In this document: piece by piece, positions 1 to 40,325 of the stretch
Position numbering within the stretch: position 1 is the first letter of the stretch
Layout of the letters: the number at the start of each line of letters is the position of its first letter
UHGV virus genome: UHGV-0382853
Origin: a virus
DNA: 40,325 bases
Direction: 5' to 3' (one strand)
The notes under the pieces: model-generated
Database searches by the model: none
Seen by the model: only the letters and a program-made list of their open reading frames with translations
Told to the model about the DNA's origin: nothing
Made by a program: the position numbers and the translations under genes

Positions 1-64
1 GGTCAATAAATAACAATACACCAGAAATTATCACACTCAAAATAATTAAAAACACAACACTTCC

Positions 65-2539
65 TTATTGCGGAGTGACATCCTGAGGTCGCCACCAGTA
101 TGTCTGGTTAAACTCTTTCTTCGAACGTTGCTCCATTTTACGCAAATAGCCTGGTGAAAAATACTCCTGCATCTGGTTAAAGATCATGTGATCGAGAGCC
201 GCCTTCAAGTACCAGAGATTCGCACCAGGCATCAAACCTTTCCCCAGCTTCACCAGATCACCACCAGTCTGCTCACTCTTCCCTTCCACAGCATTTAACG
301 GTATGCCCTGAGCAATCTTCACTACGTCATCAACTAGACCAGCTACCGGGCCAAGCATCGACGCCAGCGCGCCGCTTCCGTACCTAGTGTGATCTGACAA
401 TAAAAAGTCACCGTAAAGGCCAAGACCACCACCTTTCAGTAGAGCACCAAGCCAGAATTTTGCGGCATCTTCTCCTGTCATCTCTCGAGGATTACGACCA
501 GACGCAAGGTCGTTAAGTTGTTGCGACAAAGCGCCAAGAATGGTCGTACTGGCAATAAACGTCGCAATATATGCCGCACGCCCACCAGCAGACGGCATAC
601 CCATAGCGCGTGACCAGTGACGCATAACAACCGAGATAGGGAACGATTTAAACAGGAAAACACTTCTCGTTAATTCACCTTTCCATGTTCCACGCTGAAT
701 ACCAGAACCGGTTATCAGTTGCTCACGTGCTCCCGGTGTAATAACAGCCATATCAACTTCTTCAGTTACGGCACCGAGCAGTTTACGCATTGCCTCAAAT
801 TTCACGCGTTCAGGCTCACCAAGATGTTTAACTGCTGAATCAGGGATACGCATAATGCTTTCCGGTGTCAGCATCGTATTATTACCGTTCCCCCAGTCCT
901 CCTGTTGCGCCAACTTCCATACGCTCCAGTCTGTGTCAGTAATCCCTTTGCTTTTCAGGATACGAAAATCAGAGTCATCGAGGCGACGAAGGTCTGGTGT
1001 CCGTGACACTACTTCTCCCAGGCTTCCCATCATGGTTACGCCATAGGCGCGCTTGTGCGCATCTGACCATGCTGTAAGCCCACTGGCACGCATTACCGCC
1101 GTTGCAGCCCAACGAGACACAGACGGCCCCATATTATCCATCGCCCAGCGGTTAACGCTGCCAAGTAGAGATTCCATCGCCAGACCAGCGCGGCGCGCCC
1201 GCGCAAGTTCTGTACGGTTCGTTGGGTCCATAGCTTCAAGCTGGTTGCGGAATAACTGGTTCATTGGAAGGTTGGTAACCTTCGCAGACAGATACATGGT
1301 TCCAAGATCAGAGAACGATGACAGCAACGCGGATCCGAGTCTGCTGGCAACCAGCCAGTTGCGGATATTGTCAGACCATCGCGCGATGTGCGGATTCGCT
1401 ACAGGCTGTGTCTTTCCGGAAATAAAGTTGTACAGATTCTCTGTGTTGTTCGCCAGCCGCTCGACTTTACCGGTTTTACTCGGGTTAGCTGTTGCCGTTT
1501 CTGCCTTCACCTGATCAAGAAGAGAGCGGAAAACATGATCGGGGTTTGGACCATATGTTTCCACCAGTGCAATATCTTTACTGATACCTTCCAGGTGACC
1601 GACCATGATTTCCCATAGAGAGCGATCGCCATAAAGTTGCTGATATTGCAGATAGGAATCTGCATCTTTGAAATGTATCTGTCGTGATGCATTACCACGG
1701 TTAGCACGTGCGCCGGAAATTCGCATTCCGGTATCAGTAAGCTTATTCAGCCCACCAGTAGCGATCGTGTTATAAGCCTCTCCAAGAAATGCAGACAACT
1801 CGGCATCGTTCATCAGTTGTCCATCGGCTCGGGTATAATATTTGCGATCCAGCTTACCTATAACATCGCTAACCCATTTATCTTTTGATACCGCCCCAAC
1901 CTTTTCCATAGAATGATGTTGAGGGATCCCCCAGTTTTCGAGATAGCCAATGTCCCCACCAGCATCATTAAACCGGCGGCGCAGTAGCTCTGTCACTTCT
2001 CTCCACGCCTTAGCACCTTTTCTTGCTTTAGCATTGCCAGTATTTTGCCCCAGCATTTCATATACCAGGTCACGTACGCCCGCTTCATCTTCAAACAGAC
2101 CAAAAAAGCGAGGATCAACTGCTTCGAATGCCTCCTGCAATTGACTCAATGCATAATCACGGGTGGCTTTTGTTCTGGATTCAACAGAGAGGAAATTCGA
2201 TTTACCGTCTGCATTAAAAGCAATAGTACGGTTAAGAGCGCCAAGTTTCCCATCAGCCCCTTGATAGCTATTGATAAATTTATCCAATCTCTGACGTGCG
2301 GCTATAGTGAGGGCCACACGACGTTTCTTTAATGCCGCTTCTCGCTGTAATTCTTCAGATGCCAATTGTGCTGCACGATACAGCCGCTCTGATTCGGAAA
2401 GTTGTCGCCACGACATCGGGTCATCACGAGCAATGGAGCGCATATTTCGATAAATGCGGTCTTCAATGTTCTGTATTTCTCGCGCCGTTAACGTGCGCTG
2501 CGCCGCCTGCTGGACCGCTTGTATACATTCCTGTCTCAT
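65..2539 (-). CDS. large internal virion / ejection protein (T7 gp16-like position), last gene of structural operon
   Basis: 824-aa ORF, ATG with GAGAGG SD; follows the gp14/gp15-like genes in T7-like order; no specific domain recognised. Confidence 0.5.
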   Translation of the reverse strand: MRQECIQAVQQAAQRTLTAREIQNIEDRIYRNMRSIARDDPMSWRQLSESERLYRAAQLASEELQREAALKKRRVALTIAARQRLDKFINSYQGADGKLGALNRTIAFNADGKSNFLSVESRTKATRDYALSQLQEAFEAVDPRFFGLFEDEAGVRDLVYEMLGQNTGNAKARKGAKAWREVTELLRRRFNDAGGDIGYLENWGIPQHHSMEKVGAVSKDKWVSDVIGKLDRKYYTRADGQLMNDAELSAFLGEAYNTIATGGLNKLTDTGMRISGARANRGNASRQIHFKDADSYLQYQQLYGDRSLWEIMVGHLEGISKDIALVETYGPNPDHVFRSLLDQVKAETATANPSKTGKVERLANNTENLYNFISGKTQPVANPHIARWSDNIRNWLVASRLGSALLSSFSDLGTMYLSAKVTNLPMNQLFRNQLEAMDPTNRTELARARRAGLAMESLLGSVNRWAMDNMGPSVSRWAATAVMRASGLTAWSDAHKRAYGVTMMGSLGEVVSRTPDLRRLDDSDFRILKSKGITDTDWSVWKLAQQEDWGNGNNTMLTPESIMRIPDSAVKHLGEPERVKFEAMRKLLGAVTEEVDMAVITPGAREQLITGSGIQRGTWKGELTRSVFLFKSFPISVVMRHWSRAMGMPSAGGRAAYIATFIASTTILGALSQQLNDLASGRNPREMTGEDAAKFWLGALLKGGGLGLYGDFLLSDHTRYGSGALASMLGPVAGLVDDVVKIAQGIPLNAVEGKSEQTGGDLVKLGKGLMPGANLWYLKAALDHMIFNQMQEYFSPGYLRKMEQRSKKEFNQTYWWRPQDVTPQ

Positions 2540-2544
2540 TTAAT

Positions 2545-4347
2545 TTAACCTCTCAAGAAACACGCCACAGCAACATCAAACAGGCTGGAATCCTGTATTG
2601 CCTGCTCACTTTCCCTGTTCGCTTCATCCAGTACTTCACGCGCACTGCGCGATTGTGGATTACCATCATCATCCAGCACGGTGATTATCATGTCAGGTGA
2701 TTCAAGCAGCGAGTCTTCAGCTATACGCAGATCAATATCTCCTGCCGGATCTGCCATCATTTTTTGTTCTGTCTGTTGCAATATCTTACCGGGCTCAAAA
2801 GGAGCTACTTCTTCTGGCGTCCTGACCTCTGCTGTTTTATAGAATGAAACAGCCTGAGCATTAAGTTCACTTTCTGCCTGCTGTCGTCGTGCCAGTTCTG
2901 CTCGAGCTTCAAAAAACTGACCTCCAGGCTCGTGCGGCGCCAACGCGTTACGAGAAAATTCCAGGCGTTCTTGTGCCTGCCGGATTCGTTGGTCAATATC
3001 GCGAAGTCTGGCCTGTTTATCTGATCGAGCACGAGATAAAGCCTTACCGCTACCGGTTGGCTCTTCTGCAAGAATTTGTGCGCGCTGTTCAGTGAGATTT
3101 TCAATAATTCGTTGGCTATTAGCGATTTCAGACTGGTAAACCTTTCTATCGCCACGCGACAAAAGCTGCGCGGCCTGTTCTTCAAGCAACCGATTTTCTA
3201 TAGCGCGCGCCGTTACTCCATCATCTACAGATGACAGAGCCTCATTAACTGCCTGAGACAGCAGACTCTTGCGACCAGGAATTTCACTGAAAGATGCAGA
3301 CTCAACAATGCTGGCAACGTCTACAGGTCTCCCCTGGCTAACATCAGACATGGCTTTTCGCAGAGCCTGAATGTGCGAATTACGCGAAAGCACGTTGATC
3401 GGAACGCCGGGAGCAATATCAATTTCAGCATGATGAGCGGCATTCGCCGCCAGTGCAGCATCAATATCAACTGGTGAAAAATTTGGTGCGCTTGTAGACT
3501 CGCCGCGAGAGTTAATAAATCTGCCGACACCACCAAACGCCACCCCAAGAACAGCATCAATAGCAATTGCCTGTCGATCCAACACATCATACTGGTTAGC
3601 CATTTCGCTATAGCCACCATCACGAAGCGTTTTTGCAGTAAGCCCACGCTGTGCCATACCGAACGCAATATTTGTACCTGCGGCATAGGCAATATCTGGC
3701 GTTGCACGTACTGCTGTTGCTGCGGCGCGTCGCACTGAACTCTCACCCGTCCGCGCAAGCTGAGCCGCCACACCTTCCGCCAGCGCACCACCAGCACGTA
3801 ACCCGAGGCTCATAGGGATCAGTGTTCCGGCACCAGCAGTAATACCCTGCACTAATCCCGCTTCCTGCGCCGTCCTGAAATCAACACCCTGTGCTGTCAG
3901 CCGTTCAAACTCAGAAAAACCCTGTAGCGAAGTTACCGCCGCAGCACCTCCGACCGGACCACCGAGCGTTGTACCGATAACAGCCTGCCCGCCCATATCG
4001 AACAACCCATAAAGAACCTGCCCGGCGGTTCCGGTTGTCGCGGCATCAGGCGTCAGCCGCTTAACCTGCTGCTCTGCTAGTTTTCTCTGCTCGGCAATGT
4101 ATGAAACTGAAGTGTCATTGAGCGAGGTGTTTTCGTTAACAAACTGAGCAATCGGGGATACGATTTTATCCATCCCTGCCCAGAGCAACTGATCTGGCTT
4201 TGCCACCAGCCCGGAGTACAAACCAGACAATGCCGCTCCTACAGCATTGTCGAAAAAACCAACATCGCTGTTAAAGCCAGCTGGATTTGATGCTGCTTCG
4301 TCAAGCTGCTGATTCTGGTTTACTGGATTAAGGCCAAAGTAACTCAT
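2545..4347 (-). CDS. internal virion protein (ejectosome component)
   Basis: 600-aa ORF; its start overlaps the upstream stop (ATGA); Ala/Gly-rich; position in virion module. Confidence 0.5.
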   Translation of the reverse strand: MSYFGLNPVNQNQQLDEAASNPAGFNSDVGFFDNAVGAALSGLYSGLVAKPDQLLWAGMDKIVSPIAQFVNENTSLNDTSVSYIAEQRKLAEQQVKRLTPDAATTGTAGQVLYGLFDMGGQAVIGTTLGGPVGGAAAVTSLQGFSEFERLTAQGVDFRTAQEAGLVQGITAGAGTLIPMSLGLRAGGALAEGVAAQLARTGESSVRRAAATAVRATPDIAYAAGTNIAFGMAQRGLTAKTLRDGGYSEMANQYDVLDRQAIAIDAVLGVAFGGVGRFINSRGESTSAPNFSPVDIDAALAANAAHHAEIDIAPGVPINVLSRNSHIQALRKAMSDVSQGRPVDVASIVESASFSEIPGRKSLLSQAVNEALSSVDDGVTARAIENRLLEEQAAQLLSRGDRKVYQSEIANSQRIIENLTEQRAQILAEEPTGSGKALSRARSDKQARLRDIDQRIRQAQERLEFSRNALAPHEPGGQFFEARAELARRQQAESELNAQAVSFYKTAEVRTPEEVAPFEPGKILQQTEQKMMADPAGDIDLRIAEDSLLESPDMIITVLDDDGNPQSRSAREVLDEANRESEQAIQDSSLFDVAVACFLRG

Positions 4348-6857
4348 TGCGGAATATCTCCGGAGAATCTCTGACGCTTCTGTGTCAGATCAAGAACAAC
4401 GGGAGAACCATCATCTTTTAGCAGATAACCAGTACCAAGTTTCACCAGGTACTGACTATCGCCGTAACTTTGCAAACCATACTGACCATGCGGTGTTTTT
4501 ATCCCTGTGCCAACAACTTGTTCATTCCAAGCCTGATTAACCTGCTTATCGAATTGCTCTGCAGACATTCCCCACGGCAAAAGAACATTCCCCATTCCGT
4601 TATAGTCATGCACGCCACCTGTAGCTACGTTAACAGCCTGTTTCCAGATATCATTGTCAATTTCGCCTGATACCACGCCTTTTTTCGCCATCACACCAGC
4701 GTAATAGTCCTTTGCGATCTCGTATGCCATTGATGCCCCCTGAGCATCACCAGCAAATGCATCCTTCACCATGTCAGAAAACTCAAGGCGGAGATCAGCA
4801 TCTTTAGGCATCGGAATACCTTTCGCGTCATCAGTACCTTTACGAGCCGCCGCGCCAGCAAGAATTGTCTGCGCAGCGGTTTCAGGAGACACGGAAACAT
4901 CCGGATTAAACCAGTTTTTTTCTGCCAAAATACCACCTGGCTTATCCATCAGTATCCCGGCAACGGCAGCAGATGGAGCGTTGGCACTGATCTGCTGTAG
5001 TGCTGACATATACACCTGCCCACCACCAGTGCTCTGCCTGATGGTATCGAGATATGCTGCCTGTTGGGAAACGGGCGCATCACGAAAGAAAACACCGATC
5101 TGATTGGCCTCGTCTTTGGAAAAGAACGTCAGTGGAGTGCCATATGACTTAGCAAGGTCACTGACCTGAGCAGCACGCAAGGCAACGCTCTGTCCAAAGT
5201 TATCCTTATTGCTCATGTCGATAGGCTTTGCCTGTCCGGCGGCAAGAGAGAACTGTACAGGATCAGCCTGTCGCTGCTTTATCACCTGACTTGCAGCCGA
5301 AACAACGTTGTCATAAAGAGCGGCTCGTGCCGCATAACCCTCCCCTGTCTCACCAGTATCCGGGCGTAATTGCTCAACATATGCTGTAATGCTGCTTGTC
5401 GGCATGTTGCGGAAAGAGCCTATATACTGTCCGGCGATTTGCGTATTTCTGAACTCGGTATATCGCAGGTTTCCTTCTCTTACTCCATAAGCTGCAATAA
5501 AATCAGCCTCACCAGGTGGGTTAGGAAATTCAACGCCACGCATATACGCAGCTGTCGCATCGCGAACCTGGCTGTCAATCATCGTTTTATATTCAGCCTG
5601 CTGCTGCCGACGCAGTTGATCCGCCTGTCGCATAAAACTTGCCTGCGCCTCAGGAGATGCCGCATCGAATGCTGCATTACCGGTATAGCGTTTGGTGTTG
5701 GTTGGAATTGTTGATAAACCAAGTGCTGCACTGACACCAGCAGTTAACTGCTGATCACTGTATGGCTGGCTACCGTTCTCATGATGGATAATGGCTGCAC
5801 AAAGCGCCTTCAGGGTATCAGGATTAGATGCATCGAGAGGCTCATCAGCAGAAACGCCAAGTTGTTCGCACACTGCTTTGATATACGACATAGTGTCATT
5901 TTTATCAGTAGGCGGTGCCCAGCGATTAATTATCTCGCTGACGGTATCAATACCCTGCCTCTGATACGACATCAGGTTCCGCCCTAATGCACGAATCCCG
6001 TGTTCAGGTGTTTCGAATTTAGCAAATCGACCATCATCACCGGTCTGGCCTACCCACGGATTAGTTTTGCTGTATTCGAGATTTCCTGGGTTATTGTTGC
6101 GTATGCCACGGGCACGCTCGGAAGAGTCACTATCTGCTACAGCACGGCGAGCTCCAGCAGCAGTATCACTTAACTCGCCATTACTTTGGATGAATGCGGT
6201 CGCATTGTTTGCCGACCACTGGGACAATGCAGCATCAGCAACCTTCTCTTTAAACTCGATTTTCTTGGCCTGGATTTGCTCGTCACTCCAGCCATGTGCA
6301 ATGCCGTAATCCTCAATTTGCTGGAAAGTTTGCTTATTAGCCAATACGTATGCGGCGTTGTCGCCATACAATGCTGCGGCATTTTTACCATTGTTCAGCA
6401 GCGTAGCCTGAAACTGGCCTTCTTCGTAGGCATTTATTTGCCCTATCTCGTGCCGCCCTGCCTGCGTAGTGAACTGAATGCGCTGCTGCTGCGCCTGCTG
6501 CATGAAAGCATTACGAGCCTGTTCATCCGGCAGCGACATAGCCAGTTGTTCGACCTGAGCATCAAACTGCTGCGTATACTCCTGACCTTTTCCAATAGCA
6601 TTTTTCCCTTTCAGGTTAAGCAATCCTGTTTCAGGATTATTCAGCAGATCACTGCTTATCTGACTGAGGTTAAGAGATGCCTCCTGAGCCAGAGCGATAT
6701 TGGCACGCTGTTTTGCCTGACCAAAAACATCAATTGCCTCTGTCCCTGCCCGAACAAAAGCATCACCAATACCTGGCTGAGAAAACGTCTGCAAGCCTGC
6801 TGACTGAACTCCACGGCTCTGAACCTGACGGCCGGATACTGTTGGTACGACTGGCAT
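4344..6857 (-). CDS. internal virion protein (T7 gp15/gp16-like), possible enzymatic domain
   Basis: Start moved to ATG at 6857, which has a GGAGG SD 7 nt upstream (track start 6932 is GTG); contains a conserved-looking motif RGIRNNNPGNLEY...W.G...FETPEHGIRA. Confidence 0.5.
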   Translation of the reverse strand: MPVVPTVSGRQVQSRGVQSAGLQTFSQPGIGDAFVRAGTEAIDVFGQAKQRANIALAQEASLNLSQISSDLLNNPETGLLNLKGKNAIGKGQEYTQQFDAQVEQLAMSLPDEQARNAFMQQAQQQRIQFTTQAGRHEIGQINAYEEGQFQATLLNNGKNAAALYGDNAAYVLANKQTFQQIEDYGIAHGWSDEQIQAKKIEFKEKVADAALSQWSANNATAFIQSNGELSDTAAGARRAVADSDSSERARGIRNNNPGNLEYSKTNPWVGQTGDDGRFAKFETPEHGIRALGRNLMSYQRQGIDTVSEIINRWAPPTDKNDTMSYIKAVCEQLGVSADEPLDASNPDTLKALCAAIIHHENGSQPYSDQQLTAGVSAALGLSTIPTNTKRYTGNAAFDAASPEAQASFMRQADQLRRQQQAEYKTMIDSQVRDATAAYMRGVEFPNPPGEADFIAAYGVREGNLRYTEFRNTQIAGQYIGSFRNMPTSSITAYVEQLRPDTGETGEGYAARAALYDNVVSAASQVIKQRQADPVQFSLAAGQAKPIDMSNKDNFGQSVALRAAQVSDLAKSYGTPLTFFSKDEANQIGVFFRDAPVSQQAAYLDTIRQSTGGGQVYMSALQQISANAPSAAVAGILMDKPGGILAEKNWFNPDVSVSPETAAQTILAGAAARKGTDDAKGIPMPKDADLRLEFSDMVKDAFAGDAQGASMAYEIAKDYYAGVMAKKGVVSGEIDNDIWKQAVNVATGGVHDYNGMGNVLLPWGMSAEQFDKQVNQAWNEQVVGTGIKTPHGQYGLQSYGDSQYLVKLGTGYLLKDDGSPVVLDLTQKRQRFSGDIPQ

Positions 6858-7402
6858 TATAATCCTCCGGGTAATCTGGTTCCTGCTGCTGCCCCGATTG
6901 GCGCAGGGGTGCTTTGAGTAAACGGACTCCACGTCCCACCAAACATCTGGTACGCACCGTATGCCTTCAGAGGCGCAGTGAGCAATGTTGTTGCTGCTCC
7001 CACATTCCCCTGTTTACGGGCTGAACTGGCTTCTGCTTTATAGTTGGCAGCCTGAACCTGATAACCGTAAGCCTCGCGTTGCGCGTTATTCACCGTCGTC
7101 AGAGAATCAAGAGCGCCAAACTGGGCAGTGTCGCCAAATATATCCAGCGCGTTACCTGTAGATAAATCAGCGCCGGTAGCCCCCATTGTCGCCGCCTGTG
7201 TACCAAGCCGCTGTCGGGTCTCTCTGCGTCGTTGCTCAGCTTCAGCGTTACCTCTGTTTATTGCATCATTTGCCTGAGCTGTGGCTATATCTGCGTTCGC
7301 TTCTGCAACCTTCGAGGCATACTTTCCCTGTTGGTACTGGGTGTATGCCTGAATGCCACTCATGGCGAGCATTGCGCCACCAGCAATAACCGGATCGCAC
7401 AT
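6857..7402 (-). CDS. internal virion protein A (T7 gp14-like)
   Basis: 181 aa; N-terminus MC...SGIQA and C-terminus APIGAAAGT resemble T7 gp14; GGAGAG SD. Confidence 0.5.
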   Translation of the reverse strand: MCDPVIAGGAMLAMSGIQAYTQYQQGKYASKVAEANADIATAQANDAINRGNAEAEQRRRETRQRLGTQAATMGATGADLSTGNALDIFGDTAQFGALDSLTTVNNAQREAYGYQVQAANYKAEASSARKQGNVGAATTLLTAPLKAYGAYQMFGGTWSPFTQSTPAPIGAAAGTRLPGGL

Positions 7403-7866
7403 TATTTTCTCTCCATGTGAAATCTGTGGAAATTAAGACCAAGAGCACCATAAGGCGCGGCTTCTTCAAGCCTGAACCCAAGCCAGTGCAGCCATGCTTT
7501 GGCAACATGGTTTCGCTCGTCGACGTAGTTTTCCAGGCGCGGATAAACTGCCAGCATCTGCTGCAATACAGGGCGGCAGTGGCGCAGAAATGTCTTCTGA
7601 TATTTTTCAATACGGCTGGTTCCTACCAGCCAGGGCGTACCATTGCCACCGATCATTGACGCCGGAGATACACCAAACATGGTTACCAGTTCTCCGTTCG
7701 CGAACCCTGACCAGGCCATAGTCGCAGTGCGAAGACCAACGCGCAGCGCATCTTCGGTAGTCATCAGCGATACCGCATACAGTTCGTCAATATCAGCCTG
7801 ACGAACATCCGGCAAAATCATCTGAAGATGCTCTTCGGTAGCGGGAATAATTTGAACATCGATCAT
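7402..7866 (-). CDS. virion protein (T7 gp13-like position)
   Basis: 154-aa ORF translationally coupled between the tail tubular B-like and gp14-like genes. Confidence 0.4.
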   Translation of the reverse strand: MIDVQIIPATEEHLQMILPDVRQADIDELYAVSLMTTEDALRVGLRTATMAWSGFANGELVTMFGVSPASMIGGNGTPWLVGTSRIEKYQKTFLRHCRPVLQQMLAVYPRLENYVDERNHVAKAWLHWLGFRLEEAAPYGALGLNFHRFHMERK

Positions 7867-10337
7867 CAGAATCCCCCAACAGTAAGGCGAGGAATAACGG
7901 CAAGAACAGACAGCGGCAACGGGTCAAGCTGACGGATTTTTACACGCCCGTTTTTGCCCCAGTTACTGTCCAGTTTCACTTCTACTTTTCCGGTAGCATC
8001 ATCAACAGGATCATCGTAGAACTCGAATTCACGCTGTGGATATTCGTACCATTTACCGCCGGGCGTAGTCGCCCAGATGCCGCGACTGGCATTCACAACC
8101 AGAGTAACGGACGGGATCACCTGTTTTTTGTCCAGCAGCGTTTCCTGTCCGTTAATGTTGATATCCAGTGTTTCGAATTCAGCAGTTATTGGCAGGCCGA
8201 TGTGCACAACAGCCCCCGGTGATTCCAGCGTGACGGCACCTCCGGAAACCACTTTTTGTGGTTCCACGTTCGCATCAGAGAGGATGTTTACGGTCTGGCC
8301 TTCAAGATGAGACAAGCCGCCAAATGTCCGGCGCGCCATCTGCCAGTTCGTGGTGGCCACATTCCTGAGGGATGGCGGGACGTTCCTGTTAGCACGAACC
8401 ACTACTGCGGTATTGCTGGTTACAGAAATAATGTCGCAACGTAATTCTTTTGACACTTCATCGCCAGTATCAGGATCAGCTCCGGTATAAGGGAACTGTA
8501 GTTGCGCACCAACATCACTACTGGTGAAGTACGCACCACCAGAAACACTGATTGTATATTCCGCGTGGTAATCCCATTCACCAGAACCACCAGTGATGGT
8601 CATCGTTCTGTCAGACGTATTTCTTCCATCATAGCTAAGGCCAGAATCAACAAAGAAAGCATCTTCATCGCTGGTAAATAAACGGCTGGACAGTCGCTCT
8701 ATGTATCTCACTGTTTGCCCGTTAACGGTTCGGTTAACGACGAAATACACCGCATCTTCATTGCCTTCGCTGATACTGCATGTGCTTTCATATTTTCCGG
8801 TACTGGATTGTGGTGCCCATGCAAAAACCTGCTGATCACGCAAATAGGTCATCACCAGTAATTTACCGTCATCACGAATGCAGAAGGCGCTGGAGTAAGG
8901 GACAATAGAGAAGCACCAGTCAACAATGCTGTGCTTCTGAAAAAGATGATTGGCAAGGATGGTCAGGTCGTTCCCCTGATAGCCGTCAACATCGAATGAG
9001 TAGGCCAGATCACGGACAACACTGCCTTTCTCCTGGACGAACAGAGCAATATTCGCCACGGCAATTGGTGGGACGTTGCTTGAGCCATTTGATCCCTGAG
9101 AGCTGAATGCAAATGATGATGGGGTTAACACTTTGTTCTGGTCGCCGGTGATGACGTACTCACCTCCGGAAGTCAGCGCCACCAGCGAACCAACATCAAT
9201 CAGGTGGCGGATCTCATTAACCTGACGCCCGGCATAGGTGTAGATAATTCTGTCGTCATCCTGCGTAGGATTGCTTTTGCCAAAATCCTTATAATCCCCG
9301 GTACGGCTGGCCCAGATAGTCTGAGGGAACGCAGTCGATGCGGCGAAGTAAAGACGTTGTTGATAATAAACAACAGTGCCAGGATAACCATTAACACTGT
9401 TCCAGGCATATTTAGCCCATTTATAGCTGGCATTATCCTCGCCAACGACCTGCGAAGGGATATAGGAAATCACCTCGGCAGTTGCAGTAGTGCCGTTTAC
9501 AGCAGTGATACGGGCAATGCCAAACCCACTGTGCAGATACTCCCACTCAATGCCAGTATCATCATCACCGGATCCGCCCCAGCCATCCCATGATGTGCCT
9601 TCTGTATGCGAAGGGCGCAAAGTGCCTGTTTTGCCTGCTGTAACGGCGCGATAGTAATTACTGTCTGCACGGCGAATATCGCCAATCGACGTACTCTTAC
9701 TGGTTTCCCATACCGGCACTGAATCCACTGCAGGCTGTTCCAGATAGAACAATTTGCCTACCTGCTCCGCGCCAAAAATAGAGGCGCTTGCCGTTAACGT
9801 AATTGTCCCGGTGCTGGCGCTGGCATAAACCGTCACTGACTCGTCAATATTGATATCTTCAAATGGCCCGTTCTTCGTTACCACATCAACCAGTTGCCAG
9901 TTGTCATGCGCGTAGCGGCGCAACTCTTTCGGCGGGTATGCCGGGTGAACCAGCGTAAGCACGTCGGCGCTTTGCGTGAATTTAATTCGGAACAGATCGG
10001 CTTCAGTATATGGCGTGGCAATTTCATAAATAACATTGCTGCTGTTCAGCACCAACGCACCATCTTTGATAACGCGCATGTACTGGTGCCCGAACTCCAG
10101 AGCATAGGTCTGAACCGTCGAGAACTGGAACGGGATCAGGCGGCATTTCCGATTTGGGTATTTGGCGGCACCGACAAAACGCGTACCAGGTCGATTCTCA
10201 ACGCCGCCATACTGCCGCACGATAAAGTTATCGCACTTGCGCAATGCCACCTGGTACTTCGCCATGTCGATACGTCCGTACAACGACGGTCCAATCTCAC
10301 CACCGGCAAAGCTGGGCTGGATCCAACTGATAGCCAT
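7866..10337 (-). CDS. tail tubular protein B (T7 gp12-like)
   Basis: 823 aa; N-terminal ...SFAGGEIGPS... and internal DDD-containing block resemble T7 gp12; follows the gp11-like gene. Confidence 0.6.
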   Translation of the reverse strand: MAISWIQPSFAGGEIGPSLYGRIDMAKYQVALRKCDNFIVRQYGGVENRPGTRFVGAAKYPNRKCRLIPFQFSTVQTYALEFGHQYMRVIKDGALVLNSSNVIYEIATPYTEADLFRIKFTQSADVLTLVHPAYPPKELRRYAHDNWQLVDVVTKNGPFEDINIDESVTVYASASTGTITLTASASIFGAEQVGKLFYLEQPAVDSVPVWETSKSTSIGDIRRADSNYYRAVTAGKTGTLRPSHTEGTSWDGWGGSGDDDTGIEWEYLHSGFGIARITAVNGTTATAEVISYIPSQVVGEDNASYKWAKYAWNSVNGYPGTVVYYQQRLYFAASTAFPQTIWASRTGDYKDFGKSNPTQDDDRIIYTYAGRQVNEIRHLIDVGSLVALTSGGEYVITGDQNKVLTPSSFAFSSQGSNGSSNVPPIAVANIALFVQEKGSVVRDLAYSFDVDGYQGNDLTILANHLFQKHSIVDWCFSIVPYSSAFCIRDDGKLLVMTYLRDQQVFAWAPQSSTGKYESTCSISEGNEDAVYFVVNRTVNGQTVRYIERLSSRLFTSDEDAFFVDSGLSYDGRNTSDRTMTITGGSGEWDYHAEYTISVSGGAYFTSSDVGAQLQFPYTGADPDTGDEVSKELRCDIISVTSNTAVVVRANRNVPPSLRNVATTNWQMARRTFGGLSHLEGQTVNILSDANVEPQKVVSGGAVTLESPGAVVHIGLPITAEFETLDININGQETLLDKKQVIPSVTLVVNASRGIWATTPGGKWYEYPQREFEFYDDPVDDATGKVEVKLDSNWGKNGRVKIRQLDPLPLSVLAVIPRLTVGGF

Positions 10338-10942
10338 CAGGACAACCTCGCAATGGTAAACTCGTCAACCGGTGGCTGTGGTTCCTGTGATTCATTCTGG
10401 CTATGCGAGCCAGCACTAAGAATCACGCGATTGTACATATTGAGGGCAAACGTACCGAGGTCTGCATTCCCAGTCAGCGCCATGTTAATAGCTGCCGCAA
10501 GACGCCAGGCCAACGCCTCCATAAAAATGGCATCAAACATGTTCACATCTGAAACGCGAGAGACATACTTGAGCCATGCCTGCGGCTGGTCTGTGTAGAT
10601 CAACTTTCCTGTTCCGTTGGTGTCTGCACCAACTTCGTACTGAATGCGCATTGCTGCTGTTGGATTGCGTACACCAGGAAGCATAATTTCAGTAATGCGC
10701 AGACAATCGGACGGGTACTGATACGCATATTCCCAGTCAGGCGGTGGATTGCTCGTATTTGCAAGCGCCACGCGTTTGGTAGCAAAGTTCCAGTCAAAAT
10801 CAGAAAGCACAGCATCACGGCAGGCCTCAAAGTGCAGCGAACATTCCCCCGCTTCCTTGCTGGCTTCCGTCAGGCTGTTAATGCTGCGGCTGTTGCCAAT
10901 ATTGGACAGCGCACGATTGCAGATCTCTACTACAGAGGCCAT
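10337..10942 (-). CDS. tail tubular protein A (T7 gp11-like)
   Basis: 201 aa; size, position and motifs (SNIG, TSGQ-like) consistent with gp11 family. Confidence 0.5.
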   Translation of the reverse strand: MASVVEICNRALSNIGNSRSINSLTEASKEAGECSLHFEACRDAVLSDFDWNFATKRVALANTSNPPPDWEYAYQYPSDCLRITEIMLPGVRNPTAAMRIQYEVGADTNGTGKLIYTDQPQAWLKYVSRVSDVNMFDAIFMEALAWRLAAAINMALTGNADLGTFALNMYNRVILSAGSHSQNESQEPQPPVDEFTIARLS

Positions 10943-11265
10943 TACTCACCCCCATTGCCGTACAGGGTTTCAGCCGCTGATTTTTCTACATCACCGGAAA
11001 CAGGAGCGATTGCCATATCAGTGATCTGCAGATCGGCGCTGCGATTAACACCATCGTCAGTTTCTCTGGCATACAGGCCTCGAATAACAGCCTTTGCAGT
11101 TATCATCACTTCTGTTCCGACGCCCTGAGGTTGCGCCTTCAGCTTATTCAATGTGTCGTTATTAAGAGTGATGCACAGCCCCCACGGGTATTCATCGCGA
11201 GTTCTGGTTTCTCCGCTCTCATCCTGGTAGCTGTCAGTGCCGGTTTTGAGGTTTACGAGTTCCAT
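10942..11265 (-). CDS. hypothetical virion-module protein
   Basis: ORF with start moved to ATG 11265 (AGGAGTG SD); track start 11271 is GTG. Confidence 0.4.
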   Translation of the reverse strand: MELVNLKTGTDSYQDESGETRTRDEYPWGLCITLNNDTLNKLKAQPQGVGTEVMITAKAVIRGLYARETDDGVNRSADLQITDMAIAPVSGDVEKSAAETLYGNGGE

Positions 11266-11315
11266 ATACACTCCTGCAATAAAGGGGCCGAAGCCCCTTG
11301 TCTGATCCGCGAGGC

Positions 11316-11651
11316 TTACACGCCCAGTTCTTTACGCTTATCTGCGATCTTCTCGCGGAGCGTTTCAGCTTTGGCGTTATGGTGTGGCTTCTCGTTAAAG
11401 AGCAATTCGTACTCTTCACGGAGCTTATCCAGTTCACCATCATCTGACACATCGTTGATGATTTTGGTGCTGGTTGCTGCCATTGACACCTTTACTGCAA
11501 CTTTTGCTTTTGCCTGTCTGGCTGCATCGTTAACAGGTTCCAGTGCGCTACCAGGCTCACCTTCGTATTCGATTTCTGCCCCCTCCGGCCACAGTGTGTT
11601 ATGGATATGAGAGAGGCGCAGAACGCGGTATCTTGGTTTCTCACCTGACAT
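11316..11651 (-). CDS. hypothetical virion-module protein
   Basis: Start moved to ATG 11651 with AAGGTGA SD; charged, coiled-coil-like C-terminus. Confidence 0.4.
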   Translation of the reverse strand: MSGEKPRYRVLRLSHIHNTLWPEGAEIEYEGEPGSALEPVNDAARQAKAKVAVKVSMAATSTKIINDVSDDGELDKLREEYELLFNEKPHHNAKAETLREKIADKRKELGV

Positions 11652-11661
11652 CGATATCACC

Positions 11662-12099
11662 TTAACCAGTTACTTTTGAGCGGATCGGGTACGGCGTATT
11701 GGCATCAACATCCAGACTGATACCCGCAGTGAATTTGCCGGCCGTTAGTGGGCCAGTTGCGACGGAGTAGTTAACACGCAGATATCGCTGAACACCGGCT
11801 GGCACCTTTGCAGAAACAACTCGCTTACCTGCTGTCAGGGTGGCCTTTGCCAACGCACCACTATCATAAATAGTGGTCCAAGAGCTGTTATTCTCACTCG
11901 TCTGCAACTGGATGTTTACAGTTGCCTCACCACTTGCCGTGGCGGCTTCGTTAACCAGCCCCCAAAACTCAAGCGGGTAACCCACACCGATATCGCGACG
12001 GTTTCCATCAATTGGACCGAGATCGATTACGTCAGTAGAAGCCGCGGTATCAGTTACCGCCTGTGCTTCGGAGAACATCAACAGTTTGTCGGTGATCAT
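11662..12099 (-). CDS. hypothetical capsid-associated protein (possible decoration protein)
   Basis: 145-aa ORF immediately after the major capsid gene; GGAGAAAG SD; beta-rich composition. Confidence 0.35.
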   Translation of the reverse strand: MITDKLLMFSEAQAVTDTAASTDVIDLGPIDGNRRDIGVGYPLEFWGLVNEAATASGEATVNIQLQTSENNSSWTTIYDSGALAKATLTAGKRVVSAKVPAGVQRYLRVNYSVATGPLTAGKFTAGISLDVDANTPYPIRSKVTG

Positions 12100-12150
12100 C
12101 TTCTTTCTCCATTAGTGGGTCTGTTACGACCCACAGGTTAATAACAGGCG

Positions 12151-13137
12151 TTACACCACGCGGGCTTCTGTTTCCAGAAGCGCATCAGTTTCACGGATTG
12201 GTACACCACGGAATGACGTCCACCACTCGCCTTCAGTCTCTTTTACGCTAATCGCCAGAGATGTTTTCTCCAGAGACTGCAGATCAAGAGCCTGGCCTAC
12301 AGTGCGGTTCATGTAGAACACCGGGCGACCCATGCCACGGTTTGGAATGCGATGCAGTGCTTTAACCATCAACTTCGCAATATTTGCGGCAGAGGAAGGT
12401 TCTGAAAGATTGCTGACATCGATGTTTGCAATGCGAACAACATAACGCCAGTCACGCAGAGCAAGTCCGTTATCCCATTTGTAATGGGTGCGATAGCCTT
12501 CGTACTTGCCGCCATTAGCATCTTCCAGTGTCACCTGGCCTTTATCTTCCATCTGGATGCCAGCCTTCTGCCCTTTCGGGAAGATGCCATGCACGGTGTT
12601 TTCGCCCCACACTACTAACCAGATTGAGGTGTTATCTGTACCCGTGCCACCAGCATCAATGATGTTCTGAGCATTACCCGCAGACAGGCTGGAATAGCGG
12701 GAGGACAGTCCCATAAACTGCTGAGGGTTAACGCTGGAATCACCATAAAACAGTGTCTGCGCCATCTGCTGATTCATCGCTTCAATAAATGCGCGGTCTT
12801 CAGACAGGCGGAATTCGGCGGTATTACCGTTCAGATCAGCCAGTGACTTATCGACTTCAGCATAGGTTTCCAGCATTCCAACGGAATCGGTGACCTGCAC
12901 TGTGGTTGATTTGCTTGGCTGTACGCCATAGTTCAGCAAACGCCAGGTGGCTGAAGGTAAACCAGAACGAATGGTGGTTCGGTGTCCGGTAGGAAGGTTC
13001 CCTTCGACAAAAGGCATATCCTGAAGGATCGGGTTAGTTTGACCGAGAAGCTCGATAATCTTATCGACTTTCCCGTTTGGATCGACGCGCTTACCCCAGT
13101 CAGCCAGCGTTAGCGCAGTTAAGCCTTTAACAGCCAT
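12151..13137 (-). CDS. major capsid protein
   Basis: About 330 aa, directly downstream of the scaffold gene, strong SD (AGAGAGG) positioned for the ATG at 13137; typical capsid size and position. Confidence 0.7.
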   Translation of the reverse strand: MAVKGLTALTLADWGKRVDPNGKVDKIIELLGQTNPILQDMPFVEGNLPTGHRTTIRSGLPSATWRLLNYGVQPSKSTTVQVTDSVGMLETYAEVDKSLADLNGNTAEFRLSEDRAFIEAMNQQMAQTLFYGDSSVNPQQFMGLSSRYSSLSAGNAQNIIDAGGTGTDNTSIWLVVWGENTVHGIFPKGQKAGIQMEDKGQVTLEDANGGKYEGYRTHYKWDNGLALRDWRYVVRIANIDVSNLSEPSSAANIAKLMVKALHRIPNRGMGRPVFYMNRTVGQALDLQSLEKTSLAISVKETEGEWWTSFRGVPIRETDALLETEARVV

Positions 13138-13151
13138 TGTCATTTCCTCTC

Positions 13152-13847
13152 TTATTTGCCATAGAGCACTTCGGCCGCACTACGCTGGCCTTCATTACCA
13201 CCGGTGACCATGCCATCTTCAGACATCGCCTTTCCGATTTTCACGAACGTTTTGACCAGATCAGGGTGATTACCCAGTCCGGTGGTGTTCAGATATTCTT
13301 TGAGTTCAGGTGTCCCGAACTGGTCAAGCGCACGCTGTGCGGCGCTAAGGTTAGAAATCAACTTGTCGCCACCGATTTCTTTGTCAGCTTTTACATCCGC
13401 AGCCCACTGCTCGGTTGTTTTCTGCCAGGCTTCTGCCTGGCGCTGCTGAACACCTGCCAGAATCTTCGGATAAGCATCAACCAGCTTTTGCGCTTGCTCG
13501 TTGGTCAGGTTTAGTTCTCGCGCCACCGGCTCGAATTCCTTCAACGCTTCTGTATCCAGCTCTACGCCTTCGGCAGCCTGAAACTCGTACTTCTCAGGCG
13601 CACCCTCTGGTTTATCGCCGCCCTTTTTTTCATCCTGCTTATCGTTTTCAGGCTTTTTGTCATCAGCAGGTTTATCGCCATCAGCAACAGGTTGTGGCTT
13701 ATCACCTTCCGGTTGTGATGGATCACCAACTGGAGCAGGGTTATCACCTGCAGGCGCTGACGGTTCTGACGCAGCCGGAGCTGCTCCACCATCGACTGGT
13801 TGCTCATTGCAAAGACGGCGATACAGCAAACGCTCAAATAAATTCAT
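13152..13847 (-). CDS. scaffolding protein
   Basis: Acidic, Pro/Asp/Lys-rich low-complexity N-terminal half and helical C-terminus; lies between portal and capsid; start moved to ATG 13847 with CAGGAGTGA SD. Confidence 0.6.
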   Translation of the reverse strand: MNLFERLLYRRLCNEQPVDGGAAPAASEPSAPAGDNPAPVGDPSQPEGDKPQPVADGDKPADDKKPENDKQDEKKGGDKPEGAPEKYEFQAAEGVELDTEALKEFEPVARELNLTNEQAQKLVDAYPKILAGVQQRQAEAWQKTTEQWAADVKADKEIGGDKLISNLSAAQRALDQFGTPELKEYLNTTGLGNHPDLVKTFVKIGKAMSEDGMVTGGNEGQRSAAEVLYGK

Positions 13848-13849
13848 GA

Positions 13850-14146
13850 TCACTCCTGTTCACTGGCCTCTTTGGCCATCTTCAAATACTGTTCAGGGCA
13901 ATGCGCCATAACGCGCTGAAACAGTTCCAGCGCCAGATTGCGTTGCCCCTCATTAAATGCCATTGCCATAGAGTCCATCGGTGAGATAGCGGAAAACACA
14001 CGGCCTTTCTCCAGCACCGACCAGACAACGCGACGCCCCTGTTCACTGCTCATGACAAAGCGAATGTCATCAATTTCACGCTGTGCCATGTCACATTGCT
14101 TACGGGCGTTTTCTTCTTTCAGTTGATCATCTTCGTAATCTGTCAT
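13850..14146 (-). CDS. hypothetical head-assembly protein
   Basis: 98-aa acidic ORF coupled to the portal stop (ATGA overlap). Confidence 0.4.
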   Translation of the reverse strand: MTDYEDDQLKEENARKQCDMAQREIDDIRFVMSSEQGRRVVWSVLEKGRVFSAISPMDSMAMAFNEGQRNLALELFQRVMAHCPEQYLKMAKEASEQE

Positions 14147-15822
14147 TGTGATTGCCCACCCTGACCACTAACTGCATTCGCCATAGCTGACAAAACACTC
14201 GGATCCGAAGTTTTAGCTTCGCTTAGCGTCTTGGCACCCTGTGCCGCCGCCATCCCCATCGCCATCATTTGTTGCTGCTGTTGTTGCTGTGCCCGTTGCT
14301 GGCGAGCCTGCTCAACCTGTTCCTGCGGAACAATGACGGTTGGAGACACTCCAGACATATCAGCGAATGCATCGATCGCCTGATCAACGTTGAGTTTGTC
14401 GAGAGCTTCTGGTTTCGCTTGCGCAAGTTGACCAATGAAGTTAACCGTGGATGCCAGACTGGACAGGCCGATAGACTTCTGCGCCTGAGCCATGACGGAA
14501 ATGTATTCGACCTTCAGGGGCATGCCTTCCATCGCGTCAGGCGGTGGCGGCAACATGTTTTTACGCACCATCATCGAGAAAGCGCGGTCAATGAGAGGAT
14601 TAAGACATTCGTCGTTCAGACGCTCCAGAACCGGCCCCAACATCAGAAGTTTTTCTTCTTTCATTTCGATCACCGCTTCAACAGGCATCGAGCGGGTATT
14701 GATGTTCTGCAACATCATGAACAGATCGACAAAGTAGGCGCTGTTAATGATTTGACGAGTGTCCTGAATGTCTGCCACCAAATCTGCTGTACTGGGGTTA
14801 ACCAGATAAGCAGGCCTGAAGCCATCCTGACCAGTAATCTGATCGATATACGTGATGTCGCCAGGAAGAAGGGAGGCGCGCTGATTCTTGAGGGAAGTCG
14901 GAGCAACCATCGGAGGATTGGTGGCTTTATCAATCAACTGCGACTTGCGCTTCTGGAGAAGCTGCAATGCCTTAACAGGTCCAAGCGCCAGCATACCCGG
15001 GCATGATGATCCATAAACATCTTCGCCGTTAACTTCCCAGCGCGGAGCCATAATTGGAAACTCATCGAATCCGGACTCACGCAACAACTTGTCGTTATCG
15101 CCACCAACCTCGTAATAAACCGATTTGAATGGCTTGTTCTTGCTATCCAGCTTCGATGTATCGCGGTCAATGTTCGGGTAAACCGAATGCATCACTTCAA
15201 TCCACTTCTCGTAGGTGCCGCTTTCCCACATGCTTTTTACGGATTCGCTGACGTTATTTAGTCCGAATTCCTGAACAAGCTGACGAACAGTCATAGAGAA
15301 CTTGCGAAAACAGGTGTCCACACTGCCACGAGGTGAGTTAGCCAGGTAGTAACTTCCTATCGGGAATGGCATTGTACGAATGATGTCCTCGTCATCCTCC
15401 AGCACCGCCATTGCACCGGTGCTGTATGTGCCGAGGCTTCCGTATAACTGCGGCAGCGACTGATAGAGATTCGACTTATTGAACATATCGTTCATGCGGT
15501 TCTGCACTGCCTCAAGCCACAACTTAACAGGGCCATAATCCATCATTTCAGGATCTGGCGTAGCCAGGCGAAACCACGGACGCGCGGGGCTTGTGATGCC
15601 CGACATCATGCCGCTGGCGAGAGTGCGCGCCGCCATAGTCCCAGTCGAATCAATAATGCGTGTATTGCGTCGATCGTTACGGTTGACCTCAGAAGTCAGA
15701 AAGCGGGAACCACGCGGGTTGATGTAATCACTCAACTCGCGCCAGTGCGGCTCGAACGACTGACGCTCGCTTTCAAGTTGTGCGAACTGTTTGTTCAATC
15801 GCTCTTTAGTTGTTTCCGCCAT
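14143..15822 (-). CDS. portal protein
   Basis: 559 aa, downstream of terminase, Gln/Ala-rich C-terminus; GGAGT SD; size and position typical. Confidence 0.75.
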   Translation of the reverse strand: MAETTKERLNKQFAQLESERQSFEPHWRELSDYINPRGSRFLTSEVNRNDRRNTRIIDSTGTMAARTLASGMMSGITSPARPWFRLATPDPEMMDYGPVKLWLEAVQNRMNDMFNKSNLYQSLPQLYGSLGTYSTGAMAVLEDDEDIIRTMPFPIGSYYLANSPRGSVDTCFRKFSMTVRQLVQEFGLNNVSESVKSMWESGTYEKWIEVMHSVYPNIDRDTSKLDSKNKPFKSVYYEVGGDNDKLLRESGFDEFPIMAPRWEVNGEDVYGSSCPGMLALGPVKALQLLQKRKSQLIDKATNPPMVAPTSLKNQRASLLPGDITYIDQITGQDGFRPAYLVNPSTADLVADIQDTRQIINSAYFVDLFMMLQNINTRSMPVEAVIEMKEEKLLMLGPVLERLNDECLNPLIDRAFSMMVRKNMLPPPPDAMEGMPLKVEYISVMAQAQKSIGLSSLASTVNFIGQLAQAKPEALDKLNVDQAIDAFADMSGVSPTVIVPQEQVEQARQQRAQQQQQQQMMAMGMAAAQGAKTLSEAKTSDPSVLSAMANAVSGQGGQSQ

Positions 15823-15836
15823 TTCAATGACTCCGG

Positions 15837-16043
15837 TTACTGACCAAGCAGCGTTTTACCGCTGGTATTAGCGGTTGATGTGTCGCCCTGAGAACCGGTA
15901 AGCAGCGTAGAACTACGACCAGCAGCAACGCGACGGCGACGAGTTTCTTCGTCGCGGGCATCAACAACGGCGGCATCCTGCTCCTGTGGTGCTGCCTGAA
16001 CTTCTGGTGTTGCAGGCACTGATGGTGAGCTACCCATGCACAT
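15837..16043 (-). CDS. hypothetical small protein
   Basis: 68 aa; the sequence just upstream of its start is nearly identical to that upstream of the portal start (shared tcaatgactcc 11-mer on + strand). Confidence 0.3.
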   Translation of the reverse strand: MCMGSSPSVPATPEVQAAPQEQDAAVVDARDEETRRRRVAAGRSSTLLTGSQGDTSTANTSGKTLLGQ

Positions 16044-16133
16044 ATCAATGACTCCGTACGCAATTAAATTATTACCAATTTAACCACATATGATTTATTT
16101 ATCGTAGATAGTTGACATTTAACGCACAAATTA

Positions 16134-16148
16134 TTACCTTTAAGGTAA
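16134..16148. promoter_or_regulatory. TTACC-N5-GGTAA palindrome (putative operator) upstream of the portal-side transcription unit
   Basis: ttacctttaaggtaa; TTGACA-like hexamer at 16112-16117. Confidence 0.5.
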
Positions 16149-16470
16149 CCAAAGAGTTCATTCCGGTTACTAACCTGACTGGCTTGTCGTTAAATTGAAC
16201 AGGTGGAGTGAGCTTTTATTTTGAGCAGTACGGCGTATGGCACATGCGCCGATAGCGGTCTGGATACGTTTAAGGGGCACCCTCCCTTGCTCGGGCAAAC
16301 GAACCAGGTAGCCGGAATGTGCAAGTCGAGCGGTTTTATTCCGCGCACGGGGATTCACCATCCCGGCGATTCGGTGTGACGCCTCGGAAGAGACGAGGGT
16401 ACAACGATGAGAGCATTTATGGAGCCGCGACAAAGTGTGGCGCCTTAACAGGCTAAGTGCTCTCAGCGTT

Positions 16471-16547
16471 GTGGCATTAGCTCAGTTGGACAGAGCAACC
16501 GCCTTCTAAGCGGTTGGTCGCAGGTTCGAATCCTGCATGCCACGCCA
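16471..16547 (+). tRNA. tRNA-Arg (anticodon TCT, reads AGA)
   Basis: Cloverleaf by eye: acceptor stem gtggcat/atgccac, anticodon loop cTTCTAAg, T-arm ggttcgaatcc, 3' CCA encoded. Confidence 0.85.
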
Positions 16548-16590
16548 GAATCACGCCTAAGGACCGTGATGCCAGAAGTTCCAGGGGCTT

Positions 16591-16632
16591 GGCGGTGATG
16601 GTTTCCCTTGAATGACTATCACCGCCCTTTTT
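16591..16632 (+). terminator. possible terminator hairpin after the tRNA
   Basis: ggcggtgat...atcaccgcc followed by cttttt; large loop, so weak. Confidence 0.3.
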
Positions 16633-16710
16633 ACAGCAGGACGCCATTGCGATGACTTCATGCTGTAAACCAGTACAGCCACGGAAGGCATAACTCATTG
16701 CTTCCAGTTC

Positions 16711-16734
16711 GCCCGGTTCGCCGGGCATTTTTTT
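16711..16734 (+). terminator. rho-independent terminator
   Basis: gcccgg-ttcg-ccgggc followed by attttttt. Confidence 0.6.
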
Positions 16735-16745
16735 AAGGTGAGATT

Positions 16746-17117
16746 ATGAACGACCAGCAAATCGAAAAAGAAATCGTTGAGAAAGGCAAAACTGCTCCGC
16801 GCGTTACGCCAGACCATATCGAAAGCATTATTGCTCAGGAGGCATATTTCACAGCAGAGGATGGTGCCTTTGGCAAAGCCATAAAAGCGAAACATACTGG
16901 CGGAGAGGTAAACTACCAGCCGCACGAATCACTTTCTCTGCTGACGTTCTGCGTCCTGGTGCTGCGCAACGGCTTCACCGTCACCGGAGAGAGCGCCTGT
17001 GCAAGCCCGGAAAACTTTGATGCAGAAATTGGTCGGAAGATTGCCCGGCAGAATGCTGTAAACAAAATCTGGATGCTTGAAGGTTACTTGCTGAAGCAGA
17101 AGTTAAGCGAGCAATAA
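16746..17117 (+). CDS. Gp49-like phage protein (Phage_gp49_66 family), moron
   Basis: 123 aa; N-terminal MNDQQIEKEIVEKGKTAPRVTPDHIE pattern typical of this family; opposite strand to flanking late genes; has its own SD. Confidence 0.55.
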   Translation: MNDQQIEKEIVEKGKTAPRVTPDHIESIIAQEAYFTAEDGAFGKAIKAKHTGGEVNYQPHESLSLLTFCVLVLRNGFTVTGESACASPENFDAEIGRKIARQNAVNKIWMLEGYLLKQKLSEQ

Positions 17118-17137
17118 CACCGTGACATGTCATAAAC

Positions 17138-17164
17138 AGCCAGCCTATGAGCTGGCTTTGTTTT
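17138..17164. terminator. bidirectional terminator between Gp49-like gene and terminase
   Basis: agccagc-ctatga-gctggct followed by ttgtttt; A-rich on the other side. Confidence 0.5.
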
Positions 17165-17207
17165 ATCCTCACCAGAGGATATCAATGACATTATCCCCAC
17201 CAGCGGA

Positions 17208-18683
17208 TTAAGCATAGGGATCGTAATCTGTAATGGCCTTGCCTTGCTGGTTCTGCTGCCCGGGAAGTCGCAGGCGCTTTGACACCGGGAAAGCAAACGT
17301 CAGCAGTAGCGCATCGCCTTTACCAGGAGAACGCCCAAGACGCTCTTTGATATCTTCCTTCGGTTCGATAACGATTTTACCGTCCACACGAACTTTGTAC
17401 TCTGCCGCCGACAGGTCGTCTGCAGTTTCCTGGTCATCCAGCATGCCGCCCAGCCTCAGCCATGTCTTACATGAGTTGAACATCTCCCCACGCTTGTTAA
17501 GCATCTGCGGGTCAGTGGACGCACCGCCGAACGGAACAAGTTGCCATGTACGCCCCCAGCCATCACCGATTGACTTCAAACCGGTTCCGTAACCGAAGTC
17601 GATGAACACCGCGTCAGCCTGATACTGGTCTTCAAAGTCAGCGATACGCTTCGCCATTATCAGATCGTCAGTGGTCTTGTTGCCAGTCCACAGCACCTTA
17701 CTGTGCAGCCCCTGCCGCAGGTATATCACAGCGTCATCAACTCCGGAGTATGCCGGGTCAACGCCGATTATCACCGGAGCATGTGCAACCTGCGCAGCGG
17801 TTACCACCCGTTTCATTGCCTCATCAGTAAGACCGGTAGGGATAAACTGCAATTCAGATGCATCAGGGAATATGCCGCGCACACGGATTTTAACGAAGTC
17901 GCTGTCTTCCCCGTAGTCATCAACCCATTTCTGCAACTGCTGTTTGTTAGTGCCTTCCACCGTCCGGCTGTCAATCTGCGCAGTTTTCCAGCGGTGTTTG
18001 TATTTGCGGAAACATTCGCGAAAACGCCCGGTGTTACGTGTAGGGTTTCCGAACGCCACCCAGATAATCTCAGTGTCTTCGTCCGTTAGCGCACCCTCGG
18101 CAACTTCCCACACCAGATCCGCAATGTTCGACGCTTCATCGAATACCACGATGATGCGTTTGCGCTCGTTGTGTAGTCCGGCGAATGCCTCAGTGTTGTG
18201 CTCAGACCAGGGGATTGCGTCAGCTCGCCACCGTTTGTCGTGCCCAGGATCATTGCTGTACATCGCGGTAGCGGTACAGGTAAACCAGTCTTTCGTGATA
18301 GCAAGGTTCGACCACTTGATAATTTCCGGCCAGGTCTTCGTTCGTAGCTGGTTGTCGGTGTTGGCGGTCACCACGACCTTACAATCCTCGCAAGTGGACA
18401 TGCCCCAGTTGATCAGCATTGAGATGAATGCGGATTTACCAATACCGTGACCAGAAGCGCGTGCCAGCATAAGCGGCTGATAGCGCGTCTCTGGATTCTG
18501 CAGGTGATCACGTATCTCTCTGAACGCATCGGCCTGCCACTGACGTGGACCGGTGGCATGTGCCAGTTCAGTACCCTCTTCCCCCCACGGGAACGCATAG
18601 AGGGCATAGCCAAGCGGATCGTGAGTGAACCCTGCAATATCCTCGATTAACTGCTCTTCAGGAGATAACGCTGTATCTGTCAC
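17208..18683 (-). CDS. terminase large subunit
   Basis: 491 aa; Walker A-like ASGHGIGKS; GTG start overlapping the small-subunit stop. Confidence 0.85.
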   Translation of the reverse strand: MTDTALSPEEQLIEDIAGFTHDPLGYALYAFPWGEEGTELAHATGPRQWQADAFREIRDHLQNPETRYQPLMLARASGHGIGKSAFISMLINWGMSTCEDCKVVVTANTDNQLRTKTWPEIIKWSNLAITKDWFTCTATAMYSNDPGHDKRWRADAIPWSEHNTEAFAGLHNERKRIIVVFDEASNIADLVWEVAEGALTDEDTEIIWVAFGNPTRNTGRFRECFRKYKHRWKTAQIDSRTVEGTNKQQLQKWVDDYGEDSDFVKIRVRGIFPDASELQFIPTGLTDEAMKRVVTAAQVAHAPVIIGVDPAYSGVDDAVIYLRQGLHSKVLWTGNKTTDDLIMAKRIADFEDQYQADAVFIDFGYGTGLKSIGDGWGRTWQLVPFGGASTDPQMLNKRGEMFNSCKTWLRLGGMLDDQETADDLSAAEYKVRVDGKIVIEPKEDIKERLGRSPGKGDALLLTFAFPVSKRLRLPGQQNQQGKAITDYDPYA

Positions 18684-19276
18684 TGATTGCCATCCTGACG
18701 TTCTTTCAGTCTCTTCCTGGCTGCCGCTATGCGATCAGCAATTGTCACATTCACATTAACATCCAGGCGTTCTTTGAACGCGTTGACGTCGACGTGCTTA
18801 CCAATCAGTTCGAGGTTCTTCACCTTGTCAGGCCATTTAATTTTTTTGAGGATTGTCTCTATCGAATCCTCGTCCATGTTCATGATGGTAGATGACAGAT
18901 CAAAGCCACTAAGCGTAGTGCGCCAGATTTTCGGCCACTCGCGGATTGGCTTAAGGCTTCCATCGTCGTTGAGGATATCAATCACGTCCATCTGGTCGAT
19001 CTCCACCAGGCGCATGAGAACGTAATCAGCACTGACGCGCATTCGTTTGTTGCGCTCCTCCATCAACTCGGCAATCCGTTTTTGAATGCGTTCATCGCGC
19101 ATCATGACACTGGCTTTAACTGCCGCTGTATTTGGGGAGAATCCTGCGTTAATCGCAGCCTGACTCTGGTTTTCAGGCGTTTTGATGTATGACTGGCAAT
19201 AAGCCTCCTGCATTGCTGTGAGCGGCTTAAATTGCGTTGATTTGCGTTTATAGGTTTTAGGTTCAGCAGGCATCAT
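18680..19276 (-). CDS. terminase small subunit
   Basis: Start moved to ATG 19276 (MMPAEPKTYKRK...) with GGGTGG SD; the track N-terminal extension is discarded; sits directly upstream of the large subunit. Confidence 0.65.
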   Translation of the reverse strand: MMPAEPKTYKRKSTQFKPLTAMQEAYCQSYIKTPENQSQAAINAGFSPNTAAVKASVMMRDERIQKRIAELMEERNKRMRVSADYVLMRLVEIDQMDVIDILNDDGSLKPIREWPKIWRTTLSGFDLSSTIMNMDEDSIETILKKIKWPDKVKNLELIGKHVDVNAFKERLDVNVNVTIADRIAAARKRLKERQDGNQ

Positions 19277-19293
19277 AACCACCCTGGTAATTG

Positions 19294-19308
19294 TTACCGT
19301 CGTGGTAA
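19294..19308. promoter_or_regulatory. TTACC-N5-GGTAA palindrome immediately upstream of terminase small subunit
   Basis: ttaccgtcgtggtaa between the terminator hairpin and the terminase start. Confidence 0.5.
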
Positions 19309-19320
19309 TAGTAACATGCA

Positions 19321-19345
19321 AAATAAAGCCGCCATAGTTGGCGGC
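19321..19345 (-). terminator. rho-independent terminator preceding the late (terminase) operon
   Basis: Hairpin gccgcca-tagt-tggcggc with T-tract on the minus strand (plus-strand aaataaa). Confidence 0.55.
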
Positions 19346-19394
19346 AGTATTCAAAACCCATCAAATTCATCATGCATAATCTACTCGTGACATG

Positions 19395-19733
19395 TCACAC
19401 TATTAATTTCGTTTCATGCCAGCCTTTAGTCACCCAGCATTGCGAGTCACCATTGCACGGGCATGAATTAACTGGAACTCTCTCGCCGCACTTACCGCAA
19501 CGTTTTCTGCTGATCGATTTTATACGCCCGCGCACGCGTGCATCATCCTGGCGGATCAGTAACGCTATATACTCACCAAATTCGTAAGGCGCACGCCCGG
19601 GGCGACGCGTGGCACAGTTACGCTCCAGCATTTCAATTTCCTGAGCATCAAGCACAATCTCCAGCTTACGTACACCGGATGCAGCTTGTCTGGCTCTCTG
19701 AGCGGCTTTGCGCTCTGCTGCTGATTTAGCCAT
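19395..19733 (-). CDS. zinc-ribbon protein, candidate late-gene regulator
   Basis: 112 aa; C-terminal CGKCGER...CPCNG...C cysteine cluster; last gene before terminator and terminase; AGGAAA SD. Confidence 0.4.
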   Translation of the reverse strand: MAKSAAERKAAQRARQAASGVRKLEIVLDAQEIEMLERNCATRRPGRAPYEFGEYIALLIRQDDARVRGRIKSISRKRCGKCGERVPVNSCPCNGDSQCWVTKGWHETKLIV

Positions 19734-20097
19734 TCTGATTTTCCTGCATCATGAGAAAGACAATCATGGCGGCGCGGAGTGGGTTGTTGTCTATGGTAAT
19801 AAATTTACAAAATCTATCCGCCTCCCACCAATATTCATTCTTCATTCCAGGATTATTTCTTTCGTATGCACATATGCTGATCTGATGTTTTGCGATTACA
19901 GGCCATGCAGCTCTCGGATCATTGCAGTAGTCAGGTAAAGGGTTTAATGGCTCAAAAGTTGTATCAGTATTTCCGTAATACCATTTGTTGGTGTTATTCC
20001 CTGATGTTTCCGGTTTACACGCCCAAAGGCCTTTAAAAATTATGTCTCCTACCATTCTGTTAATTTCAAAATCACTTAACTGTGAATAGTCCATCAT
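19726..20097 (-). CDS. DUF2591/NinX-like phage protein
   Basis: 123-aa ORF beginning MMDYSQLSDFEINRMVG; nin-region position. Confidence 0.4.
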   Translation of the reverse strand: MMDYSQLSDFEINRMVGDIIFKGLWACKPETSGNNTNKWYYGNTDTTFEPLNPLPDYCNDPRAAWPVIAKHQISICAYERNNPGMKNEYWWEADRFCKFITIDNNPLRAAMIVFLMMQENQNG

Positions 20098-20726
20098 TTC
20101 ACCTCCTGCGGCGGTTCTGGTAGAGGCATCCAGTGGGTTACGTCATCCAAGATATATCCTGATAAATACGTGAAAGCTCTATATTTTTTGTAATCAATTG
20201 GATTTACAACCCAGTTCCAATATGCGGCCACGATTTCACCTTGACTAAATGCCAGTAACATTTTGGTGTCTTCCGGCATTCGCTCACTACAGCTTATCCA
20301 ACCATCCGGAGTTACCGGAGAGTTGCCCGATAGCTTGTTCAACTTGTAATTCTGGCTTACAGGTTGGCTACCATGAAGCATGGCAGCACGGCAGGCATTC
20401 CAGCCTCTCACCTCTGCAATAGCGGCAACAGCATCGACCGCGTACATTTTAAGAGGGTTGGGCATTGGTTTTTCTTCAGGTACTACTGGCATTGGAGGGG
20501 CGGCGTATACTTCAATAATCCCATTATCAATAGGCCATTCTCCATCCTTGAGGTAGTCACTTGTGCCGTCAACTTGCTGTTCTGCAATGTGGAATGCACC
20601 TATTGGTTTTGCTTCCAGCGATGCCAGAGCAATTCGTGCCAGTTCCATTTGTTCACCACGGGTAAGCCCGTTTTCAAGCGGATTTTTAATGAACAATTCA
20701 ATACGTTCTTTGGTAATAGTGGTCAT
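20094..20726 (-). CDS. DUF551-domain phage protein
   Basis: C-terminal ...HWMPLPEPP motif typical of DUF551; AAGGAGT SD. Confidence 0.5.
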   Translation of the reverse strand: MTTITKERIELFIKNPLENGLTRGEQMELARIALASLEAKPIGAFHIAEQQVDGTSDYLKDGEWPIDNGIIEVYAAPPMPVVPEEKPMPNPLKMYAVDAVAAIAEVRGWNACRAAMLHGSQPVSQNYKLNKLSGNSPVTPDGWISCSERMPEDTKMLLAFSQGEIVAAYWNWVVNPIDYKKYRAFTYLSGYILDDVTHWMPLPEPPQEVK

Positions 20727-20736
20727 GTGTTACTCC

Positions 20737-21000
20737 TTAACCCGCAGTGCTTTCAACTGATGAGGGGAATAAAATCTTTTCATCAAATCCGGCATTCATA
20801 TCATGGACAGCAACACACCAATCCATCGACGAACGATTATCAAGAGCCTCCATGATTTCATCCATGCGGCGCAGGTCATACAGGTAAATGCTTTTATCGC
20901 CAATGGTGTAAAAACCAATTTTTTTCGGTGATGGGCAGCGATCAAGAACGTCCTGTAATTCGTTCAACCATGCCCGTTCTTTTTTTGTTAAAGTTGCCAT
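20737..21000 (-). CDS. hypothetical protein
   Basis: Start moved to ATG 21000 (MATLTKKERAW...) with AAGGAGAG SD. Confidence 0.4.
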   Translation of the reverse strand: MATLTKKERAWLNELQDVLDRCPSPKKIGFYTIGDKSIYLYDLRRMDEIMEALDNRSSMDWCVAVHDMNAGFDEKILFPSSVESTAG

Positions 21001-21001
21001 A

Positions 21002-21688
21002 TCACTCTCCTTTGATGCGAATGCCAGCGGCACGGGAATCATTCCATCGCTTTACTTCTTCACGAATTACGTCAATGCATTCTTTCGAATCCATTAGGTA
21101 ATCTTCATCAAAAAGCCTTTCCTGTTCGTTTTCTATCGCAACAATGATTGCTTCAACTAACTTTTGTGCCTGAGAACCACTTTCTAACTCTGCAATGCGC
21201 TTCTCTGCGGCTTCCAGCTTCTCGCGCATATCGTCAACGTACTCGACCAGAGATCCGCCAGCAGGAATTTCGCACTCCTCGACCAGTTGGAAGTAGATAT
21301 CAGCTGCGGCCCGTGTGTTGCTATGCCTAGCGTCGCCCATCTCACCTTCACGAAGAGCATCGCGTTCGGCGGTAAGATTGGCTATTTTGCTGTCTTTGCC
21401 TTCCAGCTCAACGCGAAGCCTCCCTACCGTTAGCGCAATATCCTCGTTCTCCTGGTCGCGGCGTTTTATGTATTGCTGGTTTCTTTCCCGTTCATCCAGC
21501 AGTGCCAGCACGGTTTCTGGTCCGGCCAGAAATTTGAAGGCGTTGAGCGCATCAATATCCACACCGTAATCTTTAAGTTCCTGTTCGCTTATCAGATCAT
21601 CATCAACTGGCAACATTAACAGGCGTTCCATTGCCGGAATTGCACGTTCTGCCGCCTCACGCAGTGCCTGATAGTTAATTTTGGTCAT
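21002..21688 (-). CDS. Ead/Ea22-like coiled-coil protein
   Basis: 228 aa, acidic, coiled-coil-rich, typical of lambdoid Ea22-like genes. Confidence 0.4.
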   Translation of the reverse strand: MTKINYQALREAAERAIPAMERLLMLPVDDDLISEQELKDYGVDIDALNAFKFLAGPETVLALLDERERNQQYIKRRDQENEDIALTVGRLRVELEGKDSKIANLTAERDALREGEMGDARHSNTRAAADIYFQLVEECEIPAGGSLVEYVDDMREKLEAAEKRIAELESGSQAQKLVEAIIVAIENEQERLFDEDYLMDSKECIDVIREEVKRWNDSRAAGIRIKGE

Positions 21689-21689
21689 A

Positions 21690-21989
21690 TCACATCACCC
21701 TGAAGCCGTTGCATTTACGTAAAAAATCGCAGATATAGCCCTTCATTTTTTCGTGCCAATCTCGATCATTCCCATTGCACCAACCATCAGGTGGAGTCCA
21801 GTTTTCTATCAGAGCAGCCATTTTCTTTGCTTTCGCCGGAGTAGCTGTTGCGGTATCGCAGTAATGACGAGTGTCAACCAACGTATCCATACCATCGATA
21901 TCAAGTACGCAAAACCATGTGTGATTCGGCATTTCAACAGATGGTATTTGTTGCCCGCGTCGACGTTTATCAATAAGACATACAGTCAC
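21690..21989 (-). CDS. hypothetical protein
   Basis: GTG start with strong AAGGAGG SD; coupled to the neighbouring gene. Confidence 0.4.
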   Translation of the reverse strand: MTVCLIDKRRRGQQIPSVEMPNHTWFCVLDIDGMDTLVDTRHYCDTATATPAKAKKMAALIENWTPPDGWCNGNDRDWHEKMKGYICDFLRKCNGFRVM

Positions 21990-22603
21990 TGGTTGCCTCC
22001 TTTGCGAAGCTGGGCAGCAAAGTCAACTAACCACTCAGTCATTTCAACCTTCCCTACCAGGTCTGAACCAGGGTGCATACAGCAATCACTCTGCGCCGCT
22101 TTGAAATCCTTATACTCATATTCTTGGGCCACCAGATTTTTTGCAGCTTCTATAGCAGCATCCACCCCCTGCGCCCGCACTTCAGCCAGGCATTTGCGAA
22201 ACTCGGAAACGTACTGTTCGACGCTCATTCCCCAGCTAAGTGGACATTCATTGAATGTTTCGCCTTCGTGCTCTTCATCAGGTAGCTCTTTGGTAAAGAA
22301 CTCACGTTCAATGGCGTGGAGTGTGTCAGCAAAACGACGTAAGTTACTCAAACCTGTCGTAATGGAGAATTCAGGAGCATCACATCCGACGCCCATCTGC
22401 TGATAAACGGCGGTTTTGAAGGCCTTAAGCCCCGCATTCTCCGCCGCAAGCGCATTAGCACGCACCAGTTGCACTTCCAGTTGCGTTGCCAAATCGCTGA
22501 TCAGCTTTGCCACACTGCGCATATCAACGGCACCACATTCTGCTTTCAGTTCCGAAGCCATCTCATGCCCGGCGGCAACTAACCCTTTGATATTACTTTC
22601 CAT
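21986..22603 (-). CDS. hypothetical protein
   Basis: 205-aa ORF; coupled to the downstream gene (GTGA overlap). Confidence 0.4.
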   Translation of the reverse strand: MESNIKGLVAAGHEMASELKAECGAVDMRSVAKLISDLATQLEVQLVRANALAAENAGLKAFKTAVYQQMGVGCDAPEFSITTGLSNLRRFADTLHAIEREFFTKELPDEEHEGETFNECPLSWGMSVEQYVSEFRKCLAEVRAQGVDAAIEAAKNLVAQEYEYKDFKAAQSDCCMHPGSDLVGKVEMTEWLVDFAAQLRKGGNQ

Positions 22604-22664
22604 CTTTACCCTCGCTTATCCACATAACTTATTGATTACATTGATAACTAAAAAGATCGTCGAT

Positions 22665-23009
22665 TCAGAACTCTTCGATGTTCCAGCCACCACCTGCTTT
22701 CTTTGGTTTAACCGTTACCCCGATGATTCGGAACGGATACTGATCTGCGGCGACTTTGGTTTTCACCCTGGCGTCGTCGGTCCAGAAACCTTTCACTTCG
22801 TGCAGTTCCATCTCGCCGGTGGCGAGCATCACAGCAAAATCGGGCGTATAGAACGTGTTGTCAGCTAACCGCAACTTGATACCCTCAAATCGATACCAGA
22901 CGATTTCCCCTGCACGTTTACGCTGCTCAAGGTGCTGGCAATACGCAGATTCTGTTTTGTTCATCTGGCCTGTTTTGAGTCGACCAAGAGCCTGTATCTG
23001 TTTTCTCAT
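22665..23009 (-). CDS. DUF1064-like phage protein
   Basis: 114 aa; motif ...YTPDFAV...ELHEVKG...; position after replication genes. Confidence 0.45.
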   Translation of the reverse strand: MRKQIQALGRLKTGQMNKTESAYCQHLEQRKRAGEIVWYRFEGIKLRLADNTFYTPDFAVMLATGEMELHEVKGFWTDDARVKTKVAADQYPFRIIGVTVKPKKAGGGWNIEEF

Positions 23010-23012
23010 GAT

Positions 23013-23027
23013 TTACCTCTAAGGTAA
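23013..23027. promoter_or_regulatory. TTACC-N5-GGTAA palindrome
   Basis: ttacctctaaggtaa, 4 bp upstream of the start codon at 23009 (overlaps its RBS region). Confidence 0.5.
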
Positions 23028-23074
23028 TTAAAAACCACATAAGACACGAAATCAATAGAGTTTAGAATATTTTG

Positions 23075-23089
23075 TTACCCAACAGGTAA
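23075..23089. promoter_or_regulatory. TTACC-N5-GGTAA palindrome
   Basis: ttacccaacaggtaa in the P/DUF1064 intergenic region. Confidence 0.5.
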
Positions 23090-23126
23090 TTGCCGAGGCG
23101 TAAAAAAATGCGCTATCGCGCTGGTA

Positions 23127-23927
23127 TTACTTGATAAATCCTGCCGCCTTTCCCCGCCTGTATTCCTCCATCAGCCACTGCGCCGGTGTTATTCCCCCAA
23201 GGGTGGCGGCGTTAGGCATGCACCCGAAACTTCTCCCTGGTGGATGGTAAACGTCTCTCCCTGTGCCCGGAGGTGTACTCATGGGCTCTGGCTTTGCCTG
23301 TATGCTGATCACCGGATCGGGTATCTGCTGTCCGGAAGCCACCTTTTTCGCCCAATCATCGAGCAGCCTGCGCGCGTGTTTCTCAACCTCAATCTCGCTA
23401 AGCTGGCGCTGATACATTGCACGGCGGGTATCACATACGACCCAGTACATAACCGGATGTCGCCACGGGAATCTTTCGGGACCACCAGGATATAAACTTT
23501 TTTCCTTGCTGTACCGGTGAAACTCCGCCATCACATCGTCAATGGTGACGCCAAGAACCATCTTGCTGTCTTTACACCACTTGATGAATTGCCCTGGCGA
23601 CGGCCAGAACGGAGACTCACTGGCGCGGGCGTGGCGCATACCAGCAGAAACCTGTTCACGGGTTCGGATCCCCCCTTCGGCAAACGCAGCAATCCACTGC
23701 TGTTTTGCAGCAACTTCCTGCTCTGGCGTCTTCAGGTTGGTTACCACTGCCGCCGGAAACAGTTGTTTCAGCTGTTTGAAAAGGGCATCAACAAGCCTCT
23801 CTGCTGACATGTTCACCACATTGTCATTGTTGACGTACTGATGCTCATAACCTGACATGCGAGAAAGGGCTTCTCCGTCACGGTTTTGTATCGCGGTAAA
23901 AACGTTGTTCACAAGAAATCCTCCCAT
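23127..23927 (-). CDS. replication protein P-like (helicase loader)
   Basis: Block WIAAFAEGGIRTREQVSAGMRHARASESPFWPSPGQFIKWCKD closely parallels the lambda P motif W..AF.E.GI.T.EQV.AGMR.AR....PF.PSPGQF..WC. Confidence 0.8.
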   Translation of the reverse strand: MGGFLVNNVFTAIQNRDGEALSRMSGYEHQYVNNDNVVNMSAERLVDALFKQLKQLFPAAVVTNLKTPEQEVAAKQQWIAAFAEGGIRTREQVSAGMRHARASESPFWPSPGQFIKWCKDSKMVLGVTIDDVMAEFHRYSKEKSLYPGGPERFPWRHPVMYWVVCDTRRAMYQRQLSEIEVEKHARRLLDDWAKKVASGQQIPDPVISIQAKPEPMSTPPGTGRDVYHPPGRSFGCMPNAATLGGITPAQWLMEEYRRGKAAGFIK

Positions 23928-24724
23928 GCTTCAGGGCTGTTCCAGTGCGGAACGTTGTTATCAGGTAATGTTGATTGCTTCTGTCTGCTAATCTGCAGCC
24001 GCCTTGCCAGCTTCTGCTCCCACTGTGCCTGATGGTATGCCTTACCCTCAGCCATCCAGTAAATTCTGAACTCTGCAAGTTCCTGTGCCGTTGGCAGACT
24101 GTCCAGGTAGATCCCCTGCAATGAGCTTTTCCGAAGAAAGTCATCTGATGGCTGCCATTGTTCATGCATGACAAATTTGCCTAATTGCCCTGGCCCACCA
24201 GGAGGAACAAAGTTATTCATCACGGCGTTGTTTGCGTTGGGGTCATGATGCACAGAATCCCCGTTTTTTGTCCTGCTCTCCCTCTCTTGGTTAAATGACT
24301 GGTTATATGACTGGTTCTGGATCCCGTTTTTGGGATCATTCAACATCCCGTTTTTGGGATCATTCAACATCCCGTTTTTGGGTATATTCCCGCTTTCGGT
24401 AACATTACCGTTTTCGGGTTCATTACCCCCTTCCCGGTTGCCTTTAATGTTCCCTTTTTTGGTTATATTAAGAGAGAAAACCCGTACTCTTTTCGTCGCC
24501 CCCTTTCTCTCTCCGGTATCTGAAATAAGCCCCATTTTCATGAGCGATATAAGCCCGGCCTGCACGGTTTTTTTATTCAGGCAAGTGTCTTTAACGAGGC
24601 GTTCTATGCTGGGGTAGCAGAGGTTATATTCATCGGCTCTGTCAGCCATCGAGAGCAGTATGAGCTTTAATGATGAGCTACCTGGATCTGTCTCCCAGGC
24701 CCAATCTGTTGCATGTCTGCTCAT
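23909..24724 (-). CDS. replication initiator O-like protein
   Basis: N-terminal winged-HTH-like domain; central peptide repeats (PKNGMLND x2-3) coincide with DNA iterons; overlaps the P-like gene; GGAGAT SD. Confidence 0.7.
   Translation of the reverse strand: MSRHATDWAWETDPGSSSLKLILLSMADRADEYNLCYPSIERLVKDTCLNKKTVQAGLISLMKMGLISDTGERKGATKRVRVFSLNITKKGNIKGNREGGNEPENGNVTESGNIPKNGMLNDPKNGMLNDPKNGIQNQSYNQSFNQERESRTKNGDSVHHDPNANNAVMNNFVPPGGPGQLGKFVMHEQWQPSDDFLRKSSLQGIYLDSLPTAQELAEFRIYWMAEGKAYHQAQWEQKLARRLQISRQKQSTLPDNNVPHWNSPEAWEDFL
24321..24480. repeat. replication origin: 24-bp-period iterons with dyad ATCCC-N6-GGGAT plus adjacent AT-rich tract, inside the O-like gene
   Basis: atcccgtttttgggat at 24321 and 24345, degenerate copies at about 24369 and 24405, then tttttt/ttatatta AT-rich stretch. 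Confidence 0.65.
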
Positions 24725-24739
24725 GATTAATCTCCGCTA

Positions 24740-24940
24740 TCAGCCTGAGTGTTGTGGGGAGGAATTAATCATGATCTGCTTAATCTCTGCCCTGATGCGA
24801 CGGTTTGATTCCATGGTGCACTCAACACAGTGTCCGTTGTAAACCCAGCGTTCACTGTCATGTCCGTGCTTACATGTTTTTCCGGTGTAGTAGCGTTTAA
24901 GTCCGCGCTTTGCGGCATCAATACGTGTAATGATTTCCAT
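24740..24940 (-). CDS. small Cys/His-rich protein in the cII position
   Basis: Probable start at ATG 24940 (MEIITRID...); the track start is TTG; motif CKHGH...HCVEC. Confidence 0.35.
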   Translation of the reverse strand: MEIITRIDAAKRGLKRYYTGKTCKHGHDSERWVYNGHCVECTMESNRRIRAEIKQIMINSSPQHSG

Positions 24941-25020
24941 GGTAAGCCCTGTTATTGGTATTGGGATTACGGTTATTTTGTGCTGACACAAAAAAAAGAT
25001 CAACCATATTTGGTTTTTTA

Positions 25021-25035
25021 TTACCTTTGAGGTAC
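25021..25035. promoter_or_regulatory. TTACC-N5-GGTAC palindrome variant
   Basis: ttacctttgaggtac, between the tR1-like terminator and the next gene. Confidence 0.35.
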
Positions 25036-25040
25036 GAATA

Positions 25041-25068
25041 GATATGAAAAGACCGCCGGATGGCGGTC
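25041..25068 (-). terminator. tR1-like terminator downstream of the cro-like gene
   Basis: Hairpin gaccgcc-ggat-ggcggtc followed on the minus strand by TTTTC. Confidence 0.5.
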
Positions 25069-25090
25069 TACAGAGGGTTGTGGCTGGATA

Positions 25091-25321
25091 TCATGAGTAG
25101 AAGAAGTATGCCAGTTCTGCTTTTGAGCGCAGCCATTGTCTTGATTTACAGGCTTTAAAAAGCCCATTCATCAATACCTTACCTGGCATTTTGCGCTTAC
25201 CTGTTAAGTGAGTCTGGATATAGTGACTCGTCGTTCCGGCTTCCTGTGCGAAGGCTTCACGCTCATCCGGAGTAAGTGCAAGCCAGTGCTTTTTGAAATC
25301 GAAATGTCCGTTATCGCTCAT
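25091..25321 (-). CDS. Cro-like HTH regulator
   Basis: 76 aa, HTH-like segment TPDEREAFAQEAGTTSHYIQ; divergent from the repressor; first gene of the operon containing O and P. Confidence 0.5.
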   Translation of the reverse strand: MSDNGHFDFKKHWLALTPDEREAFAQEAGTTSHYIQTHLTGKRKMPGKVLMNGLFKACKSRQWLRSKAELAYFFYS

Positions 25322-25357
25322 AGCTATTGCCTGATATTTATTTCAGATAATAAATAT

Positions 25358-25372
25358 TCACCTATAAGGTAA
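25358..25372. promoter_or_regulatory. operator-like palindrome in immunity region
   Basis: tcacctataaggtaa (one-mismatch variant). Confidence 0.45.
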
Positions 25373-25405
25373 CAAAAATCAAGGATAGTTACCCATGAGG
25401 TGCAT

Positions 25406-25420
25406 TTACCTGTTGGGTAA
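25406..25420. promoter_or_regulatory. operator-like palindrome in immunity region
   Basis: ttacctgttgggtaa; an additional partial site ttacccatgaggtgc lies at about 25390-25404. Confidence 0.5.
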
Positions 25421-25475
25421 TATTGCTTTAAATTGAATCATCTTCTGATTCAGATATGAGGCGATTTTCCAGAAA

Positions 25476-26060
25476 ATGAAAAGTATCCAGGACGTCCGCA
25501 GGCAAAATCTCAACGACTTGATCGACCGTGAATTCAATGGTGTTCAGACGCGGATGGCTGAAAAACTTGGAACTCAGGCAAATCTGGTAAACCGCTGGGC
25601 TCTTGGCAAGAAGGTTATCGGCGACCAGGTTGCGCGAAAAATTGAAGCTGCCGCCAATAAACCCCGTAACTGGCTTGATATCGATCGCTCGCTTTCTCAG
25701 GAAGGTTTTCAGCCTGTCGGACCAAGCGACATTGGTCAACTGGCGGCTCACAACCTGAAACGCTGGATGAGCGAAAGCCGCGACCTTTCAACGCAGGGAA
25801 AACTTCACCGCGCATCCGGCGTCGCCCAGGTAACAATCAGTCGCCTGTTAAACAATGAGGTCAGCGTTTCCATTTCCACCCTGGAGAATGTTGCATCCGC
25901 ATTCGGGCGTCACGGCTATGAATTACTGATTCACCCGCACGACCCTGCGACCATCAACTATGACCGCTCGCGCTACGCATTGTTACCCGAAACCGAGAAA
26001 GCAAAGATCGAAAGTTACATTGAATTTGTCATCAACCAGAACGAAAAAAACAAACAATAA
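25476..26060 (+). CDS. phage repressor, tandem-HTH type with no recognisable peptidase (autocleavage) domain
   Basis: 194 aa; two HTH-like segments (QTRMAEKLGTQANLVNRWALGKK and LHRASGVAQVTISRLLNNEVS); no S24-like Ser/Lys motifs seen; divergent from cro-like gene. Confidence 0.6.
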   Translation: MKSIQDVRRQNLNDLIDREFNGVQTRMAEKLGTQANLVNRWALGKKVIGDQVARKIEAAANKPRNWLDIDRSLSQEGFQPVGPSDIGQLAAHNLKRWMSESRDLSTQGKLHRASGVAQVTISRLLNNEVSVSISTLENVASAFGRHGYELLIHPHDPATINYDRSRYALLPETEKAKIESYIEFVINQNEKNKQ

Positions 26061-26081
26061 AATCATACTCTTCAGTAAGTA

Positions 26082-26104
26082 AGCCGCCTTCTGGCGGCTT
26101 TTTT
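26082..26104 (+). terminator. rho-independent terminator after the repressor gene
   Basis: agccgcc-ttct-ggcggct followed by tttttt. Confidence 0.7.
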
Positions 26105-26117
26105 ATTGCCTATTTGA

Positions 26118-26132
26118 TTACCTAACGGGTAA
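26118..26132. promoter_or_regulatory. operator-like palindrome at early-left promoter
   Basis: ttacctaacgggtaa; TTGACA at 26152-26157. Confidence 0.5.
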
Positions 26133-26179
26133 TTTTTTTAACTCATATCTATTGACATCAAACCAGATACGCATAATTA

Positions 26180-26194
26180 TTACCTCAACGGTAA
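26180..26194. promoter_or_regulatory. operator-like palindrome at early-left promoter
   Basis: ttacctcaacggtaa, about 20 bp upstream of the first early-left ORF. Confidence 0.5.
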
Positions 26195-26213
26195 CAGACC
26201 GAGGTAACAAGTT

Positions 26214-26366
26214 ATGCAGTGGAAAATCATCAACGGTTGGTACTGCGTTACTGCATGCGGATTCATGAGCTGGAAGTTCCGCACCTTACAGGAAGGCATT
26301 AAGTGGGCTTTCGTCAGCAAAGAAGCTCGCGATGTGGCCAACGATAACGAGATATGGGAGGGCTGA
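26214..26366 (+). CDS. small early protein (50 aa)
   Basis: Not in the ORF track (<60 aa); ATG with GAGGT SD 7 nt upstream; stop abuts the next gene's RBS. Confidence 0.35.
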   Translation: MQWKIINGWYCVTACGFMSWKFRTLQEGIKWAFVSKEARDVANDNEIWEG

Positions 26367-26368
26367 TA

Positions 26369-26668
26369 ATGAACGTTAATCAGCAGAAAAATCTTCAAAA
26401 AATCATGCTGGCATTCGACAAGGACTACCGCCTGTCAGAACAGCTATATGACCGACAAGTTGAACTGATTGAGAGTATCCGGCTTCATCAACTGGCATCA
26501 ACTTTCGACGTTGTAACAGTTAAAGGCGTTCGCCAGGAAGTACTGGAGGCCGCTAAAGACAGTCCAGAGTTCGAAGAACTGATGGATTCCTACCGGCGCG
26601 AGGCAATGGCAATTATCGCCCGCTGGGATCTGGCTGATCAGCTTGATGGGCAGAGGGACGCGGCATGA
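26369..26668 (+). CDS. hypothetical early protein
   Basis: Start moved to ATG 26369 (MNVNQQ...) with GGGAGGG SD. Confidence 0.45.
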   Translation: MNVNQQKNLQKIMLAFDKDYRLSEQLYDRQVELIESIRLHQLASTFDVVTVKGVRQEVLEAAKDSPEFEELMDSYRREAMAIIARWDLADQLDGQRDAA

Positions 26669-26871
26669 AACCAACACTCCTCTCATTGCTGCGAGGTGGA
26701 AAACACAGCATCCGAGATATGGCAAAGATTCTTGGTATCTCAAGATCGAAGGTTTCTTGGTTCATCGCTGAGCTTGAACGTCGCAAATGGGTAGAGGTAA
26801 CCAGGAGCGCAATATATTTCCACGATGGAACCAGATCCAACAAGCAGAACGAATACAAGGTTAAGTTATGA
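26665..26871 (+). CDS. small HTH/winged-helix protein
   Basis: 68 aa; segment SIRDMAKILGISRSKVSWFIAELERRKW resembles an HTH; ATGA-coupled on both sides. Confidence 0.45.
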   Translation: MKPTLLSLLRGGKHSIRDMAKILGISRSKVSWFIAELERRKWVEVTRSAIYFHDGTRSNKQNEYKVKL

Positions 26872-27689
26872 ATACTGGCATCTATTTCGACATCAGCAAT
26901 GAGGACTACCACGCCGGTGACGGCGTGAGTAAGTCGCAACTAGACATGGTTGCCAAGAATCCGGCGCTTCTTAAATGGGTTCAGGCAGCACCAGAAGACG
27001 AAGAGAAAAAGTCTGCACTGGATATGGGAACCGCATTGCACTGTCTGCTTCTGGAGCCTGGAGAGTTCGACAAACGCTTCATTGTTTCACCGAAATTCGA
27101 TCGTCGGACAAAACAAGGTAAAGCTGACGAAGAAGCATTTCTTCGTGATGTGGCGGATATGGGTATTACGGTACTTGATGTCGAGCAGTGGCGAAAACTG
27201 GAGCTGATGCGTGATAGCGCAATGGCTCACCCGGCTGCACGCTGGATGCTGGAAGCACCTGGTTACTGCGAAGCATCAATGTACTGGAACGATGAAGAGA
27301 CTGGTGAGTTGTGCCGCATTCGTCCAGACAAATGGCTGAACGAGCACAACGTGATCGTCGACGTGAAAAAGGTTGCAGATATGGATCGTTTTGCACGCCA
27401 CATCGAGGAATTCCGCTACCACGTGCAGGACGCAATGTACCGCGAAGGAGCAATGAGGGTTACTGGTCAGTCGCATGGTTTTTTCTTTCTTGCCGTGAGC
27501 GAAAGCATTGATTGTGGTCGGTATCCGGTACGCGTGTTCGAGCTGGATGCGCCGGATGTCGATGCCGGGCACGCTCTGTTCCGCCGGGATCTGAATACCT
27601 ATCACGAATGCCGCATCAACGATGAATGGGGCGGAGTGGAAATTATTAAACGCCCTGACTGGGCACGTAAACAGGATATGTACGTATGA
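26868..27689 (+). CDS. PD-(D/E)XK exonuclease (RecE/exonuclease VIII-like)
   Basis: 273 aa; N-terminal GIYFDISNEDYHAGDGVSKSQL pattern typical of this prophage exonuclease family; directly upstream of the annealing protein. Confidence 0.6.
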   Translation: MNTGIYFDISNEDYHAGDGVSKSQLDMVAKNPALLKWVQAAPEDEEKKSALDMGTALHCLLLEPGEFDKRFIVSPKFDRRTKQGKADEEAFLRDVADMGITVLDVEQWRKLELMRDSAMAHPAARWMLEAPGYCEASMYWNDEETGELCRIRPDKWLNEHNVIVDVKKVADMDRFARHIEEFRYHVQDAMYREGAMRVTGQSHGFFFLAVSESIDCGRYPVRVFELDAPDVDAGHALFRRDLNTYHECRINDEWGGVEIIKRPDWARKQDMYV

Positions 27690-28567
27690 GCAATGATATC
27701 GCAATCACATCACAACCAGGCGCAACTGTAGGCACTGCTGCGGCAATCTTCAGCCCCGAGGGCATGAATCAACTGGTGCGTTTCGCGGAGTTGATGTCAC
27801 AAAGCAAAGCGACTGTACCGAGACATCTTGAAGGCAAACCTGCCGATTGCCTGGCGGTGACCATGCAGGCGGCACAGTGGGGAATGAACCCTTTCGCCGT
27901 GGCGCAGAAAACGCATGTGGTAAACGGAACGTTAGGCTACGAAGCACAGTTGGTAAACGCGGTCGTATCCTCTTCCAGCCTGCTGGCGACACGCCTGAAT
28001 TATCGCTGGAGCGGTGACTGGTCGAATGTTAACGGCAAAACAGATAAATCACCGAATCTGACGGTAACTGTGTCAGCAGTTCTTAAAGGAGAAGCAGAAC
28101 CCCGTGAGCTTACCATCAGTATGGCGCAAGCCGGAGTGCGTAACTCTCCATTGTGGGAACAGGATCCGCGCCAGCAGCTTGCCTATCTTTGCACGAAACG
28201 ATGGGCTCGCCTGCACGCTCCTGATGTACTTCTCGGTGTTTACACCCCTGACGAATTACAGGAAACGGCACCGCGCGTTGAGCGAGACATTACTCCGCAA
28301 ACGACTACTGCTGCGGGAATGAACAGTCTGATCAACGCTAAACCAGTGAAAAAGCCTGATGAGCAAACGCGTAAAGCGGATAGCCGTGATCCAGAAGAAA
28401 TGCTGATGGCCTTTACCAGCGCAGCGATGAATTACAGCACTGTCTCCGAACTGGATAAGGCTTACAAATACATTGCACAAAAACTTTCAGATGATGACGA
28501 ACTGCTGGCAAAAGCCACCGACGTTTACAGCGTTCGTCGGGAAGAATTAAACGAAACATCTATGTAA
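27686..28567 (+). CDS. single-strand annealing protein (Red-beta/RecT superfamily)
   Basis: Blocks QWGMNPFAVAQKTHV and PLWEQDP...TAPRVERDITP parallel lambda Bet (YGLNPWTKEIYAF; GPWQSHP...ERQPERDITP). Confidence 0.7.
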   Translation: MSNDIAITSQPGATVGTAAAIFSPEGMNQLVRFAELMSQSKATVPRHLEGKPADCLAVTMQAAQWGMNPFAVAQKTHVVNGTLGYEAQLVNAVVSSSSLLATRLNYRWSGDWSNVNGKTDKSPNLTVTVSAVLKGEAEPRELTISMAQAGVRNSPLWEQDPRQQLAYLCTKRWARLHAPDVLLGVYTPDELQETAPRVERDITPQTTTAAGMNSLINAKPVKKPDEQTRKADSRDPEEMLMAFTSAAMNYSTVSELDKAYKYIAQKLSDDDELLAKATDVYSVRREELNETSM

Positions 28568-28616
28568 CCACCACCGCGGCGCCACGCGCGCCGCACTGCA
28601 ACCAAGAGAGGTATTT

Positions 28617-28865
28617 ATGAAAGGTGCATTAGGTAAGAAGGAACTCCTGGCGGTGGTGCCACTGTCATGGAGCACTATCGACCGTATGGAGCGCGCAGGG
28701 GAATTTCCTAAACGCTGGTATATCACTGACAAACGCTGCGCATGGAACCGTGACGAAGTTGAGCGTTGGCTTGATGAACGTCAGGCAGCAAGCCCGGCAG
28801 AGTTCCAGGGTAAAAAGCCTCCTGTTCAGCAACGTGTATATCGTCCTGTGAGCAACGCTGCATGA
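28617..28865 (+). CDS. AlpA-family DNA-binding protein (candidate excisionase)
   Basis: 82 aa; segment LSWSTIDRMERAGEFPKRWYITDKRCAWNRDEVERWL typical of AlpA/Xis-type HTH; near integrase. Confidence 0.65.
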   Translation: MKGALGKKELLAVVPLSWSTIDRMERAGEFPKRWYITDKRCAWNRDEVERWLDERQAASPAEFQGKKPPVQQRVYRPVSNAA

Positions 28866-28978
28866 GTGCGCTGCTAAGGCACTGGAGCAAATGGTCAGGA
28901 TGGTACTTATTCCTGGCCTCTGTTTCAGCATGGCTTTATCTGCTGGCATTAATTTTCAGAGAGGGTTGGATTAAGTGA
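28862..28978 (+). CDS. small hydrophobic peptide (38 aa)
   Basis: Not in the track; ATG overlaps the AlpA stop (ATGA) and its stop overlaps the next GTG start; Trp-rich, one predicted TM segment. Confidence 0.3.
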   Translation: MSALLRHWSKWSGWYLFLASVSAWLYLLALIFREGWIK

Positions 28979-29274
28979 GAAAGTTAAGCCGACTTGAAAA
29001 ATATCACATGAACAAGGTTTCAATGCGCCGTCCTTCAAAGGTTATCGCCGTTACTCCTGCGGCGATAGAGTTCGAAAAACGCGCGATTGAAAGAGAGAAA
29101 AAAGGGCAGTTCCGCATTGCCGCCCACCTTTGGCTTCAGTGTATGGATGTTGCTTCTGGTGATGTTGAGCGTGCAAGGATCGCGGTTCGCAGGGACCAAT
29201 GTATCACAAAAGGTAACGGCCTTCGCCGTGGCGACTATAGCGGCATAGGATGTTGCGGGGTGGTTTATGACTAA
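28975..29274 (+). CDS. PerC-like transcriptional regulator (tentative)
   Basis: 99-aa ORF; motif ...AAIEFEKRAIEREKKGQFRIAAHLW... reminiscent of PerC/Pch family; start uncertain (GTG 28975 or ATG 29005). Confidence 0.35.
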   Translation: MRKLSRLEKYHMNKVSMRRPSKVIAVTPAAIEFEKRAIEREKKGQFRIAAHLWLQCMDVASGDVERARIAVRRDQCITKGNGLRRGDYSGIGCCGVVYD

Positions 29275-29917
29275 GAAATACACGCTAATCTATGCAGATC
29301 CACCATGGGTATACCGGGACAAAGCCGCAGATGGTAATCGCGGTGCCGGTTTTAAATATCCAGTTATGAGTGTGCTGGATATCTGCCGCCTTCCTGTGTG
29401 GGATTTGACCGCTGAAAACTGTCTGTTGGCCATGTGGTGGGTGCCAACACAACCACTCGAAGCACTAAAAGTTGTTGAAGCCTGGGGATTTCGTCTGATG
29501 ACCATGAAGGGCTTCACGTGGATAAAATGTGGTAGTCGACAACCAGATAAACTGGTTATGGGTATGGGACACATGACTCGCGCCAATAGTGAAGATTGCC
29601 TGTTTGCAGTAAAGGGAAAACTACCTACGCGCATTAATGCAGGGATCGTTCAGTCATTTACCGCACCGCGGCTTGAGCATTCAAGAAAACCAGATATTGT
29701 TCGTGAAAAACTTGTGCAATTGTTAGGCGATGTTTCTCGCATTGAACTATTCGCCCGCCAGACGTCTCATGGCTTCGATGTTTGGGGTAATCAGTGCGAA
29801 GACCCGGCAGTGCAACTACACCCTGGATACGCGTTGGATATTGCCGGATTAACAAATGCATTCAGCAATGCTCCGCTGTCACCAACAGACAACCAGGGGC
29901 GGGAGCGTGCAGCATGA
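29267..29917 (+). CDS. MT-A70-family DNA N6-adenine methyltransferase
   Basis: 216 aa; N-terminal LIYADPPW catalytic motif; no adjacent restriction gene. Confidence 0.75.
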   Translation: MTKKYTLIYADPPWVYRDKAADGNRGAGFKYPVMSVLDICRLPVWDLTAENCLLAMWWVPTQPLEALKVVEAWGFRLMTMKGFTWIKCGSRQPDKLVMGMGHMTRANSEDCLFAVKGKLPTRINAGIVQSFTAPRLEHSRKPDIVREKLVQLLGDVSRIELFARQTSHGFDVWGNQCEDPAVQLHPGYALDIAGLTNAFSNAPLSPTDNQGRERAA

Positions 29918-30108
29918 ACAGGGCATCACCAGCAGATTTAAGGAAATGCCTTGAAACTGCAAACATGCTTGCACACAGCGGGATCAGGTTTGTTCCAATT
30001 CCCGCTGTCACTGATGCTGAATTTGCAACGCTGTCAGCAATATTCGCAGACAAAATTGAATCACTGGCAGCAGAAGCCGAGATGGAAGAAAATCAGCAGA
30101 ACTATTAA
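29914..30108 (+). CDS. hypothetical protein
   Basis: 64 aa from ATG 29914 (ATGA overlap with methylase stop, GGGAG SD); track start at 29794 discarded. Confidence 0.4.
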   Translation: MNRASPADLRKCLETANMLAHSGIRFVPIPAVTDAEFATLSAIFADKIESLAAEAEMEENQQNY

Positions 30109-30114
30109 ACGTTA

Positions 30115-31362
30115 TTATCCCGCCATCCACTTCTCAAACTTCGACGGGGAGAACGGAATCAGATCCGTATGCTCCCCGTCAATCCAGGAATCAATCATAT
30201 CGGCCCACTGCTGCAACATGTAGGCGCGCTGTCTGGCGTATTCCGCTTTGTTATATACGGCGCGCACACCTTTCTGCTCATGTGCCAGAGCCTTTTCAAT
30301 CCAGTCTGAAGGATAACCAGCCTCATGCAACAACGTACTTGCTGTACGGCGCATATCGTGTACGGTGAAGCCCTGAATATGCTCACCATCTTCATTTATT
30401 ATTTTCACCGTTCTGTCGATCAGAGAGTTCAGCGCGGCATTAGATAATGGCTTCCGGAAATTGTAACGACCAGGAACCAGATATTCACTTCCACCAGCGC
30501 ACATCTGCAACCCGACCAATATATCCTGAGCCTGTTTAGGCAGGTAAATAACGTGCGCCCGGCTTCCCTTCATGCGGTCTGAAGGAATTGTCCATGTCCA
30601 TTTTTTAAAATCTATTTCATCCCACGTTGCGTTGGTGAATTCGCCTTTACGAACCATAGTGATAAGCACCAGCTTTAAAGCCATTTTCATAGTGCCCATA
30701 GCACCAATGGCATCCAGCGTGCGGAAGAACAGGCCAATTTCTTCTGGTGTCAGTGTTCGCTCTCGTGGTTTAAATATGGCGATAGACGAAGGTTTAATGT
30801 CAGCCGCAGGATTAAACAAACCATGACCACGGTCATTGGCGTGACGGTATACGCTGCTGATGATCTCCCTGGCCTGTACTGCTGTTGCCCGACCACCGCG
30901 TTCGACAATCCGGTCACACAAATCACGAACCATCGATGTGGTAATTTCAGCCATCATTTTGTTGCCAAGAACCGGAAGTATGTCACGGTCGATCACCGCC
31001 TGCTTCATTGCGCGGGTACTGTCAGCCAGGATGACGTGTTTCATATAACTGTCGGTATGTACCGCAAACGTCTCAGCACCACGAATCTTTTTGATACCGT
31101 CACGTTTAGCCGCAGCCGGTGACTGGCCTGCTTTAAGCAGCTTCTTTGCAGCAATCAGTTCTTCCCGCGCTTCTGCCAGGCTGATACCGTCACGCCCATA
31201 CTGCCCGATTACCAGTGTTTCGCGGCGACCGTTGATACGGTAGTCATAGCGAAACGAGACCGTGCCTGACGTAAGCACAGCTACATACAGCCCGTCACGA
31301 TCGGAGACCTTGTACAGTTTGTCCTGCGGCTTGAGGTTTTTTAATTTTGTATCGGTAAGCAC
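30115..31362 (-). CDS. int: tyrosine integrase (P4-type)
   Basis: 415 aa; N-terminal MLTDTKLKNLKP...DGLYVAV... (DUF4102-like arm-binding domain) and C-terminal HDMRRTASTLLHEAGY...YNKAEYARQ catalytic region. Confidence 0.9.
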   Translation of the reverse strand: MLTDTKLKNLKPQDKLYKVSDRDGLYVAVLTSGTVSFRYDYRINGRRETLVIGQYGRDGISLAEAREELIAAKKLLKAGQSPAAAKRDGIKKIRGAETFAVHTDSYMKHVILADSTRAMKQAVIDRDILPVLGNKMMAEITTSMVRDLCDRIVERGGRATAVQAREIISSVYRHANDRGHGLFNPAADIKPSSIAIFKPRERTLTPEEIGLFFRTLDAIGAMGTMKMALKLVLITMVRKGEFTNATWDEIDFKKWTWTIPSDRMKGSRAHVIYLPKQAQDILVGLQMCAGGSEYLVPGRYNFRKPLSNAALNSLIDRTVKIINEDGEHIQGFTVHDMRRTASTLLHEAGYPSDWIEKALAHEQKGVRAVYNKAEYARQRAYMLQQWADMIDSWIDGEHTDLIPFSPSKFEKWMAG

Positions 31363-31404
31363 AATTCACCCGTATAGAAACCATTTTCATGACGGTATGA
31401 GAGT

Positions 31405-31419
31405 ATACCTTTAAGGTAA
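31405..31419. promoter_or_regulatory. operator-like palindrome upstream of integrase, nested in a larger inverted repeat
   Basis: atacctttaaggtaa flanked by tgacggtat (31390-31398) and ataccgtca (31419-31427). Confidence 0.45.
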
Positions 31420-31679
31420 TACCGTCACCTGTACCGCCGAAAAATATGGTGTAGAGTGAATAGAAATGAATACATAAAAACAAAAACCCCCTGCAAAAAC
31501 AGAGGGTTGAGTTGGCATCTGAATAGGAATGATTTGCTATGAGTTAGCTGTTAATCATTCCCACTCAATTATTTACGATAACCATAACCAATTGAGTGAT
31601 AACATTTTTCCAAATCTCAATTTTTATCGTACCGTTTTATATACCGTCACCGGAAATCAGTACCATGAAAAATGCCATG

Positions 31680-32162
31680 CTATCTGGTCAGGGTGTCGTA
31701 CTGTTTTTCACAGACTCTTCCGGCTTCGGCTGCCCGGTCAGCATACTCTGCCAGTTGTCTGTTTCTCTCGAGAGATTTACTGAGCACGTCGGCAAGCAAA
31801 ACTCCGGTGTCTGCGGCTGACGTCCCAGCGCCGACAATGGCGTTATACTGCCTGAGCTGCTCACGGATGGCAACGAGCTGTTGCTGCAACCGGCCAGCGC
31901 GAGCGGCAGCATCAAGAGCATCATTGCGCGCCTGGTCGATCCTCTGCTGCGCTTCACGTTCATTGATCGCTTTCTCCTGTTCGTAGTGCTGACGAATTCT
32001 CTCATCTTCGGTTTTGCGGTCTTCTTTCGCCTGCGCATACCCGGCGTCGTACTGACGACTGCCGTGTACACTCCAGGCAACAACTCCTGATATGACCAGA
32101 ACAGCAAGCACCGCCATGATAATCAACTGTTTCCGGTATGCTTTTACGAATGCCCAGATCAT
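31680..32162 (-). CDS. i-spanin (Rz-like)
   Basis: 160 aa; N-terminal TM helix then Gln/Arg/Glu-rich coiled coil; directly downstream of the endolysin. Confidence 0.7.
31688..31924 (-). CDS. o-spanin (Rz1-like) embedded in the Rz frame
   Basis: Alternative frame encodes [17 protein letters not shown]... (signal peptide with LAGC lipobox); start could also be the upstream Met at 31963. Confidence 0.45.
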   Translation of the reverse strand: MMLLMLPLALAGCSNSSLPSVSSSGSITPLSALGRQPQTPEFCLPTCSVNLSRETDNWQSMLTGQPKPEESVKNSTTP

Positions 32163-32788
32163 ACCGCCAGCACCTTACTGGCATTGATGTATCGCGCGCG
32201 CCGGTCGTCGATGCCGTTCCGGCCACCATTGATAATCAGAGTTACACGTGCAATATCGCCGGTATACTTCATGCATCCTTTGCTGGCAAAGAACCACGCC
32301 GCGCTACGAGCCGCGTATTCGTCCTGCGCCAGCAGTTCAGGACTCTCCAGCAGGTCAACCTTAAGACCGTTTCCACAGTCACGATAGTTATTCAAACCGG
32401 TAACCTGGATAAGCCCGCGCCCACGGTAGTTCCAGCCATCACCAGGGGCATTGTTCCCCATGCGTTTGCTGTACACCAGATTGGCAATCGCTCTCTGGCG
32501 CTCAAGTGGCAATGGTGGTTCGCCTGCACGTCGCCCCAATGCGTTGGCCTGTCCCTGAGTGAGACGCCCAGCCCGAACAAAGTTAGCCAGTCCGCTGACG
32601 CTGTAGTTGAAATTCTCCTGCAACCGGGTGAAGCCTCCAGACTCATGCCCGACCTGAGCAATAAACATAGCCTGATCTTCTGGTTTGCTGATACCAAACT
32701 CTTTCATCGCAGAAGTTATATGCGAGAACCAGCGTGCGGCCAGTGCCTCGCTGATACCAGCAGCTCGCTGGAATTGTTTAATCTCCAT
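32159..32788 (-). CDS. endolysin, glycoside hydrolase family 19-like
   Basis: Motifs [12 protein letters not shown] and [16 protein letters not shown] typical of GH19 phage lysozymes; GAGGT SD. Confidence 0.8.
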
Positions 32789-33086
32789 GTTTAGACCTCG
32801 ATACTTTGAAAATTTGAACGACGTTACCGCGCGTTTTAATAACCGCAGCTAGCATGACAGCGTTGATAATGACCTCAGATAAATCCACAGCCATTGGCGT
32901 ACGTAACCAGATTGCATAGGCGACACGAACAGGAATACTGGCCGCAGCAACAATCAGGAAATAAGCAAGCCATCCTCCCCACCTTCGGTGTTGAGAGCCG
33001 TTACGCCGGAATGTGACAACGCGAATTGCTATGCCAGTGCAAATAACTGCATTGGTGATAAGCAAAAAAAACTCATGCGTTACCAT
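32778..33086 (-). CDS. putative holin
   Basis: 102 aa with 2-3 predicted TM helices and charged C-terminus; immediately upstream of the endolysin; GGGGAG SD. Confidence 0.5.
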
Positions 33087-33477
33087 CGTCTTTTCTCCCC
33101 GGAATTAACTCGCGTGGATTATCGGAACGGTGATAGAGCCATATACCAATACGCACAGCGACAATTGCTGACACGAATGCGCCTGCAGAGAAAACAATCC
33201 CTTTTTCAAAAGAGTCCTGCGTGATGGTAGGGATCAGGCTGGCTATGCCGATAAGAATTGATGCTGCTGGTTTGTAAAAGAGAAGGCCGCAAAGAAAGCT
33301 GAGCATCGACAGGAGCACCCGGCGACGGATGGGGTACTCTACTGCAGAGGTAACAAAAATTACCGCTCCAGCCAAAGCACCCAAAGCAACCTCAGGAGGA
33401 ACTCCTGCTATCACCGCCGCCAGAGAACTCATGCTAAGCCACTGATTTAAAGTTTCACTGGTTAGTTGAGCTGACAT
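33073..33477 (-). CDS. holin-like membrane protein (holin or antiholin)
   Basis: Start moved to ATG 33477 (GGTGGA SD); 3-4 hydrophobic helices; lysis-cassette position. Confidence 0.45.
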   Translation of the reverse strand: MSAQLTSETLNQWLSMSSLAAVIAGVPPEVALGALAGAVIFVTSAVEYPIRRRVLLSMLSFLCGLLFYKPAASILIGIASLIPTITQDSFEKGIVFSAGAFVSAIVAVRIGIWLYHRSDNPRELIPGRKDDGNA

Positions 33478-33679
33478 GTTTTCCACCGTTTATATGCATA
33501 ACAACCTCCTGAACAGTAAAGCATTACGCATAATAAACCATTTATGGTTTTTTGTTACTTTAACATCGTCAATTCCCTGTTTTTCATGCCGAGAATAAAG
33601 CTCACCTTTTACATGACTCTGAAGAAACAAACAGTGAAGAGCAGGTTGAATACCGCACCATTTAATGGCGCGGTAGCAG

Positions 33680-33976
33680 TCAAATAGAGAAATAAACACA
33701 AAAACAAAAAACAACAGGAACAGCAAAATCCAACAGACTTCCCACATCCCACACGCGTGGATCAAAACCTCCCCACCACGGCATGTTGATACGTTTCCCT
33801 TTCCCAAACTTTTCTATCCAGCGATATTCTGCCTGGGTGTGTTCACGCGCAATGAAGAACGTACAACCGGCTATCGCACCGTAAGCCCAGTTTCCGGTAA
33901 AAATACCAACCAGTACCTGAGCCACAAAAGCGCAAAGCGAGTGAAGAAATGGAGTGACATCAATGCTCTTAATCAT
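33680..33976 (-). CDS. small membrane protein co-transcribed with tailspike
   Basis: 98 aa, two hydrophobic segments; ATG overlaps the tailspike stop (ATGA). Confidence 0.45.
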   Translation of the reverse strand: MIKSIDVTPFLHSLCAFVAQVLVGIFTGNWAYGAIAGCTFFIAREHTQAEYRWIEKFGKGKRINMPWWGGFDPRVWDVGSLLDFAVPVVFCFCVYFSI

Positions 33977-36162
33977 GAAACTTCCCCATTGGTTGAAAAT
34001 ATGGCTCCTCCAACGCCAAGTGTATTTCGTGTTGTGCTCAACCTCAGAGGGCTGGAGTCAGAATTAGAATATCCTGTAGCAGAAATAAAAGATCCTCCAC
34101 TAATAGTCAACTGCGGAACATCGGCTATATCTGAATAAGTTCTGTCAGCAACAGTATTATTTATAGCCACATATGATCCAAAAAAACTTCTTATTGTTTG
34201 GTTTTTAACTTTACTTCCTTCAATGGTTATCCTACTACCACAGTCGGCAATAAATCCTGAATCTGCATCCAGCGTTGCATTCATAAAAGAAGCTTCAGAT
34301 CTCTCTACATCAATCCATCTAATATCTTTTGTGGGATTTGCACCAAATACATGACAAATATTAGAGTTAAACCTTACACCATCTTGGAGGTGCATTAATT
34401 TTTTTATATCTGTACCCCATAGCCTTGGAAAATTAACAGATGCTCCTGCATGGCAATCAAATCCCAGCTCAGCCCCTGAGATATCTACAGCCTTTCCTGA
34501 AATAACAGCACCAGTGTCTGCATTAACGGCTGTTCCACAATTGCGCATATCATTACCAGCAACATCAACGCAACCCGCACCATCAATACGCACACCAAGT
34601 GCACATCCATAAAAACCTTTTTCAATATTTGGTTCAAGGACTTTACCACTTGTTTCTGCATCACTTTCTTCAACGTCATGTCGTCTTGCATCAACATATG
34701 CTGTATGAATGCAGGTTAATCCACGATATGAGCAATGTATAGTTTTATGGTCGCGTATATTAACATTTGAACCATCTCTTACATTCCATCCTATATAACA
34801 ATAGCTTGCACTTGACCCCTGAAAATCTGCTTTAACATTATAAATACAATTAACTGACGCAACCGTACTCTCTGTGCACCGTTCAAACTTGCTTACAGGC
34901 ATTGATGCCTTGACATTATTTACCAGTTGCAGGGAAGAGTATCTGCTATAAGAAAAATCACATACGTAATACCCTTCTGGCATATATGCAGCAACACTTT
35001 CCTCATCAGGAGCACATCCGGTATGATATGCACTAATTTTTGCACCAAAACTACCATGAATTCCAACGTAGAACTTTCGAGCACCTGAATACGGATAGAA
35101 ATTAAGTTCAGCTTTTTGAGTTACAATAAATGCACAAACATCGCTATCATCTCTATTTTCTTCGATCTGAATAGCAAATACAGGACTTTTTGCTGCATCG
35201 CAAATGTAAAATAAATACTTGTATTCGTAATACGTTCTAACGATTTTAGTAAACAAACGAGTGTCAGAGAAAACCACTGAGTCTTCTGATGTTATTTTAA
35301 TCCAAGACAAATCAACACCTGAACTGAATTCAATTTGATAGTTGATAATATGCCCGGTCTTAATTCTTATTTCGCAGAAAGCATTACCACCATCCCACAT
35401 AGGTCTCATTGACTGGGCTGCAATGATTGCATCTTTGAGTGTAGGGTAATCACCCCATTCGCCAACAGTAATAACAAAAGTATAATATGAGTTAAAAACA
35501 GCGGCATTTTTGCCTTTGGATATCAACTCCTTAATCATAAAAATATTATCTTCGTAATCACAAGGAGAAATTATATCCCTCATTTTGCTTTGAAATGTTC
35601 GTTGTCTTGCCCCGCTTCCTGACGGTATAAACCAACCAAAACCACCAACAACCCCGGCGATTGCAGCATCGACATAATTACGCATTGAGCGATTATTTAC
35701 AGCATCCTGCTCAAGTGATGGATCTGCAAGGTTAGAAATTCTGTTTTGCTTTGCATCGTAATATTTTGCAAGCAGAGAGGGCTTCATCAATGCACGTCTG
35801 AACCACCCAAAACATTGCTGGATCAGCATCGTCAGGTAGTCAAAGGCATCTTCATGCACTTCGGGGAAAAATTTTCCCTGATTGCGAAGGTCTGTCTCCT
35901 GCACTACATCAAGCACACGATCTATCGTAATTCGCCATCCAGTAGCAAGCGGAGACGGAAGAACCACAGAACCGCCACTATAAGTGCCCGCCCCAGTTAC
36001 CGTATAACCGGTATCCAGGACCAATTCTGTTACGTTCCCGTTCAGGTCAGACACCTGAACAACCAGGTCTGATTTTCTGAAAATTCGAAAAGTATACGGA
36101 AACGATGTCGTAACGCCGTTACCGGTGTATTCGTTGTGGTCAACTTCGGTTGAGACCGTCAT
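33973..36162 (-). CDS. tailspike / tail fibre with conserved N-terminal anchor and probable beta-helix depolymerase C-terminal domain
   Basis: 729 aa; N-terminus ...YTGNGVTTSFPYTF...LDTGYTV...ITIDRVL...ETDLRNQG resembles podoviral tail-fibre N-terminal domain; the C-terminal two thirds are AT-rich with Cys/Asn/Ser/Gly-rich repeats. Confidence 0.65.
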   Translation of the reverse strand: MTVSTEVDHNEYTGNGVTTSFPYTFRIFRKSDLVVQVSDLNGNVTELVLDTGYTVTGAGTYSGGSVVLPSPLATGWRITIDRVLDVVQETDLRNQGKFFPEVHEDAFDYLTMLIQQCFGWFRRALMKPSLLAKYYDAKQNRISNLADPSLEQDAVNNRSMRNYVDAAIAGVVGGFGWFIPSGSGARQRTFQSKMRDIISPCDYEDNIFMIKELISKGKNAAVFNSYYTFVITVGEWGDYPTLKDAIIAAQSMRPMWDGGNAFCEIRIKTGHIINYQIEFSSGVDLSWIKITSEDSVVFSDTRLFTKIVRTYYEYKYLFYICDAAKSPVFAIQIEENRDDSDVCAFIVTQKAELNFYPYSGARKFYVGIHGSFGAKISAYHTGCAPDEESVAAYMPEGYYVCDFSYSRYSSLQLVNNVKASMPVSKFERCTESTVASVNCIYNVKADFQGSSASYCYIGWNVRDGSNVNIRDHKTIHCSYRGLTCIHTAYVDARRHDVEESDAETSGKVLEPNIEKGFYGCALGVRIDGAGCVDVAGNDMRNCGTAVNADTGAVISGKAVDISGAELGFDCHAGASVNFPRLWGTDIKKLMHLQDGVRFNSNICHVFGANPTKDIRWIDVERSEASFMNATLDADSGFIADCGSRITIEGSKVKNQTIRSFFGSYVAINNTVADRTYSDIADVPQLTISGGSFISATGYSNSDSSPLRLSTTRNTLGVGGAIFSTNGEVS

Positions 36163-36266
36163 GTTAAATCTCCAGATAGTCGCAGCACCCGTTGCGCCGC
36201 ATATCTGGTTATTCTATTACCTGAAAAACCACATATGGATAAAAAGGCTGTAAATACGAATAGATA

Positions 36267-36281
36267 TTACCTTTCAGGTAA
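36267..36281. promoter_or_regulatory. operator-like palindrome between tailspike and antirepressor
   Basis: ttacctttcaggtaa; half-site ttacctgaa at about 36217. Confidence 0.5.
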
Positions 36282-36320
36282 TTTGCAAAACGTGCTGGAT
36301 AGCAAACAAATTATTTGCTA

Positions 36321-36336
36321 CTGTATAAATATACAG
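36321..36336. promoter_or_regulatory. LexA (SOS) box
   Basis: taCTGTataaatatACAGtt: exact CTGT-N8-ACAG with AT-rich spacer, 22 bp upstream of the ATG at 36358. Confidence 0.75.
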
Positions 36337-36357
36337 TTATTGCATGGAGAAGATAAG

Positions 36358-36615
36358 ATGCAGCGGTATCACTATCCACTGGAAGACGGATTTACCGAAA
36401 GGATTCACACGCCGGGAGGCGTCAGGTCACTGGTGGAGGGATCGCACTTGATGAAATTACTCCGGGATCTCGATAAGGATGGATTTAATGTCGATGGCCC
36501 ACTTGCCGAACTGACTGCACTGATTAACTACGTTACCAGCTCACAGATGTCTATGCGGGATCTGCAAACACATCTCGACTATTGTGCCGAACAATTACGA
36601 AAACAAACCCGGTAA
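36358..36615 (+). CDS. small antirepressor-like protein, paralog of the C-terminal domain of the AntA-type antirepressor
   Basis: 85 aa from ATG 36358 (GGAGAAG SD); aligns with the C-terminus of the 37766..38422 product (IH.P.GV...LM.LL..L..DG..V.G..AELT...LRD.QTH); the track start 36235 lies upstream of the LexA box and is discarded. Confidence 0.6.
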   Translation: MQRYHYPLEDGFTERIHTPGGVRSLVEGSHLMKLLRDLDKDGFNVDGPLAELTALINYVTSSQMSMRDLQTHLDYCAEQLRKQTR

Positions 36616-36622
36616 ATTTAAA

Positions 36623-36638
36623 GGCCGCAAGAGCGGCC
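36623..36638. terminator. bidirectional terminator hairpin
   Basis: ggccgc-aaga-gcggcc flanked by T-rich sequence on both strands; between convergent genes. Confidence 0.5.
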
Positions 36639-37366
36639 TATCGTTTCGCTTTGTGCTCGTCCCAGCACGTTTTGCACCATGCCATTAAGCCATCCGCATT
36701 TTGATTATTAGGGTAAAAGCTTGTTCGTTTTCTGCGGACATTACAAATTGGGCACCACTTCATATGGCGTGTATTCTTTGGGCCATCGAGACACCTTGCA
36801 CACCACTTAGTCAATCCATCTGGATTTTTTGACGATTTCCTGAATTTTTCATATGGTAGGTTTATTCTGCATCGCAAGCACTGCTTGCTACCACTTGAAA
36901 CTCTGTTAGCTGATTCTTCTTTTGGCGGCGATACAGAAGGTATTCTTGCTGGCTCTGATACTGCCTGAGGTGCTTTTTTAGATGACTGAGACGATATGTC
37001 ATCACCAGGGAATCTTCCATGATATGCCGGACGCATTGACACTCCAGGTGGAAGCTCAGCTGTAAACGGCTTTGGCTGAATCAGTTGCCTCTCTTTTGCT
37101 AACTCCTGCTGTTTATAATATGTCTGGATTACCGCACTATCATAAGCAGGAGGTGCGGAAATATTAGGCGCATTACCTCCAGTTTTTTGAAACTGAGTAG
37201 AGGTGTGTTCTATCACCTGTGTACGATTAATCGTTATCTCCCCATCTTCGGTCTTTATCGTTTTGTTATGATTAACGACCGTACGATCAGAGATCTTAGT
37301 CTTGTTCTGGTTGATAACGTAAATAATCACCGCAACCACACCAACAACTATCCAGAAAACTTCCAT
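36638..37366 (-). CDS. membrane-anchored protein with duplicated C-terminal zinc-ribbon (CxxC-N-CxxC x2)
   Basis: 242 aa; N-terminal TM helix (FWIVVGVVAVIIYVI); C-terminal repeats C.RC...DGL..WC..C; GAGGAAAA SD. Confidence 0.5.
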   Translation of the reverse strand: MEVFWIVVGVVAVIIYVINQNKTKISDRTVVNHNKTIKTEDGEITINRTQVIEHTSTQFQKTGGNAPNISAPPAYDSAVIQTYYKQQELAKERQLIQPKPFTAELPPGVSMRPAYHGRFPGDDISSQSSKKAPQAVSEPARIPSVSPPKEESANRVSSGSKQCLRCRINLPYEKFRKSSKNPDGLTKWCARCLDGPKNTRHMKWCPICNVRRKRTSFYPNNQNADGLMAWCKTCWDEHKAKR

Positions 37367-37386
37367 TGCTTTTCCTCACAATAACA

Positions 37387-37401
37387 TTACCTTAAAGGTA
37401 A
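37387..37401. promoter_or_regulatory. operator-like palindrome
   Basis: ttaccttaaaggtaa, about 21 bp upstream of the minus-strand start at 37366. Confidence 0.5.
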
Positions 37402-37479
37402 TATCTTGCTTTCAGGTGATCAAGCGTTAAACGCAATCAACCAAATACGGTTGATTTTAATATTTCTTCGCGTTTATCA

Positions 37480-37494
37480 TTACCTTTGCGGTAA
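37480..37494. promoter_or_regulatory. operator-like palindrome
   Basis: ttacctttgcggtaa at the head of the antirepressor leader. Confidence 0.5.
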
Positions 37495-37585
37495 ATTTAC
37501 ATTGCACTCCTCTTGTGCCATAGTAATCGGGCACTGGCAAAATCCAGTGCCGGGATTGGTCTCCCGGATTACTAAGTGGCGCATA

Positions 37586-37607
37586 CCACGCCAGACGTGG
37601 TTTTTTT
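37586..37607 (+). terminator. rho-independent terminator inside the antirepressor leader
   Basis: ccacg-ccaga-cgtgg followed by ttttttt. Confidence 0.55.
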
Positions 37608-37765
37608 ATGCGTATAGCACAGTCATGCCAGAATTATGGTGGGCTGAATGGGGGTCCGAAAGGACGCCGGTACCACTTAGGCCGGTAAGACCAACTCCGT
37701 TCAGTTCACCACCATCTGATTGGTCTCAGCGGTGGTGATGTAATTCGCTAAGTGGAGACGCCATC

Positions 37766-38422
37766 ATGAACGCTCAACTCATCCCCGTATTCAACGGCAC
37801 TATATCTAACGAAACAGCCCTACTTTGTAATGCCCGCGATCTGCACACTTTTTTAGGTGTTAAAAAGGTGTTTGCAGCATGGATTACAAATCGCATATCA
37901 GAATACGAATTCATTGAAAATCAAGACTATATTTTGCTTTCCAATTTGGGAAAGCAAACATCTGGTAGAGGCGGCCACAACCGCAAAGAGTACCACCTCA
38001 CCCTTGATACAGCCAAAGAGCTGGCGATGGTCGAGCGTAACGAAAAAGGTCGCCAGGTGCGACGCTACTTCATTGAATGCGAGAAACGTTTAAGACAACA
38101 AGAAACAAAAGTGGAGAAGGTCTTGTCAGGCTTCATGCCCGCCATTATGGAGGCGATCAAGCTGGAAGACAAAAAAGAATACAGCGCCCCACTGAAGCCC
38201 GGCTACCGCAGCCTGATTCATTCTCCGTCTGGTGTTCTCGGACTGACGGAGAACTCACTGCTGATGAATCTGCTGAACCAGTTACAGGAAGACGGGCACG
38301 ACGTATCGGGCGCGGCGGCGGAGCTGACCACCATGTTCTGCTACATCGTCGGTGTGAGCAAATGCCTGCGTGATATCCAGACGCACGCGGAGTACATCAA
38401 CGACAAGGCAGGGTTCTTCTGA
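37766..38422 (+). CDS. antirepressor (AntA/AntB N-terminal domain)
   Basis: 218 aa; N-terminal IPVFNGT...LCNARDLHTFLGVKKVFAAWITNRISEYEFIENQDYIL typical of AntA domain; C-terminal domain paralogous to the 36358 product. Confidence 0.7.
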   Translation: MNAQLIPVFNGTISNETALLCNARDLHTFLGVKKVFAAWITNRISEYEFIENQDYILLSNLGKQTSGRGGHNRKEYHLTLDTAKELAMVERNEKGRQVRRYFIECEKRLRQQETKVEKVLSGFMPAIMEAIKLEDKKEYSAPLKPGYRSLIHSPSGVLGLTENSLLMNLLNQLQEDGHDVSGAAAELTTMFCYIVGVSKCLRDIQTHAEYINDKAGFF

Positions 38423-38431
38423 CAGAACGGC

Positions 38432-38453
38432 GGCACAGGGATGTGCCTTTAAA
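38432..38453 (+). terminator. possible terminator after antirepressor
   Basis: ggcaca-ggga-tgtgcc followed by tttaaata. Confidence 0.4.
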
Positions 38454-38495
38454 TAATTCTGTACAGATTGCAGACCGGGGGTGAATAGCGTACTA

Positions 38496-38510
38496 TTACC
38501 TTAAAGGTAA
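38496..38510. promoter_or_regulatory. operator-like palindrome
   Basis: ttaccttaaaggtaa, about 26 bp upstream of the ATG at 38537. Confidence 0.5.
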
Positions 38511-38536
38511 ACCATGTGTTTACATGAGGAGGAGAT

Positions 38537-38746
38537 ATGGGATTTTGGTTCGCTCGTACAAAAACGAGGGATAATGCACCCAGCCCTCAGGCAAAAAATG
38601 CAGAAGTTCCGGCGTCAGCGCAGGTTAACAAGCGTGGTGGTGTGTATATCTCATCACAGCAAATTTCTGAGCTTCCTGAGGTTAAGGAGATGCGTCGTCT
38701 CGCTGCTGCAATCGTTAAACAGGATCTTGCCACTGTAAGGAAATAG
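38537..38746 (+). CDS. small hydrophilic protein
   Basis: 69 aa; strong SD GAGGAGG 5 nt upstream; stop overlaps the next gene's GTG start. Confidence 0.45.
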   Translation: MGFWFARTKTRDNAPSPQAKNAEVPASAQVNKRGGVYISSQQISELPEVKEMRRLAAAIVKQDLATVRK

Positions 38747-39612
38747 TGTTGTTAGCTCTTCTAATTATCCCCATTCTGGTTAGTGGTTATATTATGATAA
38801 CCGCTAACCAGTATCATTATTTCCGTTTATACCGACATGAAGGCCAGCTTCTTTATATGAAAGTAGCTGCATTAGGTACATATTGCCTTGTTGCTTCGGT
38901 AATAATTGCCGCATTTATAAAATATAAATATCCTGATTTTCACCTAGTTCACGATATGGTGGAAACTTTTAATGTAACGTCAAAACCAGAAACAGATAGA
39001 ATTTACATGTGGCTGCTTCTTCTCTCAGCCACATCCATTTGCTTCTCTTTGTGTTATGTGTCTGTTGTGTGGGTGAAAGATTTTCTTCTTGGTTGTTTTT
39101 ATAAACGTGATATTTACGAGCAAAAAACAGAGGCAATGAAGGCCAGAGTACTGCGAAAAACTTACTCGCAAGGTTCTTTAGACTTACTATTGCTTGATGC
39201 TATTGAATCGGATCCTAAACGACCAATGCTGATTACTTTATCATCAAACAAAGTGTATGTTGGAATAATAAATGGTTCTGGTGAACCAACGGAAAATCAG
39301 GGTCCGCATCAGCACATATCTTTTGTTCCTTTAATGTCAGGATACAGGAACAAAGACAACTTATCTGTCACATTCACTAATGCTTATCCAGGAGAAATAC
39401 AGGTCAAGCGGACTGCAGCAATAAGAGGAATTAGCAGAAAGAAAGTGCCAGGACTTGAGATCATGGTGTCTATTGACGAAATAAGTTATATATCATGGTT
39501 TGATTTTGAAGTATATAAAGCAACAAATAACAAAGTAGAATCCAGGGGGCACGTTATTCGTGTTACCAAAAATGGAAGAAATATATATCAAAGAAATAGC
39601 AAAAAAGAATAG
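38746..39612 (+). CDS. membrane protein (3 N-terminal TM helices plus about 170-aa soluble domain), AT-rich
   Basis: 288 aa; GTG start coupled to the upstream stop; AT-rich codon usage unlike neighbouring genes; followed by a strong terminator. Confidence 0.5.
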   Translation: MLLALLIIPILVSGYIMITANQYHYFRLYRHEGQLLYMKVAALGTYCLVASVIIAAFIKYKYPDFHLVHDMVETFNVTSKPETDRIYMWLLLLSATSICFSLCYVSVVWVKDFLLGCFYKRDIYEQKTEAMKARVLRKTYSQGSLDLLLLDAIESDPKRPMLITLSSNKVYVGIINGSGEPTENQGPHQHISFVPLMSGYRNKDNLSVTFTNAYPGEIQVKRTAAIRGISRKKVPGLEIMVSIDEISYISWFDFEVYKATNNKVESRGHVIRVTKNGRNIYQRNSKKE

Positions 39613-39633
39613 CCCGCGCTGCGGGCTTTTTTG
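39611..39633 (+). terminator. rho-independent terminator
   Basis: agcccgc-gct-gcgggct followed by ttttttg. Confidence 0.7.
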
Positions 39634-39704
39634 TGGACGAAACAAAAGCCAGTGCTACACTCATTGACGCCACATTGAGGTGGCTTATAGATGGAAATTT
39701 CACA

Positions 39705-39866
39705 ATGAAAAAAGCATTTGCTGCACTGTTCGTTTTGTTGTCTCTGGTAGCTTCAACTCAGGCCTTTGCCGGTCGTTGTCAGCACGACAGCGATACTGCC
39801 GCTGACGGCTCCCGCTGCGGTGGGCGTTCTGCGGATTCCCGCCCGGGTGGCGGTGGCATTCGTTAA
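39705..39866 (+). CDS. small secreted protein
   Basis: 53 aa from the internal ATG (MKKAFAALFVLLSLVASTQAFA signal peptide); weak SD; the track start 39633 adds an unlikely N-terminus. Confidence 0.35.
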   Translation: MKKAFAALFVLLSLVASTQAFAGRCQHDSDTAADGSRCGGRSADSRPGGGGIR

Positions 39867-39871
39867 AAACA

Positions 39872-39889
39872 AGGCCGCGAAAGCGGCCT
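39872..39889. terminator. hairpin between convergent genes
   Basis: aggccgc-gaaa-gcggcct, near-identical stem to the hairpin at 36623. Confidence 0.4.
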
Positions 39890-39897
39890 GTGACATG

Positions 39898-40194
39898 TCA
39901 CGTCCCTTTTCTGAATGATAGCCATTCGAAAAATGATGACATTCCACCGCAGACAATAGCAAAGATGATCCCACCAAAGAAGAGAAGGCCAGCCTGCCAC
40001 CACTCCCACCGCCATACATCCACAGCGCCAACCATACCAACAATCGCTCCAACAAATGGAATATAGCTCACGATGAAAGCAATGGGGGCTGCAATTATCC
40101 AGTGCAATCCCCACCATGATTCAAGCCCAGCCATAATTGCTGCCAACTGAAAAAGACCAACGACGATATAAACAATGAATCCTATAGCTTGCAT
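39898..40194 (-). CDS. small membrane protein
   Basis: 98 aa, 3 predicted TM helices, Trp-rich; AGGTGA SD. Confidence 0.45.
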   Translation of the reverse strand: MQAIGFIVYIVVGLFQLAAIMAGLESWWGLHWIIAAPIAFIVSYIPFVGAIVGMVGAVDVWRWEWWQAGLLFFGGIIFAIVCGGMSSFFEWLSFRKGT

Positions 40195-40207
40195 GTAGTC
40201 ACCTATT

Positions 40208-40325
40208 TACCCAGTAAAAATAAGAGGCCTCCCCTCAATAAGGCTTGCAACAAGAACTACTCCCTGCACAACAAAGATGAACCAGCAAATAGCTTGAGTC
40301 TGAGGGTTAAGAAAATATTTGTAGC
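40208..40325 (-). CDS. partial ORF (3' end only), hydrophobic
   Basis: Open minus-strand frame running off the right edge of the window and ending at stop 40208-40210. Confidence 0.2.

What the first reader, a model, noticed from the sequence alone, without database searches (positions are those of the whole stretch)
65..15822. T7-like virion module inside a temperate genome with lambdoid replication and immunity genes
Portal, scaffold and capsid are followed by gp11/gp12-like tail tubular proteins, a gp14-like protein (MC... start, APIGAAAGT end) and three large internal-virion proteins. All are translationally coupled on one strand. The same genome also carries an integrase, a repressor, O-like and P-like replication genes and Red-type recombination genes. 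The module order resembles temperate podoviruses; the 4344..6857 protein carries a conserved-looking NNPGN...FETPEHG motif that could be a cell-wall-acting enzymatic domain of the ejectosome.
Basis: partly seen in the sequence, partly recalled or inferred. Interest (0 to 1): 0.45.

Follow-up and report, generated by a model that had tools for sequence, protein, structure and literature searches.

The report
Known phiV10/epsilon15-type temperate podophage virion module
This is the head, tail and DNA-injection gene block of an ordinary phiV10/epsilon15-type temperate E. coli phage, a well-studied group, so the finding is correct but not new; one unflagged detail, a matching tail peptide on two head proteins, deserves a follow-up.

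Summary
The genes are there as described. Window 65-15822 is 98.4-98.7% identical over its full length to phages vB_EcoP_ZX5 and phiV10 (genus Uetakevirus, the epsilon15 group).

Profile tests support T7 ancestry for the portal, adaptor (weak), nozzle, gp13-like, gp14-like and the 824-aa gp16-like protein. They do not support it for the capsid, scaffold, terminase or the 837- and 600-aa proteins.

The NNPGN...FETPEHG motif lies in an Enc34-type (PHA02564) peptidoglycan hydrolase domain, with the Trp/Tyr/Glu catalytic signature conserved.

Corrections:
- The recombination genes are RecET-type, not Red.
- The "O-like" gene is an HTH+DnaT initiator.
- Only the tail and injection genes overlap; the head genes have gaps of 2-51 nt.
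- A gp13-like gene and four small head genes were missed.

All of this is published knowledge (Kropinski 2007 from my memory; Hardies 2016).

Side observation, possibly new: the scaffold-like protein (databases call it "peptidase") and the gp10-like "capsid staple" protein end in the same A-x-x-L-Y-G tail. The tail co-varies across 45 lineages (permutation p<=5e-5), which suggests a shared capsid-docking peptide.

The parts
18680..19354 (-). Terminase small subunit (outside the flagged range, same late operon direction)
   Evidence: Pfam PF03592 Terminase_2, E 4.8e-29. Corresponds to PhiV10p01.
17208..18683 (-). Terminase large subunit
   Evidence: PHROG 2 'terminase large subunit', E 1.3e-52. 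Corresponds to PhiV10p02. No significant hhalign match to T7 gp19.
15837..16043 (-). Small 68-aa protein upstream of the portal gene (epsilon15 gp3 homologue). It carries a conserved C-terminal GKxxLGQ tail.
   Evidence: PHROG 831. The tail is conserved in epsilon15 gp3, BPP-1 Bbp22 and BcepC6B gp04.
14143..15822 (-). Portal protein, T7 gp8 family
   Evidence: Pfam PF12236, E 1.6e-187. PDB 8ck0_A 'Portal protein', E 5.7e-179. hhalign to T7-group gp8: 97.7%, E 2.5e-12, 473 columns.
13850..14146 (-). Bbp19-like small head-module protein (epsilon15 gp5 homologue)
   Evidence: Pfam PF25181 Phage_Bbp19, E 4.9e-17.
13152..13847 (-). Scaffold-like protein. Databases label it 'protease/peptidase'. It has an acidic, Pro-rich, disordered N-terminal half, an all-helical C-terminal half, and a C-terminal tail RSAAEVLYGK (13155-13184).
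   Evidence: No Pfam or NCBIfam protease family. It sits between the portal and capsid genes. AF2 predicts only helices from aa 99-229, at low confidence (pLDDT 45). The tail is shared and co-varies with that of the gp10-like protein.
12151..13143 (-). Major capsid protein, epsilon15 gp7 / BPP-1 Bbp17 type
   Evidence: Pfam PF20911 GP7, E 2.1e-149. No hhalign match to T7 gp10A.
11662..12099 (-). Bbp16-like jellyroll protein, the probable outer capsid cement/'staple'
   Evidence: Pfam PF21190 Bbp16, E 1.8e-47. Bbp16 is the cement protein in the BPP-1 3.5 A head structure (PMC3863775). The 130-aa epsilon15 homologue fits the staple density best (PMC9207676).
11316..11651 (-). epsilon15 gp9-like small protein, function unknown
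   Evidence: PHROG 590, E 8.7e-61. Corresponds to PhiV10p12.
10942..11265 (-). gp10-like protein (NCBI name 'capsid staple protein'). C-terminal tail KSAAETLYGNGGE (10945-10983).
   Evidence: Pfam PF21628 Gp10-like, E 1.4e-50. AF2 pLDDT 78, with a long beta-hairpin core and a low-confidence tail from residue 92. No Foldseek match to any PDB chain at E<=0.001, so none to the deposited epsilon15 gp10 model (3J40) either.
10337..10942 (-). Head-to-tail adaptor (T7 gp11 position)
   Evidence: PDB 8ck1_E 'Connector Protein', E 2.5e-26, and 9efk_T (Legionella phage LME-1 adaptor), E 2.7e-5. hhalign to T7-group gp11 is only weak: E 6.7e-4, 27%.
7866..10337 (-). Tail nozzle (T7 gp12 homologue)
   Evidence: PDB 8ck1_A 'Tail Nozzle', E 5.7e-218. 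hhalign of the 35-sequence alignment A1 against T7-group gp12: 97.0%, E 9.6e-11, 532 columns. There are 18,308 representative clusters of relatives.
7402..7866 (-).
   Evidence: PHROG 308 'internal virion protein', E 9.2e-63. hhalign to T7 gp13: 91.7%, E 7.9e-7, 130 columns.
6857..7402 (-). Internal virion protein B (T7 gp14 family), the presumed outer-membrane component of the ejectosome
   Evidence: Pfam PF24072 T7_gp14, E 2.5e-7, 31.2 bits against a cutoff of 27, covering aa 1-160. PHROG 418.
4344..6857 (-). First large ejection protein (837 aa, epsilon15 gp15 homologue). It carries an Enc34-type (PHA02564) peptidoglycan hydrolase domain at aa 249-370, i.e. window 5748-6113.
   Evidence: PDB 7q47_A 'Endolysin', E 2.6e-17, and 9vvp_L 'Gp29', E 3.8e-38. 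NNPGN at aa 255, FETPEHG at 281, W313, Y325 and E360 align with Enc34 Trp79, Tyr95 and Glu131. The motifs are conserved in epsilon15 gp15 and enterobacterial relatives.
2545..4347 (-). Second large ejection protein (600 aa, epsilon15 gp16 homologue); no recognisable domain
   Evidence: PHROG 1145, E 0. No Pfam, NCBIfam or PDB sequence match. One hydrophobic segment at aa 260-278.
65..2539 (-). Third large ejection protein (824 aa, epsilon15 gp17 homologue; distant T7 gp16 relative)
   Evidence: PHROG 684 'virion structural protein'. hhalign aa 306-682 against T7 gp16 aa 794-1161: 66.9%, E 5.3e-5. The same assignment was made by Hardies et al. 2016 (PMC4819975).
33973..36162 (-). Tailspike, the remaining virion gene, outside the flagged range in a low-GC block
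   Evidence: PHROG 5662 'tail fiber protein', with an N-terminal anchor (aa 1-166) shared with many tailspike PHROGs. 99.2% amino-acid identity to phage HEMP4. Residues 185-729 are 89% identical to unrelated phages JEP4 and HZ41. GC is about 0.40.

Best explanation
The window is a complete, probably circularly permuted, genome of a temperate E. coli podophage of the epsilon15/phiV10 type (genus Uetakevirus). Bases 65-15822 are its late-operon block for head, tail and DNA-ejection proteins.

Gene order on the minus strand:
1. Portal (T7 gp8 family).
2. Bbp19-like protein.
3. Scaffold-like protein.
4. Epsilon15-type HK97-fold capsid protein.
5. Bbp16-like cement protein.
6. Two small proteins, gp9-like and gp10-like.
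7. Adaptor, at the gp11 position.
8. Nozzle, gp12 homologue.
9. Internal virion proteins A (gp13-like) and B (gp14-like).
10. Three large ejection proteins of 837, 600 and 824 aa.

How it works (inferred from T7 and epsilon15 work, not shown here): the five internal proteins are packaged in the head as a core above the portal. On infection they are ejected through the nozzle and build a trans-envelope conduit. The gp14-like protein sits at the outer membrane. The 837-aa protein opens the peptidoglycan with its Enc34-type glycoside hydrolase domain, for which E360 is the predicted catalytic acid. The 600- and 824-aa proteins form the periplasmic and inner-membrane part.

The tightly overlapping genes from gp10-like to the 600-aa gene suggest coupled translation that could fix the stoichiometry of tail and core proteins. 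This is also inferred.

The block is combined with a lambdoid-style early region: HTH repressor, HTH+DnaT initiator, lambda-P loader, RecET recombinase and tyrosine integrase. That is the normal mosaic for this genus. Relatives BPP-1 and BcepC6B carry the same virion block next to T7-like DNA polymerase and primase genes.
For: - Near-identity to known phages: 65-15822 aligns over 100% of its length at 98.7% to vB_EcoP_ZX5, 98.4% to phiV10 and O157 typing phages 9/10, 81.6% to Enterobacter phage Tyrion, and about 75% to epsilon15 over part of it.
- Gene-for-gene correspondence with PhiV10p07-p20 and epsilon15 gp4-gp17.
- Family and structure matches: PF12236 portal, PF20911 capsid, PF21190 Bbp16, PF21628 Gp10-like, PF25181 Bbp19, PF24072 T7_gp14. 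PDB 8ck0/8ck1 portal, connector and nozzle, and 9efk adaptor and nozzle.
- hhalign matrix of 8 epsilon15-group families against 7 T7-group families: only cognate pairs exceed 1% probability. Values are portal~gp8 97.7%, IVP-A~gp13 91.7%, nozzle~gp12 88-97%, 824-aa~gp16 67%, adaptor~gp11 27%.
- Hydrolase domain: matches 7Q47 and 9VVP, with the catalytic triad conserved.
- Early region: PF06992 lambda P, HTH_36+DnaT, RecT, PDDEXK exonuclease, integrase domains, HTH_3 repressor.
- Published assignments: Hardies et al. 2016 identified epsilon15 gp11/gp12 as tubular tail A/B and gp13/gp14 as IVP-A/B, proposed gp15 and gp16 as unconfirmed IVP-C candidates, and assigned gp17 as IVP-D (PMC4819975). 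Swanson & Cingolani 2022 list epsilon15 among phages with gp14/15/16-like ejection proteins and a T7-like core stack (PMC8954989).
- Relatives: BPP-1 and BcepC6B share the virion block but have DNA polymerase and primase replication genes.
Against: - No direct pairwise similarity to any T7 protein by BLASTP or phmmer.
- A 35-sequence nozzle profile did not reach T7 gp12 among PDB sequences by hmmsearch.
- The 837- and 600-aa proteins have no detectable gp15 similarity.
- The gp16 link is only 67% probability and the adaptor~gp11 link is weak.
- Capsid, scaffold and terminase are not T7-like at this sensitivity.
- Virion location of the large proteins, muralytic activity and inducibility were not and cannot be tested here.
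- The circular permutation is inferred from one ORF that reads across the joined window ends.
Confidence: 0.95

Rival explanations
1. The three large proteins are siphovirus-type tape-measure or tail-fibre proteins, so the particle is not a podovirus with an ejectosome.
For: The 837-aa protein hits PHROG 2276 'tail length tape measure protein', E 7e-33.
Against: - That hit covers only aa 188-421, the peptidoglycan hydrolase domain, which tape-measure proteins and ejection proteins often share. The whole protein matches PHROG 992 end to end.
- No tail tube, tail terminator or baseplate genes are present.
- The adaptor and nozzle match solved podophage tails.
- The closest relatives phiV10 and ZX5 are described as short-tailed phages (abstracts).
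- The real receptor-binding protein is the tailspike at 33973-36162.
Confidence: 0.01
2. The block is a defective prophage remnant or an assembly chimera, not a functional virion module.
For: - The rest of the window matches the best relatives over only 50-66% of its length, in many pieces.
- The region 39903-40325 plus 1-64 is not shared with ZX5 or phiV10.
Against: - Every virion ORF is intact, and most have exactly the length annotated in phiV10 and ZX5; the few differences are alternative start codons.
- Terminase, lysis cassette, tailspike, integrase and immunity genes are all present.
- Mosaic early regions and swapped tailspikes are normal in this genus (PMC10408124 title and abstract).
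- An ORF reads cleanly across the joined ends.
Confidence: 0.04
3. The 231-aa protein between the portal and capsid genes is a prohead protease, as the databases label it, rather than a scaffolding protein.
For: RefSeq, PHROG 458 and NCBI name it 'protease' or 'peptidase'. The phiV10 record's note cites only similarity to epsilon15p06, whose own note cites similarity to a Salmonella 'putative endoprotease'.
Against: - No Pfam or NCBIfam protease family hit, even at E 0.1.
- The first ~98 residues are acidic, Pro-rich low-complexity sequence, and the rest is predicted all-helical with no globular core (low confidence).
- No other scaffold candidate exists in the module.
- It carries a conserved, co-evolving C-terminal tail, as scaffolds do.
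Confidence: 0.15

Closest known systems
Escherichia phages phiV10 (NC_007804) and vB_EcoP_ZX5 (MW722083), genus Uetakevirus
   Same: - 98.4-98.7% nucleotide identity over all of 65-15822.
- Identical gene order and mostly identical ORF lengths.
- Same type of integrase, RecET, P-like loader and GH19 endolysin.
   Different: - Only 50-64% of the remaining genome aligns.
- The tailspike receptor-binding part differs. It is 99% identical to phage HEMP4 instead.
- The short region downstream of the 824-aa gene differs.
Salmonella phage epsilon15 (NC_004775), type member with cryo-EM and proteomic data
   Same: One-to-one homologues of gp3-gp17. The Enc34-type domain and its motifs are conserved in gp15. 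It is a temperate podovirus with an internal core and an injection tube (papers).
   Different: - About 75% DNA identity, over part of the module only.
- Different scaffold and gp10 C-terminal tail class (AFYP rather than LYG).
- Different tailspike and host.
Coliphage T7 tail and internal core (gp8, gp11-gp16)
   Same: - Same gene order: portal ... adaptor, nozzle, IVP-A, IVP-B, large IVPs.
- Profile-level homology for gp8, gp12, gp13, gp14 (Pfam) and part of gp16.
- A muralytic domain sits on a large ejection protein.
   Different: - No pairwise sequence similarity.
- Three large proteins instead of two.
- The hydrolase is Enc34-type and sits in the middle of the first large protein, not an SLT-type domain at the N-terminus of gp16.
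- Capsid, scaffold and terminase are unrelated at this sensitivity.
- Temperate, with no phage RNA polymerase or T7-type replication genes.
Bordetella phage BPP-1 and Burkholderia phage BcepC6B
   Same: Same head/tail/ejection module, including Bbp16, Bbp19, gp10-like and scaffold-like proteins.
   Different: - Replication genes are DNA polymerase, primase and helicase rather than the lambdoid P loader.
- The gp10-like gene lies between the portal and scaffold genes.
- The hydrolase is SLT-type (annotated on Bbp11) or sits on a different protein (BcepC6B gp16).
Hafnia phage Enc34 endolysin catalytic domain (PDB 7Q47, family PHA02564)
   Same: Residues 249-367 align with E 2.6e-17. The NNPGN motif and the Trp79/Tyr95/Glu131 equivalents (W313, Y325, E360) are conserved.
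   Different: Enc34's enzyme is a stand-alone lysis protein with a C-terminal membrane helix. Here the domain is embedded in an 837-aa virion ejection protein, and the phage has a separate GH19 endolysin for lysis at 32159-32788.
phiKMV gp36 and SP6 gp36 (gp15-position ejection proteins with lysozyme domains)
   Same: A peptidoglycan-degrading domain carried by the first large internal virion protein (annotations).
   Different: Different enzyme family and different position within the protein. No detectable sequence relationship.
Herpesvirus protease/scaffold pair (UL26/UL26.5) and the HK97 protease C-terminal capsid-targeting signal (from my own knowledge, not tested)
   Same: Two head-assembly proteins share one C-terminal capsid-docking tail. 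This is the logic I propose for the scaffold-like and gp10-like proteins here.
   Different: - Here the two genes are separate and not nested.
- The gp10-like protein is about 107 aa with no protease motif.
- Binding to the capsid protein has not been shown.

Membership tests
Genus Uetakevirus (epsilon15/phiV10-like temperate podophages) | High nucleotide identity to recognised members. The ICTV genus rule of roughly 70% over the genome is from my own knowledge. | tested here: met
   65-15822 is 98.4-98.7% identical at 100% coverage to phiV10 and ZX5. The other 24.5 kb is 95-97% identical over 50-64% of its length. The whole-genome figure was not computed exactly.
Genus Uetakevirus (epsilon15/phiV10-like temperate podophages) | Conserved late-gene order from terminase to gp17, with a separate tailspike and lysis cassette | tested here: met
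   One-to-one with PhiV10p01-p20 and epsilon15 gp1-gp17. Tailspike N-terminal anchor is 95% identical to other members.
Genus Uetakevirus (epsilon15/phiV10-like temperate podophages) | Short-tailed virion, temperate life cycle | not testable with these tools
   Integrase and repressor genes are present. Morphology needs electron microscopy.
T7-type portal/tail/ejectosome module | Portal of the T7 gp8 family | tested here: met
   PF12236, E 1.6e-187. hhalign 97.7%.
T7-type portal/tail/ejectosome module | Adaptor homologous to gp11 | tested here: inconclusive
   hhalign E 6.7e-4, 27% probability, 53 columns, but gp11 is the only T7 partner above noise. Sequence matches to solved podophage adaptors 8ck1_E and 9efk_T.
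T7-type portal/tail/ejectosome module | Nozzle homologous to gp12 | tested here: met
   hhalign 97.0%, E 9.6e-11, 532 columns. hmmsearch of the profile against PDB did not reach T7 gp12.
T7-type portal/tail/ejectosome module | gp13- and gp14-like small internal virion proteins directly after the nozzle gene | tested here: met
   154-aa against gp13: 91.7%, E 7.9e-7. 181-aa matches Pfam T7_gp14 above the curated cutoff. hhalign for gp14 itself was not significant.
T7-type portal/tail/ejectosome module | gp15 homologue | tested here: not met
   Neither the 837-aa nor the 600-aa protein gives any signal against T7-group gp15. Hardies et al. also failed to find one. Only position and size agree.
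T7-type portal/tail/ejectosome module | gp16 homologue | tested here: inconclusive
   824-aa residues 306-682 against gp16 794-1161: 66.9%, E 5.3e-5.
Autographiviridae (T7 family proper) | Phage-encoded single-subunit RNA polymerase, T7-type capsid, scaffold and terminase | tested here: not met
   - All four ORFs of 700 aa or more are assigned virion proteins, so none is left for an RNA polymerase.
- Capsid, scaffold and TerL show no hhalign match to gp10A, gp9 or gp19.
PHA02564 / Enc34-type peptidoglycan hydrolase | Sequence homology to the solved catalytic domain, with the catalytic Glu and the Trp/Tyr signature conserved | tested here: met
   7q47_A, E 2.6e-17. E360, W313 and Y325 align with Glu131, Trp79 and Tyr95.
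PHA02564 / Enc34-type peptidoglycan hydrolase | Muralytic activity | not testable with these tools
   Needs a turbidity or zymogram assay.
Lambdoid replication module (O and P) | Lambda P family helicase loader | tested here: met
   PF06992, E 1.5e-56, for 23127-23927.
Lambdoid replication module (O and P) | Lambda O family initiator | tested here: not met
   23909-24724 carries HTH_36 plus a DnaT DNA-binding domain, with no lambda O Pfam hit. Its N-terminal half hits O-like PHROGs more weakly. It is the same in position and role, but a different family.
Lambda Red recombination (Exo/Beta) | Lambda exonuclease plus Red-beta proteins | tested here: not met
   The genes are a PD-(D/E)XK DUF3799 exonuclease (26868-27689) and a RecT-family annealase (27686-28567). 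They are annotated RecE/RecT in relatives. The function is analogous, but this is RecET-type.
Siphovirus tape-measure or tail-fibre proteins | Full-length match of the large proteins to tape-measure or fibre families | tested here: not met
   There is only a domain-limited tape-measure PHROG hit, at aa 188-421.

The most novel reading that the evidence does not exclude
The scaffold-like protein (13152-13847) and the small gp10-like protein (10942-11265, currently named 'capsid staple protein') carry the same co-evolving C-terminal docking peptide, A-x-x-[L/M/F]-[Y/F]-[G/P/S].

The proposal is that this peptide targets both proteins to one site on the procapsid, most likely the capsid protein. 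The logic is the same as for the herpesvirus protease/scaffold pair or the HK97 protease tail.

A published re-analysis assigns the epsilon15 outer staple density to the 130-aa Bbp16-like protein instead. Taken together, this would make gp10-like a co-assembled head protein of unknown role, not the outer staple. It would also mean the 'peptidase' is really the scaffold.
Probability: 0.4. Interest if true: 0.45.

Novelty: already known. Interest (0 to 1): 0.15.

Why it matters
The flagged feature itself adds nothing new. Epsilon15/phiV10-type phages are long-known temperate podoviruses whose T7-related tail and ejection genes have been analysed in print.

The practical value is in annotation fixes:
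- The 837-aa protein should be called an ejection protein with an Enc34-type glycoside hydrolase domain, not 'head protein' or SLT.
- The 154-aa protein is a gp13 homologue.
- 'Peptidase' for the scaffold-position gene has no support.
- 'Capsid staple' for the gp10-like gene conflicts with a 2022 re-analysis.

The shared, co-varying C-terminal tail on the scaffold-like and gp10-like proteins gives a concrete, testable handle on how small proteins are recruited into this widespread capsid type. It may also offer a targeting tag for loading cargo into such capsids.

Tried and rejected
1. Direct BLASTP and phmmer of all window virion proteins against T7 gp8-gp19 gave nothing significant. Profile methods were needed.
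2. hmmsearch of a 35-sequence nozzle profile against PDB sequences found 8ck1 and 9efk but not T7 gp12.
3. The search for homologous proteins for the 824-aa and the 231-aa proteins returned only relatives of 80% identity or more. No deep alignment was possible, so the large ejection proteins were not folded.
4. AF2 of the scaffold-like protein gave pLDDT 45, too poor for a fold search. Only the secondary-structure content was used, with caution.
5. Foldseek of the gp10-like model against PDB found no significant match. Against BFVD it found only members of its own family, so the fold gave no functional clue.
6. The first viral-contig scan with the scaffold alignment gave near-identical loci. 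Putting a divergent sequence first gave the diverse set that was used.
7. The source phage of PDB 8CK0/8CK1 and of 9VVP could not be identified in the paper library.
8. NCBIfam gave no informative hits for any virion protein.
9. Gene conversion as the cause of the shared tails was considered and rejected. The two tail-coding stretches share only 15 of 27 nt and use different Ser codon families.
10. A C-terminal degradation tag was considered unlikely, because the motif is followed by 1-7 variable residues. This is inference.

Full report
WHAT IS THERE

The window has one long run of minus-strand ORFs from 19354 down to 65. Megablast of 65-15822 against 50,697 phage records gives full-length matches at these identities:
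- 98.7% to Escherichia phage vB_EcoP_ZX5.
- 98.4% to phiV10, O157 typing phages 9/10 and PAS61.
- 98.2% to phiv142-3 and 97.8% to HEMP4.
- 81.6% to Enterobacter phage Tyrion.
- About 75-77% to Salmonella relatives, including epsilon15 over part of the block.

The curated phiV10 and epsilon15 records map gene for gene onto the window: PhiV10p07-p20 and epsilon15 gp4-gp17. The remaining 24.5 kb matches the same phages over only 50-66% of its length, in many pieces. That is the usual mosaicism of temperate phages.

If the two window ends are joined, a 57-aa ORF with two hydrophobic helices reads across the junction, directly after the 824-aa gene. The window is therefore most likely a complete, circularly permuted genome. 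This is an inference.

CHECK OF THE OBSERVATION

- Portal: PF12236, E 1.6e-187.
- Capsid: PF20911, E 2e-149.
- Adaptor and nozzle: match the 'Connector Protein' and 'Tail Nozzle' chains of PDB 8CK1 (E 2.5e-26 and 5.7e-218), and more weakly the adaptor and nozzle of Legionella phage LME-1, 9EFK.
- 181-aa protein: starts MCDPV, contains APIGAAAGT six residues before its end, and passes the curated threshold of Pfam T7_gp14.
- NNPGN and FETPEHG: at residues 255 and 281 of the 837-aa protein.

The claim that all genes are translationally coupled is only partly true. Seven consecutive junctions from the gp10-like gene to the 600-aa gene overlap by 1 or 4 nt, as does portal->Bbp19-like. The head genes are separated by 2-51 nt, and one 50-nt gap holds a GC hairpin with a T-rich tail.

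The virion set also includes the terminase (17208-19354) and a tailspike far away at 33973-36162.

HOW T7-LIKE IS IT

Pairwise BLASTP and phmmer against T7 gp8-gp19 find nothing. I therefore built alignments in two steps:
1. The epsilon15 group: the window, epsilon15, BPP-1 and BcepC6B, later deepened with up to 69 homologues from fetched loci.
2. The T7 group: T7, phiKMV and SP6.

I compared all family pairs with hhalign. Only cognate pairs rise above 1% probability:
- portal~gp8: 97.7%, E 2.5e-12.
- nozzle~gp12: 88-97%, E down to 9.6e-11 over 532 columns.
- 154-aa~gp13: 91.7%, E 7.9e-7.
- 824-aa~gp16: 66.9%, E 5.3e-5, residues 306-682 against 794-1161.
- adaptor~gp11: 27%, E 6.7e-4.

The gp14 link comes from Pfam instead. 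The 837- and 600-aa proteins show no gp15 signal. The capsid, scaffold-position protein and terminase show no T7 signal.

This reproduces Hardies et al. 2016. They assigned epsilon15 gp11/gp12 as tubular tail A/B, gp13/gp14 as IVP-A/B and gp17 as IVP-D. They could only propose gp15 and gp16 as IVP-C by position, and they noted that the epsilon15 capsid and terminase group with siphoviruses (PMC4819975). So 'T7-like' holds for the portal, tail and ejection proteins, not for the whole virion module.

THE ENZYME DOMAIN

Residues 249-398 of the 837-aa protein match the N-terminus of 'Gp29' in PDB 9VVP (E 3.8e-38). Residues 249-367 match the crystal structure of the Hafnia phage Enc34 endolysin catalytic domain, 7Q47 (E 2.6e-17).

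The Enc34 paper defines family PHA02564 as a diverged lysozyme-like fold related to GH73 and GH23. It has a catalytic Glu131 and a Trp79/Tyr95 signature, and the authors argue for N-acetylglucosaminidase activity (PMC8943055). In the alignment these residues correspond to E360 (HENGS), W313 (RWAPP) and Y325 here. All are conserved in epsilon15 gp15 and enterobacterial relatives.

A Superficieibacter prophage has what looks by eye like an SLT-type motif at the same place. BcepC6B lacks the domain in this protein. The enzyme domain is therefore swappable. Pfam has no model for it.

The phage has a separate GH19 endolysin for lysis.

THE REST OF THE GENOME

Confirmed:
- Tyrosine integrase, 30115-31362.
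- HTH_3 repressor candidate, 25476-26060.
- Lambda-P-family loader, 23127-23927.

Corrections:
- The initiator next to P is an HTH_36+DnaT protein, not the lambda O family.
- The recombination pair is RecT plus a PD-(D/E)XK exonuclease, i.e. RecET-type.

BPP-1 and BcepC6B carry the same virion block next to DNA polymerase, primase and helicase genes. The combination of this virion block with a lambdoid early region is thus one of several known mosaics.

MECHANISM

Shown here: homology and gene order.

Inferred from T7 and epsilon15 literature:
- The gp13-like and gp14-like proteins and the three large proteins are packaged as an internal core.
- They are ejected through the nozzle.
- They form the trans-envelope channel.
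- The Enc34-type domain cuts the peptidoglycan locally.

NOVELTY

None for the flagged feature. The genus Uetakevirus, its temperate podovirus nature and its T7-related tail and ejection genes are all published.

A SIDE OBSERVATION WORTH KEEPING

The protein between the portal and capsid genes is labelled 'protease' or 'peptidase' in every database, yet it has no protease family hit. Its features:
- An acidic, Pro-rich N-terminal half of about 98 residues.
- A C-terminal half predicted all-helical, at low confidence (pLDDT 45).
- The C-terminus RSAAEVLYGK.

The gp10-like protein ends KSAAETLYGNGGE. The same pairing recurs with different sequences in other lineages:
- epsilon15: LISAFYPKK and LKDAFYPDGEDD.
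- BPP-1: ARRLYAASNMNP and AQRLYGASSMSA.
- BcepC6B: RAAKLYDKS and RAAKFYANTPTT.

I collected 101 loci, including 80 diverse viral contigs and 12 bacterial genomes. Of these, 56 had both genes, giving 47 unique tail pairs, of which 45 could be anchored and scored.

Results of the comparison:
- With the anchoring L-Y excluded, cognate tails are more alike than non-cognate ones. BLOSUM62 means are 14.5 against 7.0 for all 45 pairs, and 14.2 against 4.8 for 14 dissimilar representatives. None of 20,000 permutations reached the observed value in either test.
- In 11 of 13 diverse loci, the ORF whose last 14 residues best match the scaffold tail, out of 66-510 six-frame ORFs, is the gp10-like gene.
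- The DNA of the two tails shares only 15 of 27 nt and uses different Ser codon families. The similarity is therefore kept at the peptide level.
- AF2 gives a confident beta-hairpin core for gp10-like (pLDDT 78) with a low-confidence tail. The model matches no PDB chain at E<=0.001, so it does not match the deposited epsilon15 gp10 model either.

This agrees with Hryc & Baker 2022, who concluded that the epsilon15 'staple' density belongs to the 130-aa Bbp16-like protein, not the 111-aa gp10 (PMC9207676).

My reading is inference. The tail is a shared capsid-docking peptide, the 231-aa protein is the scaffold, and gp10-like is a co-assembled head protein whose place in the particle is open. 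I found no paper describing this in the searchable library, but that library is incomplete.

VERDICT

The feature is already known, so interest is low. The co-varying tail peptide is the one item worth an experiment.

Noticed in passing
window 13155-13184 and 10945-10983 (minus strand): The scaffold-like protein and the gp10-like 'capsid staple' protein end in the same A-x-x-L-Y-G tail. The tails co-vary across 45 unique lineage pairs (permutation p<=5e-5). The similarity is held at the peptide level, not the DNA level.
   Followed up: yes
window 10942-11265 and 11662-12099 (minus strand): The genome encodes both a gp10-like protein and a Bbp16-like jellyroll protein. A 2022 re-analysis says the epsilon15 outer staple is the Bbp16-like 130-aa protein, so the NCBI name 'capsid staple protein' and Pfam's 'Major coat protein-like' label for the gp10 family are probably wrong.
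   Followed up: partly
window 16471-16547 (+), overlapping minus-strand ORF 16477-16728: A strong tRNA-Arg(UCU) (Rfam 73 bits; ARAGORN) lies on the plus strand. It sits inside an ORF that the phiV10 RefSeq record annotates as hypothetical protein PhiV10p04, and no tRNA is listed there. A plus-strand terminator-like hairpin follows at 16711-16726.
   Followed up: partly
window 37531-37607, 37632-37716 and 37766-38422 (+): Rfam finds isrK (67.7 bits) and a C4 antisense RNA (61.2 bits) directly upstream of an AntA/AntB antirepressor gene. This is a P1/P7 immI-like RNA-controlled antirepressor module, in addition to the protein repressor.
   Followed up: no
window 33973-36162 (minus strand): The tailspike sits in a low-GC (about 0.40) block. 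Residues 1-203 are 95% identical to other Uetakevirus tailspikes. Residues 185-729 are 89% identical to unrelated phages JEP4, HZ41 and 92CQ, and the whole protein is 99.2% identical to HEMP4. This is modular receptor-binding-domain exchange.
   Followed up: partly
window 1-64 joined to 40207-40325; also 39898-40194 (minus strand): An ORF of about 57 aa with two hydrophobic helices reads across the joined window ends, followed by a 98-aa multi-helix membrane protein. This region is not shared with ZX5 or phiV10, which carry other small membrane genes at that spot.
   Followed up: partly
window 15837-16043 (minus strand): The 68-aa protein upstream of the portal gene has a C-terminal GKxxLGQ tail that is conserved in epsilon15 gp3, BPP-1 Bbp22 and BcepC6B gp04, despite otherwise divergent sequences.
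   Followed up: no
L098 about 14568 onward (Superficieibacter electus prophage), compared with window 5748-6113: At the position of the Enc34-type domain, this relative's homologue of the 837-aa protein carries what looks by eye like an SLT-type motif (GAQGQFQLMPDTG). BcepC6B gp15 lacks the domain. The muralytic domain of this ejection protein appears to be exchangeable.
   Followed up: no
window 13152-13847 (minus strand): The 'protease/peptidase' label used by RefSeq, PHROGs and NCBI has no support from any family model. The phiV10 record's note cites only similarity to epsilon15p06, whose own note cites similarity to a Salmonella 'putative endoprotease'.
   Followed up: partly

What the first reader, a model, noticed from the sequence alone, without database searches (positions are those of the whole stretch)
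16134..38510. One 15-bp palindrome (TTACC-N5-GGTAA) at about 14 intergenic sites, marking the heads of early, late, lysogeny and accessory transcription units
Copies found at about 16134, 19294, 23013, 23075, 25021, 25358, 25406, 26118, 26180, 31405, 36267, 37387, 37480 and 38496. None was seen inside a coding region. They cluster in the cro/repressor intergenic region (2-3 copies) and flank the TTGACA of the early-left promoter, as expected for repressor operators. They also precede terminase, the portal-side unit, integrase, tailspike, both antirepressor-region promoters and the AT-rich cassette. A single operator type distributed over late and accessory promoters is unusual for a lambdoid circuit. 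In three cases the right arm (AAGGTAA) sits where a Shine-Dalgarno would be, so the motif may act at both DNA and RNA level.
Basis: seen in the sequence. Interest (0 to 1): 0.75.

Follow-up and report, generated by a model that had tools for sequence, protein, structure and literature searches.

The report
Dispersed repressor operators, epsilon15-like phage
The repeated 15-bp palindrome is real and is almost certainly the binding site of this ε15/phiV10-type phage's immunity repressor, placed on nearly every promoter so that one protein silences the whole prophage; the same sites are already annotated as repressor-binding in phage ε15, so it is a known design.

Summary
Observation confirmed. 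TTACC-N5-GGTAA occurs 11 times exactly (0.00 expected) and 15 times with ≤1 mismatch (0.66 expected). All sites lie in the 7.8% of the window that is intergenic. The window is a Uetakevirus (phiV10/ε15-like podophage), not a lambdoid phage. The motif is equally over-represented at syntenic positions in ε15, phiV10, SPC32H, Tyrion and a Klebsiella relative. The ε15 GenBank record already labels seven of these sites "protein_bind: repressor", including those before terminase, gp3/portal and tailspike. The window's repressor (25476-26060) is a full-length homologue of SPC32H Rep (PDB 5D50). A LexA-boxed small antirepressor 87% identical to SPC32H Ant is also present. The sites sit on predicted promoters in fixed geometries. 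Two pairs lie exactly 62 bp apart and bracket a promoter, invariant in six phages. Three operators occupy the rep/cro region at invariant 31 + 17 bp spacing. Single sites lie at +1 or -10 of accessory promoters. Best explanation: a dispersed Rep operator regulon (confidence 0.85). Repressor binding is inferred, not shown. An RNA-level role is not supported beyond overlap with Shine-Dalgarno sequences. Novelty: already known for this phage genus; modest interest.

The parts
25476..26060 (+). Rep, the immunity repressor. It has an N-terminal Cro/YdaS-like HTH, a middle HTH_3-like domain, a C-terminal tetramerisation/Ant-binding region, and no S24 peptidase domain.
   Evidence: Full-length match to SPC32H Rep PDB 5D50, E 3.9e-42; Pfam; the recognition-helix core NL[VI][NS]RW is invariant in Reps down to 40% identity.
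25091..25321 (-). Cro-like small repressor (phiV10 p41 homologue), divergent from rep.
   Evidence: phrog_35 'transcriptional repressor', E 8.7e-13; weak HTH similarity to the Rep N-terminal domain.
25358..25372 (.). Operator O1 (TCACC..GGTAA, 1 mismatch), lying in the spacer of the predicted cro promoter (-35 TTGATT 25382-25377 or TTGTTA 25375-25370).
   Evidence: Position and the invariant AAAAATCAA (= TTGATTTTT) are shared by six phages.
25389..25403 (.). Operator O2 (TTACCCATGAGGTGC, 2 mismatches), 31 bp from O1 and 17 bp from O3.
   Evidence: The copy is perfect at this position in epsilon15, SPC32H and BUCT711.
25406..25420 (.). Operator O3. It overlaps the candidate rep promoter -35 (TTTACC 25405-25410; -10 TAAATT 25429-25434).
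26118..26132 (.). Distal operator of the rightward early promoter, 19 nt upstream of -35 TTGACA (26152-26157), followed by a conserved T-tract.
26180..26194 (.). Proximal operator of the same promoter. The -10 AATTAT (26175-26180) ends on its first T. It lies 62 bp from the distal operator.
23075..23089 (.). Distal operator of the leftward middle promoter, just after the terminator that follows the replication genes.
   Evidence: The geometry is identical to 26118.
23013..23027 (.). Proximal operator of the middle promoter (-35 TTGATT 23055-23050, -10 TTTAAT 23032-23027, minus strand). Its right arm and spacer form the SD of the gene starting at 23009.
   Evidence: GGTAAATCATG is invariant although the downstream gene differs (DUF1064 or RuvC).
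25021..25035 (.). Operator with a weak arm (GTACC on the minus strand), just after the cro terminator and 17 nt upstream of -35 TTGATC (25003-24998). It belongs to the replication-gene promoter. A lone half-site TAACC (24975-24971) sits 22 nt after the -35.
19294..19308 (.). First of two tandem operators between the p55 terminator (19345-19328) and terS.
19276..19290 (.). Second tandem operator (1 mismatch), 18 bp from the first and ending 2 nt before the terS ATG (19273).
16134..16148 (.). Operator between the gp3/portal operon and the tRNA-Arg/p03 unit. An invariant TTGACA (16112-16117, + strand) lies 16 nt upstream, so the operator overlaps the -10.
   Evidence: The equivalent epsilon15 site 2931-2947 is annotated 'repressor'.
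31405..31419 (.). Integrase-proximal site, 42 nt upstream of the int start. It always has the same weak arm (GGTAT) and is nested in a larger inverted repeat GACGGTAT..ATACCGTC.
   Evidence: Assignment as an operator is least secure here because the whole region is 89% conserved.
36267..36281 (.). Operator in the divergent tailspike/small-Ant intergenic region.
   Evidence: The equivalent epsilon15 site 19895-19911 is annotated 'repressor'.
36321..36336 (.). LexA box CTGTATAAATATACAG upstream of the small antirepressor gene.
   Evidence: Invariant CTGTAT..ATACA across six phages.
36358..36615 (+). Small antirepressor Ant.
   Evidence: 87% identical to SPC32H Ant.
37387..37401 (.). Operator 20 nt upstream of the leftward orf242 (36638-37366). 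A -35-like TTGATC (37423-37418) lies 16 nt upstream.
37480..37494 (.). Operator at +1 of promoter TTGATT(37451)-18-TATCAT(37480), which drives isrK, C4 RNA and AntA antirepressor.
38496..38510 (.). Operator at +1 of promoter TTGCAG(38468)-17-TACTAT(38496), 3 nt before the ATG of a variable AT-rich cargo slot.
   Evidence: The same promoter and operator occur in phiv142-3 (6153), with different cargo starting right after GGTAA.

Best explanation
The palindromes are the operators of the phage's immunity repressor Rep (25476-26060), and probably also of the Cro-like protein. Rep is of the SPC32H type. According to the literature it binds palindromic sites as a tetramer, with paired N-terminal HTH domains.

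This genome does not have two operator clusters plus an antitermination cascade. Instead it is cut by terminators into about ten separate transcription units, and each unit carries its own copy or copies of the operator on or next to its promoter.
- In the rep/cro region, O1 lies in the spacer of the cro promoter. O2 and O3, 17 bp apart, overlap the -35 of the rep promoter (autoregulation).
- At the rightward early promoter and at the leftward middle promoter, one operator covers -10/+1 and a second lies 19 nt upstream of the -35. The two are exactly 62 bp apart, about six helical turns. One tetramer could therefore hold both and clamp the promoter.
- Single operators cover -10 or +1 of the promoters for the tRNA/p03 unit, orf242, the isrK-C4-AntA module and the variable cargo slot.
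- A tandem pair abuts the terS start.

In the lysogen all these units are shut. DNA damage removes LexA from the box in front of the small Ant gene. Ant then takes the Rep tetramer apart, and every unit is released.

Shown here: the sites, their statistics, their intergenic and promoter-proximal placement, and their conservation. Also shown: co-occurrence with a Rep homologue whose recognition helix is conserved. Inferred: binding by Rep, the promoter assignments, bridging of the 62-bp pairs, and the order of derepression.
For: - Statistics and placement.
- The same motif is over-represented in epsilon15 (15 sites), phiV10 (14), SPC32H (18), Tyrion (15) and BUCT711 (13), each against about 0.5 expected.
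- Seven epsilon15 sites annotated 'protein_bind / repressor / lysogeny' coincide base for base with motif hits.
- Rep is a homologue of PDB 5D50. Ant is 87% identical to SPC32H Ant, and the LexA box is present.
- Literature: SPC32H Rep binds palindromic DNA sites as a tetramer, with DNA-binding-domain pairs drawn from different dimers (PMC9638917). Its domain layout is DBD, dimerisation domain and tetramerisation domain (PMC9986798). Overexpressing the identical repressor in phage ZX5 cuts lysis-gene transcripts by about 99.97-99.99% (PMC9782041).
- Phylogenetic footprints: arms and spacings are invariant while spacers and flanks vary.
- A scan of viral contigs found at least 120 loci with the 62/63-bp bracket. 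Of these, 100 encode a Rep homologue (40-100% identity) with an invariant NL[VI][NS]RW helix. Spacing peaks fall at 17-18, 30, 48 and 62-63 bp.
- Moraxella phage Mcat9 shares only the Rep N-terminal domain. It has related sites (TTACCTAAAAGATAA, TTACCTGTAAGGTTG) only in its own rep/cro intergenic region.
Against: - There are no binding data for this phage.
- The primary epsilon15 and SPC32H papers could not be read. I therefore cannot say which operators were tested experimentally.
- Promoter calls are consensus matches, and such matches are not enriched over shuffles (10 against 13.9). They rest on conservation and fixed geometry only.
- The terS tandem sites have no recognisable -35 upstream.
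- The int-proximal site lies in a region so conserved that no footprint is visible, and it is part of a larger inverted repeat.
- Rep proteins only 42% identical share one operator. This is unusual for immunity repressors and leaves room for a second conserved binder.
Confidence: 0.85

Rival explanations
1. The sites are bound mainly by another conserved phage regulator and Rep acts only in the rep/cro region. Candidates are the Cro-like protein, the p55/phrog_536 'transcriptional regulator' encoded just upstream of terS, or a PerC/AlpA-type protein.
For: - The motif is identical in phages whose Rep is only 42% identical.
- Several other small regulators are conserved across the genus.
- The Cro-like protein has an HTH weakly similar to the Rep N-terminal domain.
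- Sites at late units could suit a late regulator.
Against: - The densest, positionally invariant cluster sits between rep and cro on both divergent promoters.
- The Rep recognition helix is invariant wherever the motif occurs.
- The epsilon15 annotators assigned the late-gene sites to the repressor too.
- Sites lie at -10/+1, which are repressing rather than activating positions.
- Cro sharing the repressor's operators is the normal case and is compatible with the main explanation.
Confidence: 0.07
2. The palindrome acts in RNA, as a hairpin that controls translation or processing at the 5' ends of operons. Its right arm doubles as the Shine-Dalgarno sequence.
For: - The right arm plus spacer give GAGGT/AAGGT 6-8 nt before the ATG at 23013, 38496 and 19276. 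This is invariant in relatives.
- The epsilon15 record predicts RNase III sites near some intergenic regions.
Against: - The hairpins have only 5-7 bp and -3.5 to -5 kcal/mol, with z-scores mostly -1.3 to -2.8.
- Arm sequences are invariant, with no compensatory changes, across six phages and 896 sites.
- Predicted transcription starts fall inside the operator, so the left arm would not be transcribed.
- Many sites are far from any start codon.
Confidence: 0.03
3. The sites are primarily recombination or mosaic-boundary sequences at which gene cassettes are exchanged, not regulatory sites.
For: Cargo differs immediately after the operator at 38496 (window against phiv142-3 and TL-2011b). It also differs after the 23013-type operator (DUF1064 against RuvC).
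Against: - Fixed geometry relative to -35/-10 elements.
- A triple cluster in the immunity region.
- The sites are present between genes that never vary.
- Shared regulatory modules are the usual homology patches for illegitimate or homologous exchange, so this would be a consequence rather than the function.
Confidence: 0.03

Closest known systems
Repressor-binding sites annotated in Salmonella phage epsilon15 (GenBank AY150271.2)
   Same: The sequence motif is identical and the positions are syntenic: before terS, before gp3/portal, before tailspike, downstream of rep, and after the replication genes.
   Different: The epsilon15 record marks only 7 of its 15 motif copies. It omits the rep/cro cluster, the proximal partners of the 62-bp pairs, and the int and lysis sites. 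The window adds sites for an isrK-C4-AntA module, orf242 and a cargo slot that epsilon15 lacks. phiV10-type records carry no operator annotation.
SPC32H Rep-Ant-LexA antirepression switch (PDB 5D50/5D4Z; Kim and Ryu 2013; Kim et al. 2016, as cited in PMC9638917 and PMC9986798)
   Same: There is a full-length Rep homologue and an Ant 87% identical. A LexA box precedes ant, and Rep has no autocleavage domain. SPC32H carries the same dispersed motif.
   Different: Rep is only about 42% identical overall. The window has a second, P1-immI-like antirepressor module (C4/isrK/AntA) that is also fitted with the operator. I could not read the primary papers to learn which operators were tested.
Phage P1 C1 repressor with operators dispersed over the genome (established knowledge: Lobocka et al. 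2004; not checked here)
   Same: One immunity repressor controls many separate units through scattered operators that overlap promoters. These include the promoter of the c4-ant (immI) operon. The window likewise has an operator on the promoter of its C4-RNA/antirepressor module.
   Different: P1 operators are asymmetric 17-mers of unrelated sequence, and C1 is an unrelated protein. P1 late genes depend on the Lpa activator.
Mycobacteriophage L5/Bxb1 stoperators and Streptomyces phiC31 conserved inverted repeats (established knowledge; not checked here)
   Same: There are many copies of one repressor site, confined to short intergenic regions all over the genome, late regions included.
   Different: Stoperators are asymmetric, orientation-dependent and mostly not at promoters, since they block elongation. 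Here the sites are palindromic and mostly sit on predicted promoters. The phiC31 repeats are palindromic like these but unrelated in sequence and in protein.
Lambda OR/OL switch
   Same: Three operators lie between divergent repressor and cro promoters, one of them overlapping the repressor's own promoter. A second operator set controls the recombination-gene operon.
   Different: There is no S24 domain, and operators occur at about ten loci rather than two. Paired operators 62 bp apart bracket a promoter instead of forming tandem triplets. No N- or Q-type antitermination logic is evident.

Membership tests
Uetakevirus (epsilon15/SPC32H-type) Rep operator regulon | Site sequence equals the sites annotated as repressor-binding in epsilon15. 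| tested here: met
   All 7 annotated epsilon15 features coincide with TTACC-N5-GGTAA hits. The window consensus is aTTACCtnwnaGGTAAt.
Uetakevirus (epsilon15/SPC32H-type) Rep operator regulon | An SPC32H-type Rep is encoded beside the densest operator cluster. | tested here: met
   5D50 match over residues 1-190, E 3.9e-42. Three operators lie in the 154-bp rep/cro gap.
Uetakevirus (epsilon15/SPC32H-type) Rep operator regulon | Sites occupy the same intergenic positions as in other members. | tested here: met
   Nine of ten site classes align with phiV10, Tyrion, epsilon15, SPC32H and BUCT711, with invariant arms and spacing. The lysis-cassette site is absent because the cassette is co-transcribed behind tailspike in this window.
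Uetakevirus (epsilon15/SPC32H-type) Rep operator regulon | LexA-controlled small antirepressor that inactivates Rep. | tested here: met
   Ant is 87% identical. A perfect LexA box lies at 36321-36336. Function was not tested.
Uetakevirus (epsilon15/SPC32H-type) Rep operator regulon | Rep physically binds the palindrome. | not testable with these tools
   Indirect evidence only: co-occurrence with a conserved recognition helix in 100 of 120 loci, and secondary literature.
Lambdoid cI/Cro OL-OR system | Repressor with a RecA-stimulated S24 autocleavage domain. | tested here: not met
   Pfam finds only HTH families.
Lambdoid cI/Cro OL-OR system | Operators confined to two clusters flanking the repressor gene. 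| tested here: not met
   16 sites at ten loci spread over 22 kb.
Stoperators (L5/Bxb1 gp71 type) | Asymmetric site with orientation bias relative to transcription. | tested here: not met
   The arms are a perfect palindrome.
Stoperators (L5/Bxb1 gp71 type) | Sites act away from promoters as elongation blocks. | tested here: inconclusive
   Most sites overlap predicted -10/+1. The terS tandem pair has no clear promoter and could act as a roadblock.
P1 C1 dispersed-operator regulon | 17-bp asymmetric C1 operator and a C1-family repressor. | tested here: not met
   The motif is different and palindromic, and Rep is an HTH protein of the 5D50 family. Only the layout is analogous.
Structured RNA / translational operator | Stable hairpin maintained by compensatory changes. 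| tested here: not met
   -3.5 to -5 kcal/mol. The arms are invariant and show no covariation.

The most novel reading that the evidence does not exclude
The invariant geometries may encode a repression-only developmental programme that has not been described in the literature I could reach.
- One Rep tetramer would bridge the two operators fixed 62 bp apart, next to conserved A/T tracts. This would wrap the early and middle promoters in a micro-loop.
- Operators kept imperfect in every lineage would fire first as Ant titrates Rep. These are O1 at the cro promoter, the replication-gene operator and the int operator.
- Paired or tandem perfect operators would fire last. Timing would then come from graded operator strength rather than from antitermination.
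- The fused promoter-operator-RBS module would act as a portable left boundary for exchangeable cargo genes.
Probability: 0.3. Interest if true: 0.5.

Novelty: already known. Interest (0 to 1): 0.27.

Why it matters
The finding explains how this widespread group of E. coli, Salmonella, Klebsiella and Enterobacter prophages is kept silent. One tetrameric repressor sits on every transcription unit, and a LexA-gated antirepressor releases all of them.

In practical terms:
- It gives a ready operator map for the phiV10-type genomes, whose database records lack one.
- It corrects the terS start annotated in phiV10.
- It shows that accessory cargo, such as the AT-rich cassette here or a YafO toxin in TL-2011b, is plugged in behind a Rep-controlled promoter. 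Such cargo should therefore be silent in the lysogen and expressed on induction.

It does not reveal a new kind of system.

Tried and rejected
- **Primary papers.** I tried to read the epsilon15 genome paper and the two SPC32H papers by PMC id, DOI and PubMed id. None is held.
- **Literature searches.** Full-text searches for the motif string and for Uetakevirus operators found nothing beyond the ZX5 paper, which maps no operator.
- **Two-mismatch scan.** It gave 26 extra hits against about 11 expected. Nearly all are coding and unconserved, so I rejected all but 25389.
- **RNA hairpin reading.** Rejected: the energies are weak and there is no covariation.
- **Second shared motif.** ATGTGGTT occurs 3 times against 1.85 expected, so it is not significant on its own. 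It is kept only as a passing note because its positions are conserved.
- **Distant Rep N-terminal-domain homologues.** Mcat9 and PseuP_224 lack the dispersed motif. Mcat9 has related sites only in its immunity region, and PseuP_224 was uninformative.
- **Sandbox limits.** The Python sandbox did not receive loci L002 and L004-L008. De novo palindrome ranking was therefore done only for the window, phiV10 and phiv142-3. The other genomes were tested with the fixed pattern.
- **Promoter scan.** As statistical support it is rejected, because the scan finds no more promoter-like sites than shuffles do.

Full report
**1. Observation**

- TTACC-N5-GGTAA occurs 11 times exactly (0.00 expected). It occurs 15 times with at most one mismatch (0.66 expected, at most 4 in 100 shuffles).
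- Among all 5+5 palindromes with spacers from 0 to 12, this one is far the most over-represented. The runners-up are its own sub-palindromes.
- On a gene map curated against phiV10 and phiv142-3, none of the 16 sites touches coding sequence. Only 7.8% of the window is intergenic (P about 2e-17).
- The symmetrised consensus is a-TTACC-T-n-W-n-A-GGTAA-t.
- Hits with exactly two mismatches are mostly background.

**2. What the window is**

- It is a Uetakevirus, about 98% identical to phiv142-3, PAS61 and phiV10 over most of its length. It is related at 76-82% to Tyrion, epsilon15 and SPN1S. It is not a lambdoid phage.
- The minus strand carries, from 25321 downwards: a cro-like gene, replication genes, a block of small early genes, terS/terL, and the structural operon.
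- The plus strand from 25476 carries rep, recET-type genes and a methylase.
- Integrase, the lysis cassette and tailspike are on the minus strand between 30115 and 36162.
- An antirepressor/accessory region follows.

**3. The motif is a property of the genus and is already annotated**

- The same pattern is equally over-represented in five relatives, each with about 0.5 expected:

| Phage | Sites at ≤1 mismatch |
|---|---|
| epsilon15 | 15 |
| phiV10 | 14 |
| SPC32H | 18 |
| Tyrion | 15 |
| Klebsiella phage BUCT711 | 13 |

- The epsilon15 GenBank record AY150271.2 carries seven features 'protein_bind, bound moiety repressor, lysogeny'. They lie before terS, before gp3/portal, before tailspike, three downstream of rep, and one after the replication gene. 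Each coincides with a motif hit.
- The phiV10 and phiv142-3 records have no such features.

**4. The candidate binder**

- The ORF at 25476-26060 matches the SPC32H repressor (PDB 5D50) over its whole length (E 3.9e-42).
- It has an N-terminal Cro/YdaS-like HTH and a middle HTH_3-like domain, and no S24 peptidase domain.
- According to papers I could read, SPC32H Rep binds palindromic DNA sites as a tetramer, and its DNA-binding-domain pairs come from different dimers. It is disassembled by a tetrameric antirepressor (PMC9638917). Its layout is DBD, middle dimerisation domain and C-terminal tetramerisation domain (PMC9986798).
- The window also encodes a small Ant 87% identical to SPC32H Ant. 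A perfect LexA box lies 21 nt upstream of its start.
- Overexpressing the repressor of phage ZX5 removed about 99.97-99.99% of lysis-gene transcripts (PMC9782041). That paper says the ZX5 repressor has the same sequence as phiV10's, and it is 99.5% identical to the window's.

**5. Co-occurrence of repressor and motif**

- Rep proteins of the E. coli, Enterobacter, Klebsiella and Salmonella lineages are only 42-77% identical. All keep the HTH recognition segment (A/Q/P)NL(V/I)(N/S)RW.
There are usually two such pairs about 3.1 kb apart, on contigs of 38-46 kb.
- Of those loci, 100 encode a Rep homologue within the fetched stretch, at 40-100% identity and always with that helix.
- In these loci there are 896 sites in 1.45 Mb. 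Neighbour spacings peak at 17-18, 30, 48 and 62-63 bp. The 62-bp peak is selected for by the query; the other peaks are not.
- Moraxella phage Mcat9 shares only the N-terminal domain (36% identity). It has related sites only in its own rep/cro gap.

**6. Anatomy in the window**

*Rep/cro region.* Three operators lie at 25358, 25389 and 25406. Their spacings of 31 and 17 bp are invariant in six phages.
- The first lies in the spacer of the predicted cro promoter, whose -35 TTGATT is invariant.
- The third overlaps a candidate rep -35 (TTTACC), with -10 TAAATT.

*Bracketed promoters.*
- 26118/26180 bracket TTGACA-17-AATTAT, reading rightward.
- 23075/23013 bracket TTGATT-17-TTTAAT, reading leftward.
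- The two modules share one geometry: distal operator, 19 nt, -35, 22 nt, proximal operator. The last base of the -10 is the first T of TTACC.
- Centre-to-centre distance is 62 bp in all six phages, except 63 bp at one BUCT711 pair.
- Arms, -35 and spacing are invariant. Operator spacers and flanks vary.
- A conserved T- or A-tract follows each distal operator.

*Single operators at +1.*
- 38496 sits at +1 of TTGCAG-17-TACTAT.
- 37480 sits at +1 of TTGATT-18-TATCAT. That promoter drives isrK (37531-37607), a C4 antisense RNA (37632-37716) and an AntA-family antirepressor.

*Operators over a -10.* 16134 lies 16 nt after an invariant TTGACA on the plus strand, facing tRNA-Arg and p03. 37387 has the same relation to a TTGATC facing orf242.

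*Replication-gene operator.* 25021 follows the cro terminator and lies 17 nt upstream of an invariant TTGATC. A lone half-site sits 22 nt after that -35.

*terS tandem pair.* 19294/19276 are 18 bp apart, just after a terminator, and end 2 nt before the conserved terS ATG. No -35 is recognisable there. These two may block read-through or sit on an activator-dependent late promoter.

*Integrase site.* 31405 has the same weak arm (GGTAT) in every lineage. It is nested in a larger inverted repeat within an 89%-conserved region. It is the least secure member of the set.

**7. How it most likely works**

- Terminators cut the genome into separate units, and each unit carries its own Rep operator.
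- Rep in the lysogen occupies all of them. Where two operators lie six helical turns apart, one tetramer could hold both, given its four DNA-binding domains. That bridging is an inference.
- LexA cleavage releases Ant, and Ant dismantles Rep. This step is known for SPC32H from the literature and inferred here from homology.
- Cro presumably uses the same sites.
- Several sites are imperfect in every lineage: the cro-promoter site, the replication-gene site and the int site. This suggests graded affinities, but I have no test of that.

**8. RNA-level idea**

- The right arm plus spacer do provide the Shine-Dalgarno sequence at 23013 (GAGGTAAatcATG, invariant although the downstream gene differs), 38496 and 19276.
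- This follows from operators sitting on the start of very short leaders.
- As hairpins the sites are weak. The arms are conserved in sequence rather than in pairing. Predicted starts fall within the operator, so the left arm would not be in the transcript.
- I do not think the palindrome functions as an RNA structure.

**9. Comparison and novelty**

- The system is a member of the epsilon15/SPC32H Rep operator regulon. Every defining feature testable here is met, and only physical binding is untested.
- It works like other one-repressor, many-operator phages: P1 C1, L5/Bxb1 stoperators and the phiC31 inverted repeats. These comparisons rest on general knowledge. It is not a member of any of those families, because the site and the protein differ.
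- It differs from lambda in having no autocleaving repressor and about ten operator loci.
- I rate it as already known, because the same sites are annotated in epsilon15 and the repressor has been studied structurally.
- Some features may or may not be in the primary papers, which I could not read: the full site list, the invariant 62-bp bracket, the 31 + 17 bp triple, and the operator-promoter-RBS module that heads a variable cargo slot.

**10. Limits**

- Promoters are consensus matches, not enriched over shuffles.
- There are no expression or binding data for this phage.
- Several relatives could be tested only with the fixed pattern.

Noticed in passing
window 37531-37716 (+): Rfam isrK (67.7 bits) and C4 antisense RNA (61.2 bits) lie in tandem upstream of an AntA-family antirepressor gene (37766-38422). 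This is a P1-immI/Gifsy-like second antirepressor module, in addition to the LexA-controlled small Ant. Its promoter carries a Rep operator at +1.
   Followed up: partly
window 38496-39612; phiv142-3 (L003) 6153 onward: The promoter and operator at 38468-38510 are conserved in relatives, but the genes behind them differ from the base after GGTAA. Here the cargo is an AT-rich (36-39% GC) pair, orf74 and orf288 (phrog_3630, unknown function). TL-2011b carries a YafO-family toxin in the same slot. This looks like a variable cargo slot under Rep control.
   Followed up: partly
window 16082-16092 and 36227-36237 (minus strand): A block CATATGTGGTT-N5-GGTAATA lies downstream of the operators that precede gp3/portal and tailspike. 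It is almost invariant in six phages, and ATGTGGTT also sits in the spacer of the 23055 promoter. It may be a late-promoter or activator element. Genome-wide, the 8-mer alone is not significantly enriched.
   Followed up: partly
window 16471-16547 (+): A tRNA-Arg(tct) lies on the strand opposite to the late genes. It overlaps the ORF annotated as p04 in phiV10, and phiv142-3 annotates it on the other strand. The operator at 16134 with its conserved TTGACA faces it.
   Followed up: partly
window 19273-19354; phiV10 (L001) 41-121: phiV10's annotated terS start (41) puts both tandem operators and part of a terminator tail inside the CDS. The ATG at window 19273 is conserved in all relatives and is used in epsilon15, SPC32H, Tyrion and phiv142-3. 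The phiV10 start is probably too far upstream.
   Followed up: yes
window 24288-24427: Three adjoining tandem-repeat arrays lie inside the DnaT-like replication gene: 12 bp x2.4, 24 bp x2.6 at 100% identity, and 18 bp x3.1. They look like iterons of a replication origin embedded in the initiator gene.
   Followed up: no
window 38776-38811: A long perfect inverted repeat with a 15-bp stem (CTGGTTAGTGGTTAT ATTATG ATAACCGCTAACCAG) lies just inside the start of orf288 in the AT-rich cargo.
   Followed up: no
window 36358-36615 versus 25476-26060: Ant is 87% identical to SPC32H Ant, whereas the Rep it should target is only about 42% identical to SPC32H Rep. The antirepressor is thus far more conserved than its partner.
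   Followed up: no

What the first reader, a model, noticed from the sequence alone, without database searches (positions are those of the whole stretch)
16150..17117. Plus-strand insert between terminase and portal: about 300 bp of structured non-coding sequence, tRNA-Arg(TCT) and a Gp49-like gene
The interval 16150-16470 has no credible ORF (the only long frame is Arg-rich and lacks an SD) but contains several nested inverted repeats (for example cggaat...attccg at about 16310-16345 and cctcg...cgagg at about 16378-16395), and it directly precedes the tRNA. It could be the tRNA leader or an independent ncRNA. The tRNA reads the rare AGA codon, and the Gp49-like gene follows after two terminator-like hairpins.
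Basis: seen in the sequence. Interest (0 to 1): 0.45.

Follow-up and report, generated by a model that had tools for sequence, protein, structure and literature searches.

The report
Conserved phage early-operon leader RNA
The "non-coding stretch" in front of the phage tRNA is one copy of a widespread, unannotated, pseudoknotted RNA of about 170-240 nt that sits just after repressor-controlled early promoters and before terminators in three unrelated groups of temperate phages, so it most likely lets RNA polymerase read through those terminators, although that function is inferred and untested.

Summary
Window 16230-16472 (+) is non-coding. It is followed by tRNA-Arg(UCU) at 16471-16547, two intrinsic terminators and a Gp49/Sf6-66-family ORF, all between the portal and TerL genes of a phiV10-like Uetakevirus.

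The stretch is not just a tRNA leader. It is a mobile RNA module, 80-83% identical to unannotated DNA in lambdoid phages, where it follows pL. It also matches P1/P7, between tRNA-Ile and ban. It occurs in 1840 of 5426 complete E. coli genomes. Rfam 15 has no match.

Across 57 diverse copies, five helices, one of them a pseudoknot, show compensatory changes: 97.5% of cells paired, 12 covarying pairs, 0 of 500 shuffles as good.

The consistent anatomy is repressor-controlled promoter, then element, then strong terminator(s), then variable early genes. The lambdoid carriers have no N protein annotated or detected. I therefore propose a cis-acting processive antiterminator that works like HK022 put (confidence about 0.45).

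It is not a detectable put homologue. Covariance models fail in both directions, and the element is 2-3 times larger. Phages epsilon15 and SfV are natural deletions that keep the terminators.

The main rival is a trans-acting stable RNA. No experiment bears on function.

The parts
16112..16148 (+). Promoter-like site: -35 TTGACA at 16112-16117, a 17-nt spacer, -10 TACCTT at 16135-16140. It overlaps the palindrome TTACCTTTAAGGTAA at 16134-16148, a putative repressor operator. The transcription start is expected near 16147-16150.
   Evidence: Read from the sequence. Conserved in epsilon15, Tyrion and three other Uetakevirus-like loci (alignment A4). The epsilon15 record annotates a repressor and an IHF site at the homologous palindrome. 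The simple promoter scan did not call it, because the -10 matches only 3 of 6 positions.
16150..16229 (+). Lineage-specific 5' leader: a long-range stem enclosing a hairpin, ending in a U-rich run. It is found only in Uetakevirus-type copies and is not part of the shared core.
   Evidence: MFE fold. Conserved only among Uetakevirus-like loci. Absent in lambdoid and P1 copies.
16230..16398 (+). Conserved RNA core.
- P1: 16231-16236 / 16246-16251.
- P2: 16259-16263 / 16304-16308, with a variable extension.
- Near-invariant segment GGTAGCCGGAATGTGCAAG: 16307-16325.
- Variable P3 region: 16326-16349.
- P4: 16350-16353 / 16361-16364.
- Pseudoknot between the P4 loop CACC (16356-16359) and GGTG (16373-16376).
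- P5: 16382-16386 / 16394-16398, with the conserved loop GAAGAGA.
   Evidence: Covariation on 57 distinct sequences: 97.5% of cells paired, 12 pairs with double changes, 0 of 500 shuffles as good, slid controls 26-49% paired. Coordinates. CM R1 scores the window copy 151.9 bits.
16399..16472 (+). P6: a long helix with a variable apical insert. The 5' strand is about 16400-16416 (ACAACGATGAGAGCA). The 3' strand is about 16456-16472 (TGCTCTCAGCGTTGT). Its last two bases are the first two bases of the tRNA.
   Evidence: In 66 of 90 distinct contexts the 20 nt after P5 form a helix of -15 kcal/mol or better with a strand 31-120 nt downstream. Compensatory variants include GAGAGCA/UGCUCUC, AAGAGCA/UGCUCUU and GAGAGCGCAC/GUGCGCUC. 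P6 is absent in phage P1 itself.
16471..16547 (+). tRNA-Arg, anticodon UCU, with an encoded CCA end.
   Evidence: ARAGORN. Rfam RF00005, 73.3 bits.
16591..16632 (+). Intrinsic terminator T1: GGCGGTGAT...ATCACCGCC followed by CTTTTT.
   Evidence: My terminator scan, about -21 kcal/mol. Sequence.
16711..16734 (+). Intrinsic terminator T2: GCCCGGTTCGCCGGGC followed by ATTTTTTT, 12 nt upstream of the ORF.
   Evidence: The homologous hairpin is annotated as a rho-independent terminator in epsilon15.
16746..17117 (+). Gp49/Sf6 gene 66-family ORF of 123 aa. It is the only protein gene of this small + strand unit.
   Evidence: Pfam PF13876, E=2e-35.
17138..17166 (+). Terminator T3, with A-rich and T-rich flanks that suggest it works in both directions. 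It lies between the ORF and the convergent TerL gene.

Best explanation
Window 16230-16472 encodes one copy of an undescribed family of structured phage RNAs. The core is about 170 nt with helices P1, P2, P4 and P5 and a P4-loop pseudoknot, usually followed by a long P6 helix.

It is transcribed as the leader of a repressor-controlled early operon. I propose that the nascent RNA folds, stays with the elongating host RNA polymerase, and makes it resistant to the intrinsic terminators downstream. Here those are T1 and T2, which lie in front of the Gp49-like gene. In lambdoid phages it is the strong terminator between pL and the early-left genes. This would be the same job that put RNA does in phage HK022, with no phage protein needed.

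Shown: the family exists, its structure covaries, its position and orientation are consistent, and strong terminators are enriched downstream. N was not found where I looked, but I did not screen any carrier genome for it.

Inferred: that it acts in cis on RNA polymerase and causes read-through.
For: 1. It is a real RNA. Five helices have compensatory changes across 57 diverse copies, 0 of 500 shuffles match, and slid controls collapse. P6 also shows compensatory variants. There is no conserved ORF.

2. The same module sits in three unrelated phage backbones, always on the strand of the downstream genes. These are Uetakeviruses (this window), lambdoids such as cdtI, mEp460 and Stx2c phages, and P1/P7. 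Because these backbones are unrelated, a phage-encoded partner common to all three seems unlikely, so it probably works with host components. I did not compare their gene contents.

3. All three promoters are repressor-controlled early promoters.
- In cdtI the order is cI stop, terminator, TTGACA-17-ATAATG, element. An operator ATGTACCCTTGAGATACAT overlaps that promoter and matches the OR operators.
- In P1 the element lies in the C1-controlled ban operon.
- In the window there is a conserved TTGACA/TACCTT promoter. It overlaps a palindrome that the epsilon15 record annotates as a repressor site.

4. Terminators follow.
- Strong sense-strand terminators (-14 kcal/mol or better) occur within +90..+700 in 48 of 76 non-redundant loci. 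Three control regions give 0-6 of 76 and a fourth gives 26 of 76.
- In 80 of 114 loci a terminator-like site lies between the element and the first downstream ORF.
- Several terminators in series are common.
- The distance to the first terminator varies from 166 to 694 nt. That fits action at a distance and does not fit a riboswitch expression platform.

5. Downstream cargo varies: DUF2303/YfdQ, ParB-HTH, a Tad2-like protein, ban, Gp49_66. This points to a generic expression element.

6. No N-like protein appears among the first downstream genes. Phages with the same type of early-left operon are reported to lack N: SfII, SfV and SfIV (PMC3851460), and LLS, where put-type antitermination was suggested (PMC12315714).

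7. A few short motifs recur in the same order as in put: a first hairpin ACGGCG...CAUGCGUCG, then GGCG, a GGAAGAG-loop hairpin, then CAA.
Against: - No experiment or transcript data bear on function.
- There is no detectable homology to put. CM R1 finds nothing in HK022 or HK639 even with filters off. The put model R2 gives only 5.5 and 3.9 bits in the window.
- Natural variants that lost the core keep the downstream terminators and genes: epsilon15 and SfV. So the element is dispensable, or another mechanism exists.
- There is usually one copy per phage, with none seen in the rightward early operon.
- In P1 I saw no clear terminator between the element and ban.
- The arrangement promoter, element (plus tRNA), strong terminator could equally define a discrete stable RNA gene.
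- One control region also had many strong terminators, 26 of 76.
- The P1 ban operon is non-essential by CRISPRi (PMC10695390).
Confidence: 0.45

Rival explanations
1. A stand-alone stable non-coding RNA gene that acts in trans. It would be made from its own early promoter, ended by the first strong terminator, and released from the co-transcribed tRNA by RNase P or RNase E. It would bind or mimic a conserved host component, such as RNA polymerase, a ribosome or tRNA enzyme, or a defence nuclease.
For: - A strong terminator follows in most loci, so promoter, RNA and terminator form a complete unit.
- It sits next to tRNAs in two lineages.
- The sequence is extremely conserved across unrelated phages, and it is gained and lost as a cassette, as in epsilon15 and SfV.
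- One locus has a tandem duplicate.
- The fold is complex and pseudoknotted, larger than put.
Against: - In lambdoids the promoter in front of it is pL itself. Terminating there would leave the early-left operon without a visible promoter.
- In P1 it lies 100 nt upstream of ban inside a long operon, with no terminator of its own.
- It is always co-oriented with the downstream genes.
Confidence: 0.25
2. A cis-acting leader that controls downstream expression in some other way. Options are conditional attenuation by sensing a ligand, a protein or temperature, protection of the 5' end against RNases, or a processing site.
For: It has a leader position with a complex conserved fold and near-invariant single-stranded segments, as in riboswitch aptamers. 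Terminators lie downstream. The epsilon15 annotators predicted an RNase III site in the adjacent leader.
Against: - The distance to the first terminator is long and variable, 166-694 nt.
- I saw no alternative pairing between the element and the terminator.
- The downstream genes share no function that would suggest a ligand.
- There is no Rfam riboswitch match.
Confidence: 0.15
3. A nut-like recruitment site. The RNA would bind an unrecognised phage or host protein, analogous to N at boxB or NusB/E at boxA, and that protein would modify the polymerase.
For: P5 is a 5-bp stem whose loop starts GAAGA, the loop of lambda nutL boxB. In some lineages the 3' strand of P6 reads CAGUGCUCUUU. From memory, this resembles rrn boxA; the rrn sequence was not retrieved here.
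Against: - The three carrier phage groups are unrelated, so a shared candidate protein seems unlikely, and no N-like protein was found among the first downstream genes.
- The boxA-like words are base-paired in P6 and are replaced in other members by UGCGCUC, AGUCAUC or CGCCGUUU.
- The element is far larger than a nut site.
Confidence: 0.07
4. Merely the 5' leader of the tRNA-Arg precursor, with no function of its own.
For: It abuts the tRNA, and P6 overlaps the first two tRNA bases.
Against: Most copies have no tRNA within 3 kb. Where a tRNA is present it is upstream in P1 and downstream here, with a different identity. The structure covaries independently of any tRNA.
Confidence: 0.03

Closest known systems
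HK022 put RNAs (putL, putR) and the HK639 putL-like RNA: cis-acting, protein-independent processive antiterminators
   Same: - The position matches: the leader of a repressor-controlled early operon in lambdoid phages without N, directly after pL and upstream of terminators.
- No phage partner is required in HK022 (PMC9378689). The same is inferred here from the three unrelated carrier backbones.
- Short motifs recur in the same order: a first hairpin ACGGCG...CAUGCGUCG with five identical base pairs, then GGCG, a GGAAGAG/GGAUGA hairpin, then CAA[U/C].
   Different: - put is about 70 nt with two stem-loops. This element has a core of about 170 nt with at least five helices, a pseudoknot, and usually a long P6.
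- Covariance models detect nothing in either direction.
- There is one copy per phage, whereas HK022 has two.
- It is far more widespread: 86 phage records against 21, and 34% of complete E. coli genomes.
- It is also found outside lambdoids, in P1 and Uetakeviruses.
Lambda nut sites (boxA and boxB) with N and the Nus factors
   Same: Position just downstream of pL. P5 is a 5-bp hairpin whose loop starts with GAAGA, as in the nutL boxB GCCCU-GAAGA-AGGGC.
   Different: No N-like protein was found among the first downstream genes. The loop has 7 nt. There is no conserved single-stranded boxA. The element is much larger and has tertiary pairing.
EAR (eps-associated RNA) of Bacillales, a structured leader RNA needed for processive antitermination of the eps operon
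   Same: From my own knowledge, not tested here: EAR is a roughly 120-nt multi-helix, pseudoknotted leader RNA that promotes read-through of distant terminators.
   Different: EAR belongs to a different phylum, and Rfam reports no sequence or structure match. It is chromosomal rather than phage-borne.

Membership tests
HK022-type put antiterminator RNA | Transcribed leader of an early operon, downstream of a repressor-controlled promoter | tested here: met
   In cdtI the pL-like promoter overlaps an operator that matches the OR operators, about 45 nt upstream of the element. In P1 the element is in the C1-controlled ban operon. In the window there is a conserved promoter with a palindrome.
HK022-type put antiterminator RNA | Terminators downstream that must be read through to express the operon | tested here: met
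   Strong terminators occur in 48 of 76 loci against 0-6 of 76 in three controls, although a fourth control gave 26 of 76. In 80 of 114 loci a terminator-like site precedes the first ORF. In the window these are T1 and T2.
HK022-type put antiterminator RNA | About 70 nt, two stem-loops, with the conserved put sequence (GAACGGCGCG...GUCGG...GGCGGG..AGGAUGA..GGCAAU) | tested here: not met
   The put model R2 scores HK022 putL at 94 bits, putR at 53 bits and HK639 at 95 bits, but the window at only 5.5 and 3.9 bits. The element's own model R1 finds no put. The architecture differs.
HK022-type put antiterminator RNA | A copy in each early operon (putL and putR) | tested here: not met
   There is one hit per locus in 98 of 99 loci; the exception is a tandem pair on one strand. 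HK639 likewise has only putL annotated.
HK022-type put antiterminator RNA | Suppresses pausing and termination by binding RNA polymerase (beta' zinc-binding domain) without protein factors | not testable with these tools
   This needs in vitro transcription, rpoC mutants or cryo-EM.
Lambda-type nut site | A boxB hairpin bound by a phage N protein, plus a single-stranded boxA | tested here: not met
   No N-like protein is found downstream, and related phages are reported to lack N (PMC3851460). The boxA-like words are paired and not conserved. The P5 loop resembles boxB only in its first five bases.
Any Rfam 15 family | A covariance-model match | tested here: not met
   Only the tRNA matches at gathering score, and nothing credible appears in 16150-16470 even at E up to 10. 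Rfam has no put family either: HK022 put was not hit.
tRNA precursor leader | Always physically linked to, and upstream of, a tRNA | tested here: not met
   An adjacent tRNA is present in about 40% of loci. It is downstream (Arg) in Uetakeviruses and upstream (Ile-CAT) in P1-like phages.

The most novel reading that the evidence does not exclude
The RNA is not an antiterminator. It is a new class of mobile, trans-acting structured phage RNA, with a complex pseudoknotted fold and near-invariant loops. It would be made early in infection, often together with phage tRNAs, and would target a conserved host machine or defence system, for example as a decoy for a tRNA-directed nuclease, a modulator of RNA polymerase or the ribosome, or a ribozyme.
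Probability: 0.2. Interest if true: 0.85.

Novelty: new variant of a known kind. Interest (0 to 1): 0.7.

Why it matters
To my knowledge, HK022 put has stood almost alone for about 30 years as an RNA that reprograms bacterial RNA polymerase by itself, and it is rare: 21 phage records here.

If this element does the same job with a different and larger fold, RNA-only antitermination would be common. The element is present in a third of complete E. coli genomes, in P1-type phage-plasmids, in Stx-converting and cdt-converting prophages, and in Uetakeviruses.

It would also address how lambdoid phages related to SfV and ST64B, which are reported to lack N, express their early-left operons. The question is directly testable with simple reporter and in vitro assays. 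It would also offer a second structural solution for comparison with the put-polymerase cryo-EM structure.

Whatever its function, the element is an unannotated, strongly covarying RNA family. Current genome records either leave it blank or cover it with spurious "hypothetical proteins".

Tried and rejected
- **Rfam 15.** Searches at gathering score and at E up to 10 found nothing in 16150-16470.
- **Protein coding.** There is no Pfam hit for the two longest ORFs and no frame conserved among relatives.
- **tRNA leader only.** Rejected from the distribution of adjacent tRNAs.
- **Homology to put.** Models in both directions were negative. Only short motif resemblances remain.
- **ops/RfaH-like site.** The GGTAGC inside the 19-mer resembles ops (ops sequence from memory). 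Natural variants change it to UAA, CAA, ACAA, UGG or AAG while CCGGAAUGUGCAAG stays, so I dropped the idea.
- **boxA-like word in the P6 3' strand.** It is base-paired and not conserved across the family.
- **Pseudoknot between the P1 loop GCACAU and AUGUGC.** RNAalifold proposed it. Both strands are invariant, so covariation says nothing, and three metagenomic variants (AUGCGC) break it without compensation. It is unsupported.
- **RNAalifold's long-range pairing of columns 9-11 with 115-117.** It is contradicted by compensatory changes that support the local P1 hairpin instead.
It is not conserved.
- **Classical riboswitch.** The distance to the terminators is long and variable.
- **Anticorrelation with N.** I expected SfV and ST64B to carry the element, but they do not. 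SfV has the same pL and terminator with the core replaced.
- **Literature.** The 19-mer does not occur in the text library. King 2011 (PMC3187212), the paper most likely to have listed put-like RNAs, is not held. Prior description there cannot be excluded, although HK639's annotated putL-like RNA is a different sequence.
Full report
**1. What is in the window**

The window is a phiV10-like (epsilon15-like, Uetakevirus) temperate phage. The interval 16040-16760 is 98-99% identical to phiV10, TL-2011b, ZX5 and O157 typing phages.

On the - strand lie:
- TerS, 18680-19354 (PF03592);
- TerL, 17208-18683;
- a small ORF, 15837-16043;
- the portal, 14143-15822 (PF12236).

Between TerL and the small ORF sits a + strand unit:
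- a promoter-like site, TTGACA 16112-16117 and TACCTT 16135-16140;
- a leader, 16150-16229;
- a structured non-coding element, 16230-16472;
- tRNA-Arg(UCU), 16471-16547;
- terminators T1 (16591-16632) and T2 (16711-16734);
- a Gp49/Sf6-66-family ORF, 16746-17117 (PF13876, E=2e-35);
- terminator T3, 17138-17166.

**2. The non-coding stretch is a mobile, conserved module**

BLAST of 16150-16470 against phage genomes gives 86 records. Besides close Uetakevirus relatives, positions 16230-16470 are 80-83% identical to unannotated DNA in unrelated phages:
- lambdoid phages (cdtI, mEp460, 2H10, Ayreon, Stx2c- and Stx2k-converting phages, ECOR-derived phages);
- P1, P7, D6, SJ46 and RCS47;
- more distantly, Klebsiella, Enterobacter and Salmonella phages, and a phage recorded as infecting Stenotrophomonas.

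In complete E. coli genomes it occurs in 1840 of 5426, at 1920 chromosomal and 554 plasmid places, and is never annotated. An invariant 19-mer, and two other conserved blocks used as search patterns, retrieved 24 genome loci, more than 130 viral loci and 120 metagenomic loci. The genome loci include Kosakonia, Citrobacter, Klebsiella, Kluyvera, Erwinia, Buttiauxella and others. Rfam 15 has no match, even at E up to 10.

**3. It is an RNA, not a gene or a DNA site**

No reading frame is kept open across relatives (at most 25 of 57), and lengths vary by non-multiples of three.

On an alignment of 57 distinct copies (A3), the structure I derived is P1, P2, P4, a pseudoknot between the P4 loop CACC and a downstream GGUG, and P5.
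- 97.5% of cells are paired.
- 12 pairs show changes on both sides, in 114 cells.
- None of 500 column shuffles reaches these values.
- Sliding the partners by 1-3 columns drops pairing to 26-49%.

Examples of covarying pairs, numbered by column of alignment A3:

| Helix | Column pair | Pair types seen |
|---|---|---|
| P1 | 12:24 | GC 30, AU 26 |
| P2 | 38:96 | CG 44, UA 13 |
| P4 | 146:154 | AU 39, UG 11, CG 6 |
| Pseudoknot | 149:169 | CG 51, AU 6 |
| P5 | 179:190 | CG 39, GC 16 |

A sixth helix, P6, pairs the 20 nt after P5 with a strand 31-120 nt downstream in 66 of 90 contexts, again with compensatory variants. In the window its last two bases are the first two of the tRNA.

The segment CCGGAAUGUGCAAG and the P5 loop GAAGAGA are nearly invariant, even in searches that did not fix them. 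A second pseudoknot (P1 loop GCACAU with AUGUGC) is possible but unsupported, because three natural variants break it without compensation.

The repeat cggaat/attccg is not conserved.

**4. Where it sits**

Neighbour analysis of about 148 oriented loci gives three contexts.

(a) In 72 loci a CI/LexA-type repressor gene lies immediately upstream on the same strand.
- In cdtI the order is cI stop, intrinsic terminator, TTGACA-17-ATAATG, element, strong terminator, first early-left gene. An operator ATGTACCCTTGAGATACAT overlaps that promoter and matches the two OR operators.
- The element is therefore the leader of the pL transcript, not the tail of the cI transcript.

(b) About 37 loci are Uetakevirus-like, as here.
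- A conserved promoter overlaps the palindrome TTACCTTTAAGGTAA, which the epsilon15 record annotates as a repressor site.
- In some metagenomic variants P1 starts about 8 nt after that palindrome.

(c) At least 13 loci are P1-like. The element lies 15 nt after tRNA-Ile(CAT) and 100 nt before ban, or before a Tad2-like gene, inside the C1-controlled ban operon.

An adjacent tRNA is present in only about 40% of loci, and on opposite sides in (b) and (c). The element is therefore not a tRNA leader.

**5. What follows it**

- Strong sense-strand terminators (-14 kcal/mol or better) occur within +90..+700 of the 19-mer in 48 of 76 non-redundant loci. Three controls give 0-6 of 76; one upstream control gives 26 of 76.
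- In 80 of 114 loci a terminator-like site lies between the element and the first co-oriented ORF.
- Two to four terminators in series are common.
- The distance to the first terminator ranges from 166 to 694 nt.
- The genes behind the terminators differ between lineages: DUF2303/YfdQ with a 5'-nucleotidase, a ParB-HTH protein, a Tad2-like protein, ban, Gp49_66.
- None of these resembles N. Phages with this type of early-left operon are reported to lack N (PMC3851460). For LLS a put-type mechanism has been suggested without an RNA being identified (PMC12315714).

**6. Most likely mechanism**

The common denominator is a repressor-controlled early promoter, a large conserved RNA, terminators, and variable cargo. 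The three phage backbones are unrelated, so they probably share only the host. The best reading is a cis-acting processive antiterminator that modifies host RNA polymerase, functionally like HK022 put.

In the window this would mean that transcripts started at 16112-16148 carry the element, deliver the tRNA, and read through T1 and T2 to express the Gp49-like gene. Transcripts entering from elsewhere would stop.

The anatomy, the covariation and the terminator enrichment are shown. Polymerase binding and read-through are inferred.

**7. Comparison with put, and membership**

I retrieved HK022 putL and putR, the annotated HK639 putL-like RNA, and five further relatives.

The resemblances are short. 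The first hairpin shares ACGGCG...CAUGCGUCG, with five identical base pairs. GGCG, a GGAAGAG/GGAUGA-loop hairpin and CAA follow in the same order.

Detectable homology is absent.
- The element's model R1 does not find any put RNA, even with filters off.
- A put model, R2, scores put RNAs at 53-95 bits but the window at only 5.5 and 3.9 bits.
- The architecture differs: about 170-240 nt, at least six helices and a pseudoknot, against about 70 nt and two stem-loops (PMC9378689).
- There is normally one copy per phage.

I therefore file it as working like put, not as a put family member. P5 resembles lambda boxB only in its first five loop bases.

**8. Evidence against, and rivals**

- Epsilon15 keeps only P1 and half of P2, yet keeps T2 and the ORF.
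- SfV has the same pL and the same downstream terminator, but the core is replaced.
- ST64B and lambda lack the element.
- The P1 ban operon is non-essential (PMC10695390).

The element is therefore dispensable, or substitutes exist.

The arrangement promoter, RNA (plus tRNA), strong terminator also fits a discrete trans-acting stable RNA (0.25). The lesser rivals, with my estimates:
- another kind of cis leader, 0.15;
- a nut-like protein site, 0.07;
- a plain tRNA leader, 0.03.

**9. The tRNA**

The window's ORFs use AGA at 8.3 per 1000 codons, 13.5% of Arg codons. The highest counts are in tail, tailspike and early genes; for example, ORF 33973-36162 has 15 AGA among 37 Arg codons. By my recollection this is about four times the E. 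coli average, which is consistent with the tRNA supplying a rare-codon reader.

**10. Novelty and verdict**

I found no description of this element.
- It is not in Rfam.
- It is not annotated in RefSeq, INPHARED or PLSDB-derived records. It is left blank or covered by "hypothetical proteins".
- It is not in the searchable literature.
- King et al. 2011 could not be read.

It is a new, widespread structured RNA family, and probably a new structural class of a known kind of device. Interest 0.7. Confidence that it is a real conserved RNA is about 0.95. Confidence in the antitermination mechanism is about 0.45.

Noticed in passing
window 37531-37716 (+): Rfam finds isrK (67.7 bits) directly followed by a C4 antisense RNA (61.2 bits). 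This is the P1/P7-type immI-like antisense-RNA immunity module. The same pair occurs near the element in phage cdtI (L002 277-465, - strand).
   Followed up: partly
L003 (epsilon15) 1544-1641: Epsilon15 carries only a remnant of the element, P1 plus half of P2 (42.5 bits). It lacks the tRNA but keeps terminator T2 and the Gp49-like ORF, so it is a natural deletion variant.
   Followed up: partly
L175 (SfV) about 4760-5660, - strand: SfV has the same pL promoter/operator and the same downstream terminator as cdtI. The element core is replaced by unrelated sequence that includes orf33. Only the last part of the P6 3' strand (AGCGTTGTGG) remains. ST64B also lacks the element.
   Followed up: partly
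L047 3989-4159 and 4796-4964 (- strand): Two tandem copies of the element lie about 640 nt apart downstream of one cI-like gene. Each is followed by an oppositely oriented ORF of 166 aa or 163 aa (the latter looks hydrophobic, membrane-like), before the ParB-HTH-type early genes.
   Followed up: partly
L155 (mEp460) 3943-4311; L004 (Tyrion) 1711-1872: Deposited annotations place 'hypothetical protein' CDSs over or against the element, for example mEp460_037 on the antisense strand. No frame is conserved across the family, so these are probably mis-annotations.
   Followed up: partly
window 16467-16474: The 3' strand of P6 (CGTTGT) overlaps the first two bases of the tRNA. Similarity to the lambdoid copies ends exactly at GTGG, the first four tRNA bases. 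RNase P cleavage would therefore cut at the base of P6.
   Followed up: no
L063, L086, L092, L123, L132 (P1-like contigs), +360..+936 from the 19-mer: In some P1-like phage-plasmids the gene right after the element is not ban. It is a 191-aa protein with a Tad2-like (Thoeris anti-defence 2) domain, PF11195, E=1e-9.
   Followed up: no
window 16060-16148: The divergent intergenic region holds two copies of ATTATTACC and the palindrome TTACCTTTAAGGTAA, conserved across Uetakevirus-like phages. These are probably repressor operators shared by the + strand promoter and the portal-side promoter.
   Followed up: partly
window 17138-17166: The hairpin between the Gp49-like ORF and the convergent TerL gene has an A-rich 5' flank and a T-rich 3' flank. 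It may terminate in both directions, and if read through it would give RNA antisense to terminase.
   Followed up: no
L027 (Bacillota MAG contig) and L015 (Oscillospiraceae): L027 carries a full-scoring copy (174 bits) typical of enterobacterial prophages, so it is probably a mis-binned contig. The 19-mer in L015 is a chance match inside unrelated sequence.
   Followed up: partly
L153 (HK639) 37910-37969: The HK639 record annotates an 'M3-like RNA' in the rightward early operon in addition to its putL-like RNA. I did not examine it.
   Followed up: no

What the first reader, a model, noticed from the sequence alone, without database searches (positions are those of the whole stretch)
17122..39901. 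Perfect 12-bp palindrome GTGACATGTCAC at three gene 3' ends
gtgacatgtcac occurs at about 19387 and about 39890, and gtgacatgtcat at about 17122. Each lies just after a stop codon and next to a hairpin or terminator. Three copies of a 12-mer in 40 kb is far above chance. It could be a protein-binding site, an RNA processing or termination element, or a conserved junction motif.
Basis: seen in the sequence. Interest (0 to 1): 0.45.

Follow-up and report, generated by a model that had tools for sequence, protein, structure and literature searches.

The report
Operator sites of an uncharacterised phage regulator
The repeated 12-base palindrome is real and is most likely the DNA docking site of a small, unstudied phage protein encoded right next to one copy; the pair is conserved across many unrelated temperate phages, and the site looks like the bacterial chromosome site matS with one base missing.

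Summary
GTGACATGTCAC is exact at 19387 and 39890, and has one mismatch at 17122 (0.14 expected by chance). The window is a complete, circularly permuted epsilon15/phiV10-like podophage genome. Epsilon15, SPN1S and phiV10 carry the motif at the same three syntenic places.

The motif travels with one gene, window ORF 19395..19733(-), of the epsilon15 gp49 / N15 gp46 family (PHROG 536, no Pfam). Its TGA stop codon lies inside the motif.
- Of 38 prophage loci from about 30 species, 37 have GTGAC-NN-GTCAC within 10 kb (73 sites against 0.86 expected).
- In 18 of the 38, the site overlaps the gene's stop codon in the same register.
- Unrelated phages that carry the gene (ZF40, N15, Vibrio K233) each have three copies. 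Lambda and Sf6, which lack it, have none.

Best reading: these are operators of this regulator, placed at transcription-unit boundaries. What binding does there (roadblock and autoregulation, or MatP-like bridging) is inferred, not shown. No paper describing the motif was found.

The parts
19386..19399 (.). Site 1: cGTGACATGTCACa, an exact 14-bp Y-GTGAC-AT-GTCAC-R site. It overlaps the TGA stop codon (19395-19397, minus strand) of the regulator gene.
   Evidence: The same register (G-TGA-C) is found in 18 of 38 homologous loci.
19395..19733 (-). Gene of the presumed cognate DNA-binding protein (112 aa; epsilon15 gp49 / phiV10 p55 / N15 gp46 family). It has an N-terminal basic helix plus a ribbon-helix-helix-like module, then a C-terminal Cys4 knuckle.
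19328..19345 (-). Intrinsic terminator hairpin (GCCGCCAACTATGGCGGC followed by a T-run) at the end of the early-right operon, 41 nt downstream of site 1.
   Evidence: The equivalent stem-loop is annotated in the epsilon15 record.
17121..17134 (.). Site 2: cGTGACATGTCATa, with one mismatch at the outermost core position. It lies between the convergent genes for the Sf6-gp66-like protein and the large terminase.
   Evidence: The site is exact at the syntenic place in epsilon15 (2142), phiV10 (2262) and SPN1S (2174).
17138..17157 (+). Intrinsic terminator hairpin 4 nt downstream of site 2. Its T-run is on the plus strand.
16746..17117 (+). Sf6 gp66 / N4 gp49-family gene (PF13876). Its stop codon is 4 nt before site 2.
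17208..18683 (-). Large terminase gene, convergent on site 2.
18680..19354 (-). Small terminase ORF (PF03592). The TTG start listed at 19354 runs through the terminator and two repressor operators, so the real start is probably further downstream.
39889..39902 (.). Site 3: tGTGACATGTCACg, an exact 14-bp site. It overlaps the TGA stop (39898-39900, minus strand) of a small membrane-protein ORF at the end of the virion structural operon.
39872..39889 (-). Intrinsic terminator hairpin (AGGCCGCTTTCGCGGCCT followed by TGTTTTT) directly abutting site 3.
39898..40194 (-). 98-aa hydrophobic ORF. Its stop codon lies inside site 3.
14083..14094 (.). One-mismatch copy GTGCCATGTCAC (with Y/R flanks) inside a coding region. 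It is shared with phiV10 but not with epsilon15 or SPN1S, so it is a doubtful member.

Best explanation
The three copies are operator sites for the phage's own small DNA-binding protein, encoded by ORF 19395..19733 on the minus strand. The full consensus is the 14-bp palindrome Y-GTGAC-NN-GTCAC-R.

How the protein probably reads the site: it is predicted to be a ribbon-helix-helix-type dimer. Its conserved N-terminal basic helices would read the invariant YGTGAC half-sites, and its beta-ribbon would lie over the variable central dinucleotide. A C-terminal Cys4 zinc knuckle is available for contacts with other proteins.

Where the sites sit: one operator is built into the stop codon of the protein's own gene, at the end of the early-right operon just upstream of the terminase genes. 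The other two sit at the convergent junctions that close the terminase segment and the virion structural operon. Each lies beside an intrinsic terminator.

What is shown: conservation, linkage of the motif to this gene, and the symmetry of the site.

What is inferred: that the protein binds the site, and what binding does. My preferred mechanism is that the bound dimer acts on elongating RNA polymerase at transcription-unit boundaries. At its own stop codon it would cut short or limit its own mRNA and read-through into the terminase genes, giving negative feedback as LacI does at the O3 operator at the 3' end of lacI. At the convergent junctions it would reinforce the terminators against read-through and antisense transcription.
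For: Chance is excluded.
- The window has 4 matches with up to 1 mismatch against 0.14 expected.
- It is the only recurring 12-bp palindrome.

The sites are syntenically conserved.
- Epsilon15, SPN1S and phiV10 carry the motif at the same three places. Some copies carry a single mismatch: site 2 in the window, and phiV10's site 1 (GTGACATGTTAC, split by the ends of its record).
- The adjacent terminator hairpins have diverged in sequence.

The motif is linked to the gene.
- In 38 prophage loci from about 30 species, fetched only through the protein, 37 have at least one GTGACNNGTCAC within 10 kb.
- In 18 of them the site overlaps the gene's TGA stop in one register, and in 23 it lies within 50 nt.
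- There are 73 sites against 0.86 expected in 960 kb.

Unrelated phages that share only this gene also carry the site.
- Myovirus ZF40 has three exact copies, one of them 3 nt after the gene.
- N15 has three GTGAC(TG/CA)GTCAC, one on the stop codon.
- Vibrio phage K233, with a 31% identical protein, has three.
- Lambda and Sf6, which lack the gene, have none.
- Of 120 IMG/VR pieces found through the 14-mer alone, 31 contain the gene within the piece held.

The site looks like a target for a dimeric protein.
- Positions -1 and +12, which were not part of the search pattern, are Y and R in 67 of 68 non-identical sites each.
- Those two positions vary independently of each other (T..G 25, T..A 20, C..G 12, C..A 9).

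The protein fits the role.
- PHROG 536 is labelled 'transcriptional regulator'.
- With a 71-sequence alignment the AlphaFold model has pLDDT 93.6.
- The basic N-terminal helix is conserved in all clades.
- The predicted beta-strand differs exactly in the clades whose site centre differs (AT/CT, GC, TG).

The sites sit at unit boundaries.
- A terminator lies next to each of the three sites.
- The epsilon15 record annotates repressor operators upstream of terS, gp3 and the tailspike gene. This makes these separate transcription units, bounded by the motif sites.
Against: - No binding experiment exists, and no paper describing the motif was found.
- There is no Pfam or significant sequence match to any ribbon-helix-helix family.
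- The sites are not at promoters, which is unusual for a ribbon-helix-helix regulator. They occur singly rather than in cooperative arrays.
- In ZF40-like prophages the commonest secondary sites lie inside coding regions (an early-left gene and the 3' part of the cII-like gene). In N15 one lies inside repA. A boundary or terminator role therefore cannot be general.
- In the compact convergent junctions, closeness to the terminators could simply reflect lack of space.
- An Aeromonas phage homolog (about 30% identity) has no site in the 15 kb examined.
- The co-variation of protein and site centre rests on only three or four clades.
Confidence: 0.6

Rival explanations
1. MatP-like architectural element. 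The same protein binds the sites, but its job is structural rather than transcriptional: bridging or marking two or three distant sites on the phage chromosome. This could serve looping, condensation, exclusion of SMC/MukBEF-type complexes or subcellular positioning, as MatP does at matS in the chromosome terminus.
For: - The half-sites are identical to matS (GTGAC[AG]N[TC]GTCAC, PMC3603311; E. coli consensus GTGACATTGTCAC, PMC8669397). The phage site is that consensus minus one central base.
- Sites are single and kilobases apart, and may lie inside genes, as matS sites do.
- In ZF40-like prophages two sites flank the immunity region about 2.1-2.5 kb apart. In epsilon15-like phages two sites flank terS-terL about 2.2-2.6 kb apart.
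- Hosts of phages carrying the family are Enterobacterales, Vibrio and Aeromonas. From my own knowledge, these are the orders that have MatP and MukBEF.
Against: - There is no sequence homology to MatP (hhalign probability 0.1-0.4%).
- The protein lacks MatP's first three helices and its C-terminal coiled coil, which from my own knowledge mediates tetramerisation and ZapB binding.
- This reading does not explain why one site is so often built into the gene's own stop codon, or why the sites hug terminators in epsilon15-like phages.
Confidence: 0.2
2. RNA-level element. The motif acts in the transcript, as a small hairpin or a protein or RNase recognition site just upstream of terminators, affecting termination, antitermination (nut- or put-like) or 3'-end stability.
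For: - All three copies in the window are transcribed at gene 3' ends next to terminators.
- The protein's N-terminus is arginine-rich, as in N-type antiterminators (the comparison is from my own knowledge).
Against: - The motif folds at only -1.2 kcal/mol, no better than shuffled sequence.
- The conserved flanking Y and R are not complementary more often than chance (32 Watson-Crick pairs against 34 not).
- N15's asymmetric centre appears in both orientations relative to transcription.
- L090 has the centre inverted relative to L099 and L106.
- No Rfam family matches at the sites.
- Many sites in other phages are far from any terminator.
Confidence: 0.04
3. Host-factor site. The motif is bound by a host protein (MatP itself or another host dimer), and its linkage to the phage gene is only inherited proximity.
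For: - The site resembles matS.
- No binding data exist for the phage protein.
Against: - The spacer is 2 bp, not 3, in all 73 sites. True matS 13-mers are absent from the window and from nearly all related loci.
- Prophages are reported to avoid matS (PMC3603311).
- The motif tracks the phage gene across unrelated genomes, and is absent from two phages of the same hosts that lack the gene.
- The site centre co-varies with the phage protein's beta-strand.
Confidence: 0.05
4. Recombination junction or 'boundary sequence'. The motif plus terminator is a short conserved linker at module boundaries, where homologous recombination shuffles phage modules, and has no regulatory role.
For: - At site 3, phiV10 and its close relatives match the window over only 59 nt (terminator plus motif, 94.9% identity). 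PAS61 matches over only 32 nt. The genes on both sides are unrelated.
- Sites 2 and 3 border variable accessory genes.
Against: - The 12-14 bp core is invariant while the adjoining hairpins diverge, so selection acts on the core itself.
- The same core occurs inside coding regions, and in phages with entirely different architectures.
- A 14-bp identity is too short for efficient homologous exchange (my own knowledge).
Confidence: 0.05
5. Promoter element. GTGACA is a -35-like hexamer on both strands, and the palindrome marks divergent weak promoters.
For: - Both exact copies were picked up by the promoter scan as GTGACA, 18 nt, (C/A)ATGAT.
- Epsilon15 site 1 has GTGACA, 17 nt, TAAATT, read directly from the sequence.
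Against: - Promoter-like hits are no more frequent than in shuffled sequence.
- The -10-like element is not conserved in other relatives.
- At sites 2 and 3 the terminator hairpin occupies the space where a -10 element would be.
- The conserved outer Y/R and the GTCAC half are not explained by this reading.
Confidence: 0.03

Closest known systems
MatP / matS (Ter macrodomain organiser of E. coli and related gamma-proteobacteria)
   Same: - The half-sites are identical (GTGAC ... GTCAC).
- Sites are single palindromes scattered kilobases apart, some inside genes.
   Different: - The spacer is 2 bp, not 3 (12-bp core against the 13-bp matS).
- There is no detectable sequence homology.
- The protein lacks most of MatP's four-helix bundle and its coiled coil, and carries a Cys4 zinc knuckle instead.
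- It is phage-encoded, with two or three sites per 40 kb, one of them on the gene's own stop codon.
Ribbon-helix-helix repressors and their operators (Arc, Mnt, CopG, omega, ParD/TacA antitoxins)
   Same: - It is a small dimeric DNA binder with a predicted beta-alpha-alpha module.
- The operator is symmetric.
- The gene is physically linked to one operator, which suggests autoregulation.
   Different: - Classical members bind tandem or multiple repeats at their own promoter. Here the sites are single and lie at the 3' end of the gene or at operon ends.
- No Pfam ribbon-helix-helix model matches.
- There is an extra N-terminal basic helix and a C-terminal zinc knuckle.
LacI at the O3 operator overlapping the 3' end of lacI (Abo et al. 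2000, EMBO J 19:3762; reference seen in PMC2998420; the mechanism is from my own knowledge)
   Same: The operator of a regulator is placed at the end of its own coding sequence, where the bound protein can block RNA polymerase and produce stop-less transcripts. This gives negative feedback.
   Different: - It is an analogy only. The protein family differs, and O3 works through looping with O1 at a promoter.
- Nothing of this kind has been tested for the phage protein.
DksA/TraR-family C4 zinc-finger proteins (binders of the RNA polymerase secondary channel)
   Same: - Residues 49-110 align with nearly the whole of TraR: a long helix, CxxCG..(I/L)P..G...C, then a C-terminal helix.
- hhalign gives 71.5% probability and E 3.6e-5.
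- The only PDB sequence hits are YbiI and TraR, at E about 0.02.
   Different: - The scores are below significance, and Pfam PF01258 does not match.
- The equivalent of TraR's channel-inserting helix is here the second helix of the ribbon-helix-helix core, so it is probably not free.
- The spacing of the second cysteine pair differs.
Epsilon15/SPC32H prophage repressor operators (ATTACC-N5-GGTAAT)
   Same: They are another dispersed palindromic operator family in the same genome: 16 matches with up to 2 mismatches in the window against 1.2 expected.
   Different: The sequence, positions (upstream of gene clusters, at promoters) and protein (a helix-turn-helix repressor) all differ. The motif studied here is not one of the annotated repressor sites.

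Membership tests
MatP/matS system | 13-bp site GTGAC-RNY-GTCAC | tested here: not met
   All 73 sites have a 2-bp spacer. The window has no 13-mer of the matS type. The matS definition is taken from PMC3603311 and PMC8669397.
MatP/matS system | Protein homologous to MatP by sequence | tested here: not met
   hhalign of the family profiles A2 and A3 against E. coli MatP (sequence verified as identical to 4d8j_B) gives probability 0.1% and 0.4%. There is no Pfam MatP hit.
MatP/matS system | MatP-like fold of the DNA-binding part | tested here: inconclusive
MatP/matS system | Bridging or tetramerisation, and interaction with ZapB or MukB | not testable with these tools
   The protein lacks a C-terminal coiled coil. 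No interaction data exist.
Ribbon-helix-helix (CopG/Arc/MetJ) regulators | Beta-alpha-alpha fold forming an intertwined dimer | tested here: inconclusive
   - The AlphaFold model (pLDDT 93.6) has an extended segment at 20-29, a helix at 30-42 and a helix at 52-75.
- No Pfam match.
- Weak NCBIfam hit to YbfE, E 0.052.
- The dimer was not modelled.
Ribbon-helix-helix (CopG/Arc/MetJ) regulators | Symmetric or repeated operator recognised by the dimer | tested here: met
   The site is a 14-bp palindrome with independent Y/R flanks. Actual binding was not tested.
Ribbon-helix-helix (CopG/Arc/MetJ) regulators | Operator at the promoter of its own operon | tested here: not met
   The gene-linked site overlaps the stop codon, not the promoter.
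DksA/TraR C4 zinc-finger family | Match to the zf-dskA_traR signature | tested here: inconclusive
   Pfam PF01258 was not reported even at E up to 10. hhalign against a TraR alignment gives 71.5% probability and E 3.6e-5. hmmsearch of PDB finds YbiI and TraR at E 0.014-0.02.
N/nut- or put-type RNA antitermination sites | Stable RNA stem-loop in the transcript, with orientation-specific action | tested here: not met
   The hairpin is worth -1.2 kcal/mol, with z near 0. The flanks are not complementary. Both orientations occur relative to transcription.
Intrinsic terminators (the hairpins beside the motif, not the motif itself) | G+C-rich stem-loop followed by a T-run | tested here: met
   17138-17157 (+), 19345-19328 (-) and 39889-39872 (-). 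The motif lies outside the stems.
Epsilon15-type prophage repressor operators | ATTACC-N5-GGTAAT | tested here: not met
   The sequences of the annotated epsilon15 repressor sites were read and differ from the motif. The window has its own set of such sites elsewhere.

The most novel reading that the evidence does not exclude
Temperate phages of Enterobacterales and Vibrio carry their own MatP/matS-like system. In this reading a MatP-shaped ribbon-helix-helix protein is fused to a DksA/TraR-like zinc module and recognises a 'matS minus one base' site. That would keep it separate from host MatP, whose sites prophages avoid. From two or three such sites the protein would either organise the phage chromosome (bridging, or exclusion of SMC/MukBEF-type complexes) or dock onto elongating RNA polymerase as a DNA-tethered, site-specific modulator. 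Neither activity is currently known for a phage factor.
Probability: 0.15. Interest if true: 0.85.

Novelty: new variant of a known kind. Interest (0 to 1): 0.6.

Why it matters
- The gene with its site is present in 637 of 5,426 complete E. coli genomes, always annotated as 'hypothetical protein'. It also occurs in temperate phages of four different architectures (epsilon15-like podophages, ZF40-like myophages, N15-like telomere phages, P2-like Yersinia phages) and in Vibrio phages.
- Pairing this orphan protein family with a precise 14-bp site gives a testable regulon in phages whose late-gene control is poorly understood. Epsilon15-like phages have no known late regulator.
- It lets sites be predicted in thousands of prophages.
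- It raises a specific evolutionary question: why is the site the host's matS with one base removed, and why is MatP the closest structural match?
- An operator built into the regulator's own stop codon is also an unusual and compact design for feedback.

Tried and rejected
1. Prophage repressor operators. The epsilon15 record annotates 'repressor' sites near the same places, but they read ATTACC-N5-GGTAAT, which is a different regulon.
2. Genome end, cos or pac site. The phiV10 record is cut inside the motif (GTGA|CATGTTAC). However, the other two copies and the ZF40, N15 and Vibrio copies are not at genome ends, and the terminase is of the headful type (annotation). I dropped this idea.
3. 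Methylase or restriction target (CATG/ACATGT). The centre varies (AT, GC, TG, CT, AC), so CATG is not the conserved part.
4. Lambda 'ice' element in the 3' part of cII, as an analogue of the ZF40-type site in the cII-like gene. The sequences are unrelated.
5. Q-like antiterminator role for the protein. ZF40 and N15 carry a separate Q homologue.
6. The first AlphaFold run, with a shallow alignment, gave a poor model (pLDDT 66) and meaningless Foldseek hits. The run with 71 diverse sequences was confident.
7. Pfam, NCBIfam and PDB sequence searches gave no significant family.
9. The Dupaigne 2012 MatP-matS structure paper and Abo 2000 are not held in the library. Details of MatP-DNA contacts and of the LacI-O3 roadblock therefore rest on my own knowledge.
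10. Motif frequency in the host chromosome could not be measured with the tools available.

Full report
**1. The observation.** A scan of the window finds GTGACATGTCAC exactly at 19387-19398 and 39890-39901. It finds GTGACATGTCAT at 17122-17133 and a further one-mismatch copy, GTGCCATGTCAC, at 14083-14094 inside a coding region. That makes four matches with up to one mismatch, against 0.14 expected from dinucleotide-preserving shuffles. It is the only 12-bp perfect palindrome that recurs in the window.

- The copy at 19387 contains the TGA stop of ORF 19395..19733(-). A terminator (19345-19328) follows 41 nt downstream.
- The copy at 39890 contains the TGA stop of ORF 39898..40194(-) and abuts a terminator hairpin (39889-39872).
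- The copy at 17122 lies 4 nt after the stop of ORF 16746..17117(+) and 4 nt before a terminator (17138-17157).

**2. What the window is.** The window is an epsilon15/phiV10-like podophage (genus Uetakevirus), in reverse orientation relative to the phiV10 and epsilon15 records. Joining the window's end to its start gives a sequence that is contiguous, at 99% identity over its whole length, in phages HEMP4 and phiv142-3. The window is therefore a complete, circularly permuted genome, and site 3 lies at the end of the virion structural operon.

**3. Conservation in relatives.** Epsilon15, SPN1S and phiV10 each carry the motif at the same three syntenic places:
- after the large terminase gene, next to the Sf6-gp66-like gene;
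- at the end of the structural operon;
- on the stop codon of the last early-right gene (epsilon15 gp49, phiV10 p55).

In phiV10 the third copy is split by the ends of the record and has one mismatch. The hairpins beside the motif differ in sequence among these phages while the motif does not. The 'repressor' sites annotated in the epsilon15 record read ATTACC-N5-GGTAAT, so they are a different regulon. The window has its own set of those sites: 16 matches against 1.2 expected.

**4. The key finding: the motif travels with one gene.**

ORF 19395..19733(-) encodes a 112-aa protein with no Pfam family. It belongs to PHROG 536, labelled 'transcriptional regulator'. Homologues are found in phages of quite different kinds.

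*Unrelated phages that carry a homologue also carry the site.*
- Pectobacterium myovirus ZF40 shares essentially only this gene (67% identity). It has three exact copies of GTGACATGTCAC, one of them 3 nt after the gene.
- N15 has three copies of GTGAC(TG/CA)GTCAC. One overlaps the TGA stop of gene 46, one lies inside repA, and one lies upstream of the antirepressor operon.
- Vibrio phage K233, whose protein is 31% identical, has three copies in the 23.7 kb examined.
- An Aeromonas phage with a homologue of about 30% identity has none in the 15 kb examined, only a degenerate copy on the stop codon.

*A scan of one genome per species with a family alignment returned 38 prophage loci from about 30 species*.
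- In 37 of them at least one GTGACNNGTCAC lies within 10 kb.
- In 18 the site overlaps the gene's TGA stop in the same register (G-TGA-C).
- In 23 it lies within 50 nt of the stop.
- Across 960 kb of such loci there are 73 sites against 0.86 expected.

*Controls and the reverse test.* Lambda and Sf6 lack the gene and have no such site. Of 120 IMG/VR pieces found only through the 14-mer TGTGACATGTCACA, 31 contain the gene within the piece held.

**5. Anatomy of the site.** I aligned 68 non-identical sites. The positions just outside the 12-mer were not part of the search pattern, yet they are a pyrimidine on the left and a purine on the right in 67 of 68 sites each. The real site is therefore the 14-bp palindrome Y-GTGAC-NN-GTCAC-R.

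The two flanks vary independently: T..G 25, T..A 20, C..G 12, C..A 9, which is exactly the product of the marginal frequencies. That pattern is expected if a dimeric protein reads each half-site on double-stranded DNA. It is not expected from a base-paired stem.

The central dinucleotide is AT in most sites. It is GC in a Yersinia clade, TG/CA in N15-like phages and CT/AG in a Pantoea group.

Other evidence against an RNA element:
- As RNA the motif folds at -1.2 kcal/mol, no better than shuffles.
- Asymmetric centres occur in both orientations relative to transcription.
- Rfam has nothing at the sites.

**6. The protein.**

The family is small, with 208 representatives at 50% clustering in 1.84 billion proteins. 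With a 71-sequence alignment AlphaFold gives a confident model (pLDDT 93.6):
- a basic helix (residues 5-19);
- an extended segment (20-29);
- a helix (30-42);
- a long helix (52-75);
- a Cys4 knuckle (76-99);
- short C-terminal helices.

Sequence comparison with E. coli MatP is negative. I verified the MatP sequence against PDB entry 4d8j.

The C-terminal half aligns weakly with the DksA/TraR zinc-finger family. The PDB sequence hits YbiI and TraR have E of about 0.02. hhalign against a TraR alignment gives 71.5% probability and E 3.6e-5.

Across clades, the N-terminal basic helix (ERKxxQRxR) is conserved, as are the GTGAC half-sites. The predicted beta-strand differs in exactly those clades whose site centre differs:
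- K-L-E-L-x-L-D in the AT and CT clades;
- E-I-R-x-R-L-E in the GC clade;
- R-R-D-W-V-L-E in the TG clade.

This fits a model in which the ribbon lies over the centre and the basic helices read the half-sites. It rests on only three or four lineages.

**7. The matS resemblance.** matS is defined as GTGAC[AG]N[TC]GTCAC (PMC3603311), and the E. coli consensus is GTGACATTGTCAC (PMC8669397). The phage site is that consensus with one central base removed. The same study reports that prophages contain no matS at all and appear to avoid it.

Two independent lines therefore point the same way: the site sequence and the top structural match. However, two defining features of the MatP/matS system were tested and not met, namely the 13-bp site and sequence homology of the protein. 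I do not file the phage pair as a member. I record it as 'works like', possibly distantly related or convergent.

**8. What binding would do.**

*Epsilon15-like phages.* The three sites lie at the ends of transcription units. These are the end of the early-right operon (with a terminator, repressor operators and the terminase genes downstream) and two convergent junctions, each beside a terminator. An operator on the regulator's own stop codon recalls lacI and its O3 operator. There, bound repressor blocks RNA polymerase and yields truncated messages. The reference is cited in PMC2998420; the mechanism is from my own knowledge.

My preferred reading is that the bound dimer acts on elongating polymerase. 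It would limit its own expression and read-through into the terminase genes, and reinforce the boundaries against read-through and antisense transcription.

*Evidence against this being the general role.*
- In ZF40-like prophages the commonest secondary sites lie inside coding regions. One is in an early-left gene, where the site is read in frame as C-D-M-S. The other is in the 3' part of the cII-like gene. Others lie between the scaffold and capsid genes.
- In N15 one site lies inside repA.
- The sites are single and far apart, like matS.
- Closeness to terminators in the compact junctions may be forced by lack of space.

A MatP-like architectural or bridging role is therefore a serious rival. 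I cannot separate the two by computation.

**9. Other readings considered** (details under rival explanations and Tried and rejected):
- A host-factor site is unlikely, given the spacer, the linkage to the phage gene and the controls.
- A recombination 'boundary sequence' is descriptively true at site 3, where only 59 nt are shared with phiV10 between unrelated flanks. It does not explain an invariant 14-bp core that also occurs inside genes.
- A -35-like promoter element is picked up by the scan, but no more often than in shuffled sequence, and it is not conserved.
- A methylase target is ruled out because the centre varies.
- A genome end is ruled out, even though the phiV10 record is cut inside the motif.

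**10. Novelty and verdict.** No paper in the searchable library mentions the motif or a phage MatP-like system. The gene is annotated 'hypothetical protein' in the 637 of 5,426 complete E. coli genomes that carry it.

In kind, the finding is a regulator-operator pair, which is known. The family is uncharacterised and the arrangement is unusual: an operator in the gene's own stop codon, sites away from promoters, a site that is matS minus one base, and a MatP-like fold. I rate it a new variant of a known kind, with interest 0.6.

The core claim is that the sites are the cognate sites of this protein family. I hold it at about 0.75-0.8. With the specific boundary and roadblock mechanism attached, my confidence is 0.6 at most, and the mechanism is the weaker part.

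Noticed in passing
window 6859-38511 (16 sites, e.g. 19275-19291, 19293-19309, 26117-26133, 36266-36282, 37386-37402): A second dispersed palindrome family, ATTACC-N5-GGTAAT, has 16 matches with up to 2 mismatches against 1.2 expected. It corresponds to the prophage repressor operators annotated in the epsilon15 record. The sites sit upstream of gene clusters, including terS.
   Followed up: partly
window 37531-37607 and 37632-37716 (+): Rfam matches to isrK (67.7 bits) and C4 antisense RNA (61.2 bits), just upstream of ORF 37766..38422. This looks like a P1/P7/N15-type antisense-RNA control of an antirepressor operon. Parts of this region are not shared with phiV10.
   Followed up: no
window 16471-16547 (+): A tRNA-Arg (anticodon TCT) lies between the structural genes and the Sf6-gp66-like gene.
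   Followed up: no
window 40325 -> 1 junction: The window's two ends are contiguous in phages HEMP4 and phiv142-3 (one alignment, 100% coverage). The window is therefore a whole circularly permuted genome of 40,325 bp.
   Followed up: yes
L001 (phiV10 NC_007804.2) positions 39101-39104 and 1-8: The phiV10 reference record is linearised inside the motif (...GTGA | CATGTTAC...). Its third copy is therefore invisible in the linear record and carries one mismatch.
   Followed up: partly
window 18680-19354 (-); L001 41-715: The small terminase ORF, as listed and as annotated in phiV10, starts at a TTG. That start would place the early-operon terminator hairpin and two repressor operators inside the coding sequence, so it is probably annotated too far upstream.
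   Followed up: no
window 38776-38811 (+): A long, nearly perfect inverted repeat (15-bp stem, 6-nt loop; CTGGTTAGTGGTTATATTATGATAACCGCTAACCAG) lies at the start of ORF 38746..39612. Its role is unknown.
   Followed up: no
L245 (Vibrio phage K233) 6769-6781: This is a true matS-type 13-mer (GTGACACCGTCAC), in a phage that also has three 12-mer sites. It is the only matS-type site seen in any locus that carries the family.
   Followed up: no
L098, L100, L101 about 10349-10370 (Serratia and Symbiopectobacterium prophages): In these ZF40-like prophages the regulator gene is followed not by the motif but by a perfect LexA-box-like sequence (TACTGT-N8-ACAGTA). The next gene may therefore be SOS-controlled.
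   Followed up: no
L083 (ZF40) 5125 and 7622; 28 and 11 further loci: In ZF40-like prophages the motif lies inside two coding sequences, an early-left gene of about 105 aa and the cII-like gene. It is read in frame as Cys-Asp-Met-Ser while the surrounding residues diverge. This suggests a DNA-level constraint imposed on a protein sequence.
   Followed up: partly
L086 11675/11708 and L108 10355/10387: In a Yersinia P2-like phage and a Providencia prophage, two sites lie 32-33 bp apart (three helical turns). This hints at cooperative binding in some genomes.
   Followed up: no

What the first reader, a model, noticed from the sequence alone, without database searches (positions are those of the whole stretch)
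19294..19733. Zinc-ribbon protein, then a terminator and an operator palindrome, directly upstream of the terminase genes: candidate late-gene switch
The last gene before the late operon encodes a 112-aa protein with a C-terminal Cys cluster, the position that Q-type antiterminators occupy in lambdoid phages. A hairpin with a minus-strand T-tract (19321-19345) and a TTACC-N5-GGTAA site separate it from the terminase small subunit start.
Basis: inference. Interest (0 to 1): 0.4.

Follow-up and report, generated by a model that had tools for sequence, protein, structure and literature searches.

The report
Phage DNA-binding protein with own palindrome

Summary

- **The operator.** TTACC-N5-GGTAA is one of 15 dispersed copies of the prophage repressor operator (0.66 expected by chance). 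It overlaps a conserved extended -10 promoter for terS (TGnTAYTAT, 19316-19308).
- **The protein.** It is not Q-like. It is predicted to have a ribbon-helix-helix fold plus a Cys4 knuckle (phrog_536; epsilon15 gp49 / N15 gp46 family, no Pfam family). Close homologues (77-81% identity) sit in lambdoid prophages that also carry a true Q gene.
- **A missed element.** A 12-bp palindrome, GTGACATGTCAC (19387-19398), overlaps the gene's stop codon. GTGAC-NN-GTCAC is about 100-fold enriched in loci that carry a homologue. It nearly always lies at the homologue's stop codon. Its central bases partly co-vary with beta-strand residues 23 and 25, so it is the likely binding site.
- **Association with terminators.** The palindrome is often followed by an intrinsic terminator.

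Best reading: a portable gene-site-terminator cassette that gates read-through at operon junctions. That mechanism is inferred, not shown.

The parts
19395..19733 (-). Gene for the 112-aa ribbon-helix-helix + Cys4-knuckle protein (phrog_536; epsilon15 gp49 / N15 gp46 / ZF40 gp22 family). It is the last gene of the early-right operon.
19387..19398 (.). Perfect palindrome GTGACATGTCAC overlapping the gene's TGA stop codon. It is the probable binding site of the 112-aa protein (copy A).
   Evidence: It is invariant across relatives while the adjacent codons vary. 233 GTGAC-NN-GTCAC sites occur in 2.32 Mb of homologue-bearing loci against 2.2 expected, mostly at the homologue's stop codon. The central bases partly co-vary with residues 23 and 25.
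19351..19377 (-). 8-codon remnant (ATGCATGATGAATTTGATGGGTTTTGA) of a roughly 60-codon small ORF that about one third of close relatives carry between the palindrome and the terminator. This is a variable cargo slot.
   Evidence: Relatives have either a 129-nt or a 315-nt spacer between the palindrome and terS. Klebsiella relatives carry a gene with a LexA-box promoter in the same place.
19320..19345 (-). Intrinsic terminator ending the early-right operon: stem-loop 19345..19328 plus U-tract 19327..19320.
   Evidence: -15.8 kcal/mol, z = -5.15. Conserved in epsilon15, PAT1 and KpST512. Annotated as a rho-independent terminator in epsilon15.
19308..19316 (-). Predicted extended -10 promoter of terS (TGTTACTAT). 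The start site is predicted near 19301/19300.
   Evidence: TG-n-TA-[C/T/G]-TAT is fused to the operator in every lineage, including those whose upstream sequence is unrelated. Only the 'n' and the third hexamer base vary. Consensus and conservation only; no start-site data.
19294..19308 (.). Prophage-repressor operator O1 (TTACCGTCGTGGTAA), covering about -7 to +8 of the terS promoter.
   Evidence: The equivalent epsilon15 site (12-27) is annotated as repressor-binding.
19276..19290 (.). Second operator copy O2 (TAACCACCCTGGTAA, 1 mismatch), 18 bp from O1, overlapping the terS Shine-Dalgarno sequence and start codon.
   Evidence: The same 18-bp tandem arrangement is present in epsilon15.
18680..19276 (-). 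Terminase small subunit gene, the first gene downstream of the junction.
   Evidence: Pfam Terminase_2, E=3.4e-29; annotated as terS in relatives.
17122..17133 (.). Palindrome copy B (GTGACATGTCAT, 1 mismatch), between the terL stop codon and the antisense gene 16746..17117, 4 nt from hairpin 17138-17157.
   Evidence: Exact copies occupy the same post-terL position in epsilon15 and many relatives.
39890..39901 (.). Palindrome copy C (exact), overlapping the TGA stop of the minus-strand gene 39898..40194 and 1-2 nt upstream of the minus-strand terminator at about 39868-39887.
   Evidence: -13.8 kcal/mol. epsilon15 has the equivalent site at 19517 before its annotated terminator.

Best explanation
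The locus is the junction between the early-right operon and the packaging operon of a Uetakevirus (epsilon15/phiV10-like phage). It holds two separate control systems.

**A. Repressor-controlled terS promoter.** terS has its own extended -10 promoter (TGTTACTAT, 19316..19308) immediately after the terminator. Two tandem operators of the prophage repressor (TTACC-N5-GGTAA at 19294 and 19276) occlude it. The same operator occurs 15 times across the genome. What the tools show is the motif family and its conservation; repression itself is inferred.

**B. A gene-site-terminator cassette.** The last early gene encodes a dimeric ribbon-helix-helix protein with a basic N-terminal helix and a C-terminal Cys4 knuckle. 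It most likely binds the 12-bp palindrome GTGAC-NN-GTCAC, with the beta-sheet reading the centre of the site. One copy lies on its own stop codon, 39 nt before the terminator. Two more lie at the ends of the terminase operon and the structural operon. What is shown: fold prediction, site enrichment, the position rule, and partial co-variation between residues and bases.

**Inferred mechanism.** Gene, site and terminator form a portable cassette. Once enough protein has accumulated, it occupies the site next to the terminator and changes how much transcription passes the junction. The most likely direction is relief of termination, which would make the cassette a delay gate between early genes and whatever lies downstream: terS here, and ninB...Q in lambdoid relatives. 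The direction of the effect and any contact with RNA polymerase are not shown.
For: **Identity of the phage.** megablast and annotation of relatives.

**System A (repressor and terS promoter).**
- 15 operator copies against 0.66 expected.
- Copies lie on both sides of the repressor gene at 25476..26060 (sites 25358, 25406, 26118, 26180) and just upstream of int, terS, the antirepressor gene and the tailspike gene.
- The epsilon15 record annotates the same motif as 'repressor', including the site at 12-27 before terS.
- TGnTAYTAT is fused to the operator in all lineages, and only the non-critical positions vary.

**System B (the protein and its palindrome).**
- 115 sites in 1.27 Mb against 1.2 expected, then 233 in 2.32 Mb against 2.2 expected. 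Lambda, which lacks the gene, has none.
- A site lies within about 30 nt of the homologue's stop codon in Uetakeviruses, lambdoid prophages, ZF40 and N15.
- Residues 23/25 = K/E go with a central AT or AG. E/R go with GC or AC in 3 lineages, including the later-fetched locus L175. R/D go with CA in 2 independent lineages of 73% and 34% identity.

**Link to terminators.**
- 16 of 44 distinct site contexts have a strict terminator motif within 60 nt, against 116 of 1500 random positions.
- Several unrelated hairpin sequences follow the palindrome at the homologue's end.
- Close homologues lie in the order gene - palindrome - terminator - ninB - Q.

**No competitor.** No other regulator or Q-like gene is found in the window's early-right operon.

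**Possible polymerase link.** Profile similarity of residues 49-110 to the TraR/YbiI DksA-type zinc finger: hmmsearch E = 0.012-0.023, hhalign probability 52-68%.
Against: - Nothing here measures binding or transcription.
- 28 of 44 site contexts have no detectable terminator nearby. Some sites lie inside genes (the phrog_2479 gene; N15 repA). Others lie just upstream of promoters (N15 immA promoter; LexA-box promoters in Klebsiella prophages) or 19 nt before start codons (Vibrio K233).
- The distance from palindrome to terminator at this junction is not fixed: about 23 nt in epsilon15, 39 nt here, and about 225 nt in relatives with the inserted ORF.
- terS has its own promoter, so no read-through is needed to express it.
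- Co-variation is not strict: K/E proteins also occur with AG and CC centres. The number of independent lineages per class is small.
- I know of no described double-stranded-DNA-site-directed antiterminator that acts at operon 3' ends.
- The TraR-like similarity is below significance. No Pfam PF01258 hit was obtained and Foldseek does not recover TraR.
Confidence: 0.45

Rival explanations
1. The 112-aa protein is the functional equivalent of a lambdoid Q antiterminator. It acts through the hairpin and the TTACC-N5-GGTAA site to switch on the late operon.
For: - It is the last early gene before terS, with a terminator in between.
- No other late regulator is recognisable in the phage.
Against: - The predicted fold is RHH, not Q, and there is no Q-family hit.
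- Q needs a binding element inside a promoter upstream of the terminator. The only upstream candidate (GTGACA-18-CATGAT) lies in a deletion remnant and is not conserved.
- TTACC-N5-GGTAA is the 15-copy repressor operator.
- Homologues of 77-81% identity coexist with true Q genes.
Confidence: 0.07
2. The protein is an ordinary promoter-proximal RHH repressor or activator of neighbouring accessory or antirepressor promoters. In this window the target gene has been deleted, so copy A is largely a relic and its nearness to a terminator is incidental.
For: - In Klebsiella prophages the palindrome ends 7 nt upstream of the -35 of a promoter that carries a LexA box.
- In N15 a copy lies 24 nt upstream of the -35 (TTGACG) of the leader and promoter region before gene 32 of the antirepressor operon.
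- RHH proteins are typically repressors (named family knowledge: Arc, Mnt, CopG, MetJ).
- The window keeps only an 8-codon remnant of the small ORF found in relatives.
Against: - None of the three copies in this window, nor those in epsilon15, is next to a recognisable promoter. All three are next to hairpins.
- The site stays exact and in place in lineages that lack any downstream cargo gene.
Confidence: 0.2
3. The protein is architectural. Dimers bound at the two or three palindromes bridge them, as MatP bridges matS sites. They loop or mark the phage genome, or act preferentially in cis because the site lies at the end of the protein's own gene. The purpose could be packaging, replication or protection from host DNA-organising complexes.
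For: - The half-sites GTGAC/GTCAC are the same as in matS, GTGAC[AG]N[TC]GTCAC (PMC3603311, PMC3116907).
- There are only 2-3 copies per genome, and copies A and B flank the terS-terL module.
- Some sites lie inside genes, where transcription control is unlikely.
Against: - No sequence homology to MatP: hhalign probability 1%.
- The site is 12 bp, not 13 bp.
- No oligomerisation domain has been identified.
- The family occurs in cos, pac, integrating and plasmid prophages alike, so one packaging or partition role is unlikely.
Confidence: 0.12
4. The bound protein is a roadblock or insulator that strengthens termination in both directions at operon ends. It would keep early, late and antisense accessory transcription units apart.
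For: - The site is symmetric.
- Copies B and C sit between convergent transcription units, next to terminators.
Against: - A lytic-phase protein that blocks passage from early genes toward nin/Q in lambdoid relatives would work against lytic development.
- No data bear on the direction of the effect.
Confidence: 0.12

Closest known systems
Lambdoid Q antiterminators (lambda Q, 82 Q, 21 Q) with PR'/tR'
   Same: The gene lies at the distal end of the early operon, and a terminator stands between it and the genes it might switch on.
   Different: The fold is unrelated (RHH, not Q). There is no conserved promoter with a binding element upstream of the terminator. The candidate site is a palindrome on the gene's own stop codon. 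Close homologues coexist with true Q genes.
Ribbon-helix-helix regulators (P22 Arc and Mnt, CopG, MetJ, TA-system antitoxins)
   Same: Predicted beta-alpha-alpha fold. The target is short and palindromic. Residues on the beta-strand track the central base pairs.
   Different: It has an extra basic N-terminal helix and a C-terminal Cys4 knuckle. Its sites are not at its own promoter but at its own stop codon and at other operon ends. No Pfam RHH model passes threshold.
MatP / matS of Enterobacteria
   Same: MatP is an RHH DNA binder. Its target has identical GTGAC...GTCAC half-sites and occurs in few, dispersed copies.
   Different: The spacer is 2 bp, not 3 bp. There is no MatP four-helix bundle or coiled coil. 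hhalign probability is 1%. This is a resemblance, not membership.
DksA/TraR C4 zinc-finger proteins (PF01258), including phage and plasmid TraR
   Same: Shared pattern C-x2-C-G-x2-[LI]-P ... G-x3-C after a long helix. Best PDB profile hits are YbiI and TraR.
   Different: E-values are only 0.012-0.023 and probability 52-68%. The fourth Cys is displaced. The preceding helix is part of the RHH core rather than a free channel-inserting helix. No Pfam hit.
epsilon15 / SPC32H-type prophage repressor operators; conceptually the dispersed C1 operators of phage P1
   Same: TTACC-N5-GGTAA lies on both sides of the repressor gene and is scattered in front of many operons, including terS. The epsilon15 record annotates it as repressor-binding.
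   Different: Nothing differs materially: this part is already known for epsilon15. The comparison with P1 rests on my own knowledge.
RinA-type late activators encoded just upstream of terS in Gram-positive phages (PMC3152322)
   Same: The regulator gene lies immediately before terS (abstract listed).
   Different: No sequence relationship. The candidate site is not at a fixed activator distance from the terS promoter: about -92 here, about -74 in epsilon15, and about -278 in relatives with the insert.
Lambda N acting at tR2 in front of the nin region
   Same: In lambdoid relatives the cassette's terminator sits in front of ninB...Q, so a factor relieving it would do the same job (the lambda map is established knowledge).
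   Different: N is an RNA-binding arginine-rich peptide that loads at nut sites near promoters. Here the element is a double-stranded DNA palindrome next to the terminator.

Membership tests
Q-type antiterminators | Sequence or structure membership in a Q family | tested here: not met
   No Pfam, NCBIfam or PDB sequence hit. PHROG places it in phrog_536, not in the Q-like phrogs that match true Q genes in relatives. The predicted fold is RHH.
Q-type antiterminators | A binding element within a promoter, followed by a promoter-proximal terminator | tested here: not met
   The conserved promoter lies downstream of the terminator. The upstream consensus match GTGACA-18-CATGAT lies in a deletion remnant and is absent from relatives.
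Q-type antiterminators | Makes RNA polymerase terminator-resistant | not testable with these tools
   Needs in vitro transcription or reporter assays.
Ribbon-helix-helix DNA-binding proteins | Beta-alpha-alpha fold forming a dimer | tested here: met
Ribbon-helix-helix DNA-binding proteins | Sequence match to RHH family models | tested here: inconclusive
   Only weak hits: NCBIfam LexA-regulated protein E=0.052. One or two of 61 members match each of RHH_5, RHH_1 and RepB-RCR_reg at E=0.013-0.071.
Ribbon-helix-helix DNA-binding proteins | Beta-strand residues read a short symmetric DNA site | tested here: inconclusive
   Co-occurrence is about 100-fold over chance, and residues 23 and 25 partly co-vary with the central bases. 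This is computational only, and K/E proteins tolerate both AT and AG centres.
DksA/TraR C4 zinc finger (PF01258) | CxxC-x17-CxxC finger after a long helix, with a family HMM match | tested here: inconclusive
   C79-x2-C82-x16-C99; the fourth ligand is probably C91 rather than at +3. hmmsearch against PDB sequences E=0.012-0.023. hhalign probability 52-68%. No Pfam hit in any of 61 members. Foldseek does not recover TraR.
MatP / matS | MatP domain organisation and sequence homology | tested here: not met
MatP / matS | 13-bp site GTGAC[AG]N[TC]GTCAC | tested here: not met
   The phage site is 12 bp, GTGAC-NN-GTCAC. The matS consensus is taken from PMC3603311.
Ogr/Delta late activators of P2-like phages | Ogr_Delta zinc finger; sole late activator of the phage | tested here: not met
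   No Pfam hit. Yersinia P2-like phage YenM_42.18 carries the homologue as well as a separate small regulator gene in the ogr position after gene D. The position rule rests on my own knowledge.
Prophage repressor operator family of epsilon15-like phages | TTACC-N5-GGTAA palindrome, repeated on both sides of the repressor gene and at other promoters | tested here: met
   15 copies against 0.66 expected. Copies at 25358, 25406, 26118 and 26180 bracket the repressor gene. The epsilon15 annotation agrees. Binding was not tested.
Intrinsic (rho-independent) terminators | G+C-rich hairpin followed by a U-tract on the transcribed strand | tested here: met
   Termination efficiency was not measured.
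Extended -10 promoters | TGnTATAAT-like element that is sufficient without a -35 element | tested here: inconclusive
   TGTTACTAT here. TG, T1, A2, T4, A5 and T6 are invariant across the lineages sampled, while n and hexamer position 3 vary. No start-site data.

The most novel reading that the evidence does not exclude
A new kind of transcription gate. A ribbon-helix-helix/zinc-knuckle protein binds a double-stranded palindrome placed on its own stop codon and at other operon ends, immediately upstream of intrinsic terminators. From there it locally suppresses (or sets) termination, possibly touching RNA polymerase through a TraR/DksA-like finger. The gene-site-terminator trio would be a portable delay timer shared by epsilon15-like, lambdoid, N15-like and other phages. 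It would be mechanistically distinct from N, Q, put RNA and RfaH.
Probability: 0.2. Interest if true: 0.8.

Novelty: new variant of a known kind. Interest (0 to 1): 0.55.

Why it matters
How epsilon15-like podoviruses time their late genes has not been described in anything I could find. These phages are common E. coli and Salmonella prophages, and some are used as reporter and typing phages.

The analysis separates two layers of control:
- a repressor regulon of about 15 operators that reaches the packaging promoter directly;
- an uncharacterised regulator family with no Pfam domain, labelled 'hypothetical' or generically 'transcriptional regulator', now paired with a precise predicted DNA site and predicted specificity residues.

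The protein-site pair is conserved across very different phages: Uetakevirus, lambdoid prophages, N15-type plasmid prophages, Pectobacterium phage ZF40, P2-like Yersinia phages and Vibrio phages. That makes it directly testable. If it gates terminators, it would add a new mechanism to the classic list of phage antitermination systems. If it does not, it is still a clean new specificity family of RHH proteins.

Tried and rejected
- **Known families.** Q, Ogr and other known regulator families were searched by Pfam, NCBIfam, PHROGs and PDB sequence. Only phrog_536 matched.
- **Upstream promoter.** A promoter upstream of the terminator (GTGACA-18-CATGAT) would have given a lambda-PR'-like layout. 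Rejected: it lies in an 8-codon deletion remnant and is not conserved.
- **RNA pairing.** A long-range pairing that encloses the terminator was predicted. It was not pursued: it would span more than 200 nt in relatives with the insert, and the palindrome has only a 2-nt centre, which does not suit an RNA hairpin.
- **MatP homology.** Rejected by hhalign, despite the matS-like half-sites.
- **TraR/DksA relationship.** Still inconclusive after building a TraR alignment. The word-indexed search returned only close TraR relatives.
- **'gp46' in a telomere-phage lysogen proteome** (PMC12042878). That gp46 is a cB-like repressor, not this family.
- **Literature.** No paper contains GTGACATGTCAC. The primary epsilon15 and SPC32H papers are not held. 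The ZX5 paper does not address late regulation.
- The search for related loci with the full alignment failed because it is too divergent. AFDB50 was unavailable. Foldseek against PDB and BFVD was uninformative beyond one RHH protein and a fragment of the same protein.
- **Palindrome as an activator site for the terS promoter.** Rejected because the distance varies, at about -74, -92 and -278.
Full report
**What the window is.** The region matches Uetakevirus genomes (epsilon15/phiV10-like: vB_EcoP_ZX5, TL-2011b, phiV10) at 93-98% identity. Early-right and late genes run on the minus strand in this order:
- a cro/cII-like gene, then the replication initiator and helicase loader;
- a DUF1064 resolvase, Ea-like genes, DUF551 and NinX;
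- the 112-aa ORF, terS, terL, then the portal and structural genes.

**Check of the observation.**
- ORF 19395..19733 (minus strand) encodes 112 aa with a C-terminal Cys cluster.
- The hairpin GCCGCC-AACTAT-GGCGGC plus TTTATTTT (19345..19320, minus strand) is called by the terminator scan. It folds at -15.8 kcal/mol, z = -5.15.
- TTACCGTCGTGGTAA is at 19294-19308.

**The 'operator palindrome' belongs to the prophage repressor.**
- TTACC-N5-GGTAA occurs 15 times in the window with at most 1 mismatch, against 0.66 expected.
- Copies bracket the repressor gene at 25476..26060 (sites 25358, 25406, 26118, 26180). Others precede int, the DUF1064 gene, the tailspike gene, the antirepressor region and terS.
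- The GenBank record of epsilon15 annotates the same motif as 'repressor; lysogeny' at seven places. One is at 12-27, immediately before terS.
- In the window and in epsilon15 a second, weaker copy lies 18 bp downstream, over the terS ribosome-binding site and start codon.

**terS has its own promoter.**
- The operator is fused to TGTTACTAT, an extended -10 motif (TGnTAnnnT).
- Across close relatives and more distant lineages the motif reads TG[T/G/A]TA[C/T/G]TAT. Only the two least critical positions vary.
- It persists where the sequence upstream is unrelated and no terminator is present.
- This predicts a -35-independent promoter at 19316..19308, a start near 19301/19300, operator O1 over -7 to +8, and O2 over the leader.
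- This rests on consensus and conservation only. It means that read-through of the terminator is not required to express terS.

**The protein.**
- It has no Pfam family and belongs to phrog_536, labelled 'transcriptional regulator'.
- Its homologues include epsilon15 gp49, N15 gp46 and ZF40 gp22.
- The family is small: 154 representative clusters at E <= 0.001 among 1.84 billion proteins.
- An AF2 model built on 61 diverse homologues has pLDDT 91.5. It shows a basic helix (5-19), an extended segment (22-28), helices 30-42 and 52-74, a Cys knuckle (C79, C82, C91, C99) and a final helix.
- A family profile searched against PDB sequences gives as its best hits YbiI and TraR, which are DksA-type zinc fingers, over residues 49-110 (E = 0.012-0.023). 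hhalign gives 52-68% probability. I treat this as a lead only.

**It is not a Q equivalent.**
- ZF40 and N15 carry separate Q-like genes.
- A Yersinia P2-like phage has the homologue as well as a small regulator in the ogr position.
- Homologues 77-81% identical to the window protein sit in lambdoid prophages in the order homologue - palindrome - terminator - ninB - (ninG) - Q-like antiterminator.
- The window's own early operon has no Q-like gene.

**The missed element: the protein's probable binding site.**
- The perfect palindrome GTGACATGTCAC (19387-19398) overlaps the ORF's TGA stop. It is invariant in epsilon15, PAT1 and Klebsiella relatives, although the last codons differ.
- A second exact copy (39890-39901) and a one-mismatch copy (17122-17133) lie at the ends of the structural operon and the terminase operon. 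An exact 12-mer is expected about 0.002 times per genome. epsilon15 has three exact copies at the equivalent places.
- The unrelated Pectobacterium myovirus ZF40 has three exact copies, one of them 2-3 nt after its homologue's stop. N15 has three copies of GTGAC-CA-GTCAC, one on the stop codon of gene 46. Vibrio phage K233 has GTGAC-AC/GC-GTCAC.
- In 71 homologue-bearing IMG/VR loci there are 115 GTGAC-NN-GTCAC sites against 1.2 expected. In 158 loci there are 233 against 2.2 expected, and most loci have a copy within about 30 nt of the homologue's stop codon. Lambda, which lacks the gene, has none.
- The residues predicted to face DNA on the RHH strand track the central dinucleotide:
  - K23/E25 go with AT (73 distinct proteins) or AG (23);
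  - E23/R25 go with GC or AC in three lineages, including locus L175, fetched later for this test;
  - R23/D25 go with CA in two lineages that are 73% and 34% identical to the window protein.
- The co-variation is imperfect and the number of independent lineages is small. Together with the enrichment and the position rule, it still makes a cognate protein-site pair the most economical reading.
- No held paper contains the motif.

**What the pair might do.**
- In this window and in epsilon15 all three copies are next to hairpins. Copy A is 39 nt upstream of the early-operon terminator. Copy C is 1-2 nt upstream of the structural-operon terminator. Copy B is 4 nt from the terminator of the antisense gene after terL.
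- Across 44 distinct sequence contexts, 16 have a strict terminator motif within 60 nt, against 116 of 1500 random positions. Several unrelated hairpin sequences follow the palindrome at the homologue's end.
- In other phage types the palindrome lies on the scaffold gene's stop codon, before the terminator that precedes the major capsid gene.
- I therefore favour a portable gene-site-terminator cassette that modulates read-through at operon junctions. Relief of termination is the biologically sensible direction, giving a delay gate toward terS here and toward nin/Q in lambdoid relatives.
- This step is inference. Counter-evidence:
  - many sites have no terminator nearby;
  - some sites lie inside genes (the conserved C-D-M-S codons of phrog_2479 proteins; N15 repA);
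  - some lie just upstream of promoters (the N15 antirepressor operon; LexA-box promoters in Klebsiella prophages);
  - some lie 19 nt before start codons in a Vibrio phage;
  - the spacing at junction A varies from about 23 to about 225 nt because the slot accepts cargo genes, and the window keeps only an 8-codon remnant.

**Verdict.**
- The Q-type interpretation is not supported.
- The operator, and the repressor control of terS that it implies, is already annotated for epsilon15.
- What appears new is the regulator-palindrome pair, with predicted specificity residues and a recurrent link to terminators.
- Novelty: a new variant of a known kind (an RHH regulator).
- Interest: 0.55.

Noticed in passing
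window 16134, 19276, 19294, 23013, 23075, 25021, 25358, 25406, 26118, 26180, 31405, 36267, 37387, 37480, 38496: There are fifteen dispersed copies of the repressor operator TTACC-N5-GGTAA. Several lie 3-21 nt before the start codon of the first gene of an operon (DUF1064 gene, terS, the 37366 gene, the 38514 ORF). This suggests a single-repressor regulon that covers early, late, int and antirepressor promoters.
   Followed up: partly
window 37531-37716 (+), upstream of 37766-38422 (+): Rfam finds isrK (Hfq-binding RNA, 67.7 bits) and a C4 antisense RNA (61.2 bits) in tandem, just upstream of an Ant-type antirepressor gene. Two repressor operators (37387, 37480) precede them. This is a P1 immI-like antirepressor control region inside a podovirus.
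   Followed up: no
window 16471-16547 (+) and 16746-17117 (+): A tRNA-Arg(TCT) gene and an N4-gp49/Sf6-gp66-family gene lie antisense to the late operon, between terL and the portal cluster. Terminators bracket them, and a TTGACA promoter overlapped by operator 16134 precedes them.
   Followed up: partly
window 24288-24427: Iteron-like tandem repeats (24 bp x 2.6 at 100% identity; 18 bp x 3.1; 12 bp x 2.4) lie inside the replication-initiator gene 23909..24724. This is a probable origin of replication, as in lambda O.
   Followed up: partly
window 19351-19377; loci L016, L020, L051 and others: About one third of near-identical relatives carry a 186-bp insert with a roughly 60-codon ORF between the palindrome and the terminator. 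Klebsiella relatives carry, in the same place, a small gene or a UmuD-like gene behind a promoter with a near-consensus LexA box (TACTGTTTAAATATACAGTA).
   Followed up: partly
L092 (ZF40) 5125; L101 1312; L136 944; L098 1985: The exact palindrome is embedded in the codons for a conserved C-D-M-S motif of phrog_2479 proteins of unknown function, in ZF40 (gene gp08, minus strand, among the genes between the cI-like repressor gene and the integrase) and in several enterobacterial prophages. DNA-level conservation across proteins this divergent suggests that the site is selected in its own right.
   Followed up: partly
L098 15501 and 16115; L097 16195: In another group of prophages the palindrome lies on the stop codon of the scaffold-like gene, before the terminator that precedes the major capsid gene. 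In L098 two copies flank an inserted 190-aa ORF.
   Followed up: no
window 36638-37366 (-): A 242-aa protein (phrog_6762) has two C-terminal Cys-rich repeats resembling endonuclease VII / Lar-like zinc modules. A repressor operator lies 21 nt upstream of it.
   Followed up: no
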